Assembly: GCA_024679065.1 (NCBI GenBank)
Contig: JAGIQG010000020.1
Location: 21,390,001 to 21,454,000, forward strand
Direction: 5' to 3'
Length of the DNA stretch: 64,000 nt
Origin: Sphyrna mokarran
Lineage: Eukaryota
This document shows, one piece after another, positions 1 through 64,000 of the stretch. Position numbers and translations under genes: made by a program. Under the pieces are notes generated by a model. That model searched no databases, was not told where the DNA came from, and was given only the letters and a program-made list of their open reading frames with translations. Positions within the stretch are counted from its first letter, which is position 1; every line of letters starts with the position of its first letter.

Positions 1-114
1 GAGATGCAGCCCATTCATCCTTTCTTGATAGAAATAACCTCACATTTCTGTTTTCATCTTTGTTGATCTGTTTTGTATTCTCTCCGCTGCTTTTTTTTTA
101 AAAAAAACATACCC

Positions 115-1465
115 TGTTTAGAAGAGCTTGGAATGGACAAACCAACTGTAATGAAGTTTATGACAAGGAAGAAATCTCAAAGACTTAAACAAATCAATAT
201 TTATTGTGCTCCCTACAAGACCAGGCGCAATTGGATATGAATGTACTATCAGTCTGATGAGTCACATTCCTAAGTTGAATCGGATCAGGAGCGAGATAAA
301 GCTAAAAATTCAGCTCTTCAATGTGGATTTGTAGAAGATAGCAGAACAAATAAGTCTATCTTTATGGTATATATGCGGTCAGAAAGGGCAATAGAGAGGA
401 ACAAAGATATTTTCACGTGTTTTATTGATTGCAGTAAGGCATCTGATAAGGTGAAGCATGAAGAACTGATGAGCATATAAAGTCTCGTGAACTTGAAGGT
501 CAAAATCTGAGAAAGATAAGGAATCTTTATTGTGAACAAGCTGCAGATGTAAAAATTGAGAATGATCCAAGCAATATTATGAAGATTAAAAGAAGGGTCA
601 GACAGGCACACATTTTCTCTCCCCATTTAATCAATTTGTACAATGAAAATATTCCAGGAGAGATTAAAGACCTTGCTGGATTATCAGTTGGCCGTTATAA
701 CCTCAATCTATAAAGGTACACCGATGACACTGTTCATATTGCTGACTCTGAAGAGAAACCAAAAACAGACTTGGAATTGAATAGCAAGAGAGAGTAAGAA
801 GAAAGGGTTGAGCATAAATTGTAAGAGAGCAAGATATCCGGTAGCATCCAAAAAGAAAATCATATCAGGATGTAAGGTCACAGCAAAGAATGAAAAAGTC
901 TCACAGCTGGACAAATATTGATATCTAGGATGGTTTAAAAGCATCGAACAGGAAATGTGACGAAGAAATAAGGAGGAGGATTGGAATGGCCAATGATGCA
1001 TTTCACAAGATGGAAAAGATTATAATTAACTCAAAATTAGCCACAAAAACAAAGCTAAGAATCCTGGAACGCTGCACCACTCAAATTCGGACATATGGAA
1101 GTGAATGTTGGATGGTCAGTGAGACAATGCAGTGAAGCTGCCAAGTTGTGGTTTTTGAGTTGATTGCAAATATCTCAGATAAGCCACACTGCCAACGAAG
1201 AGGTACTAGTAAAAAGCAAATGAATCCCGCTGATCAAGGTTAAGAAAAGAATATTGAAATTTCTTGGACACAGTAAGAAATCTGATAGGAATGATCGATG
1301 GTAAAGAAGTCAAGTGGACAAATAAGAATAGAACTCTTTCTAAAGAGTTTTGCAAACTGAATGAATGCACCACCAGTAAAGATTATCCGTGTTACTAAAG
1401 CTAGATTAACACAGAGGACCATGGTCTCCAAAACTCTGAGGGCATGGTAACGGAAGAGAGAAAAC
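115..1465 (+). mobile_element. Degraded RTE-clade LINE (RT domain and 3' end)
   Basis: Frameshifted RT motifs ISLMSH, QCGF, CFIDCSKASDKVKH, RYTDDTVHIADSEE, plus an RTE-type terminus (ccatggtctcc...gggcatggtaacggaagagag). Confidence 0.8.
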
Positions 1466-1489
1466 ATCCTGCATGGCAGCTATATCGTG

Positions 1490-1701
1490 GTGTGGAGATG
1501 TCAGCATTGGATTAGGGTAAACAGTAAGAAGTCTCACAAAACCAGGTTAAAGTCCAACAGTTTATTTGATAGTAAACACCACTAGCTTTCTTGACTTTGC
1601 CTCTTCAGTCTTCACCTGTAAAATGCAGAGCCCTGAAAGCTAGTGGTGTTTGCTACCAAATAAACCTGTTGGACTTTAACCTGATGTTGTGAGACTTCTA
1701 A
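1490..1701. mobile_element. Penelope-derived palindromic insert (family P1)
   Basis: Inverted arms aagtctcacaa..ccaggttaaagtccaacag / ctgttggactttaacctgatgttgtgagactt. Flanked by a 10 bp direct repeat ctatatcgtg (1480-1489) / ctatattgtg (1702-1711). Confidence 0.75.
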
Positions 1702-1768
1702 CTATATTGTGCACAAGTTCAAGAGATTGGACAATGGTTGGCATGAAGTCACAAACATTTCAGATTAC

Positions 1769-2190
1769 GGGCTGATTCTTACCGAAAAATAGCAAAGCGT
1801 CAGGATGTGACTGATAACTGACGTGTTTCCCGTTGTCATGTTAAAGGGTGGGACCTAATCACGTTGGCAAAGCCAGGTACACCAAGATCAGGCTGCCCCA
1901 ATCAAACCCAGAAATAATCTCCCCATAATCTCGATAAATGCCATAATCTCCCTAGCCCAAGATCAACACCAGCATCCATCCACCCACGATCAAACACCAG
2001 CATCATCTCTCTCTCCTCCATTCCCTAACAGTCATTACTGCCATCATCCTCTCTCTCAACATCACGAGCAAGGAATGGGGAAATCACGGAACACGATCTA
2101 TTCAAAGCGAATCACATTCCTCAATTCTGTCCGGATTTTCAACTAATGTTGCTGTTTTCTTTGAAGAAAACCACAGGCTGAAAATTGCCC
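1769..2190. mobile_element. Harbinger-type non-autonomous DNA element
   Basis: Degenerate TIRs GGGCTGATTCTT...AAAATTGCCC and a C-rich internal low-complexity tract, as in other copies in the window. Confidence 0.5.
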
Positions 2191-2229
2191 CTTTCTGCCT
2201 TCATCCTTAAACAGAGAGGCTGTTTTCAT

Positions 2230-4940
2230 CATTATATTTTCAATTTCCAGACATTTTTCGATGTTCTTTTTTTATTGGATTCCTGTTCTTTTTTCTACTA
2301 CTGAATGGTAGAAAGTTTCCTGGATATATTCCGTCTACCTTCTTAAATATATATGTATAATATCAACTGTCAGCATGTTTTCTGGCACTACACTTTTCTT
2401 CTGATGAATTATTAACAATGTGTAATGGTGATTCTGTTATCCTTTTCTGTAGATTCTTTTAAAATATGTGGAAGCAATTTGTCCGGACCAGGGGTTTAAT
2501 CCTCTTTAAGCTTGATTACAGTTTATTTAATATTTCTCCTGTTCTTACTTTAAATGAGGTTTTACCATTTTTAAATCCAAGTTCTGGTGTCGTTTGTCAG
2601 GTCCTTCTCCCTGGTAAGGCCCAAGGCAAAATAATTATTTAATACTTTGACATTTTCACTATCGCTACCTGTGATTTTATTCTGTCTACCCCTCAGCGGC
2701 CCTATTCCCGGTACTGCTATCCTTTGGTATTTATGTGCCTGTCAAAATATTTTGCTTCTTTTCTTATTTGCAGTCCCTTGATGATTCAATCTCAACCCTT
2801 CAATCTATTAAAACATCCTCTTAACTTTCCCTATTCTAAGGCCACAGCTTTTCCAACCTATATAATCCCCCATATTCCAAACCTTTTCTGTTCACTCCTT
2901 TCCAGGCATACATACAGGGATACATAATTGATTAAGTTGCACAGAATCTGATGTGACAGTTCAGCTGCAGCCAAAATAATGTGTTATATAGGTTTAGCAT
3001 TATTTCTTCTCTTTTGTACTTGATGCTCCTGTTTATAAAGCGCAGGATCCCATTTACTTTATGAATTGCTTGTTATTAATTTGTGGGACGTGGGCATCGC
3101 TGGTTAGGCCAGCATTCATTGCCCATCCCTAGTTGCCTTTGAGAAGGTAACTTTCTTCTTGAATCACTGTGGTCCACATGCTGTGGGTTGATCCACAATG
3201 CTGTTGGTCCATCTGGTCTGATTTCTTTGTTGAGACATTGTAGCGATTGATATAACTGAATGGCTCACTTCGCCACATCAGAGGGCAGTTGGATATCAAT
3301 CTCGTTGCTGTGGCTCTGGAGTCTCATCTAAGCCAGACCAGGGTAAGGACAGTAATTTCCTTCCCTAAAGGACATTAGCAAACCAGATGGGTTATTCTGA
3401 CACTGGTTTCATGGTCACAATATTTAAATCCAGATATTTTTATTGAATTCAAATTCCACCATCTGCCATAATGGGATTCGAACCCAGGTCCCCAGAACGC
3501 TAGCTGAGTTTCTGGATTAATAATACCCCTTGGCTATCGCCTCCCCCTAGCTTTGTAAAACTGATCTGCTACCAAAGATTTTTACACAAACACCACCTGC
3601 CTGGCCACCAAGGTTCTTGCACGCCATTTAAATATTGTACCAATTATCTTGGATTGTCTATGTTCATTCTTCCTCCCAGAATGTACCAGCTCGCATTATT
3701 CTATATTGAGTTTCTTCTGCCATGTATTCACATATTCCAGCAACCAGTCTATGGCTTGGATTTTCTGATCCGTCCTGTTGTAGGCAAGAACTGAAAATTT
3801 GGAGAGACAGCGAAAGTCCACTGATGTTTGGAGGGAGCAGAAAATCCTGGCCATATGCCTACAGTTCTGCTGTACATATTTTTGAATTCTATTATTAGCT
3901 TCCTCACAGCTTGCTACATTTCTAATTTTCATGTCATCTGTAAATTTGAAAGTTGTCCTTTGTATCCCCATGTCTAAGTTATTGATGCACATCTAAAGTA
4001 GCAATGCTTATCATACTGGAACCTAGGAAATGTCACTTATCTCATTCCAGTCCAGAAAGTAGCCAATAAGTCCAACTCTCTGCTTTCTATCTCTTAGCCA
4101 ATTTTATATCCCCACTGCTACTATCCCTTTTATCCTGTGGACTTCAATTTTGCTAACAAACCTATCATATGCTACTTTATCAAGCATCTTTTGAAATGTT
4201 ATGTGCATGGCATCAACTTCATTGCCCTAATCCATCCTCATTATTACCTTACCAAAAACCTCAATCAAGTTAGTCAAACATGATTTGTGCTGAACAAATT
4301 TATGCTGATACTCCTTTAATTGTGCATGTTTATCCAGCTGGCTGTTAATTTTTTTATATTATTATTTTTAAATGCTTCACCACCTCTGAAGTTAAATTGA
4401 TTAGCCTTTAATTGCCAAGTTTATTGCTTACCCTATTTTGAACAGCAATGTAACCACTGCATTGCAACCCTACAGTCCACTGGCACAGCATCTGAGTCTA
4501 AAGAGAACTGGGAGGGTGTAGCAAGCGCCTCCACAATTTATTTTACTTCTCTCAACAATGTTAATGCATCCCATTCAAACTAGCTGACTTAACCACTTGA
4601 AATACTGCCAGCCTTTCCAGTACCTCCTCTTTATCTACTTTAATTTAACCCAGTCTACATTAGCTTTGGCTATATTAGCAATGATGCAAAATATTCATTT
4701 ATTGAATATATTAGCTATGCCTTCCTCCCCCGGGACAAAACAATTCCATAGTGATCCCTAGTCAGTCTTTCCATTCCTCTCACAACGATCTTACTGTTAA
4801 TGTCAACAGAAAAACCCAGGCTTATCTATGTATTAGCTGCCAATCTATCCTTGTACTCTCTAGCTTTTTCATTCACTTTTGCTTGTTATATTCAACCTGA
4901 TTCTATTGTTTTTTCAAGCTGACATCTGTCATATGCTTTT
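2230..4940 (-). mobile_element. Old CR1 LINE fragments (ORF2 RT region), interrupted by a SINE and a MITE
   Basis: Minus-strand frame includes FKFTDDMK (FADDTK) and WQKKLNIE (ORF 3696-3992); heavily decayed. A further upstream ORF2 remnant lies at about 5610-5940. Confidence 0.75.
3075..3547 (-). mobile_element. tRNA-derived SINE, family S2 (long-tail copy)
   Basis: B-box-like ggttcgaatccc on the minus strand; body gtcctttagggaaggaaat; 3' tail shared with the LINE at 5060-5600. Confidence 0.8.
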
Positions 4941-5059
4941 TTTTTTTATACACTCTTTCGTCATCTTGTGAGCTTGGCTTCCCATTGCAGGAAATTACCA
5001 AGACTGTCCCTGAACTATTTCCTCTATAAAGGGGTGCATTGGTCTTCTACATTTTCCCT

Positions 5060-5600
5060 AAGCCTGTCTACCATCTACAAGACACAAGTCTGGAGTGTGA
5101 TGGAATATTCTCACTTACCTGGATGGGTGCAGCTCCAACAACATTCAAGAAGCTTGACACCATCCAGGACAAAGCAACTCATTCAATGGCACCACATCCA
5201 CAAACATCCATTCCCCCCACCACAACATTCAATAGCAGCAGTGTATACTATCTACAAGATGCACTGCAACAATTCATCAAAGATCCTTAGACAGCATTTT
5301 CCAACCCATGACTACTTCCATCTAGAAACACAAGGATAGAAGACACAGGAAAACCACCACCTGCAAATTCTCCTCCAAGCTACTCGCCATCCCGACTTGG
5401 GAACATATTGACATTCCTTCACAGTTGCTGGGTCAAAATCCTGAAATTCCATCCCCGACACATTGTGGATCAACCTACAGCACATCGATTGCAGCGATTC
5501 AAGAAGTCGGCTCATCACCACCTTCTCAACAACTACAGTTGGGCAATAAATGCTGGTCAACCAGTGATGCACATATCCTACGAATGCAAACAAAAAAATT
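5060..5600 (+). mobile_element. 3' end of a second CR1-group LINE (Zenon/CR1-like), partner of SINE S2
   Basis: LSTIYKTQVWSVMEYS / LTWMGAAPTTFKKLDTIQDKA / AAVYTIYKMHC across frames; tail gggcaataaatgctgg...cacatatcctacgaatg-A-rich. Confidence 0.75.
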
Positions 5601-7099
5601 CTGCCCACTGTGACTTGTATTTAACCTGGTCAGATGCCTTCTCAATTCGTTGAAATTGACCCTCCTCTGGTTCATTGTTGTTTTTCTAAATTGTTCCTTA
5701 TTCTTTCCATAACTAATCCAAACTTTATGATTCCATGATCACTGTTTCTGAGGGGCTAACCTACGTTGTCTACTTGACTCATTTTATATCCGAGGACTAG
5801 ATCCAATGTTTTCTTCCTTGTTGGACAGGACACACTGATCCTGGACACACTTCAGAAAATCAGTCATCCCCTGACCCTCCCCATCTCTACCTTTATCACA
5901 ATCACTCGTCAGAGTCTCGTGTTATCACTGCTCTATAGTGAGTAGACTAGATTTATTTTCTTGTGATGAAATGCAACATTGTTGATGTACACATTAGTTT
6001 ATTCATAATTTTAACAATGTATTTGGAGGGTGAAATGTCCTGATTTCAGACGTAACCAACGTTGGATACATTTGCAATGCACCCCAAATCAACTTCTATT
6101 ATTCATAAATGCATTATTCATCTTGTAATAAATAATGAATTAGCAAAATAATATGACCTATTTGTTGGGCTGTGGAGAAAACCTACCAAGTGCTTCTGAT
6201 GCAGTCGTCTGAAGACATTAAGGCAAATTGAACAAAGAGGGCAACATATATGTCTGAGTGCAGCTCTCGCAGATTTGGACAGGACGTGTAAAATGCTGCC
6301 ACCACAGCCACTTCACAGTCATTGCTTACTGTTAATCCAGCTGTCCTTCCTCATACCAAAAAAAAACAGAAGTACTCCAACATTATTTCAATTTAAAATG
6401 CATTCCCAGAATTTCAAATGGTGGAACTTTCATTTGTCTTTGGAAAGGTCAGGATCAACTTAAATTCGGCTTGTTGTTTGAATCTAAAAATAAATTTGCC
6501 CATCGCACACTGGAGCACACAGTCCATGGACTTATCCAGTGCCAATCCAACATAAACCCTACCAATTTATTTTGCAATCTCAACAATCCCCAGGCTCAAT
6601 TTCATGAGATATCTGACCTCACGCGCATTTGCCTGAGCTGTTATGTGGCCTAATATGTAGCACAAAAACAAACCTGCAAGTTCTCGACTTCAGGTTACTT
6701 TATGTTCATTTATATTATTTGATTCACAATCATAAACATTTAAATAAAATTGCTCCATTCTGTATAAAACTTGTAAAAAAAAAAAATAGGAAGAATTGGT
6801 CACAAATTTCTTGCTGGATTCTCTCATTTGTCCCTTCATCTGTTTAAAGATAAGAGTAACATTCATCCCTTACCTTTTTCTAGTCTTCCTCTTCAGATTA
6901 AAGCAACTCGATTAGAAATAGATCATCAGATAGTTACCTATCACTATAGTTACAAATTCCATCAGATTATTTAACAATGAAGAAAGCATCACTAATAGCA
7001 GTTACAGTTCTTAGCAAAAACATACTTAAATATTTCTGCAAGAATTTCTATTTAGAAACATATTGTTCAATGAGCACTGGAATGATCGACAAGGGTAAT

Positions 7100-7380
7100 T
7101 TGATATGAATTAGGATTTCTGCAGCAGAGATTTGGAATGATCTGAAGCTGATGGAAGATGGAAGGTGGAAAACAGCCAGGAGAGTGTTGAAATAGTCAAG
7201 CCTGGTGGTAAAAATTGCTGGGTTTCAACAGCAAGCCAGCTAAGGCAGAGACAGAGTGGGTCAGTGAAAAGAGAGGTGGAAATAGGTAGCATATAATGTT
7301 GTACTGGCTGGAAGTGCATCTCCGGGTCAAATACAACACCAAGCTTGTGAATTATCTGGTTCAGTCTCAGAAAGTTGCTA
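7100..7380 (-). mobile_element. L2 LINE fragment
   Basis: Minus strand LRLNQIIHKLGVVFDPEMHF and RLDYFNTLLA, typical of the L2 post-RT region. Confidence 0.75.
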
Positions 7381-7384
7381 AGGT

Positions 7385-7720
7385 CTTTTTTGATTTGATT
7401 TATTATTGCCACATGTATCAGGATACTGCAAAAAATATTATTTTGTGCACAATACAGACTAAGCATACTGTTCACAGAGAAAGAAAAAAGAAAATGAGAG
7501 TGCAGAATATAGTGTTACAGTCACAGCCAGGGTGTAAAGAAAGATCAAATTAATACAGAATAGTTCCATTCAAAAGTCTGGCGGCGGATGGGAAGAAGTT
7601 ATTCTTGAATCAGGCTTTTATATCTTTTTCCCCAAAGGCAGAAGTTGGAAGAGATGAGATAGAACAAAGGTGGGTTTGACTCTTTTTGGTAGATGTTAAG
7701 GACCTGGATCTTGGGTACAC
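7385..7720 (-). mobile_element. Rex1/Babar LINE 3' end
   Basis: KRYKSL..KNNFFPSAARLLN and terminus tacatgtggcaataataaatcaaatcaaa on the minus strand. Confidence 0.75.
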
Positions 7721-7789
7721 AGGGAACAGTTCCAAGAGTTAGCAAAAGTTCAGAAATAAAGATAGGAACAAATTTCACATATGCAGACA

Positions 7790-8864
7790 CATGAAATGGG
7801 AGATTGCATTTACTTCAGTGAAATGTTCTGTGATATGTTTTAATAAGAGAAGAAAGACAATATAAATTAATGACTATAATCACAATGCGTGTGCAGGAAC
7901 TGTTACATGGTGGTGTGCAAATCTTCAAATATGGCTGAACAACTTGAGAAGATTTTTGGGAAAGCATGTGGAATCTAGTGTTTTATTCATAGGGGCATGG
8001 AGTACAAAAGCAAAATGGTCATGATAAACATTTATAAGACAATGCTTACCTCTCACCTGGAGTATTGTGTTCACTTCTGGGCACCACGCTTGAGGAAGGA
8101 TGTGAAGCTCTAGAAAGGAGACAGATGAGATTTATTAAAATGGAATCAGGGATGAGAGATTTCAATTATGTGGAGAAAAGATTTGATAGAGGTTTGCCAA
8201 ATCATGAATGAGCTTGACAGAGTGAATAAGGAAAGATTTCCCAATGACAAGTAAGTGTATAACTGGAAGACACTTACTTTGTATGGGTATCATGATGCAG
8301 CGTGTAAGAAGGACCAGAAAGTAGGCCTCAAAAACTTGAAAATAGGAGCTCTTCCTTGAAGGTGTGTGCTGTTCCACGTTCAATCCTAGACTGGCTCTCT
8401 GCGGCTAAACGAGTTGCTAATCTCTGGGGTCACATGACCCACAGTCTTAAAGGGGCAGCATGCACGCATAGAACATAGAACATTACAGCGCAGAACAGGC
8501 CCTTCGGCCTTCGATGTTGCGCCGACCAGTTAAGAAAAAGCAATGACCCTCTAAAAGTTCAGAAATATACTTCACCCTATATATATCACAACATTGATTT
8601 AAGGTTCTTAATGAAAGAACGAGAGGCACCTTGGGATTTCTATTATGCAGAGTTTTTGTGATATAGAATTTATTGCCCAAAAAGATGGTGAAAGCAGATT
8701 CATTGGTGACTTTCAAATGGAGATTGGGTAAATTTTTGCAAGGGAAACAACTTATAGGTCTATAGAGAAAGAGTGGAGGAGTGAGAGTATTTGGATAGCA
8801 CTTTTAAAGAGCAAACACAAAAACAGTGGGCCTATTGATCTCTTGTTGTGCTGTAGCATTCTAT
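7790..8864 (+). mobile_element. Old CR1 LINE 3' part with nested inserts
   Basis: cacctggagtattgtgttcacttctgggcacca (HLEYCVHFWAP) and CR1 tail ctgtagcattctatg; interrupted at about 8275-8593. Confidence 0.8.
8468..8530 (-). mobile_element. About 60 bp 3' terminus of the young CR1 family
   Basis: Reverse complement matches 53725-53778 with one mismatch. Confidence 0.85.
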
Positions 8865-8993
8865 GGCCAGGGTTTTACATCCCCGCCATTGTGCCTCCCT
8901 TCCCCAAAACATGCGACAGGCCATTTAAGTTCCTGTTTATTTTGGTGAGACTGTATTATCCAACCAGTGAGAGGAGCCATTTAATCCTGGCCC
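8865..8993. mobile_element. Harbinger-type MITE
   Basis: TIRs ggccagggttt / aatcctggccc, inserted in the CR1 tail microsatellite (ttctatg|attctatg). Confidence 0.6.
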
Positions 8994-9076
8994 ATGATTC
9001 TATGATCTTATGATTCTGATTCATATCCATGACCTGACATCCTTCCTAAAGTAGGTTACCCAAAACTAGACATATT

Positions 9077-10571
9077 GAGAGTAATTTTGAGCCCACACCC
9101 TCCGTCTGTGGGATGGCATCACATGCTTAAAATCCGGATGGTGCAATTCACGCTGGCAAGTTTCTGAGCATTGATCTTTCTAGTCCTTCACCAGTGGAGT
9201 TGCATGAAACATGCCAAAAAACCACAGAAATCTCATTTTAATACATTGATGAGGGTCAGGACTCTCTGGCAAACCCTTAAAGCTCAATGTGGTGTTCTCT
9301 TCTCTACAGTGCATGGTCTAGAAGATCATGGAGACTGTTGAGTTGGCTGTCCTGCTTATTGGCATTGAGCATTGGCAGAGAACCAACAGGCCATGGCACT
9401 TGGCCAGCACCAGCACCCTATGGAGAAGGGAGAGGCTGGGCCCATCGGTATTCCAAGAACAGAACTGCAGAGCATGCTGGCCGATGTTATTCTAACACCG
9501 GTCATCTTACCTGCAGATGTCAGTGAATTAGTGCCATAGAAGGATGTATCTGCTCTGGGAGACAGTGAATCACCTTTGTCAGACTCGGCAGGAACTGGTA
9601 CTACATGGAATGGGAGGATATGTACTGTCTGTGGCCCTTAAAATCACACAGCCGAATCTCTATGGATGTTACTCATTCCGGGGTGGCACATGCAGCCTCT
9701 GTGTGAGCCAAGATGTCAAGGCCATGGGCTTCGTTGTCTTAGAGACTTACCCCAGGTGCAATATTCACTTGACTGCACCTTGTGCAATCCATGTAGTGCC
9801 ATTCAAGGACCTCAAAAGATACTGTTCCCTCACTGTGCAGTTTGTCTGAGAGTCCAGGCCTGTTTTCAGGTAGTGCCAATGTTTGACTCTGGCCTCATCA
9901 ATGTCAGGGAATGGAGGTGGATAGAGAGAGGGTAGGTGGGAGTGTTGATGTTTAAGGTGGTGATAAGGAGTAGCAGGTGTGAGAGCTGATGGGAGTTGGA
10001 GTGTGAGGAGCATAGCAGGTCCTGGGAGAATATAATGATTGTGGTGGAAAGGATGAGAGTGGGGGAACCTTGTGCCTGGTGTTGGCAACCCCCAACTGGC
10101 TGACTGAGAGAAAATGTTGGGGGTGCAATGGGCTGCAGTGGAAGACTGGGGGTTGTTTACTTACTCTGGCTGAACGAAGAAGCCATTCTTCTGACATTGT
10201 TATCCTGCTCTCTTCTGCAATGATTTTGCACTGATCAGGGCTGCCAACGCATCCCAGCATGGTCATCTCCTGGAGTGAGGATAGACTGTTTCTCCCCTCT
10301 GCTCCATTCCACCCAGCCCCTTCTTCTTGGCTGCCAATCTCTGCAGTTGTTGTGGAACAAGTGCTGGGGAGACATTTATATGCAGCAGCTAAGTTGTTGC
10401 AGACTGGATGAATCAGAAGGAGCAGCAGCAAATGCAGCATTTACTCGTGTGCATAAAATTATTACCAATGAAGCAGAAGATTGGTCCAAAAATACACTGG
10501 TGCCATCAATGGGAAACATTGCATTTTTCACTGCGGCACCAACACAGTCATTTTTTAGTAAGATTTCACCC
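9077..10571. mobile_element. Internally deleted PIF/Harbinger transposon with transposase (+) and Myb/SANT (-) relics
   Basis: + strand 9510-9690 SYLQMS..RRMYLLWETVNHLCQ..GMGGYVLSVALKIT..LYGCYSFRG resembles a HARBI1-type N-terminus. Minus strand about 10160-10260 WDALAALISAKSLQKRAG*QCQK..LLRSAR|GTAAGT resembles a Myb/SANT-like domain. Ends uncertain. Confidence 0.65.
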
Positions 10572-10591
10572 AATATTCTCACTGTGAAGTA

Positions 10592-10824
10592 AAGTTTATT
10601 TATTAGTGGCAAGTAAAGTGACATTAACGCTGCAATGAAGTTATTGTGAAAATCTCTACACACCGGCACATGTTCAGGTACACTGAGAGAGAATTTGGCA
10701 TGGCCAATTCACCTAACCTGCATATCTTTGGACTGTGGGAGGAAACCAAAGCACCCAGAGGAAATCCATGCAGATACGGGAGAACATGCAAAATACACAC
10801 AGTGATCAAATCGGGAATCAAACC
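10592..10824 (-). mobile_element. HE1-like V-SINE, tail type B
   Basis: V core ggtttcctcccacagtccaaagat; tail ttttcacaataacttcattgcagcgttaatgt. Confidence 0.85.
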
Positions 10825-11204
10825 AATGATATGTTTTGGTTTAACATTACCATTTTGTTTTGGGGTTTGATGCCCATTTCGTTAAACCAAGCATCCCATT
10901 TGGTTTTCTTAAATAATTTAACGAATTTTGCCCTCTCAATCTGAAAGCCTTTGTAGTTGAATCCCCAAAGTCTCTCCATTCTTTACTCTTTTTACAGTTT
11001 TGCCTTCCAAATTCTTAAGCAAGTGAAAATTGTGACACTTGTGACAGTTTTGATAGTTGCCACATTTAAAATTCAATCAAATAACAAGAGGCAAAGTTTC
11101 CTGCTCAAAATGTATTTGATAAGTAAACTTGTAGAAAATTTTTACATTGTCAAACTAAAAATAGTCTGAAAACTGCCTCAAAATTTTGTTCAGAATATTT
11201 TGAC

Positions 11205-11420
11205 TTGGTTTGATTTGATTTATTATTGTTGCACGCTTTAGTTACAATGAAAAGTATTGTTTCTTGTGCGCTATACAGACAAAGCATATTGTGCATAGGG
11301 AAGGAAAGGAGAGAGTACAGAATGTAATGTTATAGTCATAGTTAGGGTACAGGGAAAGATCAAATTAATATGAGGTAGATCCATTCTGATGTCAGCAGGG
11401 AAGAAGCTGTTTTTGAATAT
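11205..11420 (-). mobile_element. Rex1/Babar LINE 3' end
   Basis: Same terminus as 7385 and 49383 (tttgatttgatttattattgt). Confidence 0.75.
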
Positions 11421-11531
11421 GTGCAGAACTAAATTCAAGATCTGTTCACAATCAATATAGTTTGAAGATTGAGGTGTACTTTTAAGTTGAATTGGTTACA
11501 ATTTACTTCTCATAAGCATGGCTCAATATCA

Positions 11532-12242
11532 TGTTATTTAATTTTAAGTTTCTACTTTTCTGGGTTAAGCATATGGTTATGCTATTTTGTTTGTAGAGAG
11601 AATTAGGATATCTTGTGATCTTTTCCCCTGTCTAATAGAAATATTTAAAAATAAAACACACTGGTAACCCTTCCTAGATATATCAATGTTAAAGAATCAC
11701 CAGTGCAGATAGATGGGTTCAGGCTACCAGAATCAGAGAGAGAGAGAGATAGCAGACAGTTAGAGGCCATAAGCCTGTACGATTCACCATGCAAAAATAT
11801 TGTTGCATATTCAAGTTTGTGAGGATTTAAATAAGACTGGAAGATTTACCTAGTTTTGACTAGAGGAAGAGATCTCCAGGTTAACCCTCACTGTGAAAGC
11901 CAATTTGGAGATTAGAACTATCTGTCTGGAAAAGAAAAAGAAAGTAAGCAGCCCCCAGGGGCAAAGAACCACTTCAGGCTGTTTCGGGGGACTGAAATGG
12001 TCACCTTAAGAGAGAAGGTACAATATAACAGTGAGGGGAAATTTTCAGTAATGTGAAAGCATTAAGATATTTTTCTGCAGTTGAGAGTATAAATTGTATA
12101 GAAAACAGTGGTTAGTCAATGTTGCCTTTAATTTATTACAATAAATGTCTTAAACCTTAAAATCTTTGCAATTCATTAAAATTGGTCACTAGAAATCCAA
12201 ATTTATTTTTGAAACTTAGAGATCTGTCAGGGAATCATAACA
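11532..12242 (+). mobile_element. Possible solo LTR
   Basis: tgttat...cataaca termini with AATAAA about 100 nt before the 3' end; no TSD found. Confidence 0.3.
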
Positions 12243-12452
12243 GGAGGGAAGCATTTTAAGGACTTTAGCACAGAAAGCTTCACGGATCCTCATTTACTGA
12301 GTGCAGAATGCTGTCTTACATAAAAGTTAATACTGTAATAAATTGAAAAAGAAAATCATCTGCAAGTATGATTTTAGAATCTTGAACAGTATAGAAAGAA
12401 CGTCCCATCCATGACCCCCCTTTGCCCTATCTCATAGTCCTGTGCGTTTCCC

Positions 12453-12746
12453 ATGGTGTCACAAAGACACAATGATTAGCCTCACAACGCCAAAGACCTG
12501 GCTTCAATTCCTAGCTTGGATCATTGTCTGTGCAGTGTCTGCACATTCCCCTCATGTCTGCAAGGGTTTCCTCCAGATGCTCTGGTTTCCTTCCACAGTT
12601 CAAACAACGTGCTAGTTAGATGCATTGGCCATGCTAAATTCTCCCTCAGAGTACCCAAACAGATCTCATAGTGTGGTGACTAGGGGATTTTCACAGTAAC
12701 TTCATTGTAGTGTTAATGTAAGCCCTACTTGTGATTAATAAATTAA
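12453..12746 (+). mobile_element. HE1-like V-SINE, tail type B
   Basis: tRNA-like head, V core, tail ctaggggattttcacagtaacttcattgtagtgttaatgtaagccctacttgtgattaataaa. Confidence 0.85.
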
Positions 12747-12761
12747 CTTTTAAAACATGTC

Positions 12762-12990
12762 TAAACCATCTAACCTGCACGTATTGGACAGTAAGAGGCA
12801 AGGTAACATGGCCAACCCATCTCAACCGCACATCTTTTGGACTGTGGGAGGAAACCGGAGCATCGGGAAGAAACCCATGCAGACATGGGGAGAATGTGCA
12901 GACTCCACATAGACAGTGTTACAAGACTGGAATCGAACCTGGTCACTGGCACTGTGAGGCAGCAGTGCTAACTAACCACTGTGCCACTCA
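12762..12990 (-). mobile_element. HE1-like V-SINE, tail-to-tail with the previous copy
   Basis: ggactgtgggaggaaaccggagca...ctgtgaggcagcagtgctaa is the reverse complement of the V-SINE body and head. Confidence 0.85.
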
Positions 12991-13349
12991 TTTTTCTTTG
13001 CCTCCTGCCTTCCCACATTTACAATCCAACTGGAAATGACTTTGTCTGTTAGTTCCTCACCTCCCATTTTAATATATCTGTGCCGCTTTGAATTGGTAAG
13101 AATCAATTGTCCCTTCTAGTTCTGATCGATTGAGATGGGGGAAGTTAATAATATTGGGGGAGGTGATAATATTCTGCCTCCACCTCAGTTAAAAGGACAT
13201 TTCAATCCTGTTGTATAGTTCCTGTGACATGTCTCCTCCCCAGCCGGGACTGGGCTCCCCTCCCTACCTTTCCTGAAATAGATTTGTACCTTAAAACACA
13301 CATTGAGAGAAGGGAGGGAGTACCTTCCTCAGCCATTGGTCATTTAAAT

Positions 13350-13828
13350 GCATCCAGTGAACGGGTGATACGATTGATCTGAATTTGATCACCAGTAAAT
13401 TGGGTTTGGAAACGAATGTTTGGTGTTTTGGAAAGCCTGCTGTGAAGTGTAGGGTGGGGAGCCGCTGTTAACGAAATCAGAATTCGAGAAGCTATAACTA
13501 CAGATCAAGTAAAGTGTGGACCGGTTGCGAGCTGATGAATTCGGCTCTCCCCGGTTCCCTTTCCAATGTCACAGAGCGTTTGTCTGAATGAAGCCACGTG
13601 TCAAAGAGTGTGGGGGAGCGGGGAACGAGGCAGACAGGGGGTGCACGGAGCTCGGAGCTCCTGGAATCGCAGGGCAATGATTGCAGCGGGCTCCCTCATG
13701 CCACACCATCATGTCTCTCGCTCGCCTCCCGTGTGCTGATGCACTGGAAGTGACAGCAAGGCGAGGTTCCTTCAAAGTCGCCGCATGAAGAGCTGCCCGA
13801 AGAATCTATCCGTGCTGGAGATTTCAAT
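13350..13828 (+). promoter_or_regulatory. CpG-enriched promoter/5' UTR region of CABP7
   Basis: Marked rise in GC and CpG versus the CpG-depleted flanks; TE-free from about 13000 to 15570; E-box CACGTG at 13595-13600. The TSS cannot be located from sequence. Confidence 0.6.
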
Positions 13829-13937
13829 ATGCCAATGCACCCGGTGACTGCGACTTTAATGTACAGGGGGATTTACACCATCCCTGACATCCTCAGCAAC
13901 CAGGACCCTGTGGACATACCTGAGGATGAACTGGAAG
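13829..13937 (+). CDS. CABP7: CABP7 (calneuron-2) coding exon 1
   Basis: Translates MPMHPVTATLMYRGIYTIPDILSNQDPVDIPEDELE, matching the vertebrate CABP7 N-terminus (human MPFHPVTAALMYRGIYTVPNLL...VDIPEDELE). Ends at donor G|GTGAGT (13938); 109 nt, phase 1. Confidence 0.96.
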
Positions 13938-14949
13938 GTGAGTGCTATCCACACACTGTGTTAGCTACCAGGACGTGTTTGTTTGTGTTGGGGGTCTTTT
14001 TTTTTGCTACACCAGCAACCTCTGGTCTAGAACGGCGTTTGTCAATTTTTGAAAACTGTTGCTGGGAGAGCGAGCCCAGCTCTTTTCTCTGTACTTAGGG
14101 GAGAGGATTCTGACTGTGGAAATGTGTTGCTTGTGTGAGACAGTTGAGAGATGGAGTGAGTGCGTTAGAGAGAAGGTAAATATCTCCCTCGCCCCCCATC
14201 CATCAATATTGCTACAAAACACAGATGGGGCGAATGGAAAGCAAAGGCAGAGCTGATAGGAAAAAGGGGGCTGAGTCTTTGGGTTTGGGATGGAGCTCGC
14301 TTCTATAGTTTCCACTCGCTAATGGTGAGGAGGGGGCACCAGTTTTGCCCCCTTCTCCATATCCCGGTACCATTGCTTTTTATTGTTGGTGTGCCGCCTT
14401 ACTTTGGGGGGGGGGGCAGCTTGTACTGGAAGGCTAAATGTCCCTCGCCTCAGACATCAATCACCCCCTCAGATAATCTAATAGAGATTGAGAGCAATTC
14501 CCTGGGTGCATTAACACAGCCCTTGTTGTGCCAACGTGCGAACGTGTTGCTGGATCTCTGATTCATCTCCTCCGCACGCTGGGTAACTTTAGACAGTCAT
14601 GGAATATTTGTCATGTGTTTAAAGAGGTTGAAATGGTGAGATTCACGCTCCAGTAGCCCCATTAATAGTCTGCTGCTAATTATGCACAGGAATATCTGGC
14701 TAGGTCGCTTACTTCTTAGAGAATTTTGTCACGATCCGTCCCCTAAATTAGTTGCACACGGATTTGATCCTGAATCTGGTTTGTTAAAAAGTCAACCATT
14801 GGCAGGGAAAAGGAGCCGCGCTAGGTGGCTGCTATCTAAATTTTCCACTTAACTTGCCGAGAACCCCAACATTGTGAATGGAGTAAAGTACCCCGCGGGG
14901 CCAATCAATCTCAAATGTGACTGTCTGTAAACCTCGCTTCTCCCAACAG

Positions 14950-15093
14950 AGATCCGCGAGGCGTTTAAAGTCTTTGACCGCGATGGGAACGGGTACATCT
15001 CGAAGCAGGAGCTGGGCATGGCGATGCGATCACTAGGCTACATGCCAAATGAGGTGGAACTGGAGGTGATCATCCAAAGACTGGATATGGACG
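14950..15093 (+). CDS. CABP7: CABP7 coding exon 2 (EF-hand 1 and start of EF-hand 2)
   Basis: Acceptor cttctcccaacAG|, donor |GTAGGA; 144 nt. In frame with exon 1: [48 protein letters not shown]. Canonical EF loop [12 protein letters not shown]. Confidence 0.97.
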
Positions 15094-15574
15094 GTAGGAG
15101 GCAGAATGCAATTTCTTGCATCCTGGCACCCTCTTATCGGGGTGTCAGGATGATCACAATAACTGCTGCCTCAGATCGAAGCACATTGCAGGCTGGTACC
15201 ACAGAGTGTCTGTTTGCAGTTAGCTCCAGTAGAAATCATTGGTCTAAGATATGGCTTTCTTGTTACCTTCAGTTGTTGGGAAAATGTTTGCTGAATTTCT
15301 TTATTCCCCCCCCCCCGTCTCTCGCTTAAACCTTGGTCTTTTGCTGCATCAGAATCAGATCACATCTCAACCTGAGATTGCATTATATACAGCCAAGTGG
15401 GTGGTGGAAAGGTTCATACATAAAGATAACGGGGCTTGGGGAAGCAACAGATTTCACGTCAAAAATCTATCAAATTAATGAAACTAAACATAATTTCAAG
15501 TGCTGCATTATGCCCTAGTGTTGAGCGAACTACAGGTGGCACATAATGCACCATACTACCACTTTAAATCCATA

Positions 15575-15740
15575 CACTCCAAAGACGTGCAGGGTAGGTT
15601 TCTTGGCCACGTTAAATCGCCCCTTAGTGTCAAGGGGATTTGCAAGGTAGATAAATGGGGTTACGGAGATAGGGCCTGAGTGGTGGGTGCAGACTAGATG
15701 GACCGAATGGCCTTCTTCTGCACTGGAGGGATTCTATGAT
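15575..15740 (+). mobile_element. HE1-like V-SINE 3' part, tail type A (CR1/HER1-like)
   Basis: ccaaagacgtgcag...gaatggccttcttctgcactggagggattctatga. Confidence 0.8.
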
Positions 15741-15806
15741 TATCTGCTAGGTAGAATTGGCTGTCTTTCTAATGGAAGCAACGGTGGCTGCCTGCAATGT
15801 AAAATG

Positions 15807-15969
15807 GTTGTCATGATGTGGAGATGCGGCGTTGGACCGGAGTAAACACAGTAAGTAGTCTCACAACACCAGGTTAAAGTCCAACAAGTTTATTCAGTAG
15901 CAAAAGCCGCTAGCTTTCGAAAATAAAACTGTTGGACTTTAACCTGGTGTTGAGAGACTTCTTACTGTG
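15807..15969. mobile_element. Penelope-derived palindromic insert (P1)
   Basis: Inverted arms; 14 bp direct repeat tgcaatgtaaaatg at 15793-15806 and 15968-15981. Confidence 0.8.
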
Positions 15970-16654
15970 CAATGTAAAATGCCAGTATTGAGGAAGTGGA
16001 TCCGTAGCTCAGCAATCGAGATGAAGTGTATCTTTAGATACACTTGAAAGGCAGAGTATGAACTTGCCGGCGGTATAACAATCTCAGATAGTGTGAATTG
16101 TCCCCATATAATCTCCTCACGTCCAGGGTTAATTGCCCGGCCCCCCTGCACATTGAGGTTTTTGAAAATCCCGTCAAGCGATTGACTGGGATTTTAATGT
16201 CAAGAGGATAGCGAAGGTGCTGGAATTAGTCTCGGAGAAGGACTTTCCTAATGATCGAGGAAAGGGAATCTGAATTTACACCATTGTTCATCAACTCTGA
16301 GCAGCAAATTTGACATTTATTTGATTGTATTTAACATGTCCCCTTGCCTCTACCTCAACAGAGGGCAACTCTTACGTGCGTCACTGTATACTTATTCGTT
16401 TTTTTAACGTTGTGCTTTCCAGAAACTTGTGTACATGTTTGCGATGTTTTTTTTAAAGGATACTATTATAGCCCGTTCATGAGCTGGGGGTAATCTGTTA
16501 TATCGAATTGGTTGATAGGATAACATCAGACTGCTCTGTATGTTACAAGGCAAATGGGAGATGGGGCTACATACCACTGGAAATAAAGGGTGAGATTTGT
16601 TGAAGGGGAAATTTTGTTATTGATCAAAATGAAATTTCAGATCAAGACAACTTA

Positions 16655-17135
16655 AATTTTAAGTGTCAGAAGGAGGTTTACATTAACACTGTAGTGAAGT
16701 TTCTGTGAAAATCCCCTAGTTTTTTATTTGTGTAGCAAGTAGGCCTACATTAACACAGCAATGAAGTTACTGTGACAATCCCCTAGTTTTTTATTTATTA
16801 GCGTCCCAAGTAGTCTTACATTAACACTGCAATGAAATTTCTGTGAAAATCTAGTTTTTATTGGTTTCACAAGTAGGCTTACATTAACACTACAATGAAA
16901 TTTCTACAAAAATCTCCTAGTTGTCAGTCTGGTGCATATTTAGATACTGAGGGAAAATTTAGCATGGCCAATGCACCTAAACATCAGTCTTTTGAATTGT
17001 GGGAAGAAACCGGAGCATCTGGAAGAAACCCATGCAGACACACGTGTTAGATTCCGAGTGACCCACGCTAGGAACCGAATCTGGCTCCCTGGCCCTGAGA
17101 GGCAGCAGTGATAACCACTGTGCCACTGTGCCATC
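16655..17135 (-). mobile_element. HE1-like V-SINE, type B, with a four-fold tandem tail
   Basis: Four ~65-70 bp units containing tacattaacac..aatgaa.tt.ctgtgaaaatc(ccc)tag at 16660-16920, followed by the SINE body. Confidence 0.85.
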
Positions 17136-17714
17136 CTATACATGGGTGTGAGGGAGGAAAATAACACTCCAGAAGTCTGAGCTCTTCTTTTTGAGCTAGA
17201 TTAAGGTTAAGACCCTTACTCCAAGAAAGGGGAAGAATGTGCACAAACTGAAGGCAGACTTGATGATGGATAATCACTGCATTGACTGGAGATAATGGGA
17301 ATGTACAAACCAAAGGGAAAATGAAATAGAGATGGATTGGGAAGGATACTGCCAGGATGGGGTTGTGCCAACCTAGAACAGAAAGGCAAGACCAAAAAAA
17401 TCCATCAGAAAAATAAAGTTCTGTCCCACAGTGAAGGGAAAATCTACTGCATCTTCTCAAATTGAGAGATAGTAGCAGTTACAAACGAGCTAAGTGTGAG
17501 GGATTGCATCAAAAGCTCGGGTACGTCAGAAGCTCAGCCTCCTCCTACACTTGAATATCAATATTTTCTTCAGGAGAATTGAATGCTGAAGTGGGATCAT
17601 TGGAGACTATGCTCATAATGAGTAGAGGAAAAAGCTCGAAGGGCATCTGCTCCTACCTTCTATGTTTGTATGTTTCTATAAGACAAATGTGTGAAAGTGA
17701 GAGTTTCCCATTTC

Positions 17715-18100
17715 TGTAGCCTCATTTCTAGCACTCACAATGTCTCAAAGAGATGCAGAACCAATGAATGTAAAATAGATTTGTTGTACAACAGTCATCA
17801 GAAGGGTTGAATTTGTACACCCCAAGCTCCTTAGAGGAGAGAAGCGATTAGTTGATCCGCGTTAGCTGGCATTGATTCAGAGATGAGTGCTAGGCTGCAC
17901 GCTGAAATGACTCCTTTTCCCTTGGGAGAATGTTGTCGGATCTTCTGCTTCCACCCTCGGTTTAACAAAATTTATCTCAAAACACGCCGCATCTGACAGT
18001 GCGGCACTCCCTCCGTGCGTGCTGCACCAAAACATGCTCCAGTCCTGGTCCGAGGCTTGCACATTCATGATTCAGATGCAAGTGCTGGCGCCACGCCAGG
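17715..18100 (-). mobile_element. Old Deu-domain SINE (SacSINE1-like)
   Basis: cctcggtttaac..atctcaaaacacgccgcatctgacagtgcggcactccctc is the reverse complement of the Deu-SINE region gagggagtgctgcactgtc...gttaaaccgagg. Confidence 0.6.
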
Positions 18101-18222
18101 ATGATACATTCAGTGATAAGGCATCCCACTCTGTAGAAGCTGATTCGTGTATCACTGTAATTCAGCGAATCGCACGATCCCAAATTATTTGAACCCTCCA
18201 TTCTAGAAATGTGAGGGTATAA

Positions 18223-18658
18223 ATTTAAAATGCTACTTACTCGTGTTTACCGTGCGGACTTTCTAAGACGTATATTCAACACGAATCAATTAAATAAAAA
18301 TTGCCTCAGCTTTTTAGAAATCGGAGGCTCGCGTCTTTTGAGTGACTGAACAATAATCTACTTAATGTAGCGAGCAACCAGTGATATTAGGAGCATTTAC
18401 TCAGATGCCAAGACATAACTCTCGGCCTCTCTCCACTTGGTAAAGGGAACGCATGGAAACATCAGAATGGATCTTGCGTCCAGAGGCACTTGCGCCTCCT
18501 TTTACATTAATAACCGACATTAAGTAGATTATTGTTCAATCACTCAAAAGACATGAGCCTCCGATTTAAAAGAAACTGAAGCAGTTTTCATTTAATGAAA
18601 TCACAATGAATGTATGTTTTAGCCTGCATGGTAAGTATGGCTAAATAGTATTTTAAAT
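18223..18658. repeat. Long imperfect inverted repeat (foldback)
   Basis: 18318-18368 versus the reverse complement of 18517-18567 is 48/51 identical; similarity extends out to atttaaaat (18223) / attttaaat (18658). Confidence 0.92.
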
Positions 18659-18704
18659 GTCTATTATTGGCTCACAGTTACTTGAACCTCCTTGATTACT
18701 GAGT

Positions 18705-19027
18705 TGGAGATGCTGGTGTTGGTATGGGGTGGATAAGGTGAGAAATCACAGGATACCAGGTTATAATTCAGCAGATTTATTTAAAACGTCGAGCCTTGGG
18801 AGCACTGCCCCTTCCTCAGGTGAAGTGGAGAAAGGTGCCCAGGCAGAGAACATGTAGGCAGAGTGACAACAGCCCCAAACTCGCAGGTAATTGAGCATCA
18901 CTCCATCTATATATTCTGTGCCTGTGCGTCTCTACCCACTTCACCTGAGGAAGGAGCAGCGCTCCCAATGCTTGTGATTTCAAATAAACTTGTTGACTAT
19001 ATTCTGGTGTCCTGTGACCTCTCATCT
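18705..19027. mobile_element. Penelope-derived palindromic insert (P1 variant)
   Basis: Arms gggagcactgccccttcctcaggtgaagt / acttcacctgaggaaggagcagcgctccc. Confidence 0.75.
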
Positions 19028-19054
19028 TGTCCTTTATCATTGGCTCCCAGGCAG

Positions 19055-19355
19055 AACATAAAATCCCTGCAGTGCAGAAGGAGGCCATTCAGCCCATTGA
19101 GCCTGCATCTGCAACAATCTCACACAGGCCCTAGCCCTGTAACCACATGTATTTACCTTGTCCCTTGACACTTAGGGGCAATTTATCATTGTTAATCAAC
19201 CTAACCCACACATTTCTGCACTGTTGGAGGAAACTGGAGCACCCGGAGGAAGACAGAGAGAATGTACAAACTCCACCCAGGTAGTCACCCAAAGCCAGAA
19301 TTGAATTCAGGTCCCTGGCACTGTGAGGCAGCAGTGTTAACCATTGTGCTGCATG
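19055..19355 (-). mobile_element. HE1-like V-SINE, tail type A
   Basis: aatccctgcagtgcagaaggaggccatt...ctgtgaggcagcagtgttaacc. Confidence 0.85.
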
Positions 19356-19714
19356 ACAACCTACTTTACTATTGGCTCCCAGCACTTTTGCGTCCACTAT
19401 TATTGGTTCCTTCCCTGCTAGGTTCCCCAGTAAACACTGCCAGGTTTCTTAACTATTCCAAAGAGAGGCGGTAAATTCTGCAGCCCAACCTCCTCCAGCA
19501 ATTGATGTCGCATAATTTATGAAGTGGCTAAACTTCACCTCATGCACAACACCTGCTCCTAGTAATTGGTTGAAAGACATACTGCTGGGTTAAACCTGCA
19601 TTGGAATTTGTTAAATGATCTTAATGCTGCTCAAAGTATCTTAACATCTGGACTGCTGTTGGCAAGTCGATGCAAAAAGATGACCAGATTTTTACTCACT
19701 GTACTTTTTTTAAA

Positions 19715-19866
19715 TTAAAGCAAAATACTGCGGATGCTGAAAATAAAATCAGAAAATGCTGGATAAACCCAGCAGGTCTGCCGAGAGAGAAACATAGTTA
19801 ACACATCTGTTTCCTCTCTCCTCAGCCACTGCCAGATCTGTTGAGTTTATTCAGCATTTTCTGTAT
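19715..19866. mobile_element. Penelope-derived palindromic insert (family P2)
   Basis: cagaaaatgctggataaacccagcaggtctg / cagatctgttgagtttattcagcattttctg inverted arms; same family as the 34510-34615 and 55955-56065 termini. Confidence 0.7.
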
Positions 19867-20625
19867 CCCTTTTTTAGAAAGTGGTTCTAGCTCTACATTG
19901 GTAATTACAGGAATAATAGGATCCCTTTGGAAGATAATTTGCCTTAAGCATGATTTGAACATGGCCAGAAATCTGATCAACTATTTGACCTTTCACAAAT
20001 CCGGCATTGTTTGAATTTCAATTGATGAAGGTTAACACAGGAGGGCATTCTGCAATTCTACCAGTGTAGCCAATTTGGTTTTTTTTGCCCCACTTGTGCA
20101 TATGTATTATAAATGAACTGTAGGCATATGATATAGAATACAAGTATTTTTCATTACAATTCCTCACCTCCCTGGTATTGTTTCCTTGTGTGAATTCATC
20201 ATCTAGGCAAGTCATTTAAGGGATTGTATTCTTAACTTTTTTAATCTTAGGAAAAATATAAACATGACTATGTATACAAAGTGCGAGGACGACAGTGGTC
20301 TGTTTTTGTTGCTGTGTTGAGGATTCCTGCTTTCAATTAACAAATATCAGCAATTTTCTTATTAGTTTTGCTTGCTGCAGACTTGCTGAAGGTCATTCTT
20401 AGTAGCATAATTAAATAAAAATAAGACATTTTAATCAGTTAGACTGATCTTAATATGCTTAGCAAATAGGAACATTTTGAAATATCACCAAGTTTGTGGC
20501 AGAAATAAATAGCCCACAAGATTTTTTTTTACCAGCAAGCATAAGGGTGGCTGCCATTGTTGAATATATTGCAGTGGATGAGATGCCAGCCCAGGAACAT
20601 TGGGGCAATTTTAACCTAAAGAGAG

Positions 20626-20995
20626 ATTTGCATTTGTATAGTGCTTTTCAGAACCTCAAGGTGTCTGAAAAAGCTTTACAGCCAGGGAAGTATTTCTGAA
20701 GTGCAGTCACTGTTGGGATGTAAGAAACACAGCAGTCAATTTGTGCACAGCAAGTTCCCACAACTGCAATGTGATCATTTGTGATGTTGATTTGAAGAAT
20801 AAGCATTGGCCAGGATACTTTGGGGTAATTCCCCTGTTCTTCTTCAGAATACTACTTTGGCTTCTTATACTTTCACCTCCGAGAACAGACAGGACATCTT
20901 ATCCAAAATACAGCATCTCCAACCATGTAGCACTCTCTCAGTATTGTGCACATTGTCAACCTTGATTTCACTGTTCAAGTTTCAGGAGTTGATAC
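20626..20995 (-). mobile_element. Deu-domain SINE (SacSINE1-like) with L2-type tail
   Basis: gctttacagcc..gtcactgttg..aatttgtgcacagcaagttcccaca..ttggccaggatac..cccctgttcttcttc matches the reverse complement of the Deu domain. Confidence 0.75.
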
Positions 20996-21611
20996 AACTG
21001 AGTCAGCTGCCTGTTTTAAACTCCCCTGATTCATAATAATAAACCAAAAAATCAGATGGATGTAAGACAGCCTACCCCATCCTATCCATTTTCTGCTAGA
21101 CAATTTAGGTTAAAACTGGCCCCTAAAAGAATCCATAAATGAAGAAGCAGATAATAGCTGAGGCAGTTATGGATTCCACAGTTGAGTCATTTAGTGAGCC
21201 ATAGAGGTGCAATGTATCTGTGAACTTATATTCTTTACAGAGGCTGGGACTCAGAAGTGTGCACAATGATCTGAAGAGGTAGTAACCATCTGCAATAGAT
21301 TATCACTGTCAATAAAAGATATTATTGGCCTCAGATGTGATGCTCTGAGTAATTAGGACAATTAATCTTTTTACATTAATGCAATGTAAAACCTCAGACT
21401 GAGTTAAGATTACTAAGTTGTACTTTGGTGTGCTGTTTGAGTATAATGTGTCTTTCTGGAGTACTTACAATGAATTATGCAGATATGGATTGAAGACCAC
21501 GCACCTGACAAGTCTGTGTTGTTTTTTATCCTTCACACGAGCAACAGTCCGAATCCCATGTATTTACCATTTTCCATTTCTTCAGCCATTTATATAAACT
21601 GTACTTAAATG

Positions 21612-21830
21612 ATAGAAACATAGAAACTAAAAGCAGGAGTAGGTCATTCAGTCCTTCGAGCCTACTCCCCCATTCATCTTAATCATGGCTGAACATTGAA
21701 TTCAATATCCTGATCCGTCTCCTTTCCTCCCATATTCCTTGATTTGGCAGCCCCAGGAGTTATATCTAATTTCTTCTTGAAATCAGACAATGTTTTGGCC
21801 TCAACTACATTCAGTGACAGTGAATTTCAC
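21612..21830 (-). mobile_element. CR1 3' tail fragment
   Basis: atagaaacatagaaactaaaagcaggagtaggtcattcagtccttcgagcct. Confidence 0.7.
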
Positions 21831-22599
21831 CAAATGATCTTTGCTTCAATCATTAGCTCTAGTTGTGCATGTTGCAGTCTCAGAAACAAGTTCCTCCTCA
21901 TCTCAAATTTAATTTAGATCCTCCCACTTTCAATCCCAAAGTTACTGAAAACAATTTGGGTACACTTATTCTTCATGATTTCTCTTGTAAAGACAGGTCT
22001 GACCCAGAGTGTCGCGACCTCCACACAAATGGGGAAAGAAGGCAGATCCCAAATCCAAGCCATGTGGAACAAGGTTTAAATTCCATTGCTGTTGGATCAA
22101 TCTGATCCACACTGGCCATGCAGCCAACTGAGCCAATCAGCCAACAGAATCGACCAATCGACCACCCCACTCTCCCAGGGTCCAAATTACTGTTGAAACA
22201 TGCATTTTCACACACATGCATGAATGTTGTAGCCTGGATCTATGCATAGTGATAGAGGTTCCAGTTTCTTTCTAATACATGGATGAGGGGGAATCTCTCT
22301 CACTCTTACCACTTATCATTGGCATATGTTGGAAGAATTTACAAGTTGCTACTCAAACAATGTAGTTGCATTATGAAGACACATTTCCTGGCTCTGACAT
22401 GGGACTTGAACTCAGTGGCAAGGACATTATCCACTACACAAAAATATCTCCCATATGTTTATTTTATCCCTCCATAATTTAAAACAGTTCGATCAAATCA
22501 TCCCTTCATCTGCACTGTTTCCATCAAATCCACTCATGTTTTTCCAGTTGGATTCATATTCTGCTCCAGCTGGAGTTTTGTTTCCAATCCAATTTTGTA

Positions 22600-24020
22600 C
22601 CATTCCCTTAGGAAGGACATGAATTCTTGAGTGAGGGTAGAAAAGAGATTTACTAGAATGGGCCCAGTCACGAGGGATTAGCTATATCAATAGACTAGAG
22701 GAACTGGACTGTTCTTCTTAGAAGGACAAAGGGAAATTTGATAGTGGTGTTTAAAATCATGAAGAGTAAATAATGCGAGAGCAGCTAAAGAGAAATGTTT
22801 CCAATGGTTGAAGATTTTCAGGGAAAGGATTTAAGGGAATTGGCAAAAGAACCAGAGGCAAGGTGAAAAACATGTTTCATGATGCATGATTGAGATTTGG
22901 AATGGATTGTATCTCAAGGGTATTGGGTATTGTCGCCTTCAAAAGGGGAAAGGATAAATACTTGAAGGAGAGTACATTACAGTGATATGGGAAAGTGTGA
23001 AACTAAACTGGATTGCATTTCTGTTGCAAATCTATGATTTGAATTTTCTCATATTAGTTCAATAAATGGAGGAGAGTGGAAACAGGAACTACAGTCAGCA
23101 GTTGGGAAAATGCTAGAATCCATTATTACTGAAGAAAATCATACTATGATTAGGCAGAATCAACATGAAAGGGAAATGTTTGACCAATTTGTTTGATGTT
23201 TTGAGAGTACAATTAGCAGGGTAACTAAGGGGGAGTCAGTAGATGCAGTACATGTGGACTCCCACAAAGCATTCATTAAGGTGCCACATTGGAGGATGTT
23301 AGACAACATTAGGGCTCATGGGATTGAGGGTAATATATCAATATGTATTGATTGATTAATGGACAAAAACCAGAGTAGGAATAAATAGATCATTTTCAAA
23401 ATTAAACCAGTGAAGTTCTGCAAGAATTAATGCTCGGGCCTAATGTATTTCCAAACTATATCAATGACTTAGATGAAGGAAACAAGTGTAACATTTTAAA
23501 GTTTACTGATGCTGCAAAGCTAGATGGGAAATTAATCTGTGAAGAAGACACAAAGAAGCTGCGTTGGATATGGATTGATTAAGTGATTGAGAAAGAAGGT
23601 GACAGATTGATTAAAGACATTTCGGTAGGAAGAAGAGAAAAGAATTAAAAATTCAGATATTTGAAGATTACATTTTTTCATATTCAAAGGGAGCTTGAAG
23701 TCCTTCTATATAAATCACTGAAAGCTAGCGAAGAAGTACAGCAAGCAATTAGTGGAGAAAATGCATGGGATTATGTGATAGGGCAGAAGGGTGGTCCTAG
23801 ATAAAATGCTCAGTCAGAGAGTCAATGTAGACTCAATAGGCTGAATGGCTTTGTTCTGCACTGTAGGCATTCTATGATTGACAGGTATGTGATATATATT
23901 GATAGAAGTTGGGAATCGGGAATTTGAGAAAAGGACCAGGAAAATGGCGGCGTAAAAGTTCGGTTATGATCTGATGGAGGAGGTTCAAGGGGTCAGTAAT
24001 GTACTTTTGCATTCTTATGT
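22600..24020 (+). mobile_element. Cluster of old CR1 fragments
   Basis: Decayed RT motifs (tatatcaatgacttagatgaagg = YINDLDE; aagtttactgatgct) and CR1 tails at about 23035 and 23875. Confidence 0.75.
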
Positions 24021-24821
24021 TCAGACAGACAGCTTCTTAGTTAATCTGTGTTCTGCTCTATTTATACTATCAGGAGCCCAGTACTGACGTCGTCTTAAGG
24101 TTCCATAAAGATCATTATATCTTGACATTTCCATTTCCATGGCTCTTGCCATAAAACTCAATATTCTATTAACTATTTTACAGCCTTGTCCATTGAAAGT
24201 AATTCCTTAGCATACAGTGAAGATGAACCATCAAATCTCTCTGCACCTAGTTTTCCAATATTCATTTTATCGTTATTCTGTTTTTTTTTGTGAACATATG
24301 CATTTACTGACATTAAATTTAGTCTGCCAATTTTGCTTATTTTCACCAATTTACCTATATTTTCTTTTAGCTCACGTTGGTCCTCAGATTAATGTGCCTT
24401 AAATTTAGATACAGTTCTCTCTGGCTTGTCTTTAAAATTATTAATTAGACAGTGCCACCCCGGAGCTGAACCCTGTGAGACACCACTAAAAAATTACAAC
24501 CACTGAGAAACAGACTGTAATTGCTCCTCTCTATTCCCTCCCTTCTAACCAGATTTTAATCTAATTTGCTACTTTTTTGCTCACCTGTGACTATCCCTGA
24601 TGCACCTATTTCAGTACTGGGGATCTTGTACTGAAGTTGATAGTTTGCTGTTTACAGATGCCCCTATTGCCTTTTCAGGGTTACCTGTTGACACAGGACT
24701 GCTGCCAACGTGAAGTTCAATTTGTAACTGTATAACTTCACATGTGCCACAATCAGAAAAACTTTCTTCACTGAGCATAGACAAGCAGGCATTAATAAGA
24801 TCTCAGAACCCCTCTTTATGA

Positions 24822-25525
24822 GATAGAGTCATAGGAGTCACAGCATGGAAACAAGCTCTTCAGCCCAACTTGTCCATGCCGCCTTTTCTCTACCACTAGA
24901 CTAGTCCCAATTGCTCGTGTTTGGTCCATAGGGTGTGGAATGCCCTGCCTGCAGCAGTTGTGGACTCGCCAACTTTAAGAGCGTTCAAACGGTCAGTGGA
25001 TAGGCATATGGATAACATTGGAATAGTTTAGGTTAGAAGGTCATTAGATTGGTTCCACTGGTCGGTGCAACATCGAGGGCTGAAAGGCCTGTACTGCGCT
25101 GTAATGTTCTATGTTCTATATTCTATGTTCTATATCCCTTTAAATCCTTCTCACCCATGTAATTGTCCAAATGCTTTTTAAAAGACAAAATTGTCTTTAC
25201 TACTAACTCTGGCAGCTTGTTCCAGATGCCCTCTGTGTGACAAAATTGTCCCTCTGGACCCTTTTATATCTCTCCCCTCTCACATTAAACCTATGTCCTC
25301 TAGTTTTAGACACCCCTACCTTTGGGAAAAGATGTTGACTATTTAGCTGATCTATGCCCCTCATTATTTTATAAACCTCTATAAGGTCACCCTTATCCCT
25401 CCGACGCTTTGAGGAAAAAAGTCTCAATCTATGCAGCCTCCCCTTATAACTCAAACCATCAAGTCCCGATAGCATCCTAGTAAACTTTCCTGCACTCGTT
25501 CTAATTTAATAATACCCTTTCTATA
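24822..25525 (-). mobile_element. CR1 3' part hosting a younger CR1 insert
   Basis: ORF 25203-25475 MLSGLDGLSYKGRLHRLRLFSSKRRRDKGDLIEVYKIMRG is the CR1 ORF2 C-terminus. Confidence 0.85.
24931..25134 (+). mobile_element. Young-type CR1 3' end, opposite orientation to its host
   Basis: ggaatgccctgcctgcagcagttgt..ggtcggtgcaacatcgaggg..(gttctat)n; closely related to 53600-53780. Confidence 0.85.
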
Positions 25526-26771
25526 TCTTTTCAGTTTTCATCCTTGAACCATTTTCTAAGCAAGTTGAAGCTGCCCATAACAGTGCCACCAGGCAAATTT
25601 TTGAACCTGCATTGGGAGTAAGAGCAGAGGATGATGGTGCTAAAAGTAGTCCCAATGCCAGTTGTAATTCATGAACAAATGGTGTCAAGCAGCAGACACT
25701 TCATAATGGCTGTTGTGCCTGTCTCTTTGGTTTTATTTCTGCTGAGGCAATATGGGGGGGGGGGCGGTGGTTGCAACCTGCACTGGGTAGCCTATCTGGC
25801 TCATTAAGGACCAATTCAAGTAGGCAGACTGGGGTTTTCCACGCAGCCCCCGGGATCCACAGGCAAAAGGGGTCTGATTAGGTGCCTGGAAGTGAATTGC
25901 CCATGAGGTAGCAGTGGAAATCAGTGCTCCAGGAGGAGCAAGAGTCTCTCCCTAGTGTGCATGGTGCAGCAGTAGTCACAGGCTACTCTGGAGAAGGCTG
26001 CTCCATTGATAGTGGTGGTCAGTGCAAAATCCAGTTTCCTTTTTAGTTTAAAGTTTAAATAAAGTTGGTAAGAGAGTGCCTCCGTTTTGAAGCATCTTCT
26101 CCCTCACTTTCCAACGTAGCCGGCTGTGCTTCTGCAGCTGGAAGGTTTCTGACCCTTTAGCTTCAATAGTCTATGCACTATCCTTAATTGGATATTGAGT
26201 CCATCCTCTGGCCTTTAAATAACTGCCCACAAGAAAAAGAAATCATAGAATTGTAGAATCAATGAATCATTTCTTCTCGCACCTTGTGGCCTTCTGACCT
26301 TCACTTGAGTCTGACAATGATGTTCAGAAGCAGGGATAAAAATTTCTGCTCATAGATTCAAATCCCCAAAGCTGCTGATCAGCAATTGGAGCATTTGTGG
26401 GAAAGGCTTCTACTGTGCCAGTGGCTGAGTGTCTTGTGTCTCTACTGCAGATGCCTCATGGCAGACTTAATGCAGATAATCATTGCCCTGTGAAGTCATT
26501 CGTGGGAGTTGGCAGTGCCTATCTGCATGATTAATTCCATGCTGTCCAGACTAATTTAATGTACAAGTAACAAAGTGACTCCTCCATATGCCCTCATGCT
26601 CCAATAACAGCCTTTATTTCAAAGGTCTATTGATATTATGGTCTATTGATATGAATTATATATTCACATAATTCAGGAGAGACAATAAGCATCCAAAACC
26701 TCTGTCCTGAACTGGACAAGCTCAATAATAATCAGCACCATCCCCTACAAGTACTCTGTTTCTTCATATTT

Positions 26772-27076
26772 TAAGTTTATTTATTAGTGTCATAAGTCAG
26801 CTTACATTAACATTGCAATGAGGTTACAGCGAAAATCTCCAGATTTGGAGTGTGAAGAGTTGCCACACTCCAGTGCCTGTTCAGGTGCACAGGGGGAGAA
26901 TTTAGCATGGCCAGTGCACCTAACTACCATATCTTTTGGACTGTGAAGGAAGACTAAGCACCCGAAGAACACCCACACAGACATGGGAGGAACGTGCAGA
27001 CTCCACACAGTCAGTGACCCACGGCTGGAATTGAACTCAGGTCCCTGGTGCTGTGGGTCAGTAGTGCTAACCACTG
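26772..27076 (-). mobile_element. HE1-like V-SINE, type B
   Basis: Head, V core and type B tail all present. Confidence 0.85.
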
Positions 27077-27214
27077 TAAGGTTCCGCTGTAAGGTTCTAA
27101 AGATTGAATTGGCTTTCGCCTCAATTTAGGATAGTGTCCGTACTTTCTGGTGAATAATATGAGTCCGATTTAGCTGAGTGATGGGACTAAATGATGCATT
27201 ATGAGTAAATAAGC

Positions 27215-27370
27215 ACATGTCTGAAAGATGTACTGTTAGGTGCATTGGCCATGCTAACTTCTCTTTCAGCGTAACGAGACACCGGAGATTGGTAACTAGG
27301 GGATTCTCACAGTAACCTAATTGTAGTGTTAATATAAGCCTACTTGTGACACTAATAAATAAATTTAAAA
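27215..27370 (+). mobile_element. HE1-like V-SINE 3' part, type B
   Basis: gttaggtgcattggccatgctaa...cctacttgtgacactaataaataaa. Confidence 0.8.
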
Positions 27371-27541
27371 CTTAAAACTTCTCCCTGGTGCTCTGTCACA
27401 TGGTTCAGCATGATACTTCACTGGGAGAGAGTGGTGTGATATTGGGAGCAACTAGTGTGATCTTTACTGATATTTCAATAGCTTGTTAATTTTTTACCGT
27501 GAGTTATATGCTGTCTTTCAACATTGACAGACTCTGTGCCT

Positions 27542-27862
27542 TCATAGAATCCCTACAGTGCAGATGAGGCCATTCAGCCCATCGGGTCTGCACTGACTCT
27601 CCAACAGAATATCTTACCCAGCTCCCCTCCGCTGCCCTAAACCTCACACTTTTACCATGGCTAATCCATCTAACCTATACATATTTGGACACTAGGGATC
27701 AATTTAACATGGCCAATCCAGCATACTTGCACATTTTTTGGACTGTGGGAGGAAACTGGAGACCCAGAGGAAACCCATGCAGAGAATGTGCAAACTCCAC
27801 ATAGACAGTGTGATCGAAGCCGGGAATTGAAAGGGCCCCTGGTGCTGTGGGACAGCAGTTCT
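27542..27862 (-). mobile_element. HE1-like V-SINE, type A
   Basis: tcatagaatccctacagtgcagatgaggccatt tail plus V core. Confidence 0.85.
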
Positions 27863-27869
27863 AATGAGA

Positions 27870-28130
27870 AGTGGTACAGTGACACAGTGTTTAACACTGC
27901 TGCCTCACGGCATCAGGTAACCAGGTTCAGTTCCGCCTTTGAGTTTCCTCTGGACGCTCCAGTTTCCTCCCACAGTCCGAAGATATGCAGCTTAGGTGAA
28001 TTGGCCATGCTAAATTCTTCCTCAGTGTACTCAAACAGGCACCAGAGTGTAACGACTAGGGGATTTTCACAGTAACTTCATTGCAGTGTTAATATAAGCC
28101 TATCTGTGATTAATAAGTAAACTTTAACTT
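27870..28130 (+). mobile_element. HE1-like V-SINE, type B, head-to-head with the previous copy
   Basis: acactgctgcctcac head, V core and type B tail. Confidence 0.85.
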
Positions 28131-29694
28131 TAACTTTGAGTTTGTCCAATCAAAGAGATCAACAGTGGCTCACTCAGACAGCTTCATTATCTAGAATTCC
28201 AACATCTGTTCTATGTCATTCCTAATGATGGTGTTCATATTTCTTCATGTCCTTACAGCAACACTTGCAAACTTCTAACAACTTCAGATTTCCATTGTGT
28301 GTATAGCTATCCCATGCTGCTATGCTATTTATCTTTGTGTTATAATTTAAGGCTTACGACTCCTTTCCCACTTTCATGGGCTGCCCCTGACAATTAACAC
28401 AGACTGCATCATGTCTGTTATATGCTTTTCCCCATGTCGCCTCATTTTCATGCTTGGAAGTCATTCTCCCTCATAACAAAATGCGTCATTGCAAAGCTCT
28501 GTGCTAGCTTTCTCAGAGCTTGATCTGTAAAATAAGATTTTCTCTGCAGCCACGGTCTATGCCCGTTATATGCTCCTCAGCTGAATGACTGAACATTGTA
28601 CTATTCTTTCGAGTAGGCGACTGCTTTCAGTTGCACTTGCCTGGGCTCATTTATGGTGAGTAACTCATTCCGTGGTGGTTGCTGTAATTCTTGATTAGAA
28701 CTATGTAAAGGTGCCAAGTAATGTACAGGAGCTTAGAAAGGAACGAGGGAGAAAGAGAGCACCTTCAGGATTGAGAATTCCCTTTCTCCAGCTGAGCAGT
28801 TGCAAATACCAAATCATCAGAGGACACAGAAAAACTGGCAGAGCGACTACAGTTAGGAAATGATAGCATTTTTAAGTACCAGCAGTTGAGTGGAGCCCAA
28901 TTAAGCTCAATGACACCATACTGTGTAATGTGTGTGTGTAAAGGAAGGAAAACAGTCATATGCGCCACTGTGTTGGCCTTTAGCATTTGGGCACACAGAC
29001 TGAGTAACAAATGTTACTAGTCTGTGTGCCTAACCCAATGGGTTGATTCTGGTGTCTTCCATTGGGGTGAGAATTCGTAACATGGCGTCTATAAATTTGT
29101 TCTTGTTACTTTACTATGCAAGTTGGGGCTGCTGAAACTGTGGGAGTAGAATAGTTTATGATTGTGAAAAGATTGTGAAGCTGTGCACGCAGAGAGGAAG
29201 AAACATTATGTGCACGTTATGAACAGCTCTCGGAGATTGGTAATCTATCGATAACCAAGTCAACGCAAGGTGACTTTTTTATGGGGAATAATTGTATCAA
29301 AAGCCACAGAAAAAAATTAAAGTTTGGAATACCATAATGAAAACTTAAATGCTTGACTGTTTGCTCCCAATATCTTCCTATCAGAAATCTCTTTATGTAG
29401 AGATGTCCAGCTAATAAAATAATTTATTTTTGGAAAAACTAAGCCTCGATACTCCAATTTGTTGTGCAAAATTTACTGTTTATGCAAATGAAGTAACTTG
29501 AATATAGTTATCAGTTTTAAAGATATGTCTGATCTGTACTGTTTTCTCATGTAGCTCTGAAGATTTTGACCTGACAGTTTTCTAAATTCTTTTCCCAGAC
29601 CCTGTTCAAGTGGTTAAGTTGATTAGAGGTGAACTTTGAGATATAAATCGGTGCTTTTAGTTCAAACAGTTTATTATATATTTAACACCTTGTT

Positions 29695-30575
29695 TATTTT
29701 TCTTCATTAATAGGATGTGGCCATCGCTGGATAGGCCAGCATTTATTGCCCATCCTTAATTGTTAGTGAAATAGGTCTTGTGTCACAGTGATTAGTGTCC
29801 TTGCCTCTGAGCCAGGAGAGAGAGTGAATGTTTGTGGATGGGGTGCCAATTTAGCAGACTGCTTTCTCTGGATGAGTGTTCTTCTTGAATGATGTTGGAG
29901 GCGCATTCATTCAGGGAATCATATTCCAGGCTCATGCTTTGTAGATAGTAAACAGGCATTGGGAGTCAGGAGATGAGTTACTCACCATAGGACTCCTAGC
30001 CTCTGACCTGAACTGGTAGCCAGTATTTATATAGCTAGTCCAGTTCAGTTTCTGGTCCATGGTAACCTCCAGGATGTTGATGGTGGAGATTCAACGATGG
30101 TATTGCCATTGAATGTCAACAGGGCGATGGTTAGATTCTCATTGGAGATAGCCATTTTCTGTCAATGTGTGACACAAATGTTACTTGCCATTTGCAAGTG
30201 AAAGCCTGGATCTTGTTGAGATCTTGTTGCATTTGTACATGAACAGCTTCAATATCTGAGGATTGTGCAATCACCAGCAAACATGACCACTTCTGACTTA
30301 TGATAGAAGAAAGGTCATTGATGAACCAGTTGATGGTTGAATCAGTTGAAGACACTCTTGCTGTGGTGTTCTGAAACTGATATGATAGACCCCCACAACC
30401 ACAACTTGTAGTAGGTGTGATCCCAACCACTGACTCCGGTTTTGCTAGGACTACTTGATGCCTTGATGTCAAGGGCAGTCACTCCGACCTCACCTCTGGA
30501 GTTTAGCTCTTTTGCCCATGTTTGAACCAAGGCTGTAATGAGGTCAGGAGCTGAGTGACCTGAGCAGAACCAGTG
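29695..30575 (-). mobile_element. Fragment of the second CR1-group LINE
   Basis: GHSAPDLITALVQTWAKELNSRGEVGVTALDIKA and FINDLSSI..MQQDLNKIQAFTCKWQVTF; same 3' tail as 5550-5600. Confidence 0.8.
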
Positions 30576-31440
30576 CTCCAGTGTTTTCAACATGTATATT
30601 TTTTGGGATATGCCAGCCATATCATTTTATTACAGGAAGCCAAATGAATCCTGTTATTAATTTTCACTTATTTAATGCAGAAAAGTATGACAGAATCATA
30701 AAGGACTACATGAGCAGGTCTGTCAATTTAACTGTTTAAAAATATGTTCATATGTTTTAGGGTAAGGTTTGCAGAGTGAATGGCAAAATATTTGACATTT
30801 ATAGTTTGATGAAAAATTGCTTCAAAGGTTAATGGTGAATCATCGATAGATTGGTAAGATTGTACAGTATTTTCCCAATTTAGCTAAATTCAAAATTCAA
30901 TTCATTTGGATCAAATTGCTATATTTCCATCCACTGAGTTAGTGTTCGTTTAACCAAAAAATATATATATAGTAAACACAGTGGAGAGGATTGATGGAAA
31001 ACAATGACAAATGTTCCTCCTATTTTTTACTATTTACCCTGAGCCTTCCTCCCATGTGAAAATGTGTTTGGGAAATCATCAGTGGGAATGTTTACTTGGT
31101 GAGGACTATTAAAACTTTACAGCTGATTTTCATGTATCGAGAAATGTCAGGTCAAGATCTTCCGTCATGCTGAAACATTTTATGAACATAAACAACAATG
31201 ATTTAAATGAGTTCAAATAAATTCATTGAGCATGATTAAGCCTGCTATTTGCACTATGCTCCCACTGCAGCGAGGGGCGTCAGAGAATTTGGTGGCCAGC
31301 CAAATCTCCATCCACTGCTACCGGATGTGAAAATCCCTCCAGCATGAACAGTGCTAAGATTCCGCCCATGGATTCTGTAATTTGTATTTTATTCCCTGTT
31401 CATTGTAAATTTGTTTGCATGGGCCTTCTACTGTGGTCAG

Positions 31441-31662
31441 TCATAGAATTCTGCAGTGCGGAAGGAGGCCATTTGGCCCATTGAGTCTGTACCAACCACA
31501 ATCTTTTATCCCATAGCTCCACATATTTACCCTGCTAGTCCCCCTGACACTGGCAATCAACTTAACCTGCCCCTCTTTGGACTGTGGGAGGAAACCAGAG
31601 CACGTGGAGGAAACCCACACAGACATGAGGAGGACATGCAAACTCCACACAGACAATGGCCT
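31441..31662 (-). mobile_element. HE1-like V-SINE, type A
   Basis: Tail and V core present. Confidence 0.85.
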
Positions 31663-32008
31663 GAGTGATTGAAATGATCAGTATGACATGAACATCAGAG
31701 AGCTTTTTGTTTTATGTTTTTAAAACTCATGGAATATCAATGGTGCAACTATTAGCTTTCTTTCCATTGTAGTTGATCTTTTCATATCTGCTTTTCTGGT
31801 TGTGAAAACAACCAACGTTTCCAACATTTTCTCCAACTTTGAGCTAATGGACCATAACCCTTCCAGCTTAGCTATTGAATGCTAAAATTTCATTTCTTAT
31901 TTGCATTGATGCTATTGCTTCAAATATATATTATGCATCTGGCATGTCCTCAAATAGCTTTGACTTGTGCACATATTTTTTGTAAGGTTATTACTTCCTT
32001 AATTTCAT

Positions 32009-32144
32009 GGGGTAAATTTTCTGAAACAGCCCATCGGAGGAATCATTGTAGGTAGGACGGAAAATTTGGTGGACTATTTAAAATCGGTTGGCCGCGGGTA
32101 GGAATTTCCGGTCTTGGGGCAGGCGTTACTGGAAAATCCAGCCC
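32009..32144. mobile_element. Harbinger-type MITE
   Basis: TIRs GGGGTAAATTTTC / GAAAATCCAGCCC, flanked by cat/tat. Confidence 0.6.
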
Positions 32145-32372
32145 TATTTATCTGTATCACATCCCAAAAATACACCAAAACAACAGAAATAGATGCAGGA
32201 GCACACCCCCATGGCCTATCCAACCTGTTCTGCCATCCAATAAAATCATGGAAGATTTTGGGCTACAACTCCATTTTCCCTATATCCCTACCTATTTCTC
32301 ATATCCCTAAATTCCTTCTGAGACCAAAACTCTTGTCTATGCTAGCCTTAAAGGTATTTAACAACGGAGCAT

Positions 32373-33164
32373 TATGACATTAATATACCATTAAGGATTT
32401 TTTTTAAATCATGTTCTCTGAGGCTCTCAGCCTTCAGTCGGGCTGTCTGTAAGAGTCTTTTTATTGCTGCTTCGGTGATTTAATTGAGGCTTGTTTCTTT
32501 TTACTCTGGGTTGTTTTATGGCCCTGCATTGTTAGGAGGAACATTATAGGTTCTGGTCAGTTTTATTTCCTTTCTAGGGAATGCAAGGTTTTGATTTTCT
32601 GTTTTTGGCTGGTAGCAGTGTTTAGTTTAAAAGGGAATGGACATCAGATGGAAAGCAGTATCTCTCTCTCTCTCTCTTCTTGGGTTTTGGAGGTTCTGTT
32701 AATTAGCTGAAAACAACACTTCTTCCCTTCCTGCAGTAGAAAATCTGCTGTTGCGACTTGACCAGAGTCTCTCCCTGATGTCCTGGGAAGCTGTTCTGAC
32801 TTCAAACTGTTCTGAGTGTTTCAAGAGAACTATAGTATTCATCCAAAGGACTTAGTTCCAGTATCACATGAGTATTAGTCTTTGCTGAGTTAAACCTGTG
32901 GAAGGATTTTGTTTATGGGATTGGTTTGATTGGAACATTTCAGATTTATTTGTTAAAGGTTATACATTATTGTGGTTATTTTGTTTGTAATTGATAATAG
33001 TTATTGTTAATATTCTTACTATACATGTTAATCATATTCTTAAATAAACTTTGTTTGAGAAAAACTCCCTAGTGGGTCATTTGAATCATGCTTATCCTAG
33101 CCAAATTCAAGATGTAAAACGTATGATCCAGGCGGGCTCCATAAAACACTCCGGAGTTTCTGAC
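32373..33164 (+). mobile_element. LTR-like insertion within CR1
   Basis: About 790 bp unrelated block interrupting the CR1 tail; T-rich, (CT)n tract, AATAAA near the 3' end. No clear TG..CA termini. Confidence 0.4.
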
Positions 33165-33347
33165 CCTCCGGGATGGAGCATTCAAAAATTCACCATCCTT
33201 TGTGTGAAGTAATTTCTCTTCATCTAAATCCTAAATGACTGGCCTCTGATCCAGAGATGGGGCCTCTGTTTTAAACACCCCAATCTACAGAAACAATCTA
33301 TATCTGCCAAATCAAACCCCCTCAGAATTTTACTGTATTTGTTGCTA

Positions 33348-33639
33348 GGCAGCACAGTGTTACAGTGGTTAGCACTACTGCCTCACAGTGTCAGGGACCT
33401 GGGTTTGATTCCCAGCTTGGGTCACTGCCCGTGCAGAGTCTGCATGTTCTCTTTGTGTGTGAGTGTATTTCTTCTGGGTGCTCTAGTTTCCTCCCACAGT
33501 GCTAGTTAGGTGCATTGGCCAGGCTAAATTTTCCCACAGTGTATCTGAACAGGTGCCAGAGTGTGGTGACTAAGGGATTTTCACAGTAACTTCATTGCTC
33601 TGTTAATGTAAACCTATTGTGACACTAATAAATAAACTT
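33348..33639 (+). mobile_element. HE1-like V-SINE, type B (full length)
   Basis: ggcagcacagtgttacagtggttagcact..gggtttgattccc head, V core and type B tail. Confidence 0.9.
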
Positions 33640-34047
33640 AATGTGGCCTCCTTTTCATTTGGAAGACTTAATGCAGATTGTGTGACCACTTTGTGGAACA
33701 CCTTTGTTCTGCCTACCTGTCCCCACCCTTCCAGTCGCTTGCCATTTTAACTCAGCATCTTGCTCTTATACTCACTGGTCTTTCCTCGGCCTGCTGCAAT
33801 GCTCCAATGATGCCCAATGCAAGTTGGGAGAACAACATTTCATCCTCTGATTAGGCATGTTACAGCCCTCTGGAGTCAACGTTGAGTTCAACAACTTTAG
33901 ACTTTCTCCTCCATCGTGACCCCCTTTTTGTTTTTGGTTTCCTCGGTTTGTCCCAGTACATCCCCATCCATTCCCCAGCCAGCTATCTCTCCCTTGTTTT
34001 TAAGTTTTGCTTCTATTGAGCACTGACTTTTGTTCTGTTATTAACAC

Positions 34048-34134
34048 GATGAGGTCACACGACACCAGGTTATAGCCCAACAGGTTTATTTGAAGTCACC
34101 AAGCTTCAGGAGCGCTGCTCCTTCGTCTGGTGAA
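34048..34134 (-). mobile_element. Single-arm Penelope P1-variant insert
   Basis: Flanked by gttattaacac (34037-34047) / gttactaacac (34135-34145). Confidence 0.75.
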
Positions 34135-34366
34135 GTTACTAACACATTTTGCTCTCTTATTTTGTGCACTATTAGCACTTCTTCAGCCTGTAATGCCATT
34201 ATTTACACCCACTTTGTCTTATGCCCATGACATAATTGTTAATCTCTCTTTAGCTCCAATCTATCTCTGCCTTCCATTCTGCCCCACCAACCTCTCCAAT
34301 TATAAAGTTCATTACGTCTTTGTCCTCCTTCAGTTAGTAGAAGGGTCATAACAGATTCAAAACATT

Positions 34367-34507
34367 GGGGGGAGTTCTCCCGTTGCACTCGCCACAGGTA
34401 TTGTAGTGGGTGTGGGGTGGAGGGGGTGCAGCGGACTATGCAAAGATCCATTGACTTTGAGTGGGATCCTCTGGTTTTGAAGCAAACGTGGCTGCAGAAT
34501 CCTACCC
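34367..34507. mobile_element. Harbinger-type MITE with 3 bp TSD
   Basis: att|GGGGGGAGTTCT...AGAATCCTACCC|att; removing it restores the P2 terminus aaaacattaac. Confidence 0.7.
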
Positions 34508-35246
34508 ATTAACTTGATTTCTCCCTTCATACATACTGTCAGACCTGCTGAACTTATCCATCATTTTCTGTTTCTATTTCGAACTTAGATCATCCGCAGT
34601 ACTTCGCTTCTATTTACCCTGTGGAATTTTGTAGCTTTCAATGAGATCTCCTTTTGTTCTTCTAAACTCTAAGTACATGGGCCCAATTTATTTGACTTTT
34701 CATCATAGGACAGCTCCCTCCTCCCAGGGCCTAATCATGTGAATCTTCAACCTCCAATACATATATATTGTTCTTAAATATGAAGACCAAAACCGCTCAT
34801 TGTATTCCAGATGTGGCCTCACCCAAATAGCCAAATATGAAATTCAGAGGGTAATGTTGACTTTAGGAAGAAAACATTTCTATCATCTAGTGCATATTTC
34901 ATTTATTCTCACTTTGGAACGACTGTTTACAACATCTCCTTGTCCTTCTTCAGGTCATAGAATTGCAAGGCATTAAAATTTCCTGGATCCTGTGGATCTA
35001 ATATATTGCCAGGCAGGTTTTGAGACAAAAAGGCAATTTGGCAACCAGGAGAGAGGGCTCCAGCTTCCAGCAGAAGGAGAGTTCTCTTCAGGCCAGATGT
35101 GTCTCTTGGCTAAAACCCATCAATAAGAATCTAGATTAAGTTGTTGTCCATGAGTAAATATGGCACTCCATTCAAAATTTGCCATCTCAGATACAAAGTG
35201 TATGCCCTGCAAGAAATTTTAAATAACTGAGGAAACTCTGAGACTT

Positions 35247-35560
35247 GGGGCAACTTGATGGCAGTGTGGTTAACACTGCTGCCTCACAGCATCAGGATTC
35301 AATTCTAGCCTTGGGTGATTGTGCAGAGTTTGCATATTCTCCCTGTGTCTGCGGGGGGTCCGGGTGCTCCAGTTTCCTCACACAGTTCAAAGACGTGCAG
35401 ATTAGCTTGATCGGTCATGCTGAGTTGCCCCTTAGGGTCAGGGAAATTAGCAGAGTAAATATGTGGGATTATGGCAATAGGATTTGGATGGGATTGTCAT
35501 GGGCGCAGGCTCGGTGGGCCAAATGGTCTCTTTCTGCACTGTAGCGATTCAATGATTCTA
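35247..35560 (+). mobile_element. HE1-like V-SINE, type A (full length, TSD)
   Basis: TSD tgaggaaactctga(g)actt at 35228-35246 and 35561-35578. Confidence 0.9.
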
Positions 35561-35928
35561 TGAGGAAACTCTGAACTTGAGAGGAAAACAGCTGTAAGTT
35601 GTGACCTGGAGATTGGTTACGGAAGCGTACTCATCTATTCAAGACTCAGTGAATATTGCGATTTCATTGCAAAGAATCAAGCAGATGCACCTGGAGTTCA
35701 CCAAGCAAAAGAAGGATTTTATAATAGGATATGGTAATATGTATATATGGTATATATTATTACATGGTATATATAAAACTCCCTCAGAGAATGATGGTGA
35801 TGCATTCACAGATATTATACTGAATTGTGCTATTCGAAATTTGTCTGTAAGGTGCTTCTAACACCTGCTGCCCTTCAAGAAAGGTAAAATTTGCACTTGT
35901 CAGCTGTCTGCCAGGAAATAAACACCAT

Positions 35929-36995
35929 GGCTAGGATTCTCCCAAAAAATTTCAAATCCCCAATTTGCAGAAAAATGGGAGTAACTCCCATTGCTTTTCT
36001 AACATGATTTCCACAGCGAATCTTTGACGCTCTGTGCATTACACAATATCTCAGCGAGATTTTGCCTTGGGGGGTGGGGGACATATTCCCGCTTGAGAGG
36101 CCAACAATATGGTGCTGAGCGGATCATTGCACATGTGTCAACCTGTCAGAGCAGAGAGCAGCACATTCACACTGGGTTTGCACTGACGGCCTCCCGATCG
36201 CTGGGTAGTCCCACAACTCCCCATTCTGAATCCTCACCCCCCCCACCCCACGATCACTGGCCTCCCAAACCTCCCTGGACCAGCCCTGATGTCCTCCCTC
36301 ATGACCAGCCCCAATCTCCCTGGCCCCATTTCCCACTACCATCTTGGCTAGCCCCGATCTCCTGACTCCCGATCCCCATCCCCAACAATCCCCACCCAGA
36401 TCAGCCAACCTGGATCGCCATCCTCCCTCCCTCCAGCCTGCAATCCCGAGTGCAGACTGGCAGCAGAACCCCCCCCCCCGCCACCCCCACCTATTGTCCA
36501 GTTAGTAGGCCCCATTTCTGCTGTCCCCATCCTCTTGGCACTGCCTGATGCCTAGTGGTCAGTGCCCAGGTCCCCTTTGGCAGTGCCAGTTTGACCCTTG
36601 GACAGTGCCAGGGTGCCAGGCAGGCACTGCCACACTGGCACTGCCCAAGGGGCACAACTCCTCCCACTGCCAACTTCCTGTGGGAGGCCTCAGTGGCTTC
36701 TGTTAGCTCCAGCAACGTGGGCTGCCTGTTCCCCGTTTGTAGGGAGCATGGGTAAACCCTGTTGGAGTGAAGCATTCCTGGCTGGGAAGGAGACATGAGC
36801 AGGCCCAGAGACTTCAGTTCTGCTAATGACATGGAAATCCTGATTTCCGGCATGGAGTTGATTATTCTCAAAATCTTTGTCACAAAGACTCACAGAGGCC
36901 ATGGTGTCCAGTGGGAAGCCTGTGAAACAGCCCCTGCTGATGTCTCCCAGCCTGCTTTGCTGCTCGAACACTGCAGTGGGCTGGAATAATCGCCC
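35929..36995. mobile_element. Harbinger-type non-autonomous element with C-rich interior
   Basis: Ends ggctaggattctccc / ggaataatcgccc; GC-rich interior with ggcactgcc/ggcagtgcc motifs. Confidence 0.55.
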
Positions 36996-37219
36996 CCCTC
37001 TCCATTTTTTTGGATCCAATATCAAAATGGCTCCAAGAATACACGCTTATGGTGAAAGCTTATACCCAGTTCATCCTCTTGAATACTTGTACAGCAGTAC
37101 TGAATGATTATTCATCTCATCTGGCTCACTAATTCAAATTGGAGAGGAAGGTTTGTTGTTGGAGACAGGATTACGTTCAAGATAACCCTGAAAGCCAGTG
37201 TCCCAAAACATAGGGACAA

Positions 37220-37526
37220 TCATAGAATCGCTCTGTGCAGTAATGAGGCCATTTGGCCCATCAAGCATGCACCAGCAACACTACAGCACTATCGCCCTAA
37301 CTGCATGTATTTACTCTGCTAATCCCCTCGACAATAAGGGGTAATTTAGCATGGCTAATCCACCTAACCCCCCCCACATCTTTGGAGTGTGGGAGAAAAC
37401 TAGAGCACCCAGAGGAAATCCACACAGACATGGGGAGAATGTGCAAACTCCACACAGGTCGGAATTGAACTCAGGTCCTTAATGCTGTGAGGCAGCAGTG
37501 CTAACTACTGTACCATTGTGCCATCC
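37220..37526 (-). mobile_element. HE1-like V-SINE, type A
   Basis: Tail, V core and head present. Confidence 0.85.
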
Positions 37527-38324
37527 TAAATTGAGAAACATCATTCTCTGCACAGGTACATGGCACAGCTTTGGTTGACGGAACTCTAGTTCGATCATTG
37601 CTCACAGTTGGAGTGTCTGTATTAATCTGCTTAAGCTATTGCAGGTCTGTCAACCTGTATTTGAATTGGCTGGACCTTGGGTCAGTATGATGTGCCTTGG
37701 GCTGTTTTCAGTCTGTTAAAGTCCACCATATAATTAAAAGTTGTTACTGGAGATATCCCTAAGGAAAGAGAGTGGGTATATAGATTGATCCAAACAGAAC
37801 TCTGCAAGACGATATAGAATGCTAAGTAACTTGAATTAGAACAATCTAAATGTGATGCACATCAGAAACCTGATTGGCCAAACTTTTCAAAATACTCTTC
37901 TTCATAACAGAAAAATGAGCGCAGGTAAAAATTGAGTTCTTTATTTTCTATTTATTTCTATTTTAAAAGTTAATCAATTTAGTGCATATTTATTTGTCTA
38001 ACAATATAATGCTTCAAATAAAATACTCCTGCACCATATAGTTGCAGTGTCATTATTTATTTAAATATAAATGTACTACAATTGCTTCTATATTTATATA
38101 TTTGCTAAAGTCTTCTTTAGAATAGAAATTCAATGATGCAGCTCCCATTTTGGGGATCTAAATGGCCACCTAAACTTCCTAAGTGGCAAGGAAATACAGG
38201 AGCTGAAATATCCAGCCATATTATTAGTTCAGGTAAAGCAAAAAAGCATTTGGGGCCAATGCTTGAAATTTACATATCCAAATCAACCTTGTTTGAGGCA
38301 TCCTGTGTAAAACTGGGTTTCATT

Positions 38325-38730
38325 TATTTGATTTTGATTTATTATTGTCACATGCATCGATGTAGTGAAAAGTATTGTTTCTTGTGCGCTAATCACACAA
38401 AGCATACCATTCATAGAGTACGTAGGTGAGAAGGAGAGTAGAGGGTGCTGAGTGCAGTGTTACATTCATAGGCAGTGTGTAGAGAAAGATCAACTTAATA
38501 TAAGTTAGGTCAGTTCAAAAGTCTGATGGCAGCAGGGAAGAAGCTGTTCTTGAATCAATTGGTACATGACCTCAGACTTTTGTATCTTTTTCCCAATGGA
38601 AGAAAGTGGAAGAGAGAATGTCTGGGTGCTTGAGGTCCTTGATTATGCTGGCTGTTTTTCTGAACCAGCAGGAAGTGTAGACAGAGTCAATAGGTGGGAG
38701 ATTGGTTTGCGTGATGAACTGGGCTACGTT
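38325..38730 (-). mobile_element. Rex1/Babar LINE 3' end
   Basis: KTASIIKD..HSLFHFLPLGKRYKSLRSCTN*FKNSFFPAAIRLLN on the minus strand. Confidence 0.85.
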
Positions 38731-39884
38731 AAATATACATAATGCACGTGATTGTTGAGACAGGAGAAATAGGAATGCTTCATCTCACCCTACATTGAAG
38801 CTGGATTGAACTCTGTTGCTCCAAATTTCCAACAACCTTACCATAAATTTCTAGGCCTTTATCCTACAGTAATAAATTCTAGTAGCTCATTTTCAGTGAG
38901 CAGAGGGATGCTCATAAATTGTTATTCTCATTAAGGAATAGCACCAGGATGTAGAATTTAAAAAAAACTCAGTCAATAATCTTGCCTGTTTCCCTTGAAA
39001 GATTAACAAGTATTTTAAGCTTTACGGGCGTTAAAGTGTGCTAATATTAAATGCAGGATCTACATTCCCTATTTATCAATGTGATTGTGTTTAACTTCTA
39101 CCACATTTCATTTGATCCCATGTGTGGACATTTTCAACTTCCATCTCTTTCAACTATTAAATGGTTTGGACCACTTACTACCATATATCTTTATTAAGCT
39201 GCAAGGTATTCTCCACAAATCATTGTTGCTTCATGATTAGCTGTCAGGAGGCACTGTTTAAGTAGGACAGCTACATGATTTTCTTATTCCCCTTAAGATG
39301 GGAAATCTCATTATCACATTACATTCTAACTTATAACCTAGCTGAGAATGGACAAAGCTTACCTGGTTGATATACCTTGTTTGCCCGAGAGAAAAAAAGT
39401 AGATTTTTACCTCAGAATGGAAGTTAGCAGGGTTTCTTTCTTCTATTTTTCTAATAACTTCATCGGGTACATGTGGTGATCAATCTGCAGAGTAAAGATC
39501 ACATGAGCCAGGGAACCAACCGGGGAGCAGGCTGGGGGATGACCCTGATAATCTTGGATTTCTGCTCCTGAACCTTCTCGGGAGCCAAATGCAGCCAGAG
39601 GCTGCAAGCCTTTGTATTGTCTTTACCTGTAAATAAATATGTTTTTTCCCTAAACTGGTGAACATGAATCATTCCAGTACTTTGAAAGGTATGGTCTTAC
39701 ATTGAGCCAGAAATTTCTGCCAATTCAACAGCACTTTTAGTATTCGCAGCAATATCATTAAGGAAAAGTGAGCTTGTGAGTTGTAAATCATCATAAATTG
39801 TTAGACAACTTGAGCTTCTCCCTCTTTAGATTCACAAAAACAGCAGCTTGCCTCAATCGTCCTATGATTTTGGCTCATTTTTTA

Positions 39885-40215
39885 ATTGATATATTCATGG
39901 AGTGTGAATTTCTTACAGAGCAATATTTATTGCCAATCCCTAATGCCTTTGAAGGTGATGGTGAGCTATCACCTCGAACCTCTCCAATGCTTGCAGTCTA
40001 GATACACCTGTTAGAAAGGGAGTGCTACGTTAGGGAACCCAAACTGAGTATCAGTAAACAGGTTATTGCTGAGTAAGTGCCACTTGATAGTATTGTCAAC
40101 CCCCCTTCCATCATTTAGTTGATGATCAAGAGTAGATTCTTGGGGCAGTAAAAGGCTGGTTAGGATTTGTTCTGCTTTGTGTGGACATGACACATTTCCA
40201 CATTGCTGGGTTGTG
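39885..40215 (-). mobile_element. Fragment of the second CR1-group LINE
   Basis: IKWHLLSNNLFTDTQFGF and a decayed tail (atttattgccaatccctaatgcc). Confidence 0.6.
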
Positions 40216-42350
40216 CAATGATTGAAAATTAAACTCACTAAAAGTTAAGTCTGGTGACTAAGTAATGTGAAGATACTTAGAATGACAAGCTGTAGTTCTT
40301 CTGCAATACTACTAACTATAGCATCTCACTCTTGCAGGCAGCAAATTGTTCCTGGAGTTTTTAAAATGTATAATGTTTTTTTTCCTTTCAGTCTGCTTTT
40401 CATTTTCTCGTTTAATCTAATCTTTCCTTTGCATTATTTATATCTTTCTAATTGATTTGACTCTAAATCCTCCTCCTTTTAAATGTCATTGATTAAGGAG
40501 AGAGACTGTTCATCCCACTGTTCACTCAGGTCCCAGACGCTCTGTTGCTCTCAACTCAATTTAACACTTCCAGAGTGAGGGGTAAAGTGTAATTATAATG
40601 GAATTTCCCGTGAGAAGCCCTACTCCAACAAATTCTGGGCCATTTTCAGGACACATTCATTCTTTCCTGTTCCACTAACTTTTTTTTCAGATTGAAAACT
40701 AGCTTTATTGGTTCAACTTACACCTGAATTACATTTGAACATATTCAGAGTCAAATTAGAACAATTGTCTACAATTAAATTATAGTTTGTCACTTACATT
40801 TTGCAGCACAGTACAAACGCCTGACCTTGTCAGTGCAAATCCAAACACAACGTATTCAAATGGCTGAATGTAAAAAAAAGTATGCCAAAATTCTACACAT
40901 TGTTATTCTTCAAATAAAAAGGAATGTTACCCTCTCATTTTCCCATCTTCTTCCTCTTTCTCAACTCCTCTGATGTACAGGATATTGTTGCACCTTATTA
41001 GAACTTCGCCAAGGTGACCCGCTAAATTATTCATGTATTGCTGAATAAGAGATTGTGATTTTTTTTCAATTTAGTTCACATTATGGTTTCAATATCAGAA
41101 CATGTGAAAGTCCCGGCTAACCGGAAATGAGCTACAGTGACTTTGTGATGTAAGATAAAAAGTATGTCAAATGTAATTATTACAAATCTCTGTGGATACT
41201 AATAACGTGAAAGAACTGAGCTTCCCAAATGACCTCATTGGAAAGATCAAATGGCGCAGATTTCACATTTTAAGACATTTACTGCAACAAACAAACCAAA
41301 ACCAACATAGATTAAGCATGGACCAACAGATAAATTGTACTAAACAGAAAATGTAAATTACAATTCTATATAGCTGATAAGACAAAGGTACATTTCACAC
41401 ATGGACAGTCCACTTGGTGTATGTGGCACTAACTTCAGCCACAAAGTCCTTTAAGAACTCTGAATGTTCTCCAGTTCCTTTCCTTTCAATACTTAGTCCG
41501 ATCCCTAGCTGACTATATCACTCAACCAATCTCAGTTCTATGGGCACAATTACCAGTAAAATGACACACATATGCAGAACTTCCTCAACTTTGCCCACAG
41601 TGGTCTTGACAGTGTACATCCACCAATGCTATTTTCAAGTAACAGAAACAGTCACAGCAACTGTATACTCATCTCTTCTCAGCTTCTGGATCCAATATCC
41701 ATCATCTTCAGTCTGCCCATACCACTGGGATCTGAGTGCTCTACTGGCCATGTATCTTTTTATCTACTTTCAAACATGTCAGTTTCTATTTCCCTCTCAG
41801 CTTTCCTGGAAAACTCAAAGTTCAGTTTCCCTTTCAGTTGACTGGAGTTTGCAATTCAGTTCCAATTAGAGTCTATCTGAAAACACAGGCTATTGCCAAC
41901 AAACAACTTGTGAACTATGGATTTCACCACATACTGTAAAAGCAATTAAAGTTTATTTGCAGTTGAACAGATATAATTGGATTACATATACACGGTAGAA
42001 AACCCTTTGAAGTATTTGGTTATATTATAATTAAGTTTTGAGCAGAATTATTTTTAACAGACAGAGCCCGGCAGAAATCTGAGCGCAGGAACAAGCTGGG
42101 AAATGGACAACAGTTGCCTTCCGTATTGAACTGCCAACTGCTGCCATTGGACTTCATCAACCCTTCCAACTCCAATGAGACCTAACCTACTTTCATCTTT
42201 GCTTATTGAGAAAACAAACTTCTCCTTAAAAGTCAAAACTTCACCATCATTAGGAAAAGTTAATGATGTCAAAAAGCCTAATATTGGCCTGATTTAAGAA
42301 AATAATTTAAAATTACTGTTTAGCATTGAAGAGGACTTGCTTTAGGCTGT

Positions 42351-42445
42351 GGGCTGGAATCCTCCATTCTCACGTTCTCAGCCAAATCTCCATTCACTAT
42401 AGTGGGACCGAAGAATCCCAGCTGCGAGTGAGATTGGAGAATTCC
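42351..42445. mobile_element. Harbinger-type MITE
   Basis: gggctggaatcctcc...ggagaattcc; interior gccaaatctccattcact shared with 31240-31367. Confidence 0.5.
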
Positions 42446-42465
42446 AAAAAGGCTGGCACTGGATG

Positions 42466-42770
42466 TGACAGCACAGTGGTGCAGTGGTGAACACTGTTGC
42501 CTCACTATGCCAGAGACTTGGGTTTGATTCCTGGCTTAGTGAGTGAGGAGTTTGCACATTCTCCCTGTGTCTGTATGAGTTTCCTCTGGGTGCTCTGGTT
42601 TCTTCCTACATTCCAAACATATGCAGGTTAGGTTAATTGGCCATGCTAAATTGCCACTTAGTGTCAGGATGATTAGCAGGAAAAATACGGGGGGTTACAG
42701 GGATAGCACCTGCGTGGGATTGATGTTGGTGCAGGCTTGATGGGCCAACTTCTGTACTGTTGGGATTCTA
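42466..42770 (+). mobile_element. HE1-like V-SINE, type A
   Basis: Head, V core and tail ctgtactgttgggattcta. Confidence 0.85.
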
Positions 42771-44017
42771 TTTGTTGACTGCAGCGGTTCTTCTAGAAGG
42801 AAGCTCATCACAACCTTCTCAAGGGCAATTAGGGATGGGTAATAAATGCTGACTTAGCCAGTGGCTTCCACTTCCAGTGAATGAATATTTTTTAAAGAAC
42901 AAGCTGGTTTGGGAGAGAGATGTTAATTTCTTTCGAACCTTAGTCCCAGAATTTCCTCTCCTTTTTAAACTGATATAGTCATTTAAAGACTACATGACTT
43001 ACTTTGCTCTATTTTATAGAGTGCATGGATATCTCTGCTTTGGGCATAGTTGGCCCAGTTGGATCCAGATGCAAGTTTTGACTGAAATTGCGCTGGTTTT
43101 CAGAATTTTCTTTTACACAGGTTTCTGTTCAAATTTATTTGCATATCACAGAATGCAAAAACTACCATAATTTTGTGCAAAATTTTATAACATAATTATT
43201 TGTTTAAGAATTAAAATTGCTTTAAAAAGTATTCTTTGATATAGTTGTAACTTGGTGCAGTTTTATTCAGACCGGAAAATGGGTTTATTACAAAACATAA
43301 ACATTATTAATATCAGTATGTATGAAATAACCTAATTTTAAATAACTGAAAATGTGTTTTAAAAATCTATACAGAATAATTTGTTAATTATACAGATGTA
43401 CAGCAGTCAGTTTCTTAATAAATGTGGAAAAAAGTAGTTTTGAAACTTGTCTATTATCAGCATCCTTGCACTTAAGAGAATCAGCTTCATTTTAAGACAT
43501 TCCCTTGTAGGCATGCAAATTAGCAGAAGGTTAAAATGCTCATTAACTTTCTCATGCCATTTGATCACTTTTGCAGATAGAGTCAATTTCTAGTGCAGCG
43601 TTTTATCAAACTGGCAAAGAAAAGGCATTTTGTGCTTAATTCTGTGTTCTTTTGCACTAGTTTAACCAATTTCCAGTAATTTGAATAAATTAACCAGCAC
43701 AAACTAGTGGAAAGGCAAAAGTCCCAACTCTTCGGAAGAATGAATATTTATAATGTCTTATGGATATTATTTACCATGGTTATGCAAAACCAGAAACTCC
43801 ATTTATATAGCATATTCAGTGCATATTAAAAAAAATTTGGGGTTCACAATTGAGATTTTGGAGGGTAGAATATTGAACTACAAGGAGTGGGATGATTTAA
43901 AGGGCTGGTTTGAGTAGTTTTTTTTAAAGTGGGGTCGGGGGAGGAAGAAATGAAGATTTGGTGGGTTTTAAGGAAGGAGTCTTCAGCTTGTAAGATTGAA
44001 GACTGGGTGCAATAATG

Positions 44018-44300
44018 GGGGTAAGAACTCTCACAACACCAGGTTTAAGTCCAACCAATTTATTTGATAGTAATCCCACAAACTTTTGGAAACAGTGTTC
44101 CTTTGTCAGGTAAGTGGAAGGTTCTGATCAGAGAAAAGCATATAAAGACACACACAGTTAAGTCCACACACCTGACGAAGGAACATCATTTCCAAAAGCT
44201 TGTGGGATTGCTACCAAATAAACTGGTTGAACTTAAACCTGATGTTGTGAGACTTCTTACTGTGTTTACCCCAGTCCAACGCCAGCACCTCTACATCATT
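44018..44300. mobile_element. Penelope-derived palindromic insert (P1)
   Basis: Inverted arms around a ~55 bp spacer; the right arm carries cacctgacgaaggaa..ttccaaaagcttgtg. Confidence 0.8.
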
Positions 44301-44551
44301 CAATAAAAGGATCAGGGAAGGAGTGATCAAAAAGTCAAAATCAAAGCCATAATTATATTTATTTTACATATTAATAGCTATCTGGTAATCAAGAATAGTG
44401 TTCAGAAAGACTTAAAGTGATTAATCTTGGACTCTGAAGTTGAGTTATATAATCTGATTCTGCTCCGAAGTCAAGGCTGTACGTCACAATCTTTGCATCT
44501 ACTTTTCTTTGGTTGCTGAACAGTTACTGATAGCTAATAATCAGGTGAAGT

Positions 44552-44822
44552 TTTAAATTTACTTATTAGTGTCACAAGTAGACTTACGTTAACACTGCAA
44601 TGAAGTTATTGCGAAGACTCCCCTAGTTGCCGCACTCTGATGCTTGTTCGGGTACACAAAGGAAAAGTTTAGCATGGCCAGTGCACTTAGCCAGCACAAT
44701 TTTTGGATTGTGGGAGGAAACTAGAGTACCCAGAGGAAACACACGCAATGTGCAGACTCCACGCAGCAGTGACTCAAGCTGGGAATCGAACTTTGAGGCA
44801 GCAGTGACGACCACTGTGCCCA
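44552..44822 (-). mobile_element. HE1-like V-SINE, type B
   Basis: Type B tail and V core present. Confidence 0.85.
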
Positions 44823-45164
44823 TGTGGGGTTTTGAATGCGAGTGAAAGCTTCAGCTTTGCTTGCAGTCCAAGAGTACTTGTCAAATATGATCTATTTCTT
44901 CCTTTTCTTGTAATACTAATGGTCAACAAACTGAGAGGACTGCCATCTTTTTGCTTAAAATCCAGCCCACTTTCATGTTATAAAAACTCCACCATTTGCC
45001 ACATTTAAGGATCCAGTGAGATGTGAATCCAACCATTTCAACCCAGGTTTGGATCAAATGCCTGGAGCTTAGTTTAAAAAAAACACTTGAAATCTCACTG
45101 CGAGGAACTAGAAGCACAGTTGATGCAGAAAATGAAAACATTTCCATAGAACCATAAAATCAAA

Positions 45165-46690
45165 TTATAGAATCCCTACAGTGCAGAAAGAGACCATTTG
45201 GCCCATTGAGTCTGCACCTATTCTCAGACAGAGCCCACCATCTGGTCCTACTTCCTCCTCTATTCTCGGAACTCCACACATTTATCCCACTAATCCCTCT
45301 AACCTACACATCTTTTGGATACTAGGTGGGAGGGGAAGGGGCAAGACAAGCCGGTAAGATTGAACGAGAGCCAAGAAATCAGGTTTGCCTCGATTTATTG
45401 CAATCTTACCAGCATTGGATATCTGGCAAGGTCAGCTTTGCAGCCATTTCCAATTCGAGGCCGAGTAAATTATTTCAATTTATTTTAAACGTATTTTGCA
45501 TTGATTTAATGAGCTCAGGATGATATCATCCGGGCTCACACCTCTGTGACCTTGCGTGAGATGTTTTCTCCAGCGAGATTATAGCTAGTGCCCAGCAACG
45601 CGGACCAGTTGTGATGGTCTCACCATTGATGCTTCCGGGAAGAGGTCATGGCAAGGCGGGGTGCCAGCCTGAAATTCTGCCATTGCCCCCCTGGGCACAC
45701 TGACGTTGTTCACTGGGCATCTTGGCACTATTCACAGTTATGCCCAGGGGATGAAGCCTAAGAATTTTGGGGCTTATGGTGTGGGGCAGGGACTACAAGG
45801 AGGATAGTTGGTGGTGGTGGTGGTGGGGGGTACTATACACCTTGCGTTGGGATTGGTAGTAGGAGGAGGGGGAACCTGTTTCGACTCTGCATAATCAGTG
45901 GAAGAAGGGAGGGGGATGATCGTGGCTGGTCATGGGGTGGGGAATCAGGCAGCCGACTGTCGCAGAGGATGGGGAAGGGAGAGGGGGATTGGTCCGTGTG
46001 GTTGCAGCCACGGGCCTCTATCAAAGCTGGTGGGGTGGCCATGTTTGTGAGGCTGGGAGCTTTGTTTCTCATGATGTGGAGATGCCGGTGTTGGACTGGG
46101 GTAAACACAGAAGTCTCACAACACCAGGGTAAAGTCCAACAGGTTTATTTGGTAGCAAAATATAGTGGCTTTTGCTACCAAACAAACCTGTTGGCTTTAA
46201 CCTGGTGTTGTAAGACTTCTTAATGTGTTTTAGCTGTGCCATGGAGACTGGCTATGAGCAGCAAAGGTAGATTGTTAGATCTCTGCTGCTAGAGACTTGT
46301 GCATGCGTATTAGTGCTCTCTGCTGTTCTCAACCAGCGTTCAGGGACTTAAGCCCCACACCCCTCCCCTACAGAGAAGAAACCATTTCATGCTCTGAGTG
46401 CATAAAATAGCAGCTTTGAACTCACCCAAACAGATCAGAACTCTCCTGTTTTCCTGCCTGTCCTGGAGTTAGAATCCTTTTGTTAAGATTGACCCAGAAG
46501 GGTCAATTTCGCATAGCCAATCCGCTTAAGCTGCATATCTTCCTCCACTGTGGGAGGAAACCAGAGCACCTGAAGGAAACCCATGGATTTACAGGGCAAA
46601 CATATAAACTCCACACAATCGCCCAAAGCTGGACTCAAACAGAGGTCCCTGGCGCTGTGAGGCAGCAGTGCTAACCACTGTGCCACCCAT
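45165..46690 (-). mobile_element. V-SINE type A split (45165-45325 and 46498-46690) by a ~1.17 kb GC-rich insert
   Basis: Tail half and head half join at ggatactagg / aagggtcaattt. The insert resembles the Harbinger-type elements and holds a P1 palindrome. Confidence 0.7.
46070..46232. mobile_element. Penelope-derived palindromic insert (P1)
   Basis: aaagtccaacaggtttatttggtagcaaaa / ttttgctaccaaacaaacctgttggcttt inverted arms. Confidence 0.8.
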
Positions 46691-48199
46691 AGCGGTACTA
46701 TAACTCCTTATGTTGATATTAAAGCACATGTTGGGGGTGGGGGGCAAAATCATACGCCTGTTCTTCAAGAGTGCAGAAAGGATCTTACTAGAAGTAAGGA
46801 ACAGATGAAATCTCAATGAATATATGTCACTGAACATAGAACAAGCAGTAACCTGGGCAATTCTTCCCCAATTGTTAAGACAGATTAGAAGATCGTTACA
46901 ACAGTGTTGCACTACCTCTGAATAAAGACTATTTGATTCTGACACTATCTGACTAAAATGTAGTAAATGTTCCATTTTCAAACAAAAAATCACCAACCAG
47001 GGAATGCATGTACTAAATAGAACAGCCAACATTCTTCAAGTTTTGATAAAGTTTTCACTGGCATTTTTCTCCCAGTAAATCAAAAAGACCATAGTGCCAG
47101 TGCGAATTATGGCAAAAATTGTTTTTGCTGCTCACATCTGTTCCTGTTTCCCATTAATTGCATCATACACCAGGGATCCAGGTTCAGGTACATTCTGAAT
47201 CCTTCCTAATGGTGATCTGGAGTCTTAATAATAAACTGCAGCTGTTCAGCGGAGGAAAAGATTCATGAGTAACATGGACATATCCACAAGACCATCAAGA
47301 ACTTTCGACATAAAACCACAACAAAGTCAAGCATCTGCTATTTTGCAGGTGGAACATGCATAACGGGACATTTTGCCCTTGGTGCATTCATTGTAAGCCT
47401 GAAATACCTAAAACAAAGTGGGCAAAATTCGGAAAAAGGCCAATTCAGGCTATTTTGGATGATCATTTTTGCCTCACTGGTAATGTATGCAGTTATGTTC
47501 AAGTTGCTTCCTCCTAACGACATAAAATATTCAAAGATTGCCAGATGGATTTATCAAGAATTCATTAAAGTCATTATAATTGAGTTGGCAGAGTTTCGAT
47601 CACTTTCAAATAACTCTTTAGACATGAATCTGCACTTTCTGAAGAGTTAGCATGTGCTCTTTTGCTATTATTTTAATGGGTCACTAATAATTGTATCCAA
47701 TAATTGCTTGTGTTGTCACTCACTTCTAATAAATTGCTCATTAGTCAGTTACTGTAGCTCTATATGAGGTTCACCAGCCATAGGATTACTTCCTACAATT
47801 TGGATCTTAAATAAAATGGATAACAACAATCTGCAACAAAGCCTAGCCGCACAGAAAGCCAACATAATGAGCATTTATTAATAGGCTCAACGGTACATTA
47901 GCAAGTCAGATTTGTATTCCTGTTCACAGATCCGAAGATGGTTGGTGTATGTACTGCAGATGTGTAACTAGATGCAGGTACAAACTGATGATAGGTTTCC
48001 ATCATGAGTCAACGGTATACAGTAAGTGGAAGCTTAAATGCATTGAGGCTACTGACCTTTATTCTCAAATGTCCATGTGTGAATTTAACATGGTGATAGT
48101 CTTTTTTGCTCGTGGGATAAAAATAACAATTTTAACCTATCATTTGGTTTTGGCCACTTTTAGTATATTTGCACTATGAGAATCTCATCTGGGCCTATT

Positions 48200-48475
48200 C
48201 ATAGAATCTATACATTGCAAAAGGAGTTCATTCAACCCATCGAGCCCTCAACAATCCCACTCAGGCCCTATCCCTGTAACCCATTTCTTTGCCTTACTAA
48301 TCACCCTGACATTAAGGGGCAACTTTGCAGGGCCAATCAACCTCATCTGCACTTCTTTGAAGTGTGGGAGAAAACCCACGCAGACACAGGGAGTACATAC
48401 AATCTCCACACAGTCACCCAAGGCCAGAATTGATCCCTGTGAGGCAGTGTGTTAACTACTGTGCCAAGGTGCCAC
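48200..48475 (-). mobile_element. HE1-like V-SINE, type A
   Basis: Tail and head recognisable; internal deletion. Confidence 0.8.
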
Positions 48476-48926
48476 ATGTAAGTAATTTCTGGAATACATA
48501 GAAACTTAGAAAAATAGAAGCAGGAGTAGGTCTTTTGGCCCTTCGAGCCTGTTCTGCCACTTATTTTAATCATGGCTGATCTTCAAATTCAATAGCCTAA
48601 TCTTTCCTTCCCCCCATATCCCATAGAATTCCTCATGACCTTGTCATTGTGATGGAGGTAGATTGGCGTCAGCTAAAACAAAACTTCCTCAATGCCTGGA
48701 ATATCAGATTTAACTCCAACAGAGTAAAAATTCAGCAGACCAAGACTCCCATATCTATCATTACTTGAGGACATAAATCCCTCTTTCCTTCTTCCCCAAC
48801 TCAAGCATTTTAAACATTTTTACTATGTTGCAAGAATGTGCTTTTGTTTCTCAAAAAAGAGATACAATTTCTCTCTTTTTTCTGCACATTAATGCTGTAT
48901 TTTTTTGAACTGTAATTCTATTAACA

Positions 48927-49160
48927 TCAGGGACCCAGGTTTGATTCCTGGCTTAGGTCACTGTCTATGTGGAGTTTACATATTTTCCCCATATCTGTGT
49001 GGGTTTCCTCCCACAGTCCGATAGATGAGCTGGTTAGGTGCGTTGGCGATGCTAAATTCTCCCTCAGTGTAGCCAAACAGTGTGGTGGCTAGGGGATTTT
49101 CACAACAGCTCAATTGCAGGATTAATACAAGCCTATTGTGACTGATAAATAAACTTAACT
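48927..49160 (+). mobile_element. HE1-like V-SINE, type B
   Basis: cagggacccaggtttgattcc..ggtttcctcccacagtcc..gcctattgtgactgataaataaa. Confidence 0.85.
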
Positions 49161-49382
49161 TGTTAAAACAATGGAGGACTGCTGGCCAGCCAGAATATAC
49201 AAACTTGCATTCCACCAAAGGGGATATAAAGGAGGAAACGCTCAAACCCCTGGGAAGCACGAAACATCCCATCACCTGTCGGCTCTCACAAACATGTCTG
49301 AGATGAGATATCAAAATGCATTTACATGTTCTAAAAACAGTGACAGAGCAGACATAGGTCAACCAAATTACTCTGGAATATT

Positions 49383-50190
49383 TTTGATTTGATTTATTAT
49401 TATTACATGTGTTAGTATACAGTGAAAAGCTTTTTTTGTGTTATACAGATAAAGCATACTGTACATTGAGAAAGAAAGGAGTGCAGAATGTAACATTACA
49501 GTCATAGCTAAGGTATAGAGATCAACTTAATGCGAGATAGGTCCATTCAAAAGCCTGATGGCATCAGAGAAGTTTTTGAGTTATTTGATACGTGACCTCA
49601 GACTTTTGTATCTTTTTCCCCACAGAAGAAGATGGAAGAGAGTATGTCCAGGGGCATAAGTCCTTGATTATGCTGGCTGCTTTTTCGAGGCAGTGGGAAG
49701 TGTAGACAGTGTCAATGGATAGGAGGCTGGTATGAGTGATGGACTGGGCTTCATTCACGACCCTTTGTAGTTTTTTGTAGTCTTCAACAGAGCAAGAGCC
49801 ATACCAAGCTGTGATATAACTGGAAAGAATGCTTTTTTTAGTGCATCTGGAGAAGTTAGTGATAGGTGTAGTGGACGTGCCAAATTTCCTTAGTCTCCTC
49901 AGAAAGTAGAGACAATGATGGGCTCCTTAACAATAGCGTCCACGTGGGGGTCCAGGACAGATTGTTAGTGATCTTGGCACCTAAAAATCTGAAACTTTCG
50001 ACCATTTCTCCTTTGTCCCCACTGATATAGACAGGGGCATACCATCTACTATGCTTCCTGATGTCAATGACTATCTGTTTTGTTGACATTGAGGGAGAGA
50101 TTATTGTTGCACCAATTCACCAGATTCTCTGTCTCTTTCCTGTAGTCCATCTCATTATTGTTTGAGATCCAAACCACAACATTGGTATCA
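49383..50190 (-). mobile_element. Rex1/Babar LINE, 0.8 kb 3' fragment
   Basis: TKQIVIDIRK..APVYISGDKGEMVESFRFLGAKITNNLSW and NEAQSITHTSLLSIDTVYTSHCLEKAASIIKD (ORFs 49856-50089 and 49564-49758). Confidence 0.85.
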
Positions 50191-50339
50191 GCCAATAGAA
50201 CTTTAAGAACTGATCACCAAACTAGAGAGATCAGTACTCTGTGTTGAAAAATTGCAAAGAAGCTTGATTCTAAATTTACAAGAATATAAACAAAAGCAGA
50301 GATTGTTTAATTTGTTTTTCCATGCATTTTTCTCAGCAT

Positions 50340-52190
50340 GGAAAATCACAGTATGGAATGAGCCTATTTGGCCCATTGTCTGTCTGTATACTGGACCCTT
50401 GAAGATTAGCTGTGCTCAATCCAACATCTTCACTTTTTGTCCATAACCTTGTAAACTCCTCACCCTCAAGTGTTTGTCGAGTCCTTAATGGAAACAGCTT
50501 CCACCAAATTTTCAGGTAGTGTGTTCTAGGTTCTGACGACTAGCTTGAGTTTCAAAAAAAAGTCTCCTTTTCCCTTTCTAAATCTTTTGCCAGTGACTTT
50601 GAACATATGGTCATTAACCCACTTGCCAGAGTGAATAATTTTCTCTCTCTATGCTGTCAAAATCTCTCACTGGCTTGAAAACATCCATTAGAGCATCTCT
50701 TAATCTTCTCTACTCCAAGAAGAACAGTCTTGATGTTTTGACAAACAGTTTTCAAAATTTCTCCTTGTAACTGCCATATCCCTGGGAATGTATTGGAAAA
50801 CTCCTTTGTACCTTTTCTATGGTCTTTCATAGAAACTGTCCACAACACTCCAGCTGACGCCTGACTAGTGATTTATAAAGTTCTAGAATGAATCATTTGC
50901 TACAACCCCAAGGGTTGTAAATTGAGGCATAGGATGTAAAGATATGGGGATGCAATGGCCTAGTGGTATTATCATTAGACTAATAATCTAAAAACTAATG
51001 TTCTGGGGACCTGGGTTTGAAGCCCACCGTGGCAGATGATGAAATTTGAATTCAACAATGTTTTAAAAAATGGAATTAAAAATCTACTGAAACCATTGTC
51101 AATTGTGGGAAAAACCCTTATAGTTCACTAATGTCCTTTGGGGAAGGAAATCTGCCATCTTCACCCAGCCTGGCCTAAATGTGACTCCAGATCCATGGCA
51201 TTGTGGTCGATTCTAAATTGTCTTCCAAGGGGGACTAGGGATGGGCAATAAATGTTGGCCAGCCAGCAATACCCTTGTCCCACAAAGGAATTTTAAAGAA
51301 AGAAATACATATGATTTTTTAACCACCTTATTAACTTGCAATGCTGCCTTTTTAATGATTTGAGTGTGTGGATACCAAGGATTCTCTGCTTATTTACATT
51401 TTTCAAAATCATGCCAGTTTATAGCTGTCTTTCCATACTAGTCATTCCAAAATGCATCACTTCACATTTCTCCACTTTGAATTCTATCTGTCATGCGCCT
51501 GTCAATTTTGTCTTCTTGTCAGTCAACCTGAAGCCTATAACTATCCTCATCACCATCTACCACTTCGAAGTTTCTAAGAATTTTATAATGTTGCTCCCTG
51601 AAATTTTATAATGTTGCTTGCTGAAATCTGGGTCACTTATAAAAACTGAAAGGAGTATTAGACCCAAAATCGTTCCCTTGGAGAGCACCACTACAAACCA
51701 CCTCTCAATCTAGAAACCCATTCATCACCACCCTTTCTGTCACACTCCTATCACTGAGCCAATTTTTAACATTACTGCAACTTTTCTCTCAATTACTTGA
51801 GTTTCTATTTTCTTAATTAGCCTTCAGTATTGATCAAATGCCTTCCAAGGGTCGATATACATAACATTTACTTCGCTACCTTGATCAACTTTCTTTGTTC
51901 CCTTATCAATAACTTCCAGCAAGTTAATTAGGCACATTTTGCCTTGAACAAATCTCTTGATTAACCCATTTCTTTCCAAATGGAAGTTTACTTTGAACCT
52001 GCTTTCCACTAATTTATTATCACTGATGTTACATTAACTAGCCTGTAGTTTCCTGATTTATTCCTCACCTCATTCCTAAATAATCATACAACATTACCAG
52101 TCTTCTGGTTCTCTAGCGTTACTCTGGTAGCTACTGAGGATTGCAAGGTAGGGACTAATGCCCCTGATACTTCTTCTTTCAGTGACCTCA
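50340..52190 (-). mobile_element. Old CR1 LINE interrupted by SINE S2
   Basis: HLERNGLIKRFVQGKMCLINLLEVIDKGTKKVDQGSEVNVMYIDPWKAFD (ORF 51824-52009). Confidence 0.85.
50946..51297 (+). mobile_element. tRNA-derived SINE, family S2
   Basis: A box tggcctagtgg, B box gggtttgaagccc, body gttcactaatgtcctttggggaaggaaatctgcc, tail ctagggatgggcaataaatgttggcc. Confidence 0.85.
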
Positions 52191-52270
52191 GACAAAGCCT
52201 AATGTCTCCCCTATGGCAAGTTTGGTAGCAAAGTGGGTAATTAATGTTCATTTAAGGACCTCATCCTACC

Positions 52271-53784
52271 ATTCTCTGGGAGGCAAGAGAGGAGATTGCA
52301 GAGCCTCTGGCTCTGATCTTCAGGTCGTCGTTGGTTACGGGTGTGGTTCCGGAGGACTGGAGGATAGCGAATGTGGTCCCGTTGTTCAAGAAGGGGAAGA
52401 GAGACCTTCCAGGGAATTATAGGCCAGTGAGTCTTACTTCTGTGGTGGGCAAAGTGTTGGAGAGAATAATTAGGGATAGGATTTATGGTTATTTAGAGAG
52501 TAATGAATTGATTGGAGATAGTCAGCATGGTTTTGTGAAGGGTAGGTCGTGCCTTACTAACCTCATTGAGTTTTTTGAAAAAGTGACTAAAGAGGTGGAT
52601 GGGGGTAAGGCGGTTGATGTGGTATATATGGACTTTAGTAAGGCGTTTGATAAGGTGGCCCATGGAAGACTTCTGCAGAAAATGCAGATGTATGGGATAG
52701 AGGGTGATTTAGCTAATTGGGTTAGGAATTGGCTAGCAGATAGAAGACAGAGGGTGGTGGTTGATGGGAGATATTCATCTTGGAGTTCGGTGACAAGTGG
52801 TGTACCTCAGGGGTCTGTTTTGGGGCCCCTGCTGTTTGTAATTTTTATAAATGATCTGGATGAGGGTATTGAAGGATGGATTAGTAAATTTGCAGATGAC
52901 ACTAAAGTCGGTGGAGTGGTAGATAGTGAAGAGGGGTGTTATAGTTTGCAGAGGGACTTGGACAAGTTGCAGAGCTGGGCCGAGAGGTGGCAAATGGAGT
53001 TTAATGTGGAAAAGTGTGAGGTAATGCACTATGGCAGAAATAATAAATGTGTAGAGTATAGGGCAAATGGTAGGATTCTTAGTAGTCTAGATGAACAGAG
53101 GGATCTTGGTGTGTATGTGCATAGATCCCTGAAAGTAGGCAGTCAAGTCGAGAAGGTTGTTAAGAAGGCATATGGAGTCTTGGCTTTTATTGGTAGGGGG
53201 ATTGAATTTCGGAGCCGCAACGTCATGTTGCAACTGTACAAAACTCTAGTGCGGCCGCACTTGGAGTATTGTGTGCAGTTCTGGTCCCCACATTATAAGA
53301 AAGATGTGGAGGCATTGGAGAGGGTACAGAGGAGGTTTACCAGGATGTTGCCTGGTATGGAGGGCAGGTCTTATGAAGAGAGGCTGAGGGATTTGAGGTT
53401 GTTTTCGTTAGAAAGGAGGCGGCTAAGAGGGGACCTAATCGAAACATATAAGATGATTAGAGGTTTAGATAGGGTGGACAGTGATAGCCTTTTTCCTAGG
53501 ATGGAGAAAGCTAGCACGAGGGGACACAGCTTTAAATTAAGGGGTGATAGTTATAGGACGGATATCAGAGGTAGGTTCTTTACCCAAAGGGTGGTTCGGG
53601 AGTGGAATGCCCTGCCTGCAGCAGTTGTAGATGCGCCAAGTTTGGTGGCGTTTAAGAGGTTAGTTGATAAGTATATGGAAGAGAAGGGAATGGTTTAGTT
53701 TGGAGGGGCATTGCTTTTTATATTGGTCGGCGCAACATCGAAGGCCGAAGGGCCTGTTCTGTGCTGTAATGTTCTATGTCTCTA
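52271..53784 (+). mobile_element. Young 5'-truncated CR1 (HER1-like) LINE with uninterrupted RT frame
   Basis: Stop-free frame 52271-53698: NYRPVSLTS, QHGF, DFSKAFD, GVPQGSVLGP, FADDTK, RPHLEYCVQFW; 3' UTR ends ctgtaatgttctatg. No native ATG and no endonuclease domain. Confidence 0.97.
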
Positions 53785-53943
53785 CTAATCCAATTCAACC
53801 ATAATCCATATAGCATTTTGTTTCTGAAGCTCACCTTGTTAGTTGCACAATGGATATTGGTATAAACAAAATGTAAAATCTCCTTTGCACTTCTCTTATT
53901 TTCCTCAGTCTGGTCTCTGCTGTTTTTGGTATAAATCTCAATT

Positions 53944-54256
53944 TAGAATCATAGAATCACTACAGTGTAGAATGAGGCCATTTGGCCCATCACACCTGCA
54001 TTGACAGCAATCCCATCCAGGCCCTATTCTCAAGTATTTATCCTGCTAATCCCTAACAATGAGTGGCAATTTAGCAAGGCCAATCAACCTAACCCGCACA
54101 TCTGTGGACTGTGGGAGGAAAGTGGAGCATCTTGAGGAAACCCACACAGACACACGGAGAACGTGCAAATTCCACAGACGGTGACCCAAGCTGGGAATCA
54201 AACCCTAGTCCCTGGTGCTGTCAGGCAGCAATGCTAATTACTGTGCCTCTGTGCCA
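53944..54256 (-). mobile_element. HE1-like V-SINE, type A
   Basis: Tail, V core and head present. Confidence 0.85.
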
Positions 54257-54389
54257 CTTATATATTTCATAGAAAATCTTGTAGGGCAGTGATAGCATCC
54301 ATATCTCTAGGCCAGCAGCAGCAGGTTCAAGTCTATCTTGACATGTCCATCAGCTGGATCAAGGTTATTGGCTGATTGGATCCTTACTG

Positions 54390-55140
54390 ATCAAAATCCA
54401 CCTATCTCAGCCTTAAACATACACAAGGACTCTGTCCCCATAGTTCTCTGACACAAAGAGTTCCAAAGACTCACAATCCTCTGAGAGAAGAAATTTCTGC
54501 TCATCTGAGTCTTAAGTTGCTGCCTCTTTATTCTGAGACTATGTCCTCTGCTCCGCGATCTTCCATGAGGGGGAAAATCTTCTCAGCCTTTACTCTGTCA
54601 AGCCTCTTAAGAATCCTTTATGTTTCAATGAGATCAACTCTCATTCCTCTAAATTCCAATGAGTAAAGTCCCAAACTGTTTAATCTTTCCTCAAAAGACA
54701 ATCCCTCCATATAGGGGATCATCCTAGTGAACATTTTCTGAACTTCCTCCAATGAAATAAGTATCTTTTCTTACATAAGGGGACAAAAACTGTTCACAGT
54801 ACTCCAGATATGGTCTCTCTAGTGCATTGCACAGTTGCAGGAAGACTCCCCTACTCTTATATTCCAACCCCTTGAAGTAAGAGTGACATTCCATTAGCTT
54901 TCCTGATTTCACTGATTAGCATCAGTGTGCTAACATTTTGTACTTGTGCACAAGTAGCCTCAAGTCCCTTTGTGTTGCAGGTTTCTGCAATTTTTTTCCA
55001 TTTAAGTAATACTCTGCTCTTTTGTTCTCCCTTCCAAAATGAACAATTTCATATTTTCCAAAATAATACTTCATTTGGCAACCTTTTACTGAACCTATCA
55101 ATATCTCTCTGTAAACTGTATCTCGCTTGTAACCTGCCTT
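54390..55140 (-). mobile_element. Old CR1 3' part
   Basis: KGLEYKSRGVFLQLCNALERPYLEYCEQFLSPY (ORF 54724-54912). Confidence 0.85.
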
Positions 55141-55421
55141 TCCATCTAATATCTCCTTGTGTAGTTAATGATGGCTTCAGATTTATGAACCATTCTGGTT
55201 AGACAAAGCCAAGTCTTGTGATGGGAACAAGATTGAGATAAAACTCATTATCTATACACTCGGTAACTAGAGCAGTATGCAGAAGAACACTCTAAGCACA
55301 GCAGCTGCCAAAGATTTGCCTTTTAAGAACTGGGAATGTCTCCCTGCCTGGTTCTAAAATTCCAAACAAAGTTAACAAAAGCAAAATACTATTTAATTAA
55401 TTCGTGAGATGCAGGCACCAT

Positions 55422-55700
55422 GGGGTGGCACAGTGGCACTGTGGTTAGCCTCACAGAGTCAGGAACCCAGGTTCAATTCTAGCCTCAGGTCAATTTGTGT
55501 GGAGTTTGCACATTCTCCCCATGTCTGCATGAGTTTCCCCTGGGTGCTTCAGTTTCTTCTCACAGTCCAAAAATGTGTAGATTTGATTGATTGGCCATAC
55601 TAGTATCAGGGGATTAGCAGGGTAAAGGGAATAGGGCCTTGATAGGATTGTGGTCAGTGCAGGCTTGATGGACCAAATGGCCTCATTCTGCACTATGATC
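55422..55700 (+). mobile_element. HE1-like V-SINE, type A, inserted into an S2 SINE
   Basis: Head ggggtggcacagtggcac, tail ggcctcattctgcactatgatc. The S2 sequence resumes on the minus strand at 55703-55948. Confidence 0.85.
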
Positions 55701-56399
55701 ACGAGCCGGGCCAGTTGTATTGCCCATTTCCAGATCAGGCAAGGACAACAGATTTCCTTACTTAAAGGACATTTGTGAACCAGATGTGTTTTTAAAACAA
55801 TGGTTTCATGGGCATTATTTGACTTTCAATTTCAGATTTGTTTTTATTGAATTCAAATTTTGCCATTGACCATGGTGGGATTTGAACCCAGGTCCCCTGT
55901 AACCACTGGATTACTAATCCAAGGACAATACCACTATGCCACTGCCTCAGCTGCTGGTGATTGGAAATAAAAACAAAGTGATGGAAAAACTCAGCAGGTC
56001 TGGCAGCATCTCTCAGGAAAGAAGCAGAATCAACATTTCAAGTCCAAAATGACTCTTCTTTACAGGTCCAATATAACCTATTATATGGAAGCCAAATGCC
56101 TAATTTCATAACCTGCTGAACATCCATCCCTTTGAAGGAATTTTGCATCAACTCAGGTATCTACCATCGTAAGTTTGGACCCATTGGAACTGTTCCCCTT
56201 TACCAGGAATTGATCTTCCTCAACAAGCCAAGCCAACTATTCTTTTAATTTAACACTATCTTCTTTAGTTGCTTAATTATTTGATGATACTTTTTTCAGG
56301 ATGAGTGTGTGAATAAATAAGTTCCTTTATTTTTAAACCCTTGAAATTCTGATGCAGTTTCTTTGATGATTGTTGTCCTTTGAGTTTGAAGAAGATGAT

Positions 56400-56720
56400 A
56401 GATGTGCAGATTCATGAATGATGAACATGATGATGGTTATATTGTTCCATTCTGGCTGCACAGAGCTGGAAACATTTGGGGTATTGGAATTCTAATGTTA
56501 TGACATGGACAGATGCTGCTCTATGATACTGTTCACGGGAAGTGGTGAGATGTTGATGTGGATCCTGTTTAAATGTGACAGCAGGTCAACTGGTCAAGGA
56601 TCTCCAGCAAGTTCCTTCTTGCATTGATTCTTCCAGGTCATTAGGCTTGACGCTGCACCACTTCAGATTTACCTTAACCATGTCTTTGTAGTATTGGCAT
56701 GGCTCTGACCTTGGGTTATT
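56400..56720 (-). mobile_element. Probable RTE-type LINE C-terminal fragment
   Basis: Minus strand YYKDMVKVNLKWCSVKPNDLEESMQEGTCWR resembles RTE C-termini (RYKD..K.NLK....W). Confidence 0.5.
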
Positions 56721-57519
56721 TTTAGCCAGGTACTGGCTTTTCATGAGGCTACTTCTCAGAATGCAAAATATCTATTTTTCCAAAACAGCCACAGTGATTG
56801 CCAATAGTAAGAGAAGGCAACTGGGAGTTTGGGGGGGGGTTTCAGTTTATCTCTTCTTTCTGTCCATAACAATTGTAATGGTGCTCATTTTACGGGTGTC
56901 AAATAGATGCCAAAAGGCACTTCTCTGTCTTTCCAGCACTGGAAGAGTGGCACCAACAATATTGGATTGGGTGAATCTGAGAGCACATCAAACAACTTTT
57001 AAGAACTGGGCATGGGTCCCAGCCTAATTCTAAAACGGCAAACAAAGCTAACAAAAGCAAAATACTTTTAATTAATGCATGTAATATGGCATGCATTATT
57101 TAAATTGCCCCTTCCCAGACCAAGGAAGAACAACAGATTTCCTTCCTTAAAGAACATTCCTGAACCAATGCATTTTTACGACAACTGACAATGGTTTCAT
57201 TGTCATTAGATTTTTAATTCCAGAGTTTTCTTCTCAAGTCTCACAAGGGCATGCTAGTTAGGAGCATTGACCATGCTAAGTTCTCCCTCGTTGTATTTGA
57301 ACAGGCGTCAGAATAAGGCAAGTGGGGAATTTTCACAATAACTTCAATGGAATATTAAAATAAGGATCCTCTGATTTTTTTAAGGAGATTGCCGCAGAGG
57401 CTCTAACAAATGGCAAAGTCTTGCAAAGATGCTATTTAAATTAGTCATCCACTTGATAGTTGCTGGTTTGTCCTCTTGATCCAGGTTAACATCAGAGTCT
57501 ATTTTATAGTGTTCAGGAG

Positions 57520-58495
57520 GGACCTGAGTGTATTGATGCATGAATCACAAAAATGCAGATACAGCAAGTGATTAGGAAGTCAAATAGATTGTGGTTGTTT
57601 GTTGCAAGGGGAATGGAATATTAAAGTAGGAGTCATTTGCTACATTTGTACAGAGTATTAGTAAGACCTCATCTGGAGTAGTGATCACAGTTTAGCTCTC
57701 CTGATTTAAGAAAGAAATCCTGCGTTGGAAGTAGTTGAGAGAAAGTTCACTCAAGTATGACTCAGACTGCACGGTGGCACAGTATAGGTAACAGCACCGG
57801 GGCCATGGGTTCAATTCCAGCCTCAGGTGACTGTGTGGAGTTTGCATGTTGTCACCATGGATGTCCTTTGGGTGCTCTGTTTTCCTCACACACTCCAAAG
57901 ATGTGTAGGTGAGGTTAATTGGCCATGTTCAGTTGCTGTTTAGTGTCAGGCTGATAAACACATGGTGTTACAGGGATAGAGATTAGGTGGGATTGTTGTC
58001 GATGCAGGCTTGATGGGCCAAGTGGCCTCTTTCTGCACTGTAGGGATTGTATGATTCGATTAGGTGATGCGGTGTTATCTAACAAGGAAAAGTTGGACTG
58101 GCTGGGCATATATCCATTGAACTTTGAAGATTAAGAGTGGTCTTACTGAAACATATATGATCTTGAGGGTGGAGGATGAAAGGAGATTAGAGCTAAGGGA
58201 TACAGTTTAAAATAAAGTGTCTTCCATTTAAGACACAGATGACTTTTTTATTCTCTTGGGGTTGAGAGTCCTTGAAACTCTGTTCCCCAGAGAATGGTGG
58301 TGGGGTGGGGGGTGCAATCAGTGAATATTATTCAGGCATACATACATTTTTATGTAACAAGGGAGTCAAAAGTTATCAGAGGACAGGCAGAACATGGCTG
58401 GAATCAGATCAGCCATTATTCTATTGAATGGCAGAGCAGGCTCTCGATGTTAAATGACCAAATATTGCTCCTAATTCCTATGTACAGATGTATGT
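57520..58495 (+). mobile_element. Old CR1 3' part split by a V-SINE, ending about 85 bp before exon 3
   Basis: gtaagacctcatctggagtagt (VRPHLE) and tail attgaatggcagagcagg..attgctcctaattcctatgt. Confidence 0.8.
57769..58058 (+). mobile_element. HE1-like V-SINE, type A
   Basis: gcacggtggcacagt head; tail ctgcactgtagggattgtatga. Confidence 0.85.
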
Positions 58496-58578
58496 AATGA
58501 GATTCAAGTTATGCTATTAGTAGCTGCTGTTATGACAAATTTAAAATATTCAAAACTAACTTTGTATTATGACTTCAG

Positions 58579-58691
58579 GTGATGGACAGGTGGATTTTGA
58601 AGAGTTTGTGACTTTGCTAGGACCCAAACTGTCATCAGCTGCTATTCCAGAAAAGTTCCACGGGACCGAATTTGATAATGTTTTTTGGAAG
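58579..58691 (+). CDS. CABP7: CABP7 coding exon 3 (rest of EF-hand 2)
   Basis: Acceptor gacttcAG|, donor AAG|GTAAGG; 113 nt. Continues in frame: GDGQVDFEEFVTLLGPKLSSAAIPEKFHGTEFDNVFWK (human GDGQVDFEEFVTLLGPKLSTSGIPEKFHGTDFDTVFWK). Not in the ORF track. Confidence 0.96.
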
Positions 58692-61359
58692 GTAAGGCAT
58701 TAGGGGAACCACATCAACATAAATACCTTGTGTAACTGAGAGAAATGGCCAGAAATTCACTTTGTTATTATAGCTATGAGTTGGAGCACACATTTTCCCC
58801 ATGCTTGGCCTGAACATATGTTGTTGTACAAAATTCATTCCTTTAATATTTTAACACAGGCATTTGGGGCAATAGAACAACTTCTAATCCAAGAAAATAT
58901 TACTCATTACTGCATTCTCAGAAAATCTCAGATGAATATGTCATCAAGTTGTTTAAAAATGGATGTCACTTCAGGCACTGGCTGCTCTAGCACAGAGAAT
59001 TCCCATGTCCTGCAAACTTTCTCTAGGGCTGCCTAGCAGCAACTTCTTTTGCAAGATTCTGCAGTCATTCTGCCAACTTGCTCCAAATCACTGCAACATC
59101 ACCTCCCATTCCCACCAACCGTGCAACGTTGCTATTGCAATCATTGTTTGAGGAATCAAAGTGTATGCTATGCTGCTTCAATATTGTGCATCATTTACAT
59201 GATTTATTTGAACATTTCCACAGAAGTGTCATTAGTGTGTTTAGATCAAACTCCAGGCTTGTGAACCAGCCTGCCTGAGCCAGGGAAGGAATCGATAACC
59301 AGATTTCAGGATGTTAACTCCCTGAGTTCATGGCTTCAGCCCACATGTGGGAGGATGTAACACCTAAAAGAGAGACTGACCATTCAGAGGGCAGACAGCA
59401 CTCCAGTCTCAGCAGCGCCATTGGGAGTAGTGGTCATTATTGAGACTGCAGCCACTCTGCCTGCTCACAAAGAACAGTGTCAGAGGTTGGATCCCAAGTT
59501 AGGAAGGCTTCACCTAGTGAAGGGATTGGTGATGGGTGATGGTGATGGGGGGAGGGCGCGGTTTGTTAATCAAGATTATGGCAAGTGGAAACGTTGATGA
59601 CAATTAATGGGCCCAGGAAACCTGAGGAAGATGCTCACATGAGCCTGTAGACTAGCCAACACATGTGATGTGGCAGCAAGAGAAAGTCTTTAAGCAGCCT
59701 CAATTGGCCCAAGGATAGGCAGGCTACCCAACACCTACCCCACCACTGATAAAATTCCAATGGAAGTAGATAATTAACAGATATAATGGCCCGCGCCATG
59801 CCAGCAAATGTAATGTCCCTGCCAACCCACTCATCATGGGGTGAAATCTAAAATTGTGGTCTTTTTCTATTCAGTCTAATTTTTGTTTTACCTTTCCCCC
59901 TCCCCTTGACACCCCACAACTCAAAGCCCTTGATTCCTTCACAATGCGTAAGTCAAGAGAACATTCAGAAATGAGTCGATAAACTAATATTGATAGAAGA
60001 GATGGCTGTGCCTGTAGACTTATGATCGCAATATTTGTGCAATAGATGTCACATTATACTGAGGGAGTGTTTAGTGTCTGGTAAAATCAAAGATGTACAT
60101 CACCATTGCCCTTGATCTATTATGACATGTACTGAAAAGGATATCTGTTGTCTCAGTAAAGCAGTGGTGAAATATATATGCTGCTCCAAGTGATGTCCCC
60201 TGTTGTTGTTCAGAAGCCTCAGGAGATTGGACATTACAGGAGCACCATGCTGATAGAGCTCTCAGGTCACATATCTGTCACATTACTTTGGCTACTTGCT
60301 GTTCTTCATTGGTTGGTGCTATGCATTGAGTTGTAGCAAATCCTGCCCATCATCTGAAAGATCCTTGAGCTATTTCTGTTTCCCCTCTCCTCCATTGTAT
60401 TCAGCACAGAGAGATTTGCTCCTTTACTCCGCTAAACAGTTACCTGGAAAGTAAAATCTCCTCCCGTGGGTAACCCAATTATCTCTGCTGCTACAACTTT
60501 CAGCTTTAAATGGAAGAAAGGAAGTCACAATAAAATAAATCATGGGTGAAACCTTACAAAAAAAACAGCAGAGCATTGGGTCTAATAAGAGAAATAGCCC
60601 CCAGATCTTACTGCACTCTGCCACAAAAAACAGGTGGGCATATTTCATGCTGTTATGTAGAAAGGTGGGGCCTCAACACGTCAATTAATCCTGACTGAAC
60701 TGGGATCAGGACACCATGTTTAAAGGGCATCTGACCAGACCAAACAATAACCTCCACACTACCCTCCAACCCCCAACCCCCTGCCCACCACAAAGGTTTT
60801 AGAGGTTGCACTTCCCATCCCTCCTTTCTTGATTGGACCCAACCCGCCAACCCCTTGTCGGAGCCACATACCCCATCAATGGCATTTATTTCCCCTCCCT
60901 CCCATTATCTCATTAGTCGCAATGGGCATCATTCTCCTTCCACCTACTCTCCCCCTTACAGTCAATACTGGCAGCTCTCCCCATACAGCCATTATCAGCA
61001 CCCCAGGTTGACACATCCAGTCCTCCCAACCTTCACTCCCACCACCACCACAATGAATGAATTCTCGCCCATAAGACTCCCACTAGAGTCTGCCGTAGCA
61101 CAGCCCTGGCACAGGTTGACATCGCCAGTTTAGTATGGGTGCTTATCTGTTAGTGCCAACCTGTGCAATGTCCCTTTCCCCTGGGGCTATTCTCAGATTT
61201 GTGCTCCCAAGTGATTCCCATGACAGGTTCACATCTGGGTACATTGGCACAATGACAAGAAATCCTAAACCTAAATTGGCCCAGTTCAGGCTAAAGTTGC
61301 CAAATGCTCGGACTGAGCTAATTTAGGCACTGAAGGTATATCTCATCCTCTGCTTTTTA

Positions 61360-61710
61360 TTTTTTATATTCATTCATGGGACATGGGCATTGCTGTCTGT
61401 CCTCCCTAGTTGCCTTTGGAGGGCAATTGAGAATCAATCACATTGCTGTGGCTCTGGAGTCACATGTAGGCCAGATCGGATGAGGATAACAGGTTTCTTT
61501 CCCTAAAGGATATTAGTAAAACAGATGGGTTTTTTCAACAATCGACAATGGTTTCATGGTCAACAGTAGATTCTTAATAACAGATACTTTTTATGGAATT
61601 CAAATTCCACCATCTGCCATGCTGGGATTTGCACCTGGGTCTCCAGAACATTGGCTGAGTTTCTGGATTAATAGTCTAGTGAAAATACCACTGGACCATC
61701 GCCTTTCCTC
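61360..61710 (-). mobile_element. tRNA-derived SINE, family S2
   Basis: attgctgtggctctggagtcacatgtaggccaga..ccctaaagga..gaattcaaattccaccatctgcc. Confidence 0.85.
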
Positions 61711-62074
61711 AATAATGTTGTGCTGCAACATTGCTTACATCTGTTTGCTCACAGGTGAGCAACTGCATCGCAACAAAGTGTTGAATGACTTTTTAATTTC
61801 TGAAATGTGATGAAAAATGAAAATAGTAGGGAAGTATTTGCTGGGTGTGTGTCTAGCACATATCTTTGTGAGTGCAAGGCGGGGGGGTGCAGTGTGAGAG
61901 AAAGCGGCATCCAACTTCCAACATAGTATGCAGTCTTGTAGCCTAATAGACATTATTAGTCAGTAATTCCTTTCAATCTTGTGAAATAATGGTGAGAGGC
62001 ATCCTGAAAATACTAATGATTGATCGCTGAATGGAAGCGGGGATGATAATTTCTGTTGTTATACAGCAGGCAGT

Positions 62075-62210
62075 GTAAGCATAACAACGTCTCTCCATCA
62101 TTAATGGGATCAGATAATCTGTTCTAATTATGTTGGTGAAACAATTATTATTGGCCAGGACACTGGGGAGAACTTCCCTGTTCTTGTTTGCAAATACTGC
62201 CGTGGGATCT
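62075..62210 (-). mobile_element. Deu-SINE fragment
   Basis: cagataatctgtt..attggccaggacactggggagaacttccctgttctt..gccgtgggatct. Confidence 0.7.
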
Positions 62211-62250
62211 GGGCCAAATCATACTAGATCATCAGCCTAAAGAACACTTA

Positions 62251-62535
62251 GGGCATCATGGTGGCACAGTGGTTTTCACTGCTGCATCACAGTACTAGGT
62301 TCAATTCCCGGCTTGGATCACTGGCTGTGCAGAGACTGCACGTTCTCCCTGTGTGTGAGTGGGTTTCCCCCAGGTGCTCTATTTTCCACCCACAGTCCAA
62401 AAGATGTGCTGGTTAGATGCATTGGCCATCTAACCTGAACAAGTGCCAGTGTGGTGTTTAGGGGATTTTCATCGTAACTTCATTGCAATATTAATGTAAG
62501 CCTAATTGTGTCTAATAAATAAAATAAATAAACTT
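62251..62535 (+). mobile_element. HE1-like V-SINE, type B
   Basis: Head, V core and type B tail present. Confidence 0.85.
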
Positions 62536-62644
62536 TGGCTGGTAAACCCATAACATGCATTACCTCAAATAAATCGTAATCTATTTATTTTAACTCCTCA
62601 TTAAAGAATCATTTTGAAGATTTACCAGGCCAGATCTAGGTGAT

Positions 62645-62925
62645 GATTTATTAATATCCCAAGTAGGCTTACATTAAACTGCACTGAAGTTACTGTGAAA
62701 ATCCCCTGGTCACCAGCACCTGTTCGGGTACACTAAGAGAAAATTTAGCATGGCCAATGTCCCTAACTAGCACATCTTTCAGATTGTGGGAAGAAACCAG
62801 AGCACCCAGAGGAAACCCACACACACACAGGGAGAACATGCAGACTCCATCCAAACAGCGACCCAAGTGAGGAATCGAACCTGGGTCCCAAGTCCTGTGA
62901 GGCAGCAATGCTAACCACTGTGCAC
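62645..62925 (-). mobile_element. HE1-like V-SINE, type B, tail-to-tail with the previous copy
   Basis: Type B tail, V core and head present. Confidence 0.85.
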
Positions 62926-63837
62926 TATGATTACTGGTCGCCAGCCAGCCCTCAGTTCAATGACTGATTTAACCTCTTCTTGTCAAGTCATTGACAAGTC
63001 TTCTAGACAACTAAATCATGAACTAATATTCCTTTATTAATACTTGATGAAAACATGTTTAGAAGCATCTTAATGCTGAAAATATGGCAGGTATCTACAA
63101 GAACTTGCATTCGTGACACATGCACCAACCGGGAGGTGCAAAGCTTGCCTGAAATTAGTCTTTAGCCTTTACATGAATGCAGTAGAATGGCAATGTTGTC
63201 CAATCATAGATAAACAATTGCTGACAAATGAAATTGATATATAAGGTTACGAATGAGGCGGGTGTGTTAAGTACCACTCCCAATGATGCTGCCGCTATAG
63301 GATGTGGTGACAGGAGGGTCTTGGGTGCAGTGACATATGGAAAGCATTTTCTAGTTAGCCACAGACACTGGCTACATCCAATGGATAACCATACTGCTCC
63401 TAACCAGTTGTTTGACGACTGAAGTATGGATATAAGAAATGATTTGCGGGTACAAATATATCTCTTTTTTACTGCTCTTCAGATAAATAGAATTCTCCTG
63501 TGAGTTAGTCTGCCTTCAGTTTCAATGGGATATGCCAATTTCAGTCCGCCAGGCACCAAGTGAAATCCAGCCCCTGGTCGCACTACACAAAAAGAATTTT
63601 TTCCTTTTCTTTTCAATAGAAAGCTCAGGAGGGAGAACAGACATTCTTTGAAAGAAAATGGTTTTTATAAGGGTTGCCAAAAACAGTTGTATTGCAGCTT
63701 ACAGATCCGAAACATATTGAGAAAGATTTTCAATGAAACAGAATTTCCTCGAATTTGATTCAGCGTTTATAGGAATCCAAGCTATTTGCATCCCTGCATT
63801 GTATCAAAGGCATACATACTAACTGTTATCTTCCAAG

Positions 63838-64000
63838 AACCATAGGATCCCTATAGCACAGAAGGCGACTATGTGGCCCATAAAGCCTACACTTAGTACA
63901 ATTCCATTCAGGTCCTATCCCCTTAACACCATGTATTTATTCTGCTAGTCCCCCTGACACTTAGGGGCAATTTGGCATGGCTAATCAACCTATCCCTCAC
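63838..64000 (-). mobile_element. HE1-like V-SINE type A, cut by the window end
   Basis: cataggatccctatagcacagaagg..ggggcaatttggcatggctaatcaacct. Confidence 0.8.

Follow-up and report, generated by a model that had tools for sequence, protein, structure and literature searches.

The locus and its inserts

The window analysed here, 64,000 nucleotides of the 2.77-Gb genome of Sphyrna mokarran (positions 21,390,001-21,454,000), contains a CABP7-like gene and six short inserts, all of which are members of one repeat family (D17; profile matches).

13829..58700, + strand: CABP7-like host gene; start codon at 13829, exon 2 at about 14946-15092, exon 3 at about 58575-58700
1490..1701: insert, head-to-head arms, tail on the left arm; hammerhead remnants on both arms
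1608-1580, - strand: hammerhead remnant of the 1490 insert; core letters retained, stem II and 5' stem I gone
1612-1646, + strand: hammerhead remnant of the 1490 insert; 5' half of the core damaged
1480-1489/1702-1711: possible duplication at the 1490 insert, 10 bp, one mismatch
15807..15967: insert, head-to-head, tail on the left arm; ribozyme reduced to its GAAA-GC-TA half, on the - arm
15793-15806/15968-15981: target duplication of the 15807 insert, exact, 14 bp
18705..19030: insert, head-to-head; hammerhead spanned by both arms, with C at G12 in both; predicted single long hairpin
18941-18977, + strand (sense to the host gene): decayed minimal hammerhead, G12>C and A15.1>T
about 34043-34134, - strand (antisense to the host gene): single 5'-truncated arm with decayed hammerhead
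34037-34047/34135-34145: duplication at the 34048 arm, 11 bp, one mismatch
44020..44298: insert, head-to-head, tail on the right arm; hammerhead spanned by both arms, arm complementarity 87%
44169..44204, + strand: decayed minimal hammerhead, a lone G12>A change of CpG type
44075..44109, - strand: decayed hammerhead in the partner arm of the 44-kb insert, G8>A and G12>A
46071..46226: insert, head-to-head, tail on the left arm; arms start at or after the cleavage region and have no core

Exon 2 of the host gene matches calcium-binding protein 7 (PDB 2lv7) at 46 of 48 residues. Five of the six inserts lie in intron 2, and that at 1490 precedes the start codon by 12 kb, so that the placement of the inserts within the CABP7 pre-mRNA by the first-pass annotation holds for five of them, while the 1490 insert may fall outside. 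Intron 2 also carries, in sense orientation, a 480-aa open reading frame (52256-53698, + strand; RVT_1 match, E 4e-37), which we take to be a young CR1-type LINE. A SINE-like end of 63-71 bp stands in four tandem copies at 16654-16930 (families D11/D12).

The same annotation had described six palindromic inserts of one element. All six are present and five are head-to-head pairs, but the insert at about 34043-34134 is a single antisense arm, and within the one repeat family there are several subfamilies differing in stem II sequence. The 10-14 bp duplications that had been noticed at three of the six inserts were recovered, the 11-bp one by eye, the best match of our script at that place being a different, T-rich one. 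The flanks of the 46071..46226 insert, which we also examined, showed no clear target duplication.

The hammerheads face outward and are decayed, as had been proposed. Indeed, 44169-44204 reads CAC CTGACGA A GGAA CATCAT TTCC AAAA GC TT GTG, a single G>A away from an intact core, stems I and II are paired at 18941-18977 with CAAT in place of GAAA, and 1635-1646 reads GAAAGCTAGTGG, all in agreement with the earlier description. None of the window arms passes the minimal-hammerhead descriptor. The claim that every copy has been inactivated must nevertheless be qualified for the 15807 and 46070 inserts, which are truncated more than mutated, since no more than the 3' half of the ribozyme is left in them. 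An Rfam scan of the window gave no hammerhead family at E<=5 and only weak miRNA-like hairpin matches. Isolated window motifs are predicted to fold at about -11 kcal/mol, and the whole 44-kb and 18.7-kb inserts to form single hairpins of -137.3 and -174.6 kcal/mol, respectively (z about -15). The rare G12>C of the 18.7-kb insert is common to both arms (18780-18826 and 18941-18977), for which template inheritance or gene conversion are possible origins. Downstream of the ribozyme, every arm has an AATAAA hexamer (44206-44215 in the window, and equivalents), and through its sense arms the intron therefore acquires a potential poly(A) signal.

The hammerhead motif across the genome

The reconstructed consensus core has 304 exact matches in the genome, against 0 for the reversed pattern, which bears out the CUGANGA/GAAA/UH consensus drawn earlier from the window arms. 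A pattern keeping all core letters with limited stem II variation gave 2,968 matches, and one allowing CpG decay 7,188. The family shows the order of a minimal type I hammerhead (CUGANGA, GAAA and UH, with stems I and II) and, as was also suggested, a palindromic one-pair stem III; this layout agrees with that described in the accessible part of PMC4209133.

Stem II co-varies between subfamilies, A-U, C-G and G-C pair types being all present. Of 93 arms, 59 could be aligned by anchoring them on the two core boxes, with no alignment fitted to the structure. In these, the partners at 10.2, 10.3 and 10.4 can pair in 88, 90 and 69% of cases, against 76, 56 and 49% in shuffles that ignore relatedness, and slid controls were also exceeded. 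Pairs 10.1 and 10.5 did no better than the shuffle in these 59 arms.

A young subfamily (L223-L250 and L253-L270) has a smaller hammerhead, in which the core is kept and stem I measures 2-3 bp; one of its variants has a stem II of 3 bp, and in another the two arms both form a G-U pair at 10.1-11.1. Its N7 is A or G, and may differ between the arms of one insert.

According to the accessible parts of the papers concerned, PLE (Penelope-like element) minimal hammerheads cut poorly, as dimers or with the aid of protein (PMC4209133; PMC11167929; PMC6765202); they show no cleavage as monomers and little as dimers (PMC4209133), or depend on the element's own protein for cleavage (PMC11167929).

The parent element

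Relatives of the window arms continue into an ORF with reverse transcriptase (RT) and GIY-YIG domains, which supports the Penelope origin put forward from the window alone. In locus L071, a 659-aa open stretch (1796-3772) contains RVT_1 (E 5e-10) and GIY-YIG (E 3e-4, barely under the cut-off). In these relatives outside the window, a single ORF that precedes the repeat end encodes the RT and, C-terminal to it, GIY-YIG, which is the order expected of an endonuclease-bearing (EN+) PLE. The L071 linker, CHSNLCKTC, reads CX4CX2C and falls under the CX2-5CxxC definition of PMC8557442, and a CCHH-type motif is found in VVYLIRCKKGC...YIG with histidines downstream. A CCHH finger between GIY and YIG together with such a linker is given, in the accessible part of the same paper, as the Neptune/Nematis signature. 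Judged by sequence, then, what the window holds are the 5'-truncated ends of a Penelope-like element, called Neptune-type here on the strength of its linker and CCHH motifs.

The window copies themselves contain no ORF sequence. Remnants of the endonuclease ORF end lie upstream of window-type arms in L011, L018 and L001, and window-type loci match L071 at about 80-83% across 2 kb. Among the fetched loci there was no full-length element with a 5' end, the longest open stretch being that of 659 aa, and, with regard to a direct pseudo-LTR upstream of the ORF, nothing conserved was seen beyond the tail. A search of the genome for the GIY-YIG family (PF01541) gave 0 matches; the parent ORF came from the fetched introns.

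Architecture of the inserts

In the window and 1.6 Mb of fetched introns, which together gave 84 inserts, 55 are arranged head-to-head, and in 49 of these 55 pairs the tail is confined to one arm. The 3' ends of the arms form two peaks about 35 nt apart. Duplications of at least 10 bp flank 28 of the 55 pairs, against 2 of 55 control flanks. Arm lengths are within 15 nt of each other in 25 of 49 pairs; in the others the longer arm is the tail-less one in 13 and the tail-bearing one in 11. The length of the arms is continuous, from less than 100 nt to more than 2 kb reaching into the ORF. This continuity and the one-arm tail point to truncated insertions of an autonomous element, as published for Penelope, and not to the separate non-autonomous element that the first reading had postulated.

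One 3' motif has 3,149 exact matches in the genome. Among the first 100 matches listed, a hand count found 25 pairs, of which 13 have 60-124 nt between motif matches and none 125-312. The centres of 18 young short hairpins, picked as short pairs, are all different, so that these look like separate insertion products and not like one mini-element copied.

Decay of the ribozyme

Three large multi-exon regions (the 1.6 Mb fetched) were oriented by the strand of their Sushi or LDLa (Pfam) exons, and sense and antisense arms compared, in a small sample confined to introns. Ribozyme-spanning arms number 45 sense and 42 antisense. All core letters are intact in 16 sense and 10 antisense arms (p=0.25; odds ratio 1.75, 95% CI 0.63-5.1), and 5 sense and 3 antisense arms are descriptor-competent (p=0.71). 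Single arms give the same picture (14 vs 14 in total, 10 vs 11 motif-spanning, 2 vs 2 competent), and G12>A is found in 13/45 sense and 16/42 antisense arms. No sense deficit was thus seen in the 1.6-Mb intron sample, which excludes only a large effect and is compatible with a modest one.

CpG-type losses make up 43 of the 83 core substitutions, G8>A accounting for 14 and G12>A for 29. The core is intact in 44 of 46 arms of the young subfamily, a rate inflated by the choice of this set by similarity, and in 26 of 87 arms of the unselected intron sample. At the rate of the latter sample, to find all three motif-spanning sense arms of the window non-competent has a probability of about 0.75, and to find all six ribozyme-spanning window arms without a full core one of 0.12. 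In 28 of the 45 sense arms the partner arm, which lies upstream in the sense transcript, also covers the motif. A comparison of C>T and G>A at CpGs, considered as a selection test, was dropped because the active subfamilies themselves vary at N7 and 11.1. Neutral CpG mutation is the most likely cause of the wear of the motifs, and CpG decay together with hairpin masking would account for the pattern.

We put at roughly 85% the probability that the stubs are 5'-truncated ends of a Neptune-type Penelope, mostly joined head-to-head with a tail on one arm, and that their hammerhead motifs were worn down afterwards, neutral CpG mutation being the likeliest cause.

Proposed insertion mechanism and A>G-marked copies

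We infer the mechanism on the model of the accessible part of PMC11167929, starting from the truncation, inversion, one-sided tail, duplication, CpG-dominated decay and strand symmetry observed here. The RT/GIY-YIG protein would nick both target strands, 10-15 nt apart. Uncleaved element RNA would be reverse-transcribed from each nicked end, with priming at one or the other of two internal sites that are about 35 nt apart, and the resulting pair of short cDNAs would then be joined via their 5' ends. The ribozyme would be under selection in master elements, where it probably cuts as a dimer or with the help of protein, and be a passenger in the stubs. There G8 and G12, which lie in CpGs in many subfamilies, would be lost first by methylation-driven deamination because of that location. 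In an intron, the partner arm is transcribed earlier and is predicted to cover the sense ribozyme by base pairing.

The 18 young short hairpins bear on the template. Their arms span the predicted cleavage site in 35 of 36 cases and none begins within 2 nt of it, which is consistent with an uncleaved RNA template. Furthermore, their arm starts end at -22 relative to C3, six arms lying at -20 to -22; the empty interval of 125-312 nt among the matches listed argues that this limit is not an artefact of having selected short pairs. It may correspond to the RNA 5' end (a transcript start) or to a splice boundary. In L253-L270, the 5' limit of the arms, 22 nt upstream of the core, adjoins an acceptor-like TTGCAG.

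Three young head-to-head inserts carry 25-43 A>G changes in element sense on both arms, with an ADAR-like neighbour bias:

L071:506-4219
L251:3573-8038
L252:4376-6098

In L071 (G000:C1104, about 106.72 Mb), 32 of 98 A positions in 350 nt are changed to G, with 4 other changes. At the edited sites, a T on the 5' side is over-represented (p=0.0005) and a G there is under-represented (p=0.02), which is the preference of ADAR. A search seeded with the L071 copy gave the two further marked inserts among 27 (L224 and L237 being one insert). The marks are common to the arms of one insert (34/36-37, 25/25-26 and 26/28-43), and 8-16 are common between inserts. T>C changes number only 0-2 per arm in the marked inserts, which argues against copying of the inverted arm from an RNA arm that was itself inverted. 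Both arms of L071 are marked at A15.1 and at the base that follows A9, and the ORF stop codon is hit too; since a copy with A15.1>G in both arms was still inserted, cleavage in cis would not be needed. At the edited locus, two contig runs cover 4 of 30 bins in an assembly check.

Such copies are rare, the unselected rate being one insert in 204 arms. There is no general A>G excess (0.030, against 0.030 for T>C; 204/219 arms); the A>G outliers are two arms of one insert, and T>C at p<1e-3 was also found in two arms, both highly diverged overall. No arm of the window is hyper-edited. Two observations argue against a simple one-RNA model, namely a second A>G cluster that L252 carries on one arm and not on its partner, and a few recurrent positions that differ between the arms of unedited inserts.

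On balance we lean, at somewhat better than even odds, to the view that the stubs record Penelope insertion in a vertebrate germline, with both arms copied from one uncleaved RNA whose 5' end lay about 22 nt upstream of the core, and which was sometimes hyper-edited by ADAR beforehand, RNA edits thus being inherited as DNA, with no need of cleavage in cis.

Alternative explanations

The first-pass annotation had raised the possibility that the host removed or inactivated cleavage-competent ribozymes lying sense in introns, such as CABP7 intron 2. All three motif-spanning sense arms of the window are indeed non-competent, and the G12>C of both 18.7-kb arms is not a CpG-type change. However, the former has a probability of about 0.75 at the rate of the intron sample, and sense arms in the 1.6-Mb introns, single arms included, are neither fewer nor more damaged than antisense ones. 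Moreover, the partner arm would mask 28 of the 45 sense motifs, and the published PLE hammerheads are inactive as monomers and weak as dimers (PMC4209133) or protein-dependent (PMC11167929), as far as the accessible text of these papers goes. We therefore regard host selection as very improbable. We give hardly any credence to the idea of a self-propagating, non-autonomous hairpin family of the retrozyme or MITE kind, moved in trans, in spite of the distinct short size class (13 of 25 pairs at 60-124 nt and none at 125-312 among the first 100 matches listed) and of the ability of PLE ends to act in trans (PMC3846280, accessible part). Many copies of a single unit with identical ends and junction would then be expected, or else tandem arrays; the 18 young short hairpins have 18 different centres, arm lengths are continuous, and animal retrozymes are tandem direct repeats in the accessible part of bioRxiv 10.64898/2026.07.22.740005. 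A pre-formed hairpin RNA would also give T>C on one arm, whereas the A>G marks are in element sense on both.

The second arm could also arise, everything else being as in the preferred explanation, if the first cDNA folded back at a short palindrome and primed its own copying, in place of a second priming on RNA. Self-priming from palindromic junctions has been proposed in PMC3846280 (accessible part), the near-symmetric centres of 25 of 49 pairs fit fold-back as well as two primings, and A>G marks common to both arms fit it too. Against this, the tail-less arm is the longer one in 13 of the 49 pairs, and in L252 it is this longer tail-less arm that has the second A>G cluster, absent from the overlapping tail arm; neither can be obtained by copying a tail-primed cDNA. 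Fold-back is thus possible but rather unlikely, and we prefer two primings on RNA.

Relation to known systems

The inverted copy, the one-sided tail, the target duplication and the minimal hammerhead are all published Penelope features. The finding is in itself ordinary, a shark-like case of published Penelope traits, and its value is methodological. Thousands of young copies, as the 3,149 exact 3'-motif matches indicate, make the Penelope insertion cycle testable in silico via arm ends, junctions and A>G marks, and this record of the insertion mechanism is the part worth pursuing. A literature search of titles and abstract starts returned no paper on this shark family or on A>G-marked germline PLE copies, which does not establish their absence from print.

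The comparisons that follow refer to the accessible parts of the cited sources. The metazoan PLE type I hammerheads of PMC4209133 have the same CUGANGA and GAAA cores, the extra base between 9 and 10.1, the G10.1-C11.1 pair and a short palindromic stem III, and they also occur as many sequence families per genome and as opposite-strand pairs 100-700 bp apart; the stem II of 3-6 bp found here differs from theirs. No cartilaginous fish is named among them in the accessible text and two supplement files of that paper. Non-LTR retrozymes have been reported from one chondrichthyan genome (bioRxiv 10.64898/2026.07.22.740005); like our stubs, animal retrozymes are short, non-coding, PLE-derived and hammerhead-bearing, but they form tandem direct arrays, whereas our stubs are dispersed, occur singly or inverted, and have unique junctions.

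The likeness to Poseidon of Anolis, studied in vitro (PMC11167929), lies in a tail set by two internal RT start sites, in the cutting and extension of both target strands, in the use of uncleaved RNA as template and in the insertion of ribozyme mutants. Poseidon belongs to another clade, and the evidence presented here (the 5' limit about 22 nt upstream and the A>G marks) is in vivo and indirect. Finally, the complex insertions of EN+ PLEs (PMC8557442, PMC3846280) share 5' truncation, an adjacent inverted truncated copy, a tail of 30-40 bp at one end, a target duplication, a pseudo-LTR hammerhead and the Neptune/Nematis-type linker and CCHH motifs. Unlike them, the window copies have no ORF sequence, the duplications mostly measure 10-16 bp, where the rotifer paper gives 8-10 bp, and the short hairpins are very dense, with 120 arms within 1.6 Mb of introns.

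Follow-up and report, generated by a model that had tools for sequence, protein, structure and literature searches.

MITEs and foldback DNA transposons are short, non-coding elements with long terminal inverted repeats, and several families of the Eulor/UCON type are palindromic as well. Eulor/UCON-type low-frequency repeats, treated together with conserved noncoding elements derived from mobile DNA in Kojima 2018 (PMC5753468), are multi-copy families shared from fish to mammals. Inverted repeats made or homogenised by template switching consist of two arms around a unique spacer, with the inner portion better matched than the outer one; in the yeast cases of PMC8604942 the arms start at 7 bp and the spacers reach 70 bp. 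Penelope-like insertions with inverted pLTRs carry a one-sided tail of 30-40 bp (PMC3846280 and PMC8557442).

The foldback described in this work lies in a stretch of 64,000 nucleotides from Sphyrna mokarran (contig JAGIQG010000020.1, positions 21,390,001 to 21,454,000), which is referred to as the window. Like the Eulor/UCON repeats, it is an old noncoding element, hard to classify and apparently constrained after its origin, but no second copy was found and the comparison covers close relatives only. With the template-switch repeats it shares the two arms, the unique spacer and the better matched inside, whereas its arms of 146 bp and spacer of 148 bp exceed the yeast dimensions, no concerted change is seen, and spacer inversion is absent from the arm-spacer contigs of the relatives coded B, D and I. 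Inverted arms and a possible flanking direct repeat recall the Penelope-like pLTR insertions; yet no family, exact hammerhead core or one-sided 30-40-bp tail was found for the foldback, while its neighbour at 18731-19032 does match the Penelope pLTR pattern. The terminal inverted repeats around a non-coding middle are MITE-like, but multiple copies were not found, the terminal bases are the least conserved and the target duplication is doubtful. As expected of a conserved noncoding element, the centre of the foldback evolves more slowly than the flanks across relatives, a moderate effect with p up to 0.10 under overdispersion. We propose that the foldback, which began as a palindrome, functions in the way of conserved noncoding elements, with a predicted regulatory role. 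Our literature search found no paper on this foldback, which supplements could list as a conserved element.

The foldback, its host intron and the CpG step

The features of the locus are collected in Table 1. In the coding exon upstream of the foldback, which has AG/GT boundaries, 46 of 48 residues agree with human Calcium-binding protein 7 (PDB 2LV7), and the next exon, at ~58579, reads GDGQVDFEEF. The gene is on the + strand, and the intron between these exons, which we take to be intron 2 by the structure of the human CABP7 gene, holds the foldback 3.1 kb from its start.

Table 1. Coordinates of the foldback, its parts and its surroundings in the window
Feature	Position	Strand	Size	Remarks
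CABP7 (calneuron-2) coding exon	14950..15093	+		Upstream of host intron
Host intron	15094..58578	+	~43.5 kb	3' end approximate
CpG-rich zone	17750..18516			32 CpG, O/E 0.84 (window 0.27); stops at right-arm start
Direct repeat, left copy	18185..18199	+	14-15 bp	Imperfect; 13/15 with one gap
Weak outer extension of left arm	18200..18222			Inverted match to 18664-18686, null 0.02-0.08
Left arm	18223-18368		146 bp	Reverse complement of right arm
Left outer arm	18223..18317	strandless		Decaying at about flank rate; 6 substitutions vs H, the identical 6 vs I
Left core arm	18318..18368		51 bp	Slow-evolving; 1 substitution vs H
Spacer (loop)	18369..18516		148 bp	Slow-evolving, no second copy found; its 6 CpG also present in H
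Weak pseudo-exon	18405-18439		35 nt	In spacer; splice-like sites
Right arm	18517-18658			Pairs with left arm
Right core arm	18517..18567		51 bp	Slow-evolving; 1 substitution vs H
Right outer arm	18568..18658			CpG-free, decaying; 5 substitutions + 2 indels vs H
Direct repeat, right copy	18678..18691	+		Partner of 18185..18199

Global alignment bears out the arm limits of the original prediction, with complementarity at 112 of 142 aligned columns plus one 4-nt gap (by thirds, in order, 32/44, 32/47 and 48/51). The core pairing of 48/51 between 18318-18368 and 18517-18567 also stands as claimed, and the core does outmatch the outer arms, at 48/51 vs 64/91 (p=0.0006 by Fisher's test, and p=0.008 by a permutation that takes the selection of the best window into account). 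Both strands fold far more stably than shuffled sequence, at -193 kcal/mol (z -13.5) for the + strand and -187 kcal/mol (z -15.7) for the - strand, and in neither case did any of 100 shuffles equal the value. The weaker pairing said to continue into the loop is no better than chance, given that, when 2000 random 148-mers were drawn from the window, 64% did equally well. As for the mismatches, the 13 G-U differences reported earlier were recovered, but the A-C differences number 10 instead of about 8 (p=0.68), which leaves no strand bias; there are also 7 transversions, and a two-base core mismatch at 18331-18332 is present both in the window and in relative H, for which no difference is listed there. 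The earlier description was therefore confirmed in part: arms, core and CpG counts held, and loop pairing and G-U bias did not.

The second peculiarity of the locus is its position on a CpG step. Left arm and spacer make up the rightmost part of an extended CpG-rich domain that begins at ~13 kb; around the CABP7 exon, 13000-18500 holds 17-33 CpG per kb vs ~10 elsewhere, which suggests an intragenic hypomethylated region. The top five of 635 windows of 500 bp ranked by CpG start at 17801-18201, and CpG O/E is 0.84 over 17750-18516 vs 0.18 over 18517-19500. To the right of 18700, much of this CpG-poor DNA is inserted repeat.

Within the foldback, the left arm has 8 CpGs, the spacer 6 and the right arm 1. 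The reported contrast of 8 vs 1 between the arms was thus correct, and all seven asymmetric columns are transitions. One-sided CpG decay, as it had been called, is wrong for at least one of these seven sites (18242), and may hold for the other six. Since both relatives that cover 18242, H and I, read CA as the right arm does, this CpG was likely gained in the window's lineage; H has kept 14 of the element's 15 CpGs as they are. After this correction, six asymmetric columns have their CpG on the left arm and none on the right (p=0.03), and the simplest reading is loss on a putatively methylated right arm. GC-biased conversion towards the left arm was considered and rejected, as the non-CpG mismatches comprise 10 strong-to-weak and 9 weak-to-strong differences. 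The idea of an old palindromic element astride a CpG boundary fits the step, the methylated side being putative, and such twin arms provide an internal control for methylation-driven mutation.

Rates and arm pairs among the relatives

A run search by 31-mers shared with the element picked out 24 runs, which belong to 11 studies and of which none is recorded as RNA. Eight of these 24 were compared, each from a different organism (B, C, D, E, G, H, I and J in our code), with the window as A. All eight contain part of the foldback, the runs having been chosen for containing it, and the upstream flank is joined to the left arm on single contigs of C, D and E. H is the one relative that covers the whole element, with differences near contig ends unlisted, and its core difference at 18539 was deduced from the piece counts together with a contig of 36 nt that has twice the usual depth and matches the left arm exactly. 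One multi-relative comparison itemises 40 of its 135 differences, and the position-level work therefore rests on another.

The centre of the foldback, loop included, differs from the relatives at 1.4-2.7% of positions vs 6-10% in the flanks, and the outer arms at 6%. Over 18339-18546, substitutions amount to 3/208 in C, 4/208 in E, 4/208 in G and 5/208 in H; other stretches of the centre give 7/259 in B (18317-18575) and 4/169 in J (18363-18531). Flanks and outer parts give 30/462 and 58/722 in C, 27/453, 43/594 and 17/200 in E, 19/197 in B and 26/315 in D, for which a further piece (47/855) mixes flank, arm and spacer. Centre vs flank is thus 3/208 vs 88/1184 in C (Fisher p=0.0004), 4/208 vs 70/1047 in E (p=0.006) and 7/259 vs 19/197 in B (p=0.002), pairwise tests that are non-independent because all share the window's own long branch. 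The contrast persists when the comparison is limited to the far flank, which is poor in CpG (p=0.004 in C and p=0.03 in E), and also when the spacer is charged with every centre difference (C 3/148, p=0.009; E 4/148, p=0.07). In H, the zones give 2/102 for the core, 4/148 for the spacer and 11/183 for the outer arms (centre vs outer arms p=0.08); the spacer counts 4 substitutions and 1 indel against H, and 3 and 1 against G. The slow zone stops at mirror positions on both sides, ~18318 and ~18567.

Several circumstances temper these values. Regional rate variation with a CV of 0.5 raises the centre-vs-flank p to 0.05-0.10. The picking of runs by words shared with the element favours low divergence there, and the word shares of the runs were 0.10-0.22, with 0.12 expected at 6.5% divergence. 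Moreover, the measured flanks are only 5-10% diverged, so that the contrast spans close relatives and implies no deep conservation. On these data a moderate sequence-level constraint on the foldback centre is likely. Selection on the core, which had been suspected from its better match, agrees with the slow core, but the loop is equally slow, which points to constraint on the sequence more than on pairing.

The arms can also be followed as pairs. Twelve paired columns differ between A and H, nine of them broken in A and paired in H, two the reverse, and one a double change unpaired in both; none is compensatory, in a test of low power for the 51-bp core, which has only 2 changes vs H. On the assumption that paired columns show the original state, 10 outer pairs were lost in the window's lineage, or 5.5% per base as in the flanks, against 1 pair of the core (1%). 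With the lineage-specific breaks removed, the arms before the split were ~87% alike, with mismatches at 2/51 in the core vs 17/91 outside (p=0.019). If rates held, these figures would give the foldback about three times the age of the split that separates the window from the compared relatives. Sharks mutate slowly, at 7x10^-10 per base per generation (PMC10587355), and the foldback is therefore likely very old. The 4-nt gap near 18620 is filled in E, G and H, which marks it as a deletion specific to the window's lineage. This lineage broke 9-11 arm pairs vs 2-3 in H (9 vs 2, p=0.065), hinting at a longer branch than that of H.

Explanations for a slow centre

The explanation that we prefer, and to which we give about an even chance, is that the centre is under sequence-level constraint as enhancer-like cis-regulatory DNA at the edge of the putatively unmethylated CABP7 domain. 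The foldback would have originated in one inverted-duplication event, through a template-switching foldback copy or an insertion from a mobile family that has since become unrecognisable, with initially identical arms of 146 bp each. The outer arms would then have decayed neutrally and lost their pairing, and the central 250 bp (two 51-bp inner arms and the 148-bp spacer) would have changed three to four times more slowly, both before and after the split. Left arm and spacer, lying inside a germline-hypomethylated zone, would have kept their CpGs, and the right arm, outside it, would have lost six. The core may seem homogenised since both inner arms, perhaps a twin set of protein-binding sites, belong to the constrained centre and have drifted little from the original. 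The constraint would act on the DNA sequence, because the spacer, as slow as the core, is unpaired, and what is read is thus more likely sequence than structure. The cores of CTCF and REST gave no match at one mismatch in 17700-18720. Against an enhancer, the limits of the slow zone at mirror positions are not needed by such an element, and are expected of a selected stem.

If this enhancer-like reading is true, the locus adds to the list of lineage-level conserved noncoding elements one that arose by inverted duplication at the gene of a neuronal calcium sensor. It would also mean that the “homogenised core” of an old foldback can arise from constraint on the whole centre, without pairing or conversion, and that the rate of the spacer discriminates constraint of this kind from pairing or conversion. 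The significance is modest, and would be greater if RNA editing or a regulated poison exon were shown.

A somewhat unlikely alternative, though one to be taken seriously, is that the foldback is a neutral relic devoid of function, in which arm-to-arm conversion or template switching produced the inner match, and rate variation plus run picking the slow centre. Homogenisation of the arms of inverted repeats is known (PMC8604942), and foldbacks are common here: the window has 11 inverted repeats with a short spacer, and 9 of these overlap other window repeats. The overdispersed null (p 0.05-0.10) and the word shares, which lie near the expected value, are in keeping with a neutral relic too. Conversion, however, leaves the spacer neutral, yet the spacer is slow; it also predicts about three concerted changes in the core between A and H, where none is seen (p 0.04-0.06). 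Furthermore, the mismatch at 18331-18332 has stayed unrepaired, being kept in A and H, and E shares the contig break points. The slow spacer and the missing concerted changes thus argue against arm-to-arm conversion alone, which the original prediction had offered for the better match of the core.

A selected RNA stem, i.e. a 51-bp core duplex in the CABP7 pre-mRNA acting as an ADAR or Dicer substrate or looping out the 148-nt spacer, is in our judgement unlikely. The mirror-symmetric limits of the slow zone are what a stem would produce, and a perfect inner stem of 36 bp in H and E, and of 30 bp in C and G, can be read from contig break points. The foldback would be transcribed within the intron if CABP7 is expressed, and no change is listed in G, H or J for the AG and GTAAAG that flank the pseudo-exon. 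But there are no compensatory changes among the 12 differing columns, the G-U vs A-C ratio is 13:10 now (p=0.68) and 8:5 without the lineage-specific breaks (p=0.58), and the minus strand folds equally well (-187 vs -193 kcal/mol). Moreover, the window's lineage has tolerated a C-A mismatch inside the core, the outer arms break at the neutral rate, and Rfam gives no match over the element; over 10000-26000 it returned eight weak miRNA-family matches, all far below the gathering score and none on the element. A loop of 148 nt is unlike that of a pre-miRNA. The pseudo-exon, for its part, has a poor pyrimidine tract, and a donor close to consensus, which the right arm has at 18631, is lost in G and weaker in H; a right-arm micro-exon using this donor was rejected on account of the loss in G. 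With no compensation among the 12 columns, no strand bias and neutral decay of the outer arms, the foldback is probably not the maintained RNA hairpin that had been put forward.

A long shot is offered by recruitment of this one-off inverted duplication in sharks, either with a 51-bp inner stem in the CABP7 pre-mRNA that gates a 35-nt frameshifting cassette exon via the conserved 148-nt loop, or with a DNA palindrome that fixes the edge of the unmethylated domain. If the palindrome did fix this edge, its methylated and unmethylated twins would be a paired record of germline CpG mutation that reaches very far back.

Copy number, ends and neighbouring palindromes

DNA searches of the 2.77-Gb genome with the element and with its spacer returned only its own locus, a result that alone is no proof of rarity, and pattern searches were added. 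Five genome patterns gave 6 vs 4, 1 vs 1, 36 vs 11, 0 vs 0 and 0 vs 0 non-self vs control matches. Of the 43 non-self matches, 35 were checked (all 7 of the two core patterns and 28 of the 36 of the A/T-rich outer pattern) and none extends convincingly; in the outer pattern, despite its excess of 36 vs 11, none of the 28 fetched matches extends on both sides. The two best candidates, one of 16 bits (64 nt at 73%, A/T-rich) and one of 14 bits, were set aside as mostly the seed. The two core patterns have a 95% chance of at least one match given 4 two-armed copies at 80% identity, and likewise given 10 copies at 75% identity or 28 copies at 70%, if substitutions alone are considered; the search is blind below about 70-75% identity, where an older family would escape. 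As had been noted before, the window itself holds no further match apart from scraps of 14-29 nt, and no local template for the element was found within 13000-24000. In 4 of the 8 runs a different contig carries 40 nt that match 18560-18600 at 80%; we took this as chance, the loose ends being unlike in the single run that shows them.

The ends of the foldback are less clear than its core. No clear target-site duplication abuts the arms, as the original prediction had it, but an imperfect direct repeat matching at 13/15 brackets an element that extends a little further, its copies lying 19-23 bp beyond the clear arms, with a possible 10-bp alternative. Its null frequency is 0.024-0.088, varying with flank length, and it is possible, weakly, that this 14-15-bp repeat is a decayed target-site duplication. 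At 18194, one nucleotide is absent in two of the three covering relatives (C and E), which closes the gap of the repeat, and present in D. The direct repeat and the inverted extension 18201-18222/18664-18686 are each matched by 2-9% of random flank pairs, and at most one of them explains the end bases, because they overlap. The hammerhead motif gave no exact core on either strand and one at one mismatch (background 54% of windows), in a weak test, since the motif also missed most of the window's own Penelope-type stubs. A one-sided tail of 30-40 bp is absent, with 23 and 19 bp, roughly symmetric, between the arms and the direct repeat. The foldback has no similarity to the Penelope stubs of the window or to any pLTR family found in the genome.

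Membership of a visible dispersed mobile family, whether a MITE or foldback DNA transposon or a Penelope-type stub like the neighbour 18731-19032, is the least probable of the explanations: long terminal inverted repeats flanking a unique middle, a possible direct repeat of 14-15 bp (or 10 bp) and the abundance in the window of Penelope-type palindromes with target duplications speak for it, but neither DNA search nor the five patterns gave a second copy among the 35 of 43 non-self matches checked, and exact hammerhead core, one-sided 30-40-bp tail and Penelope-stub similarity are all missing, so that a family above ~75% identity is largely refuted. The MITE proposed earlier would be expected in many dispersed copies, of which none other was found at the sensitivity given above; a high-copy MITE with no conservation across species, which was to refute the original prediction, is not what the searches and the relatives show. 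Taken as a whole, the original interpretation was partly supported: an old palindromic element at a CpG boundary fits, selection on the core finds support in part, and the MITE and the RNA hairpin do not.

The window contains other foldbacks of interest. Directly against the right flank of the foldback lies a decayed Penelope-type palindrome (18689-19042, with its arms within 18731-19032), which has a 13-bp target duplication (10/13) and a one-sided tail of ~30 bp, and is high-copy in relatives. Palindromes with related arms, several of them with a one-sided tail, occur at 1523-1703, 15847-15969, 44021-44260 and 46109-46220, and look like Penelope stubs. A repeat with ~20 matches in the window forms inverted pairs at 12479-12960 and 62255-62931, each a long intronic foldback. 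An open frame of 480 aa at 52256-53698 (+) presumably encodes a CR1/L2-type LINE reverse transcriptase, as its reading suggests. Finally, a second small palindrome of ~97 bp (36577-36673, 75%), which matches nothing else in the window, sits in a G+C-rich stretch.
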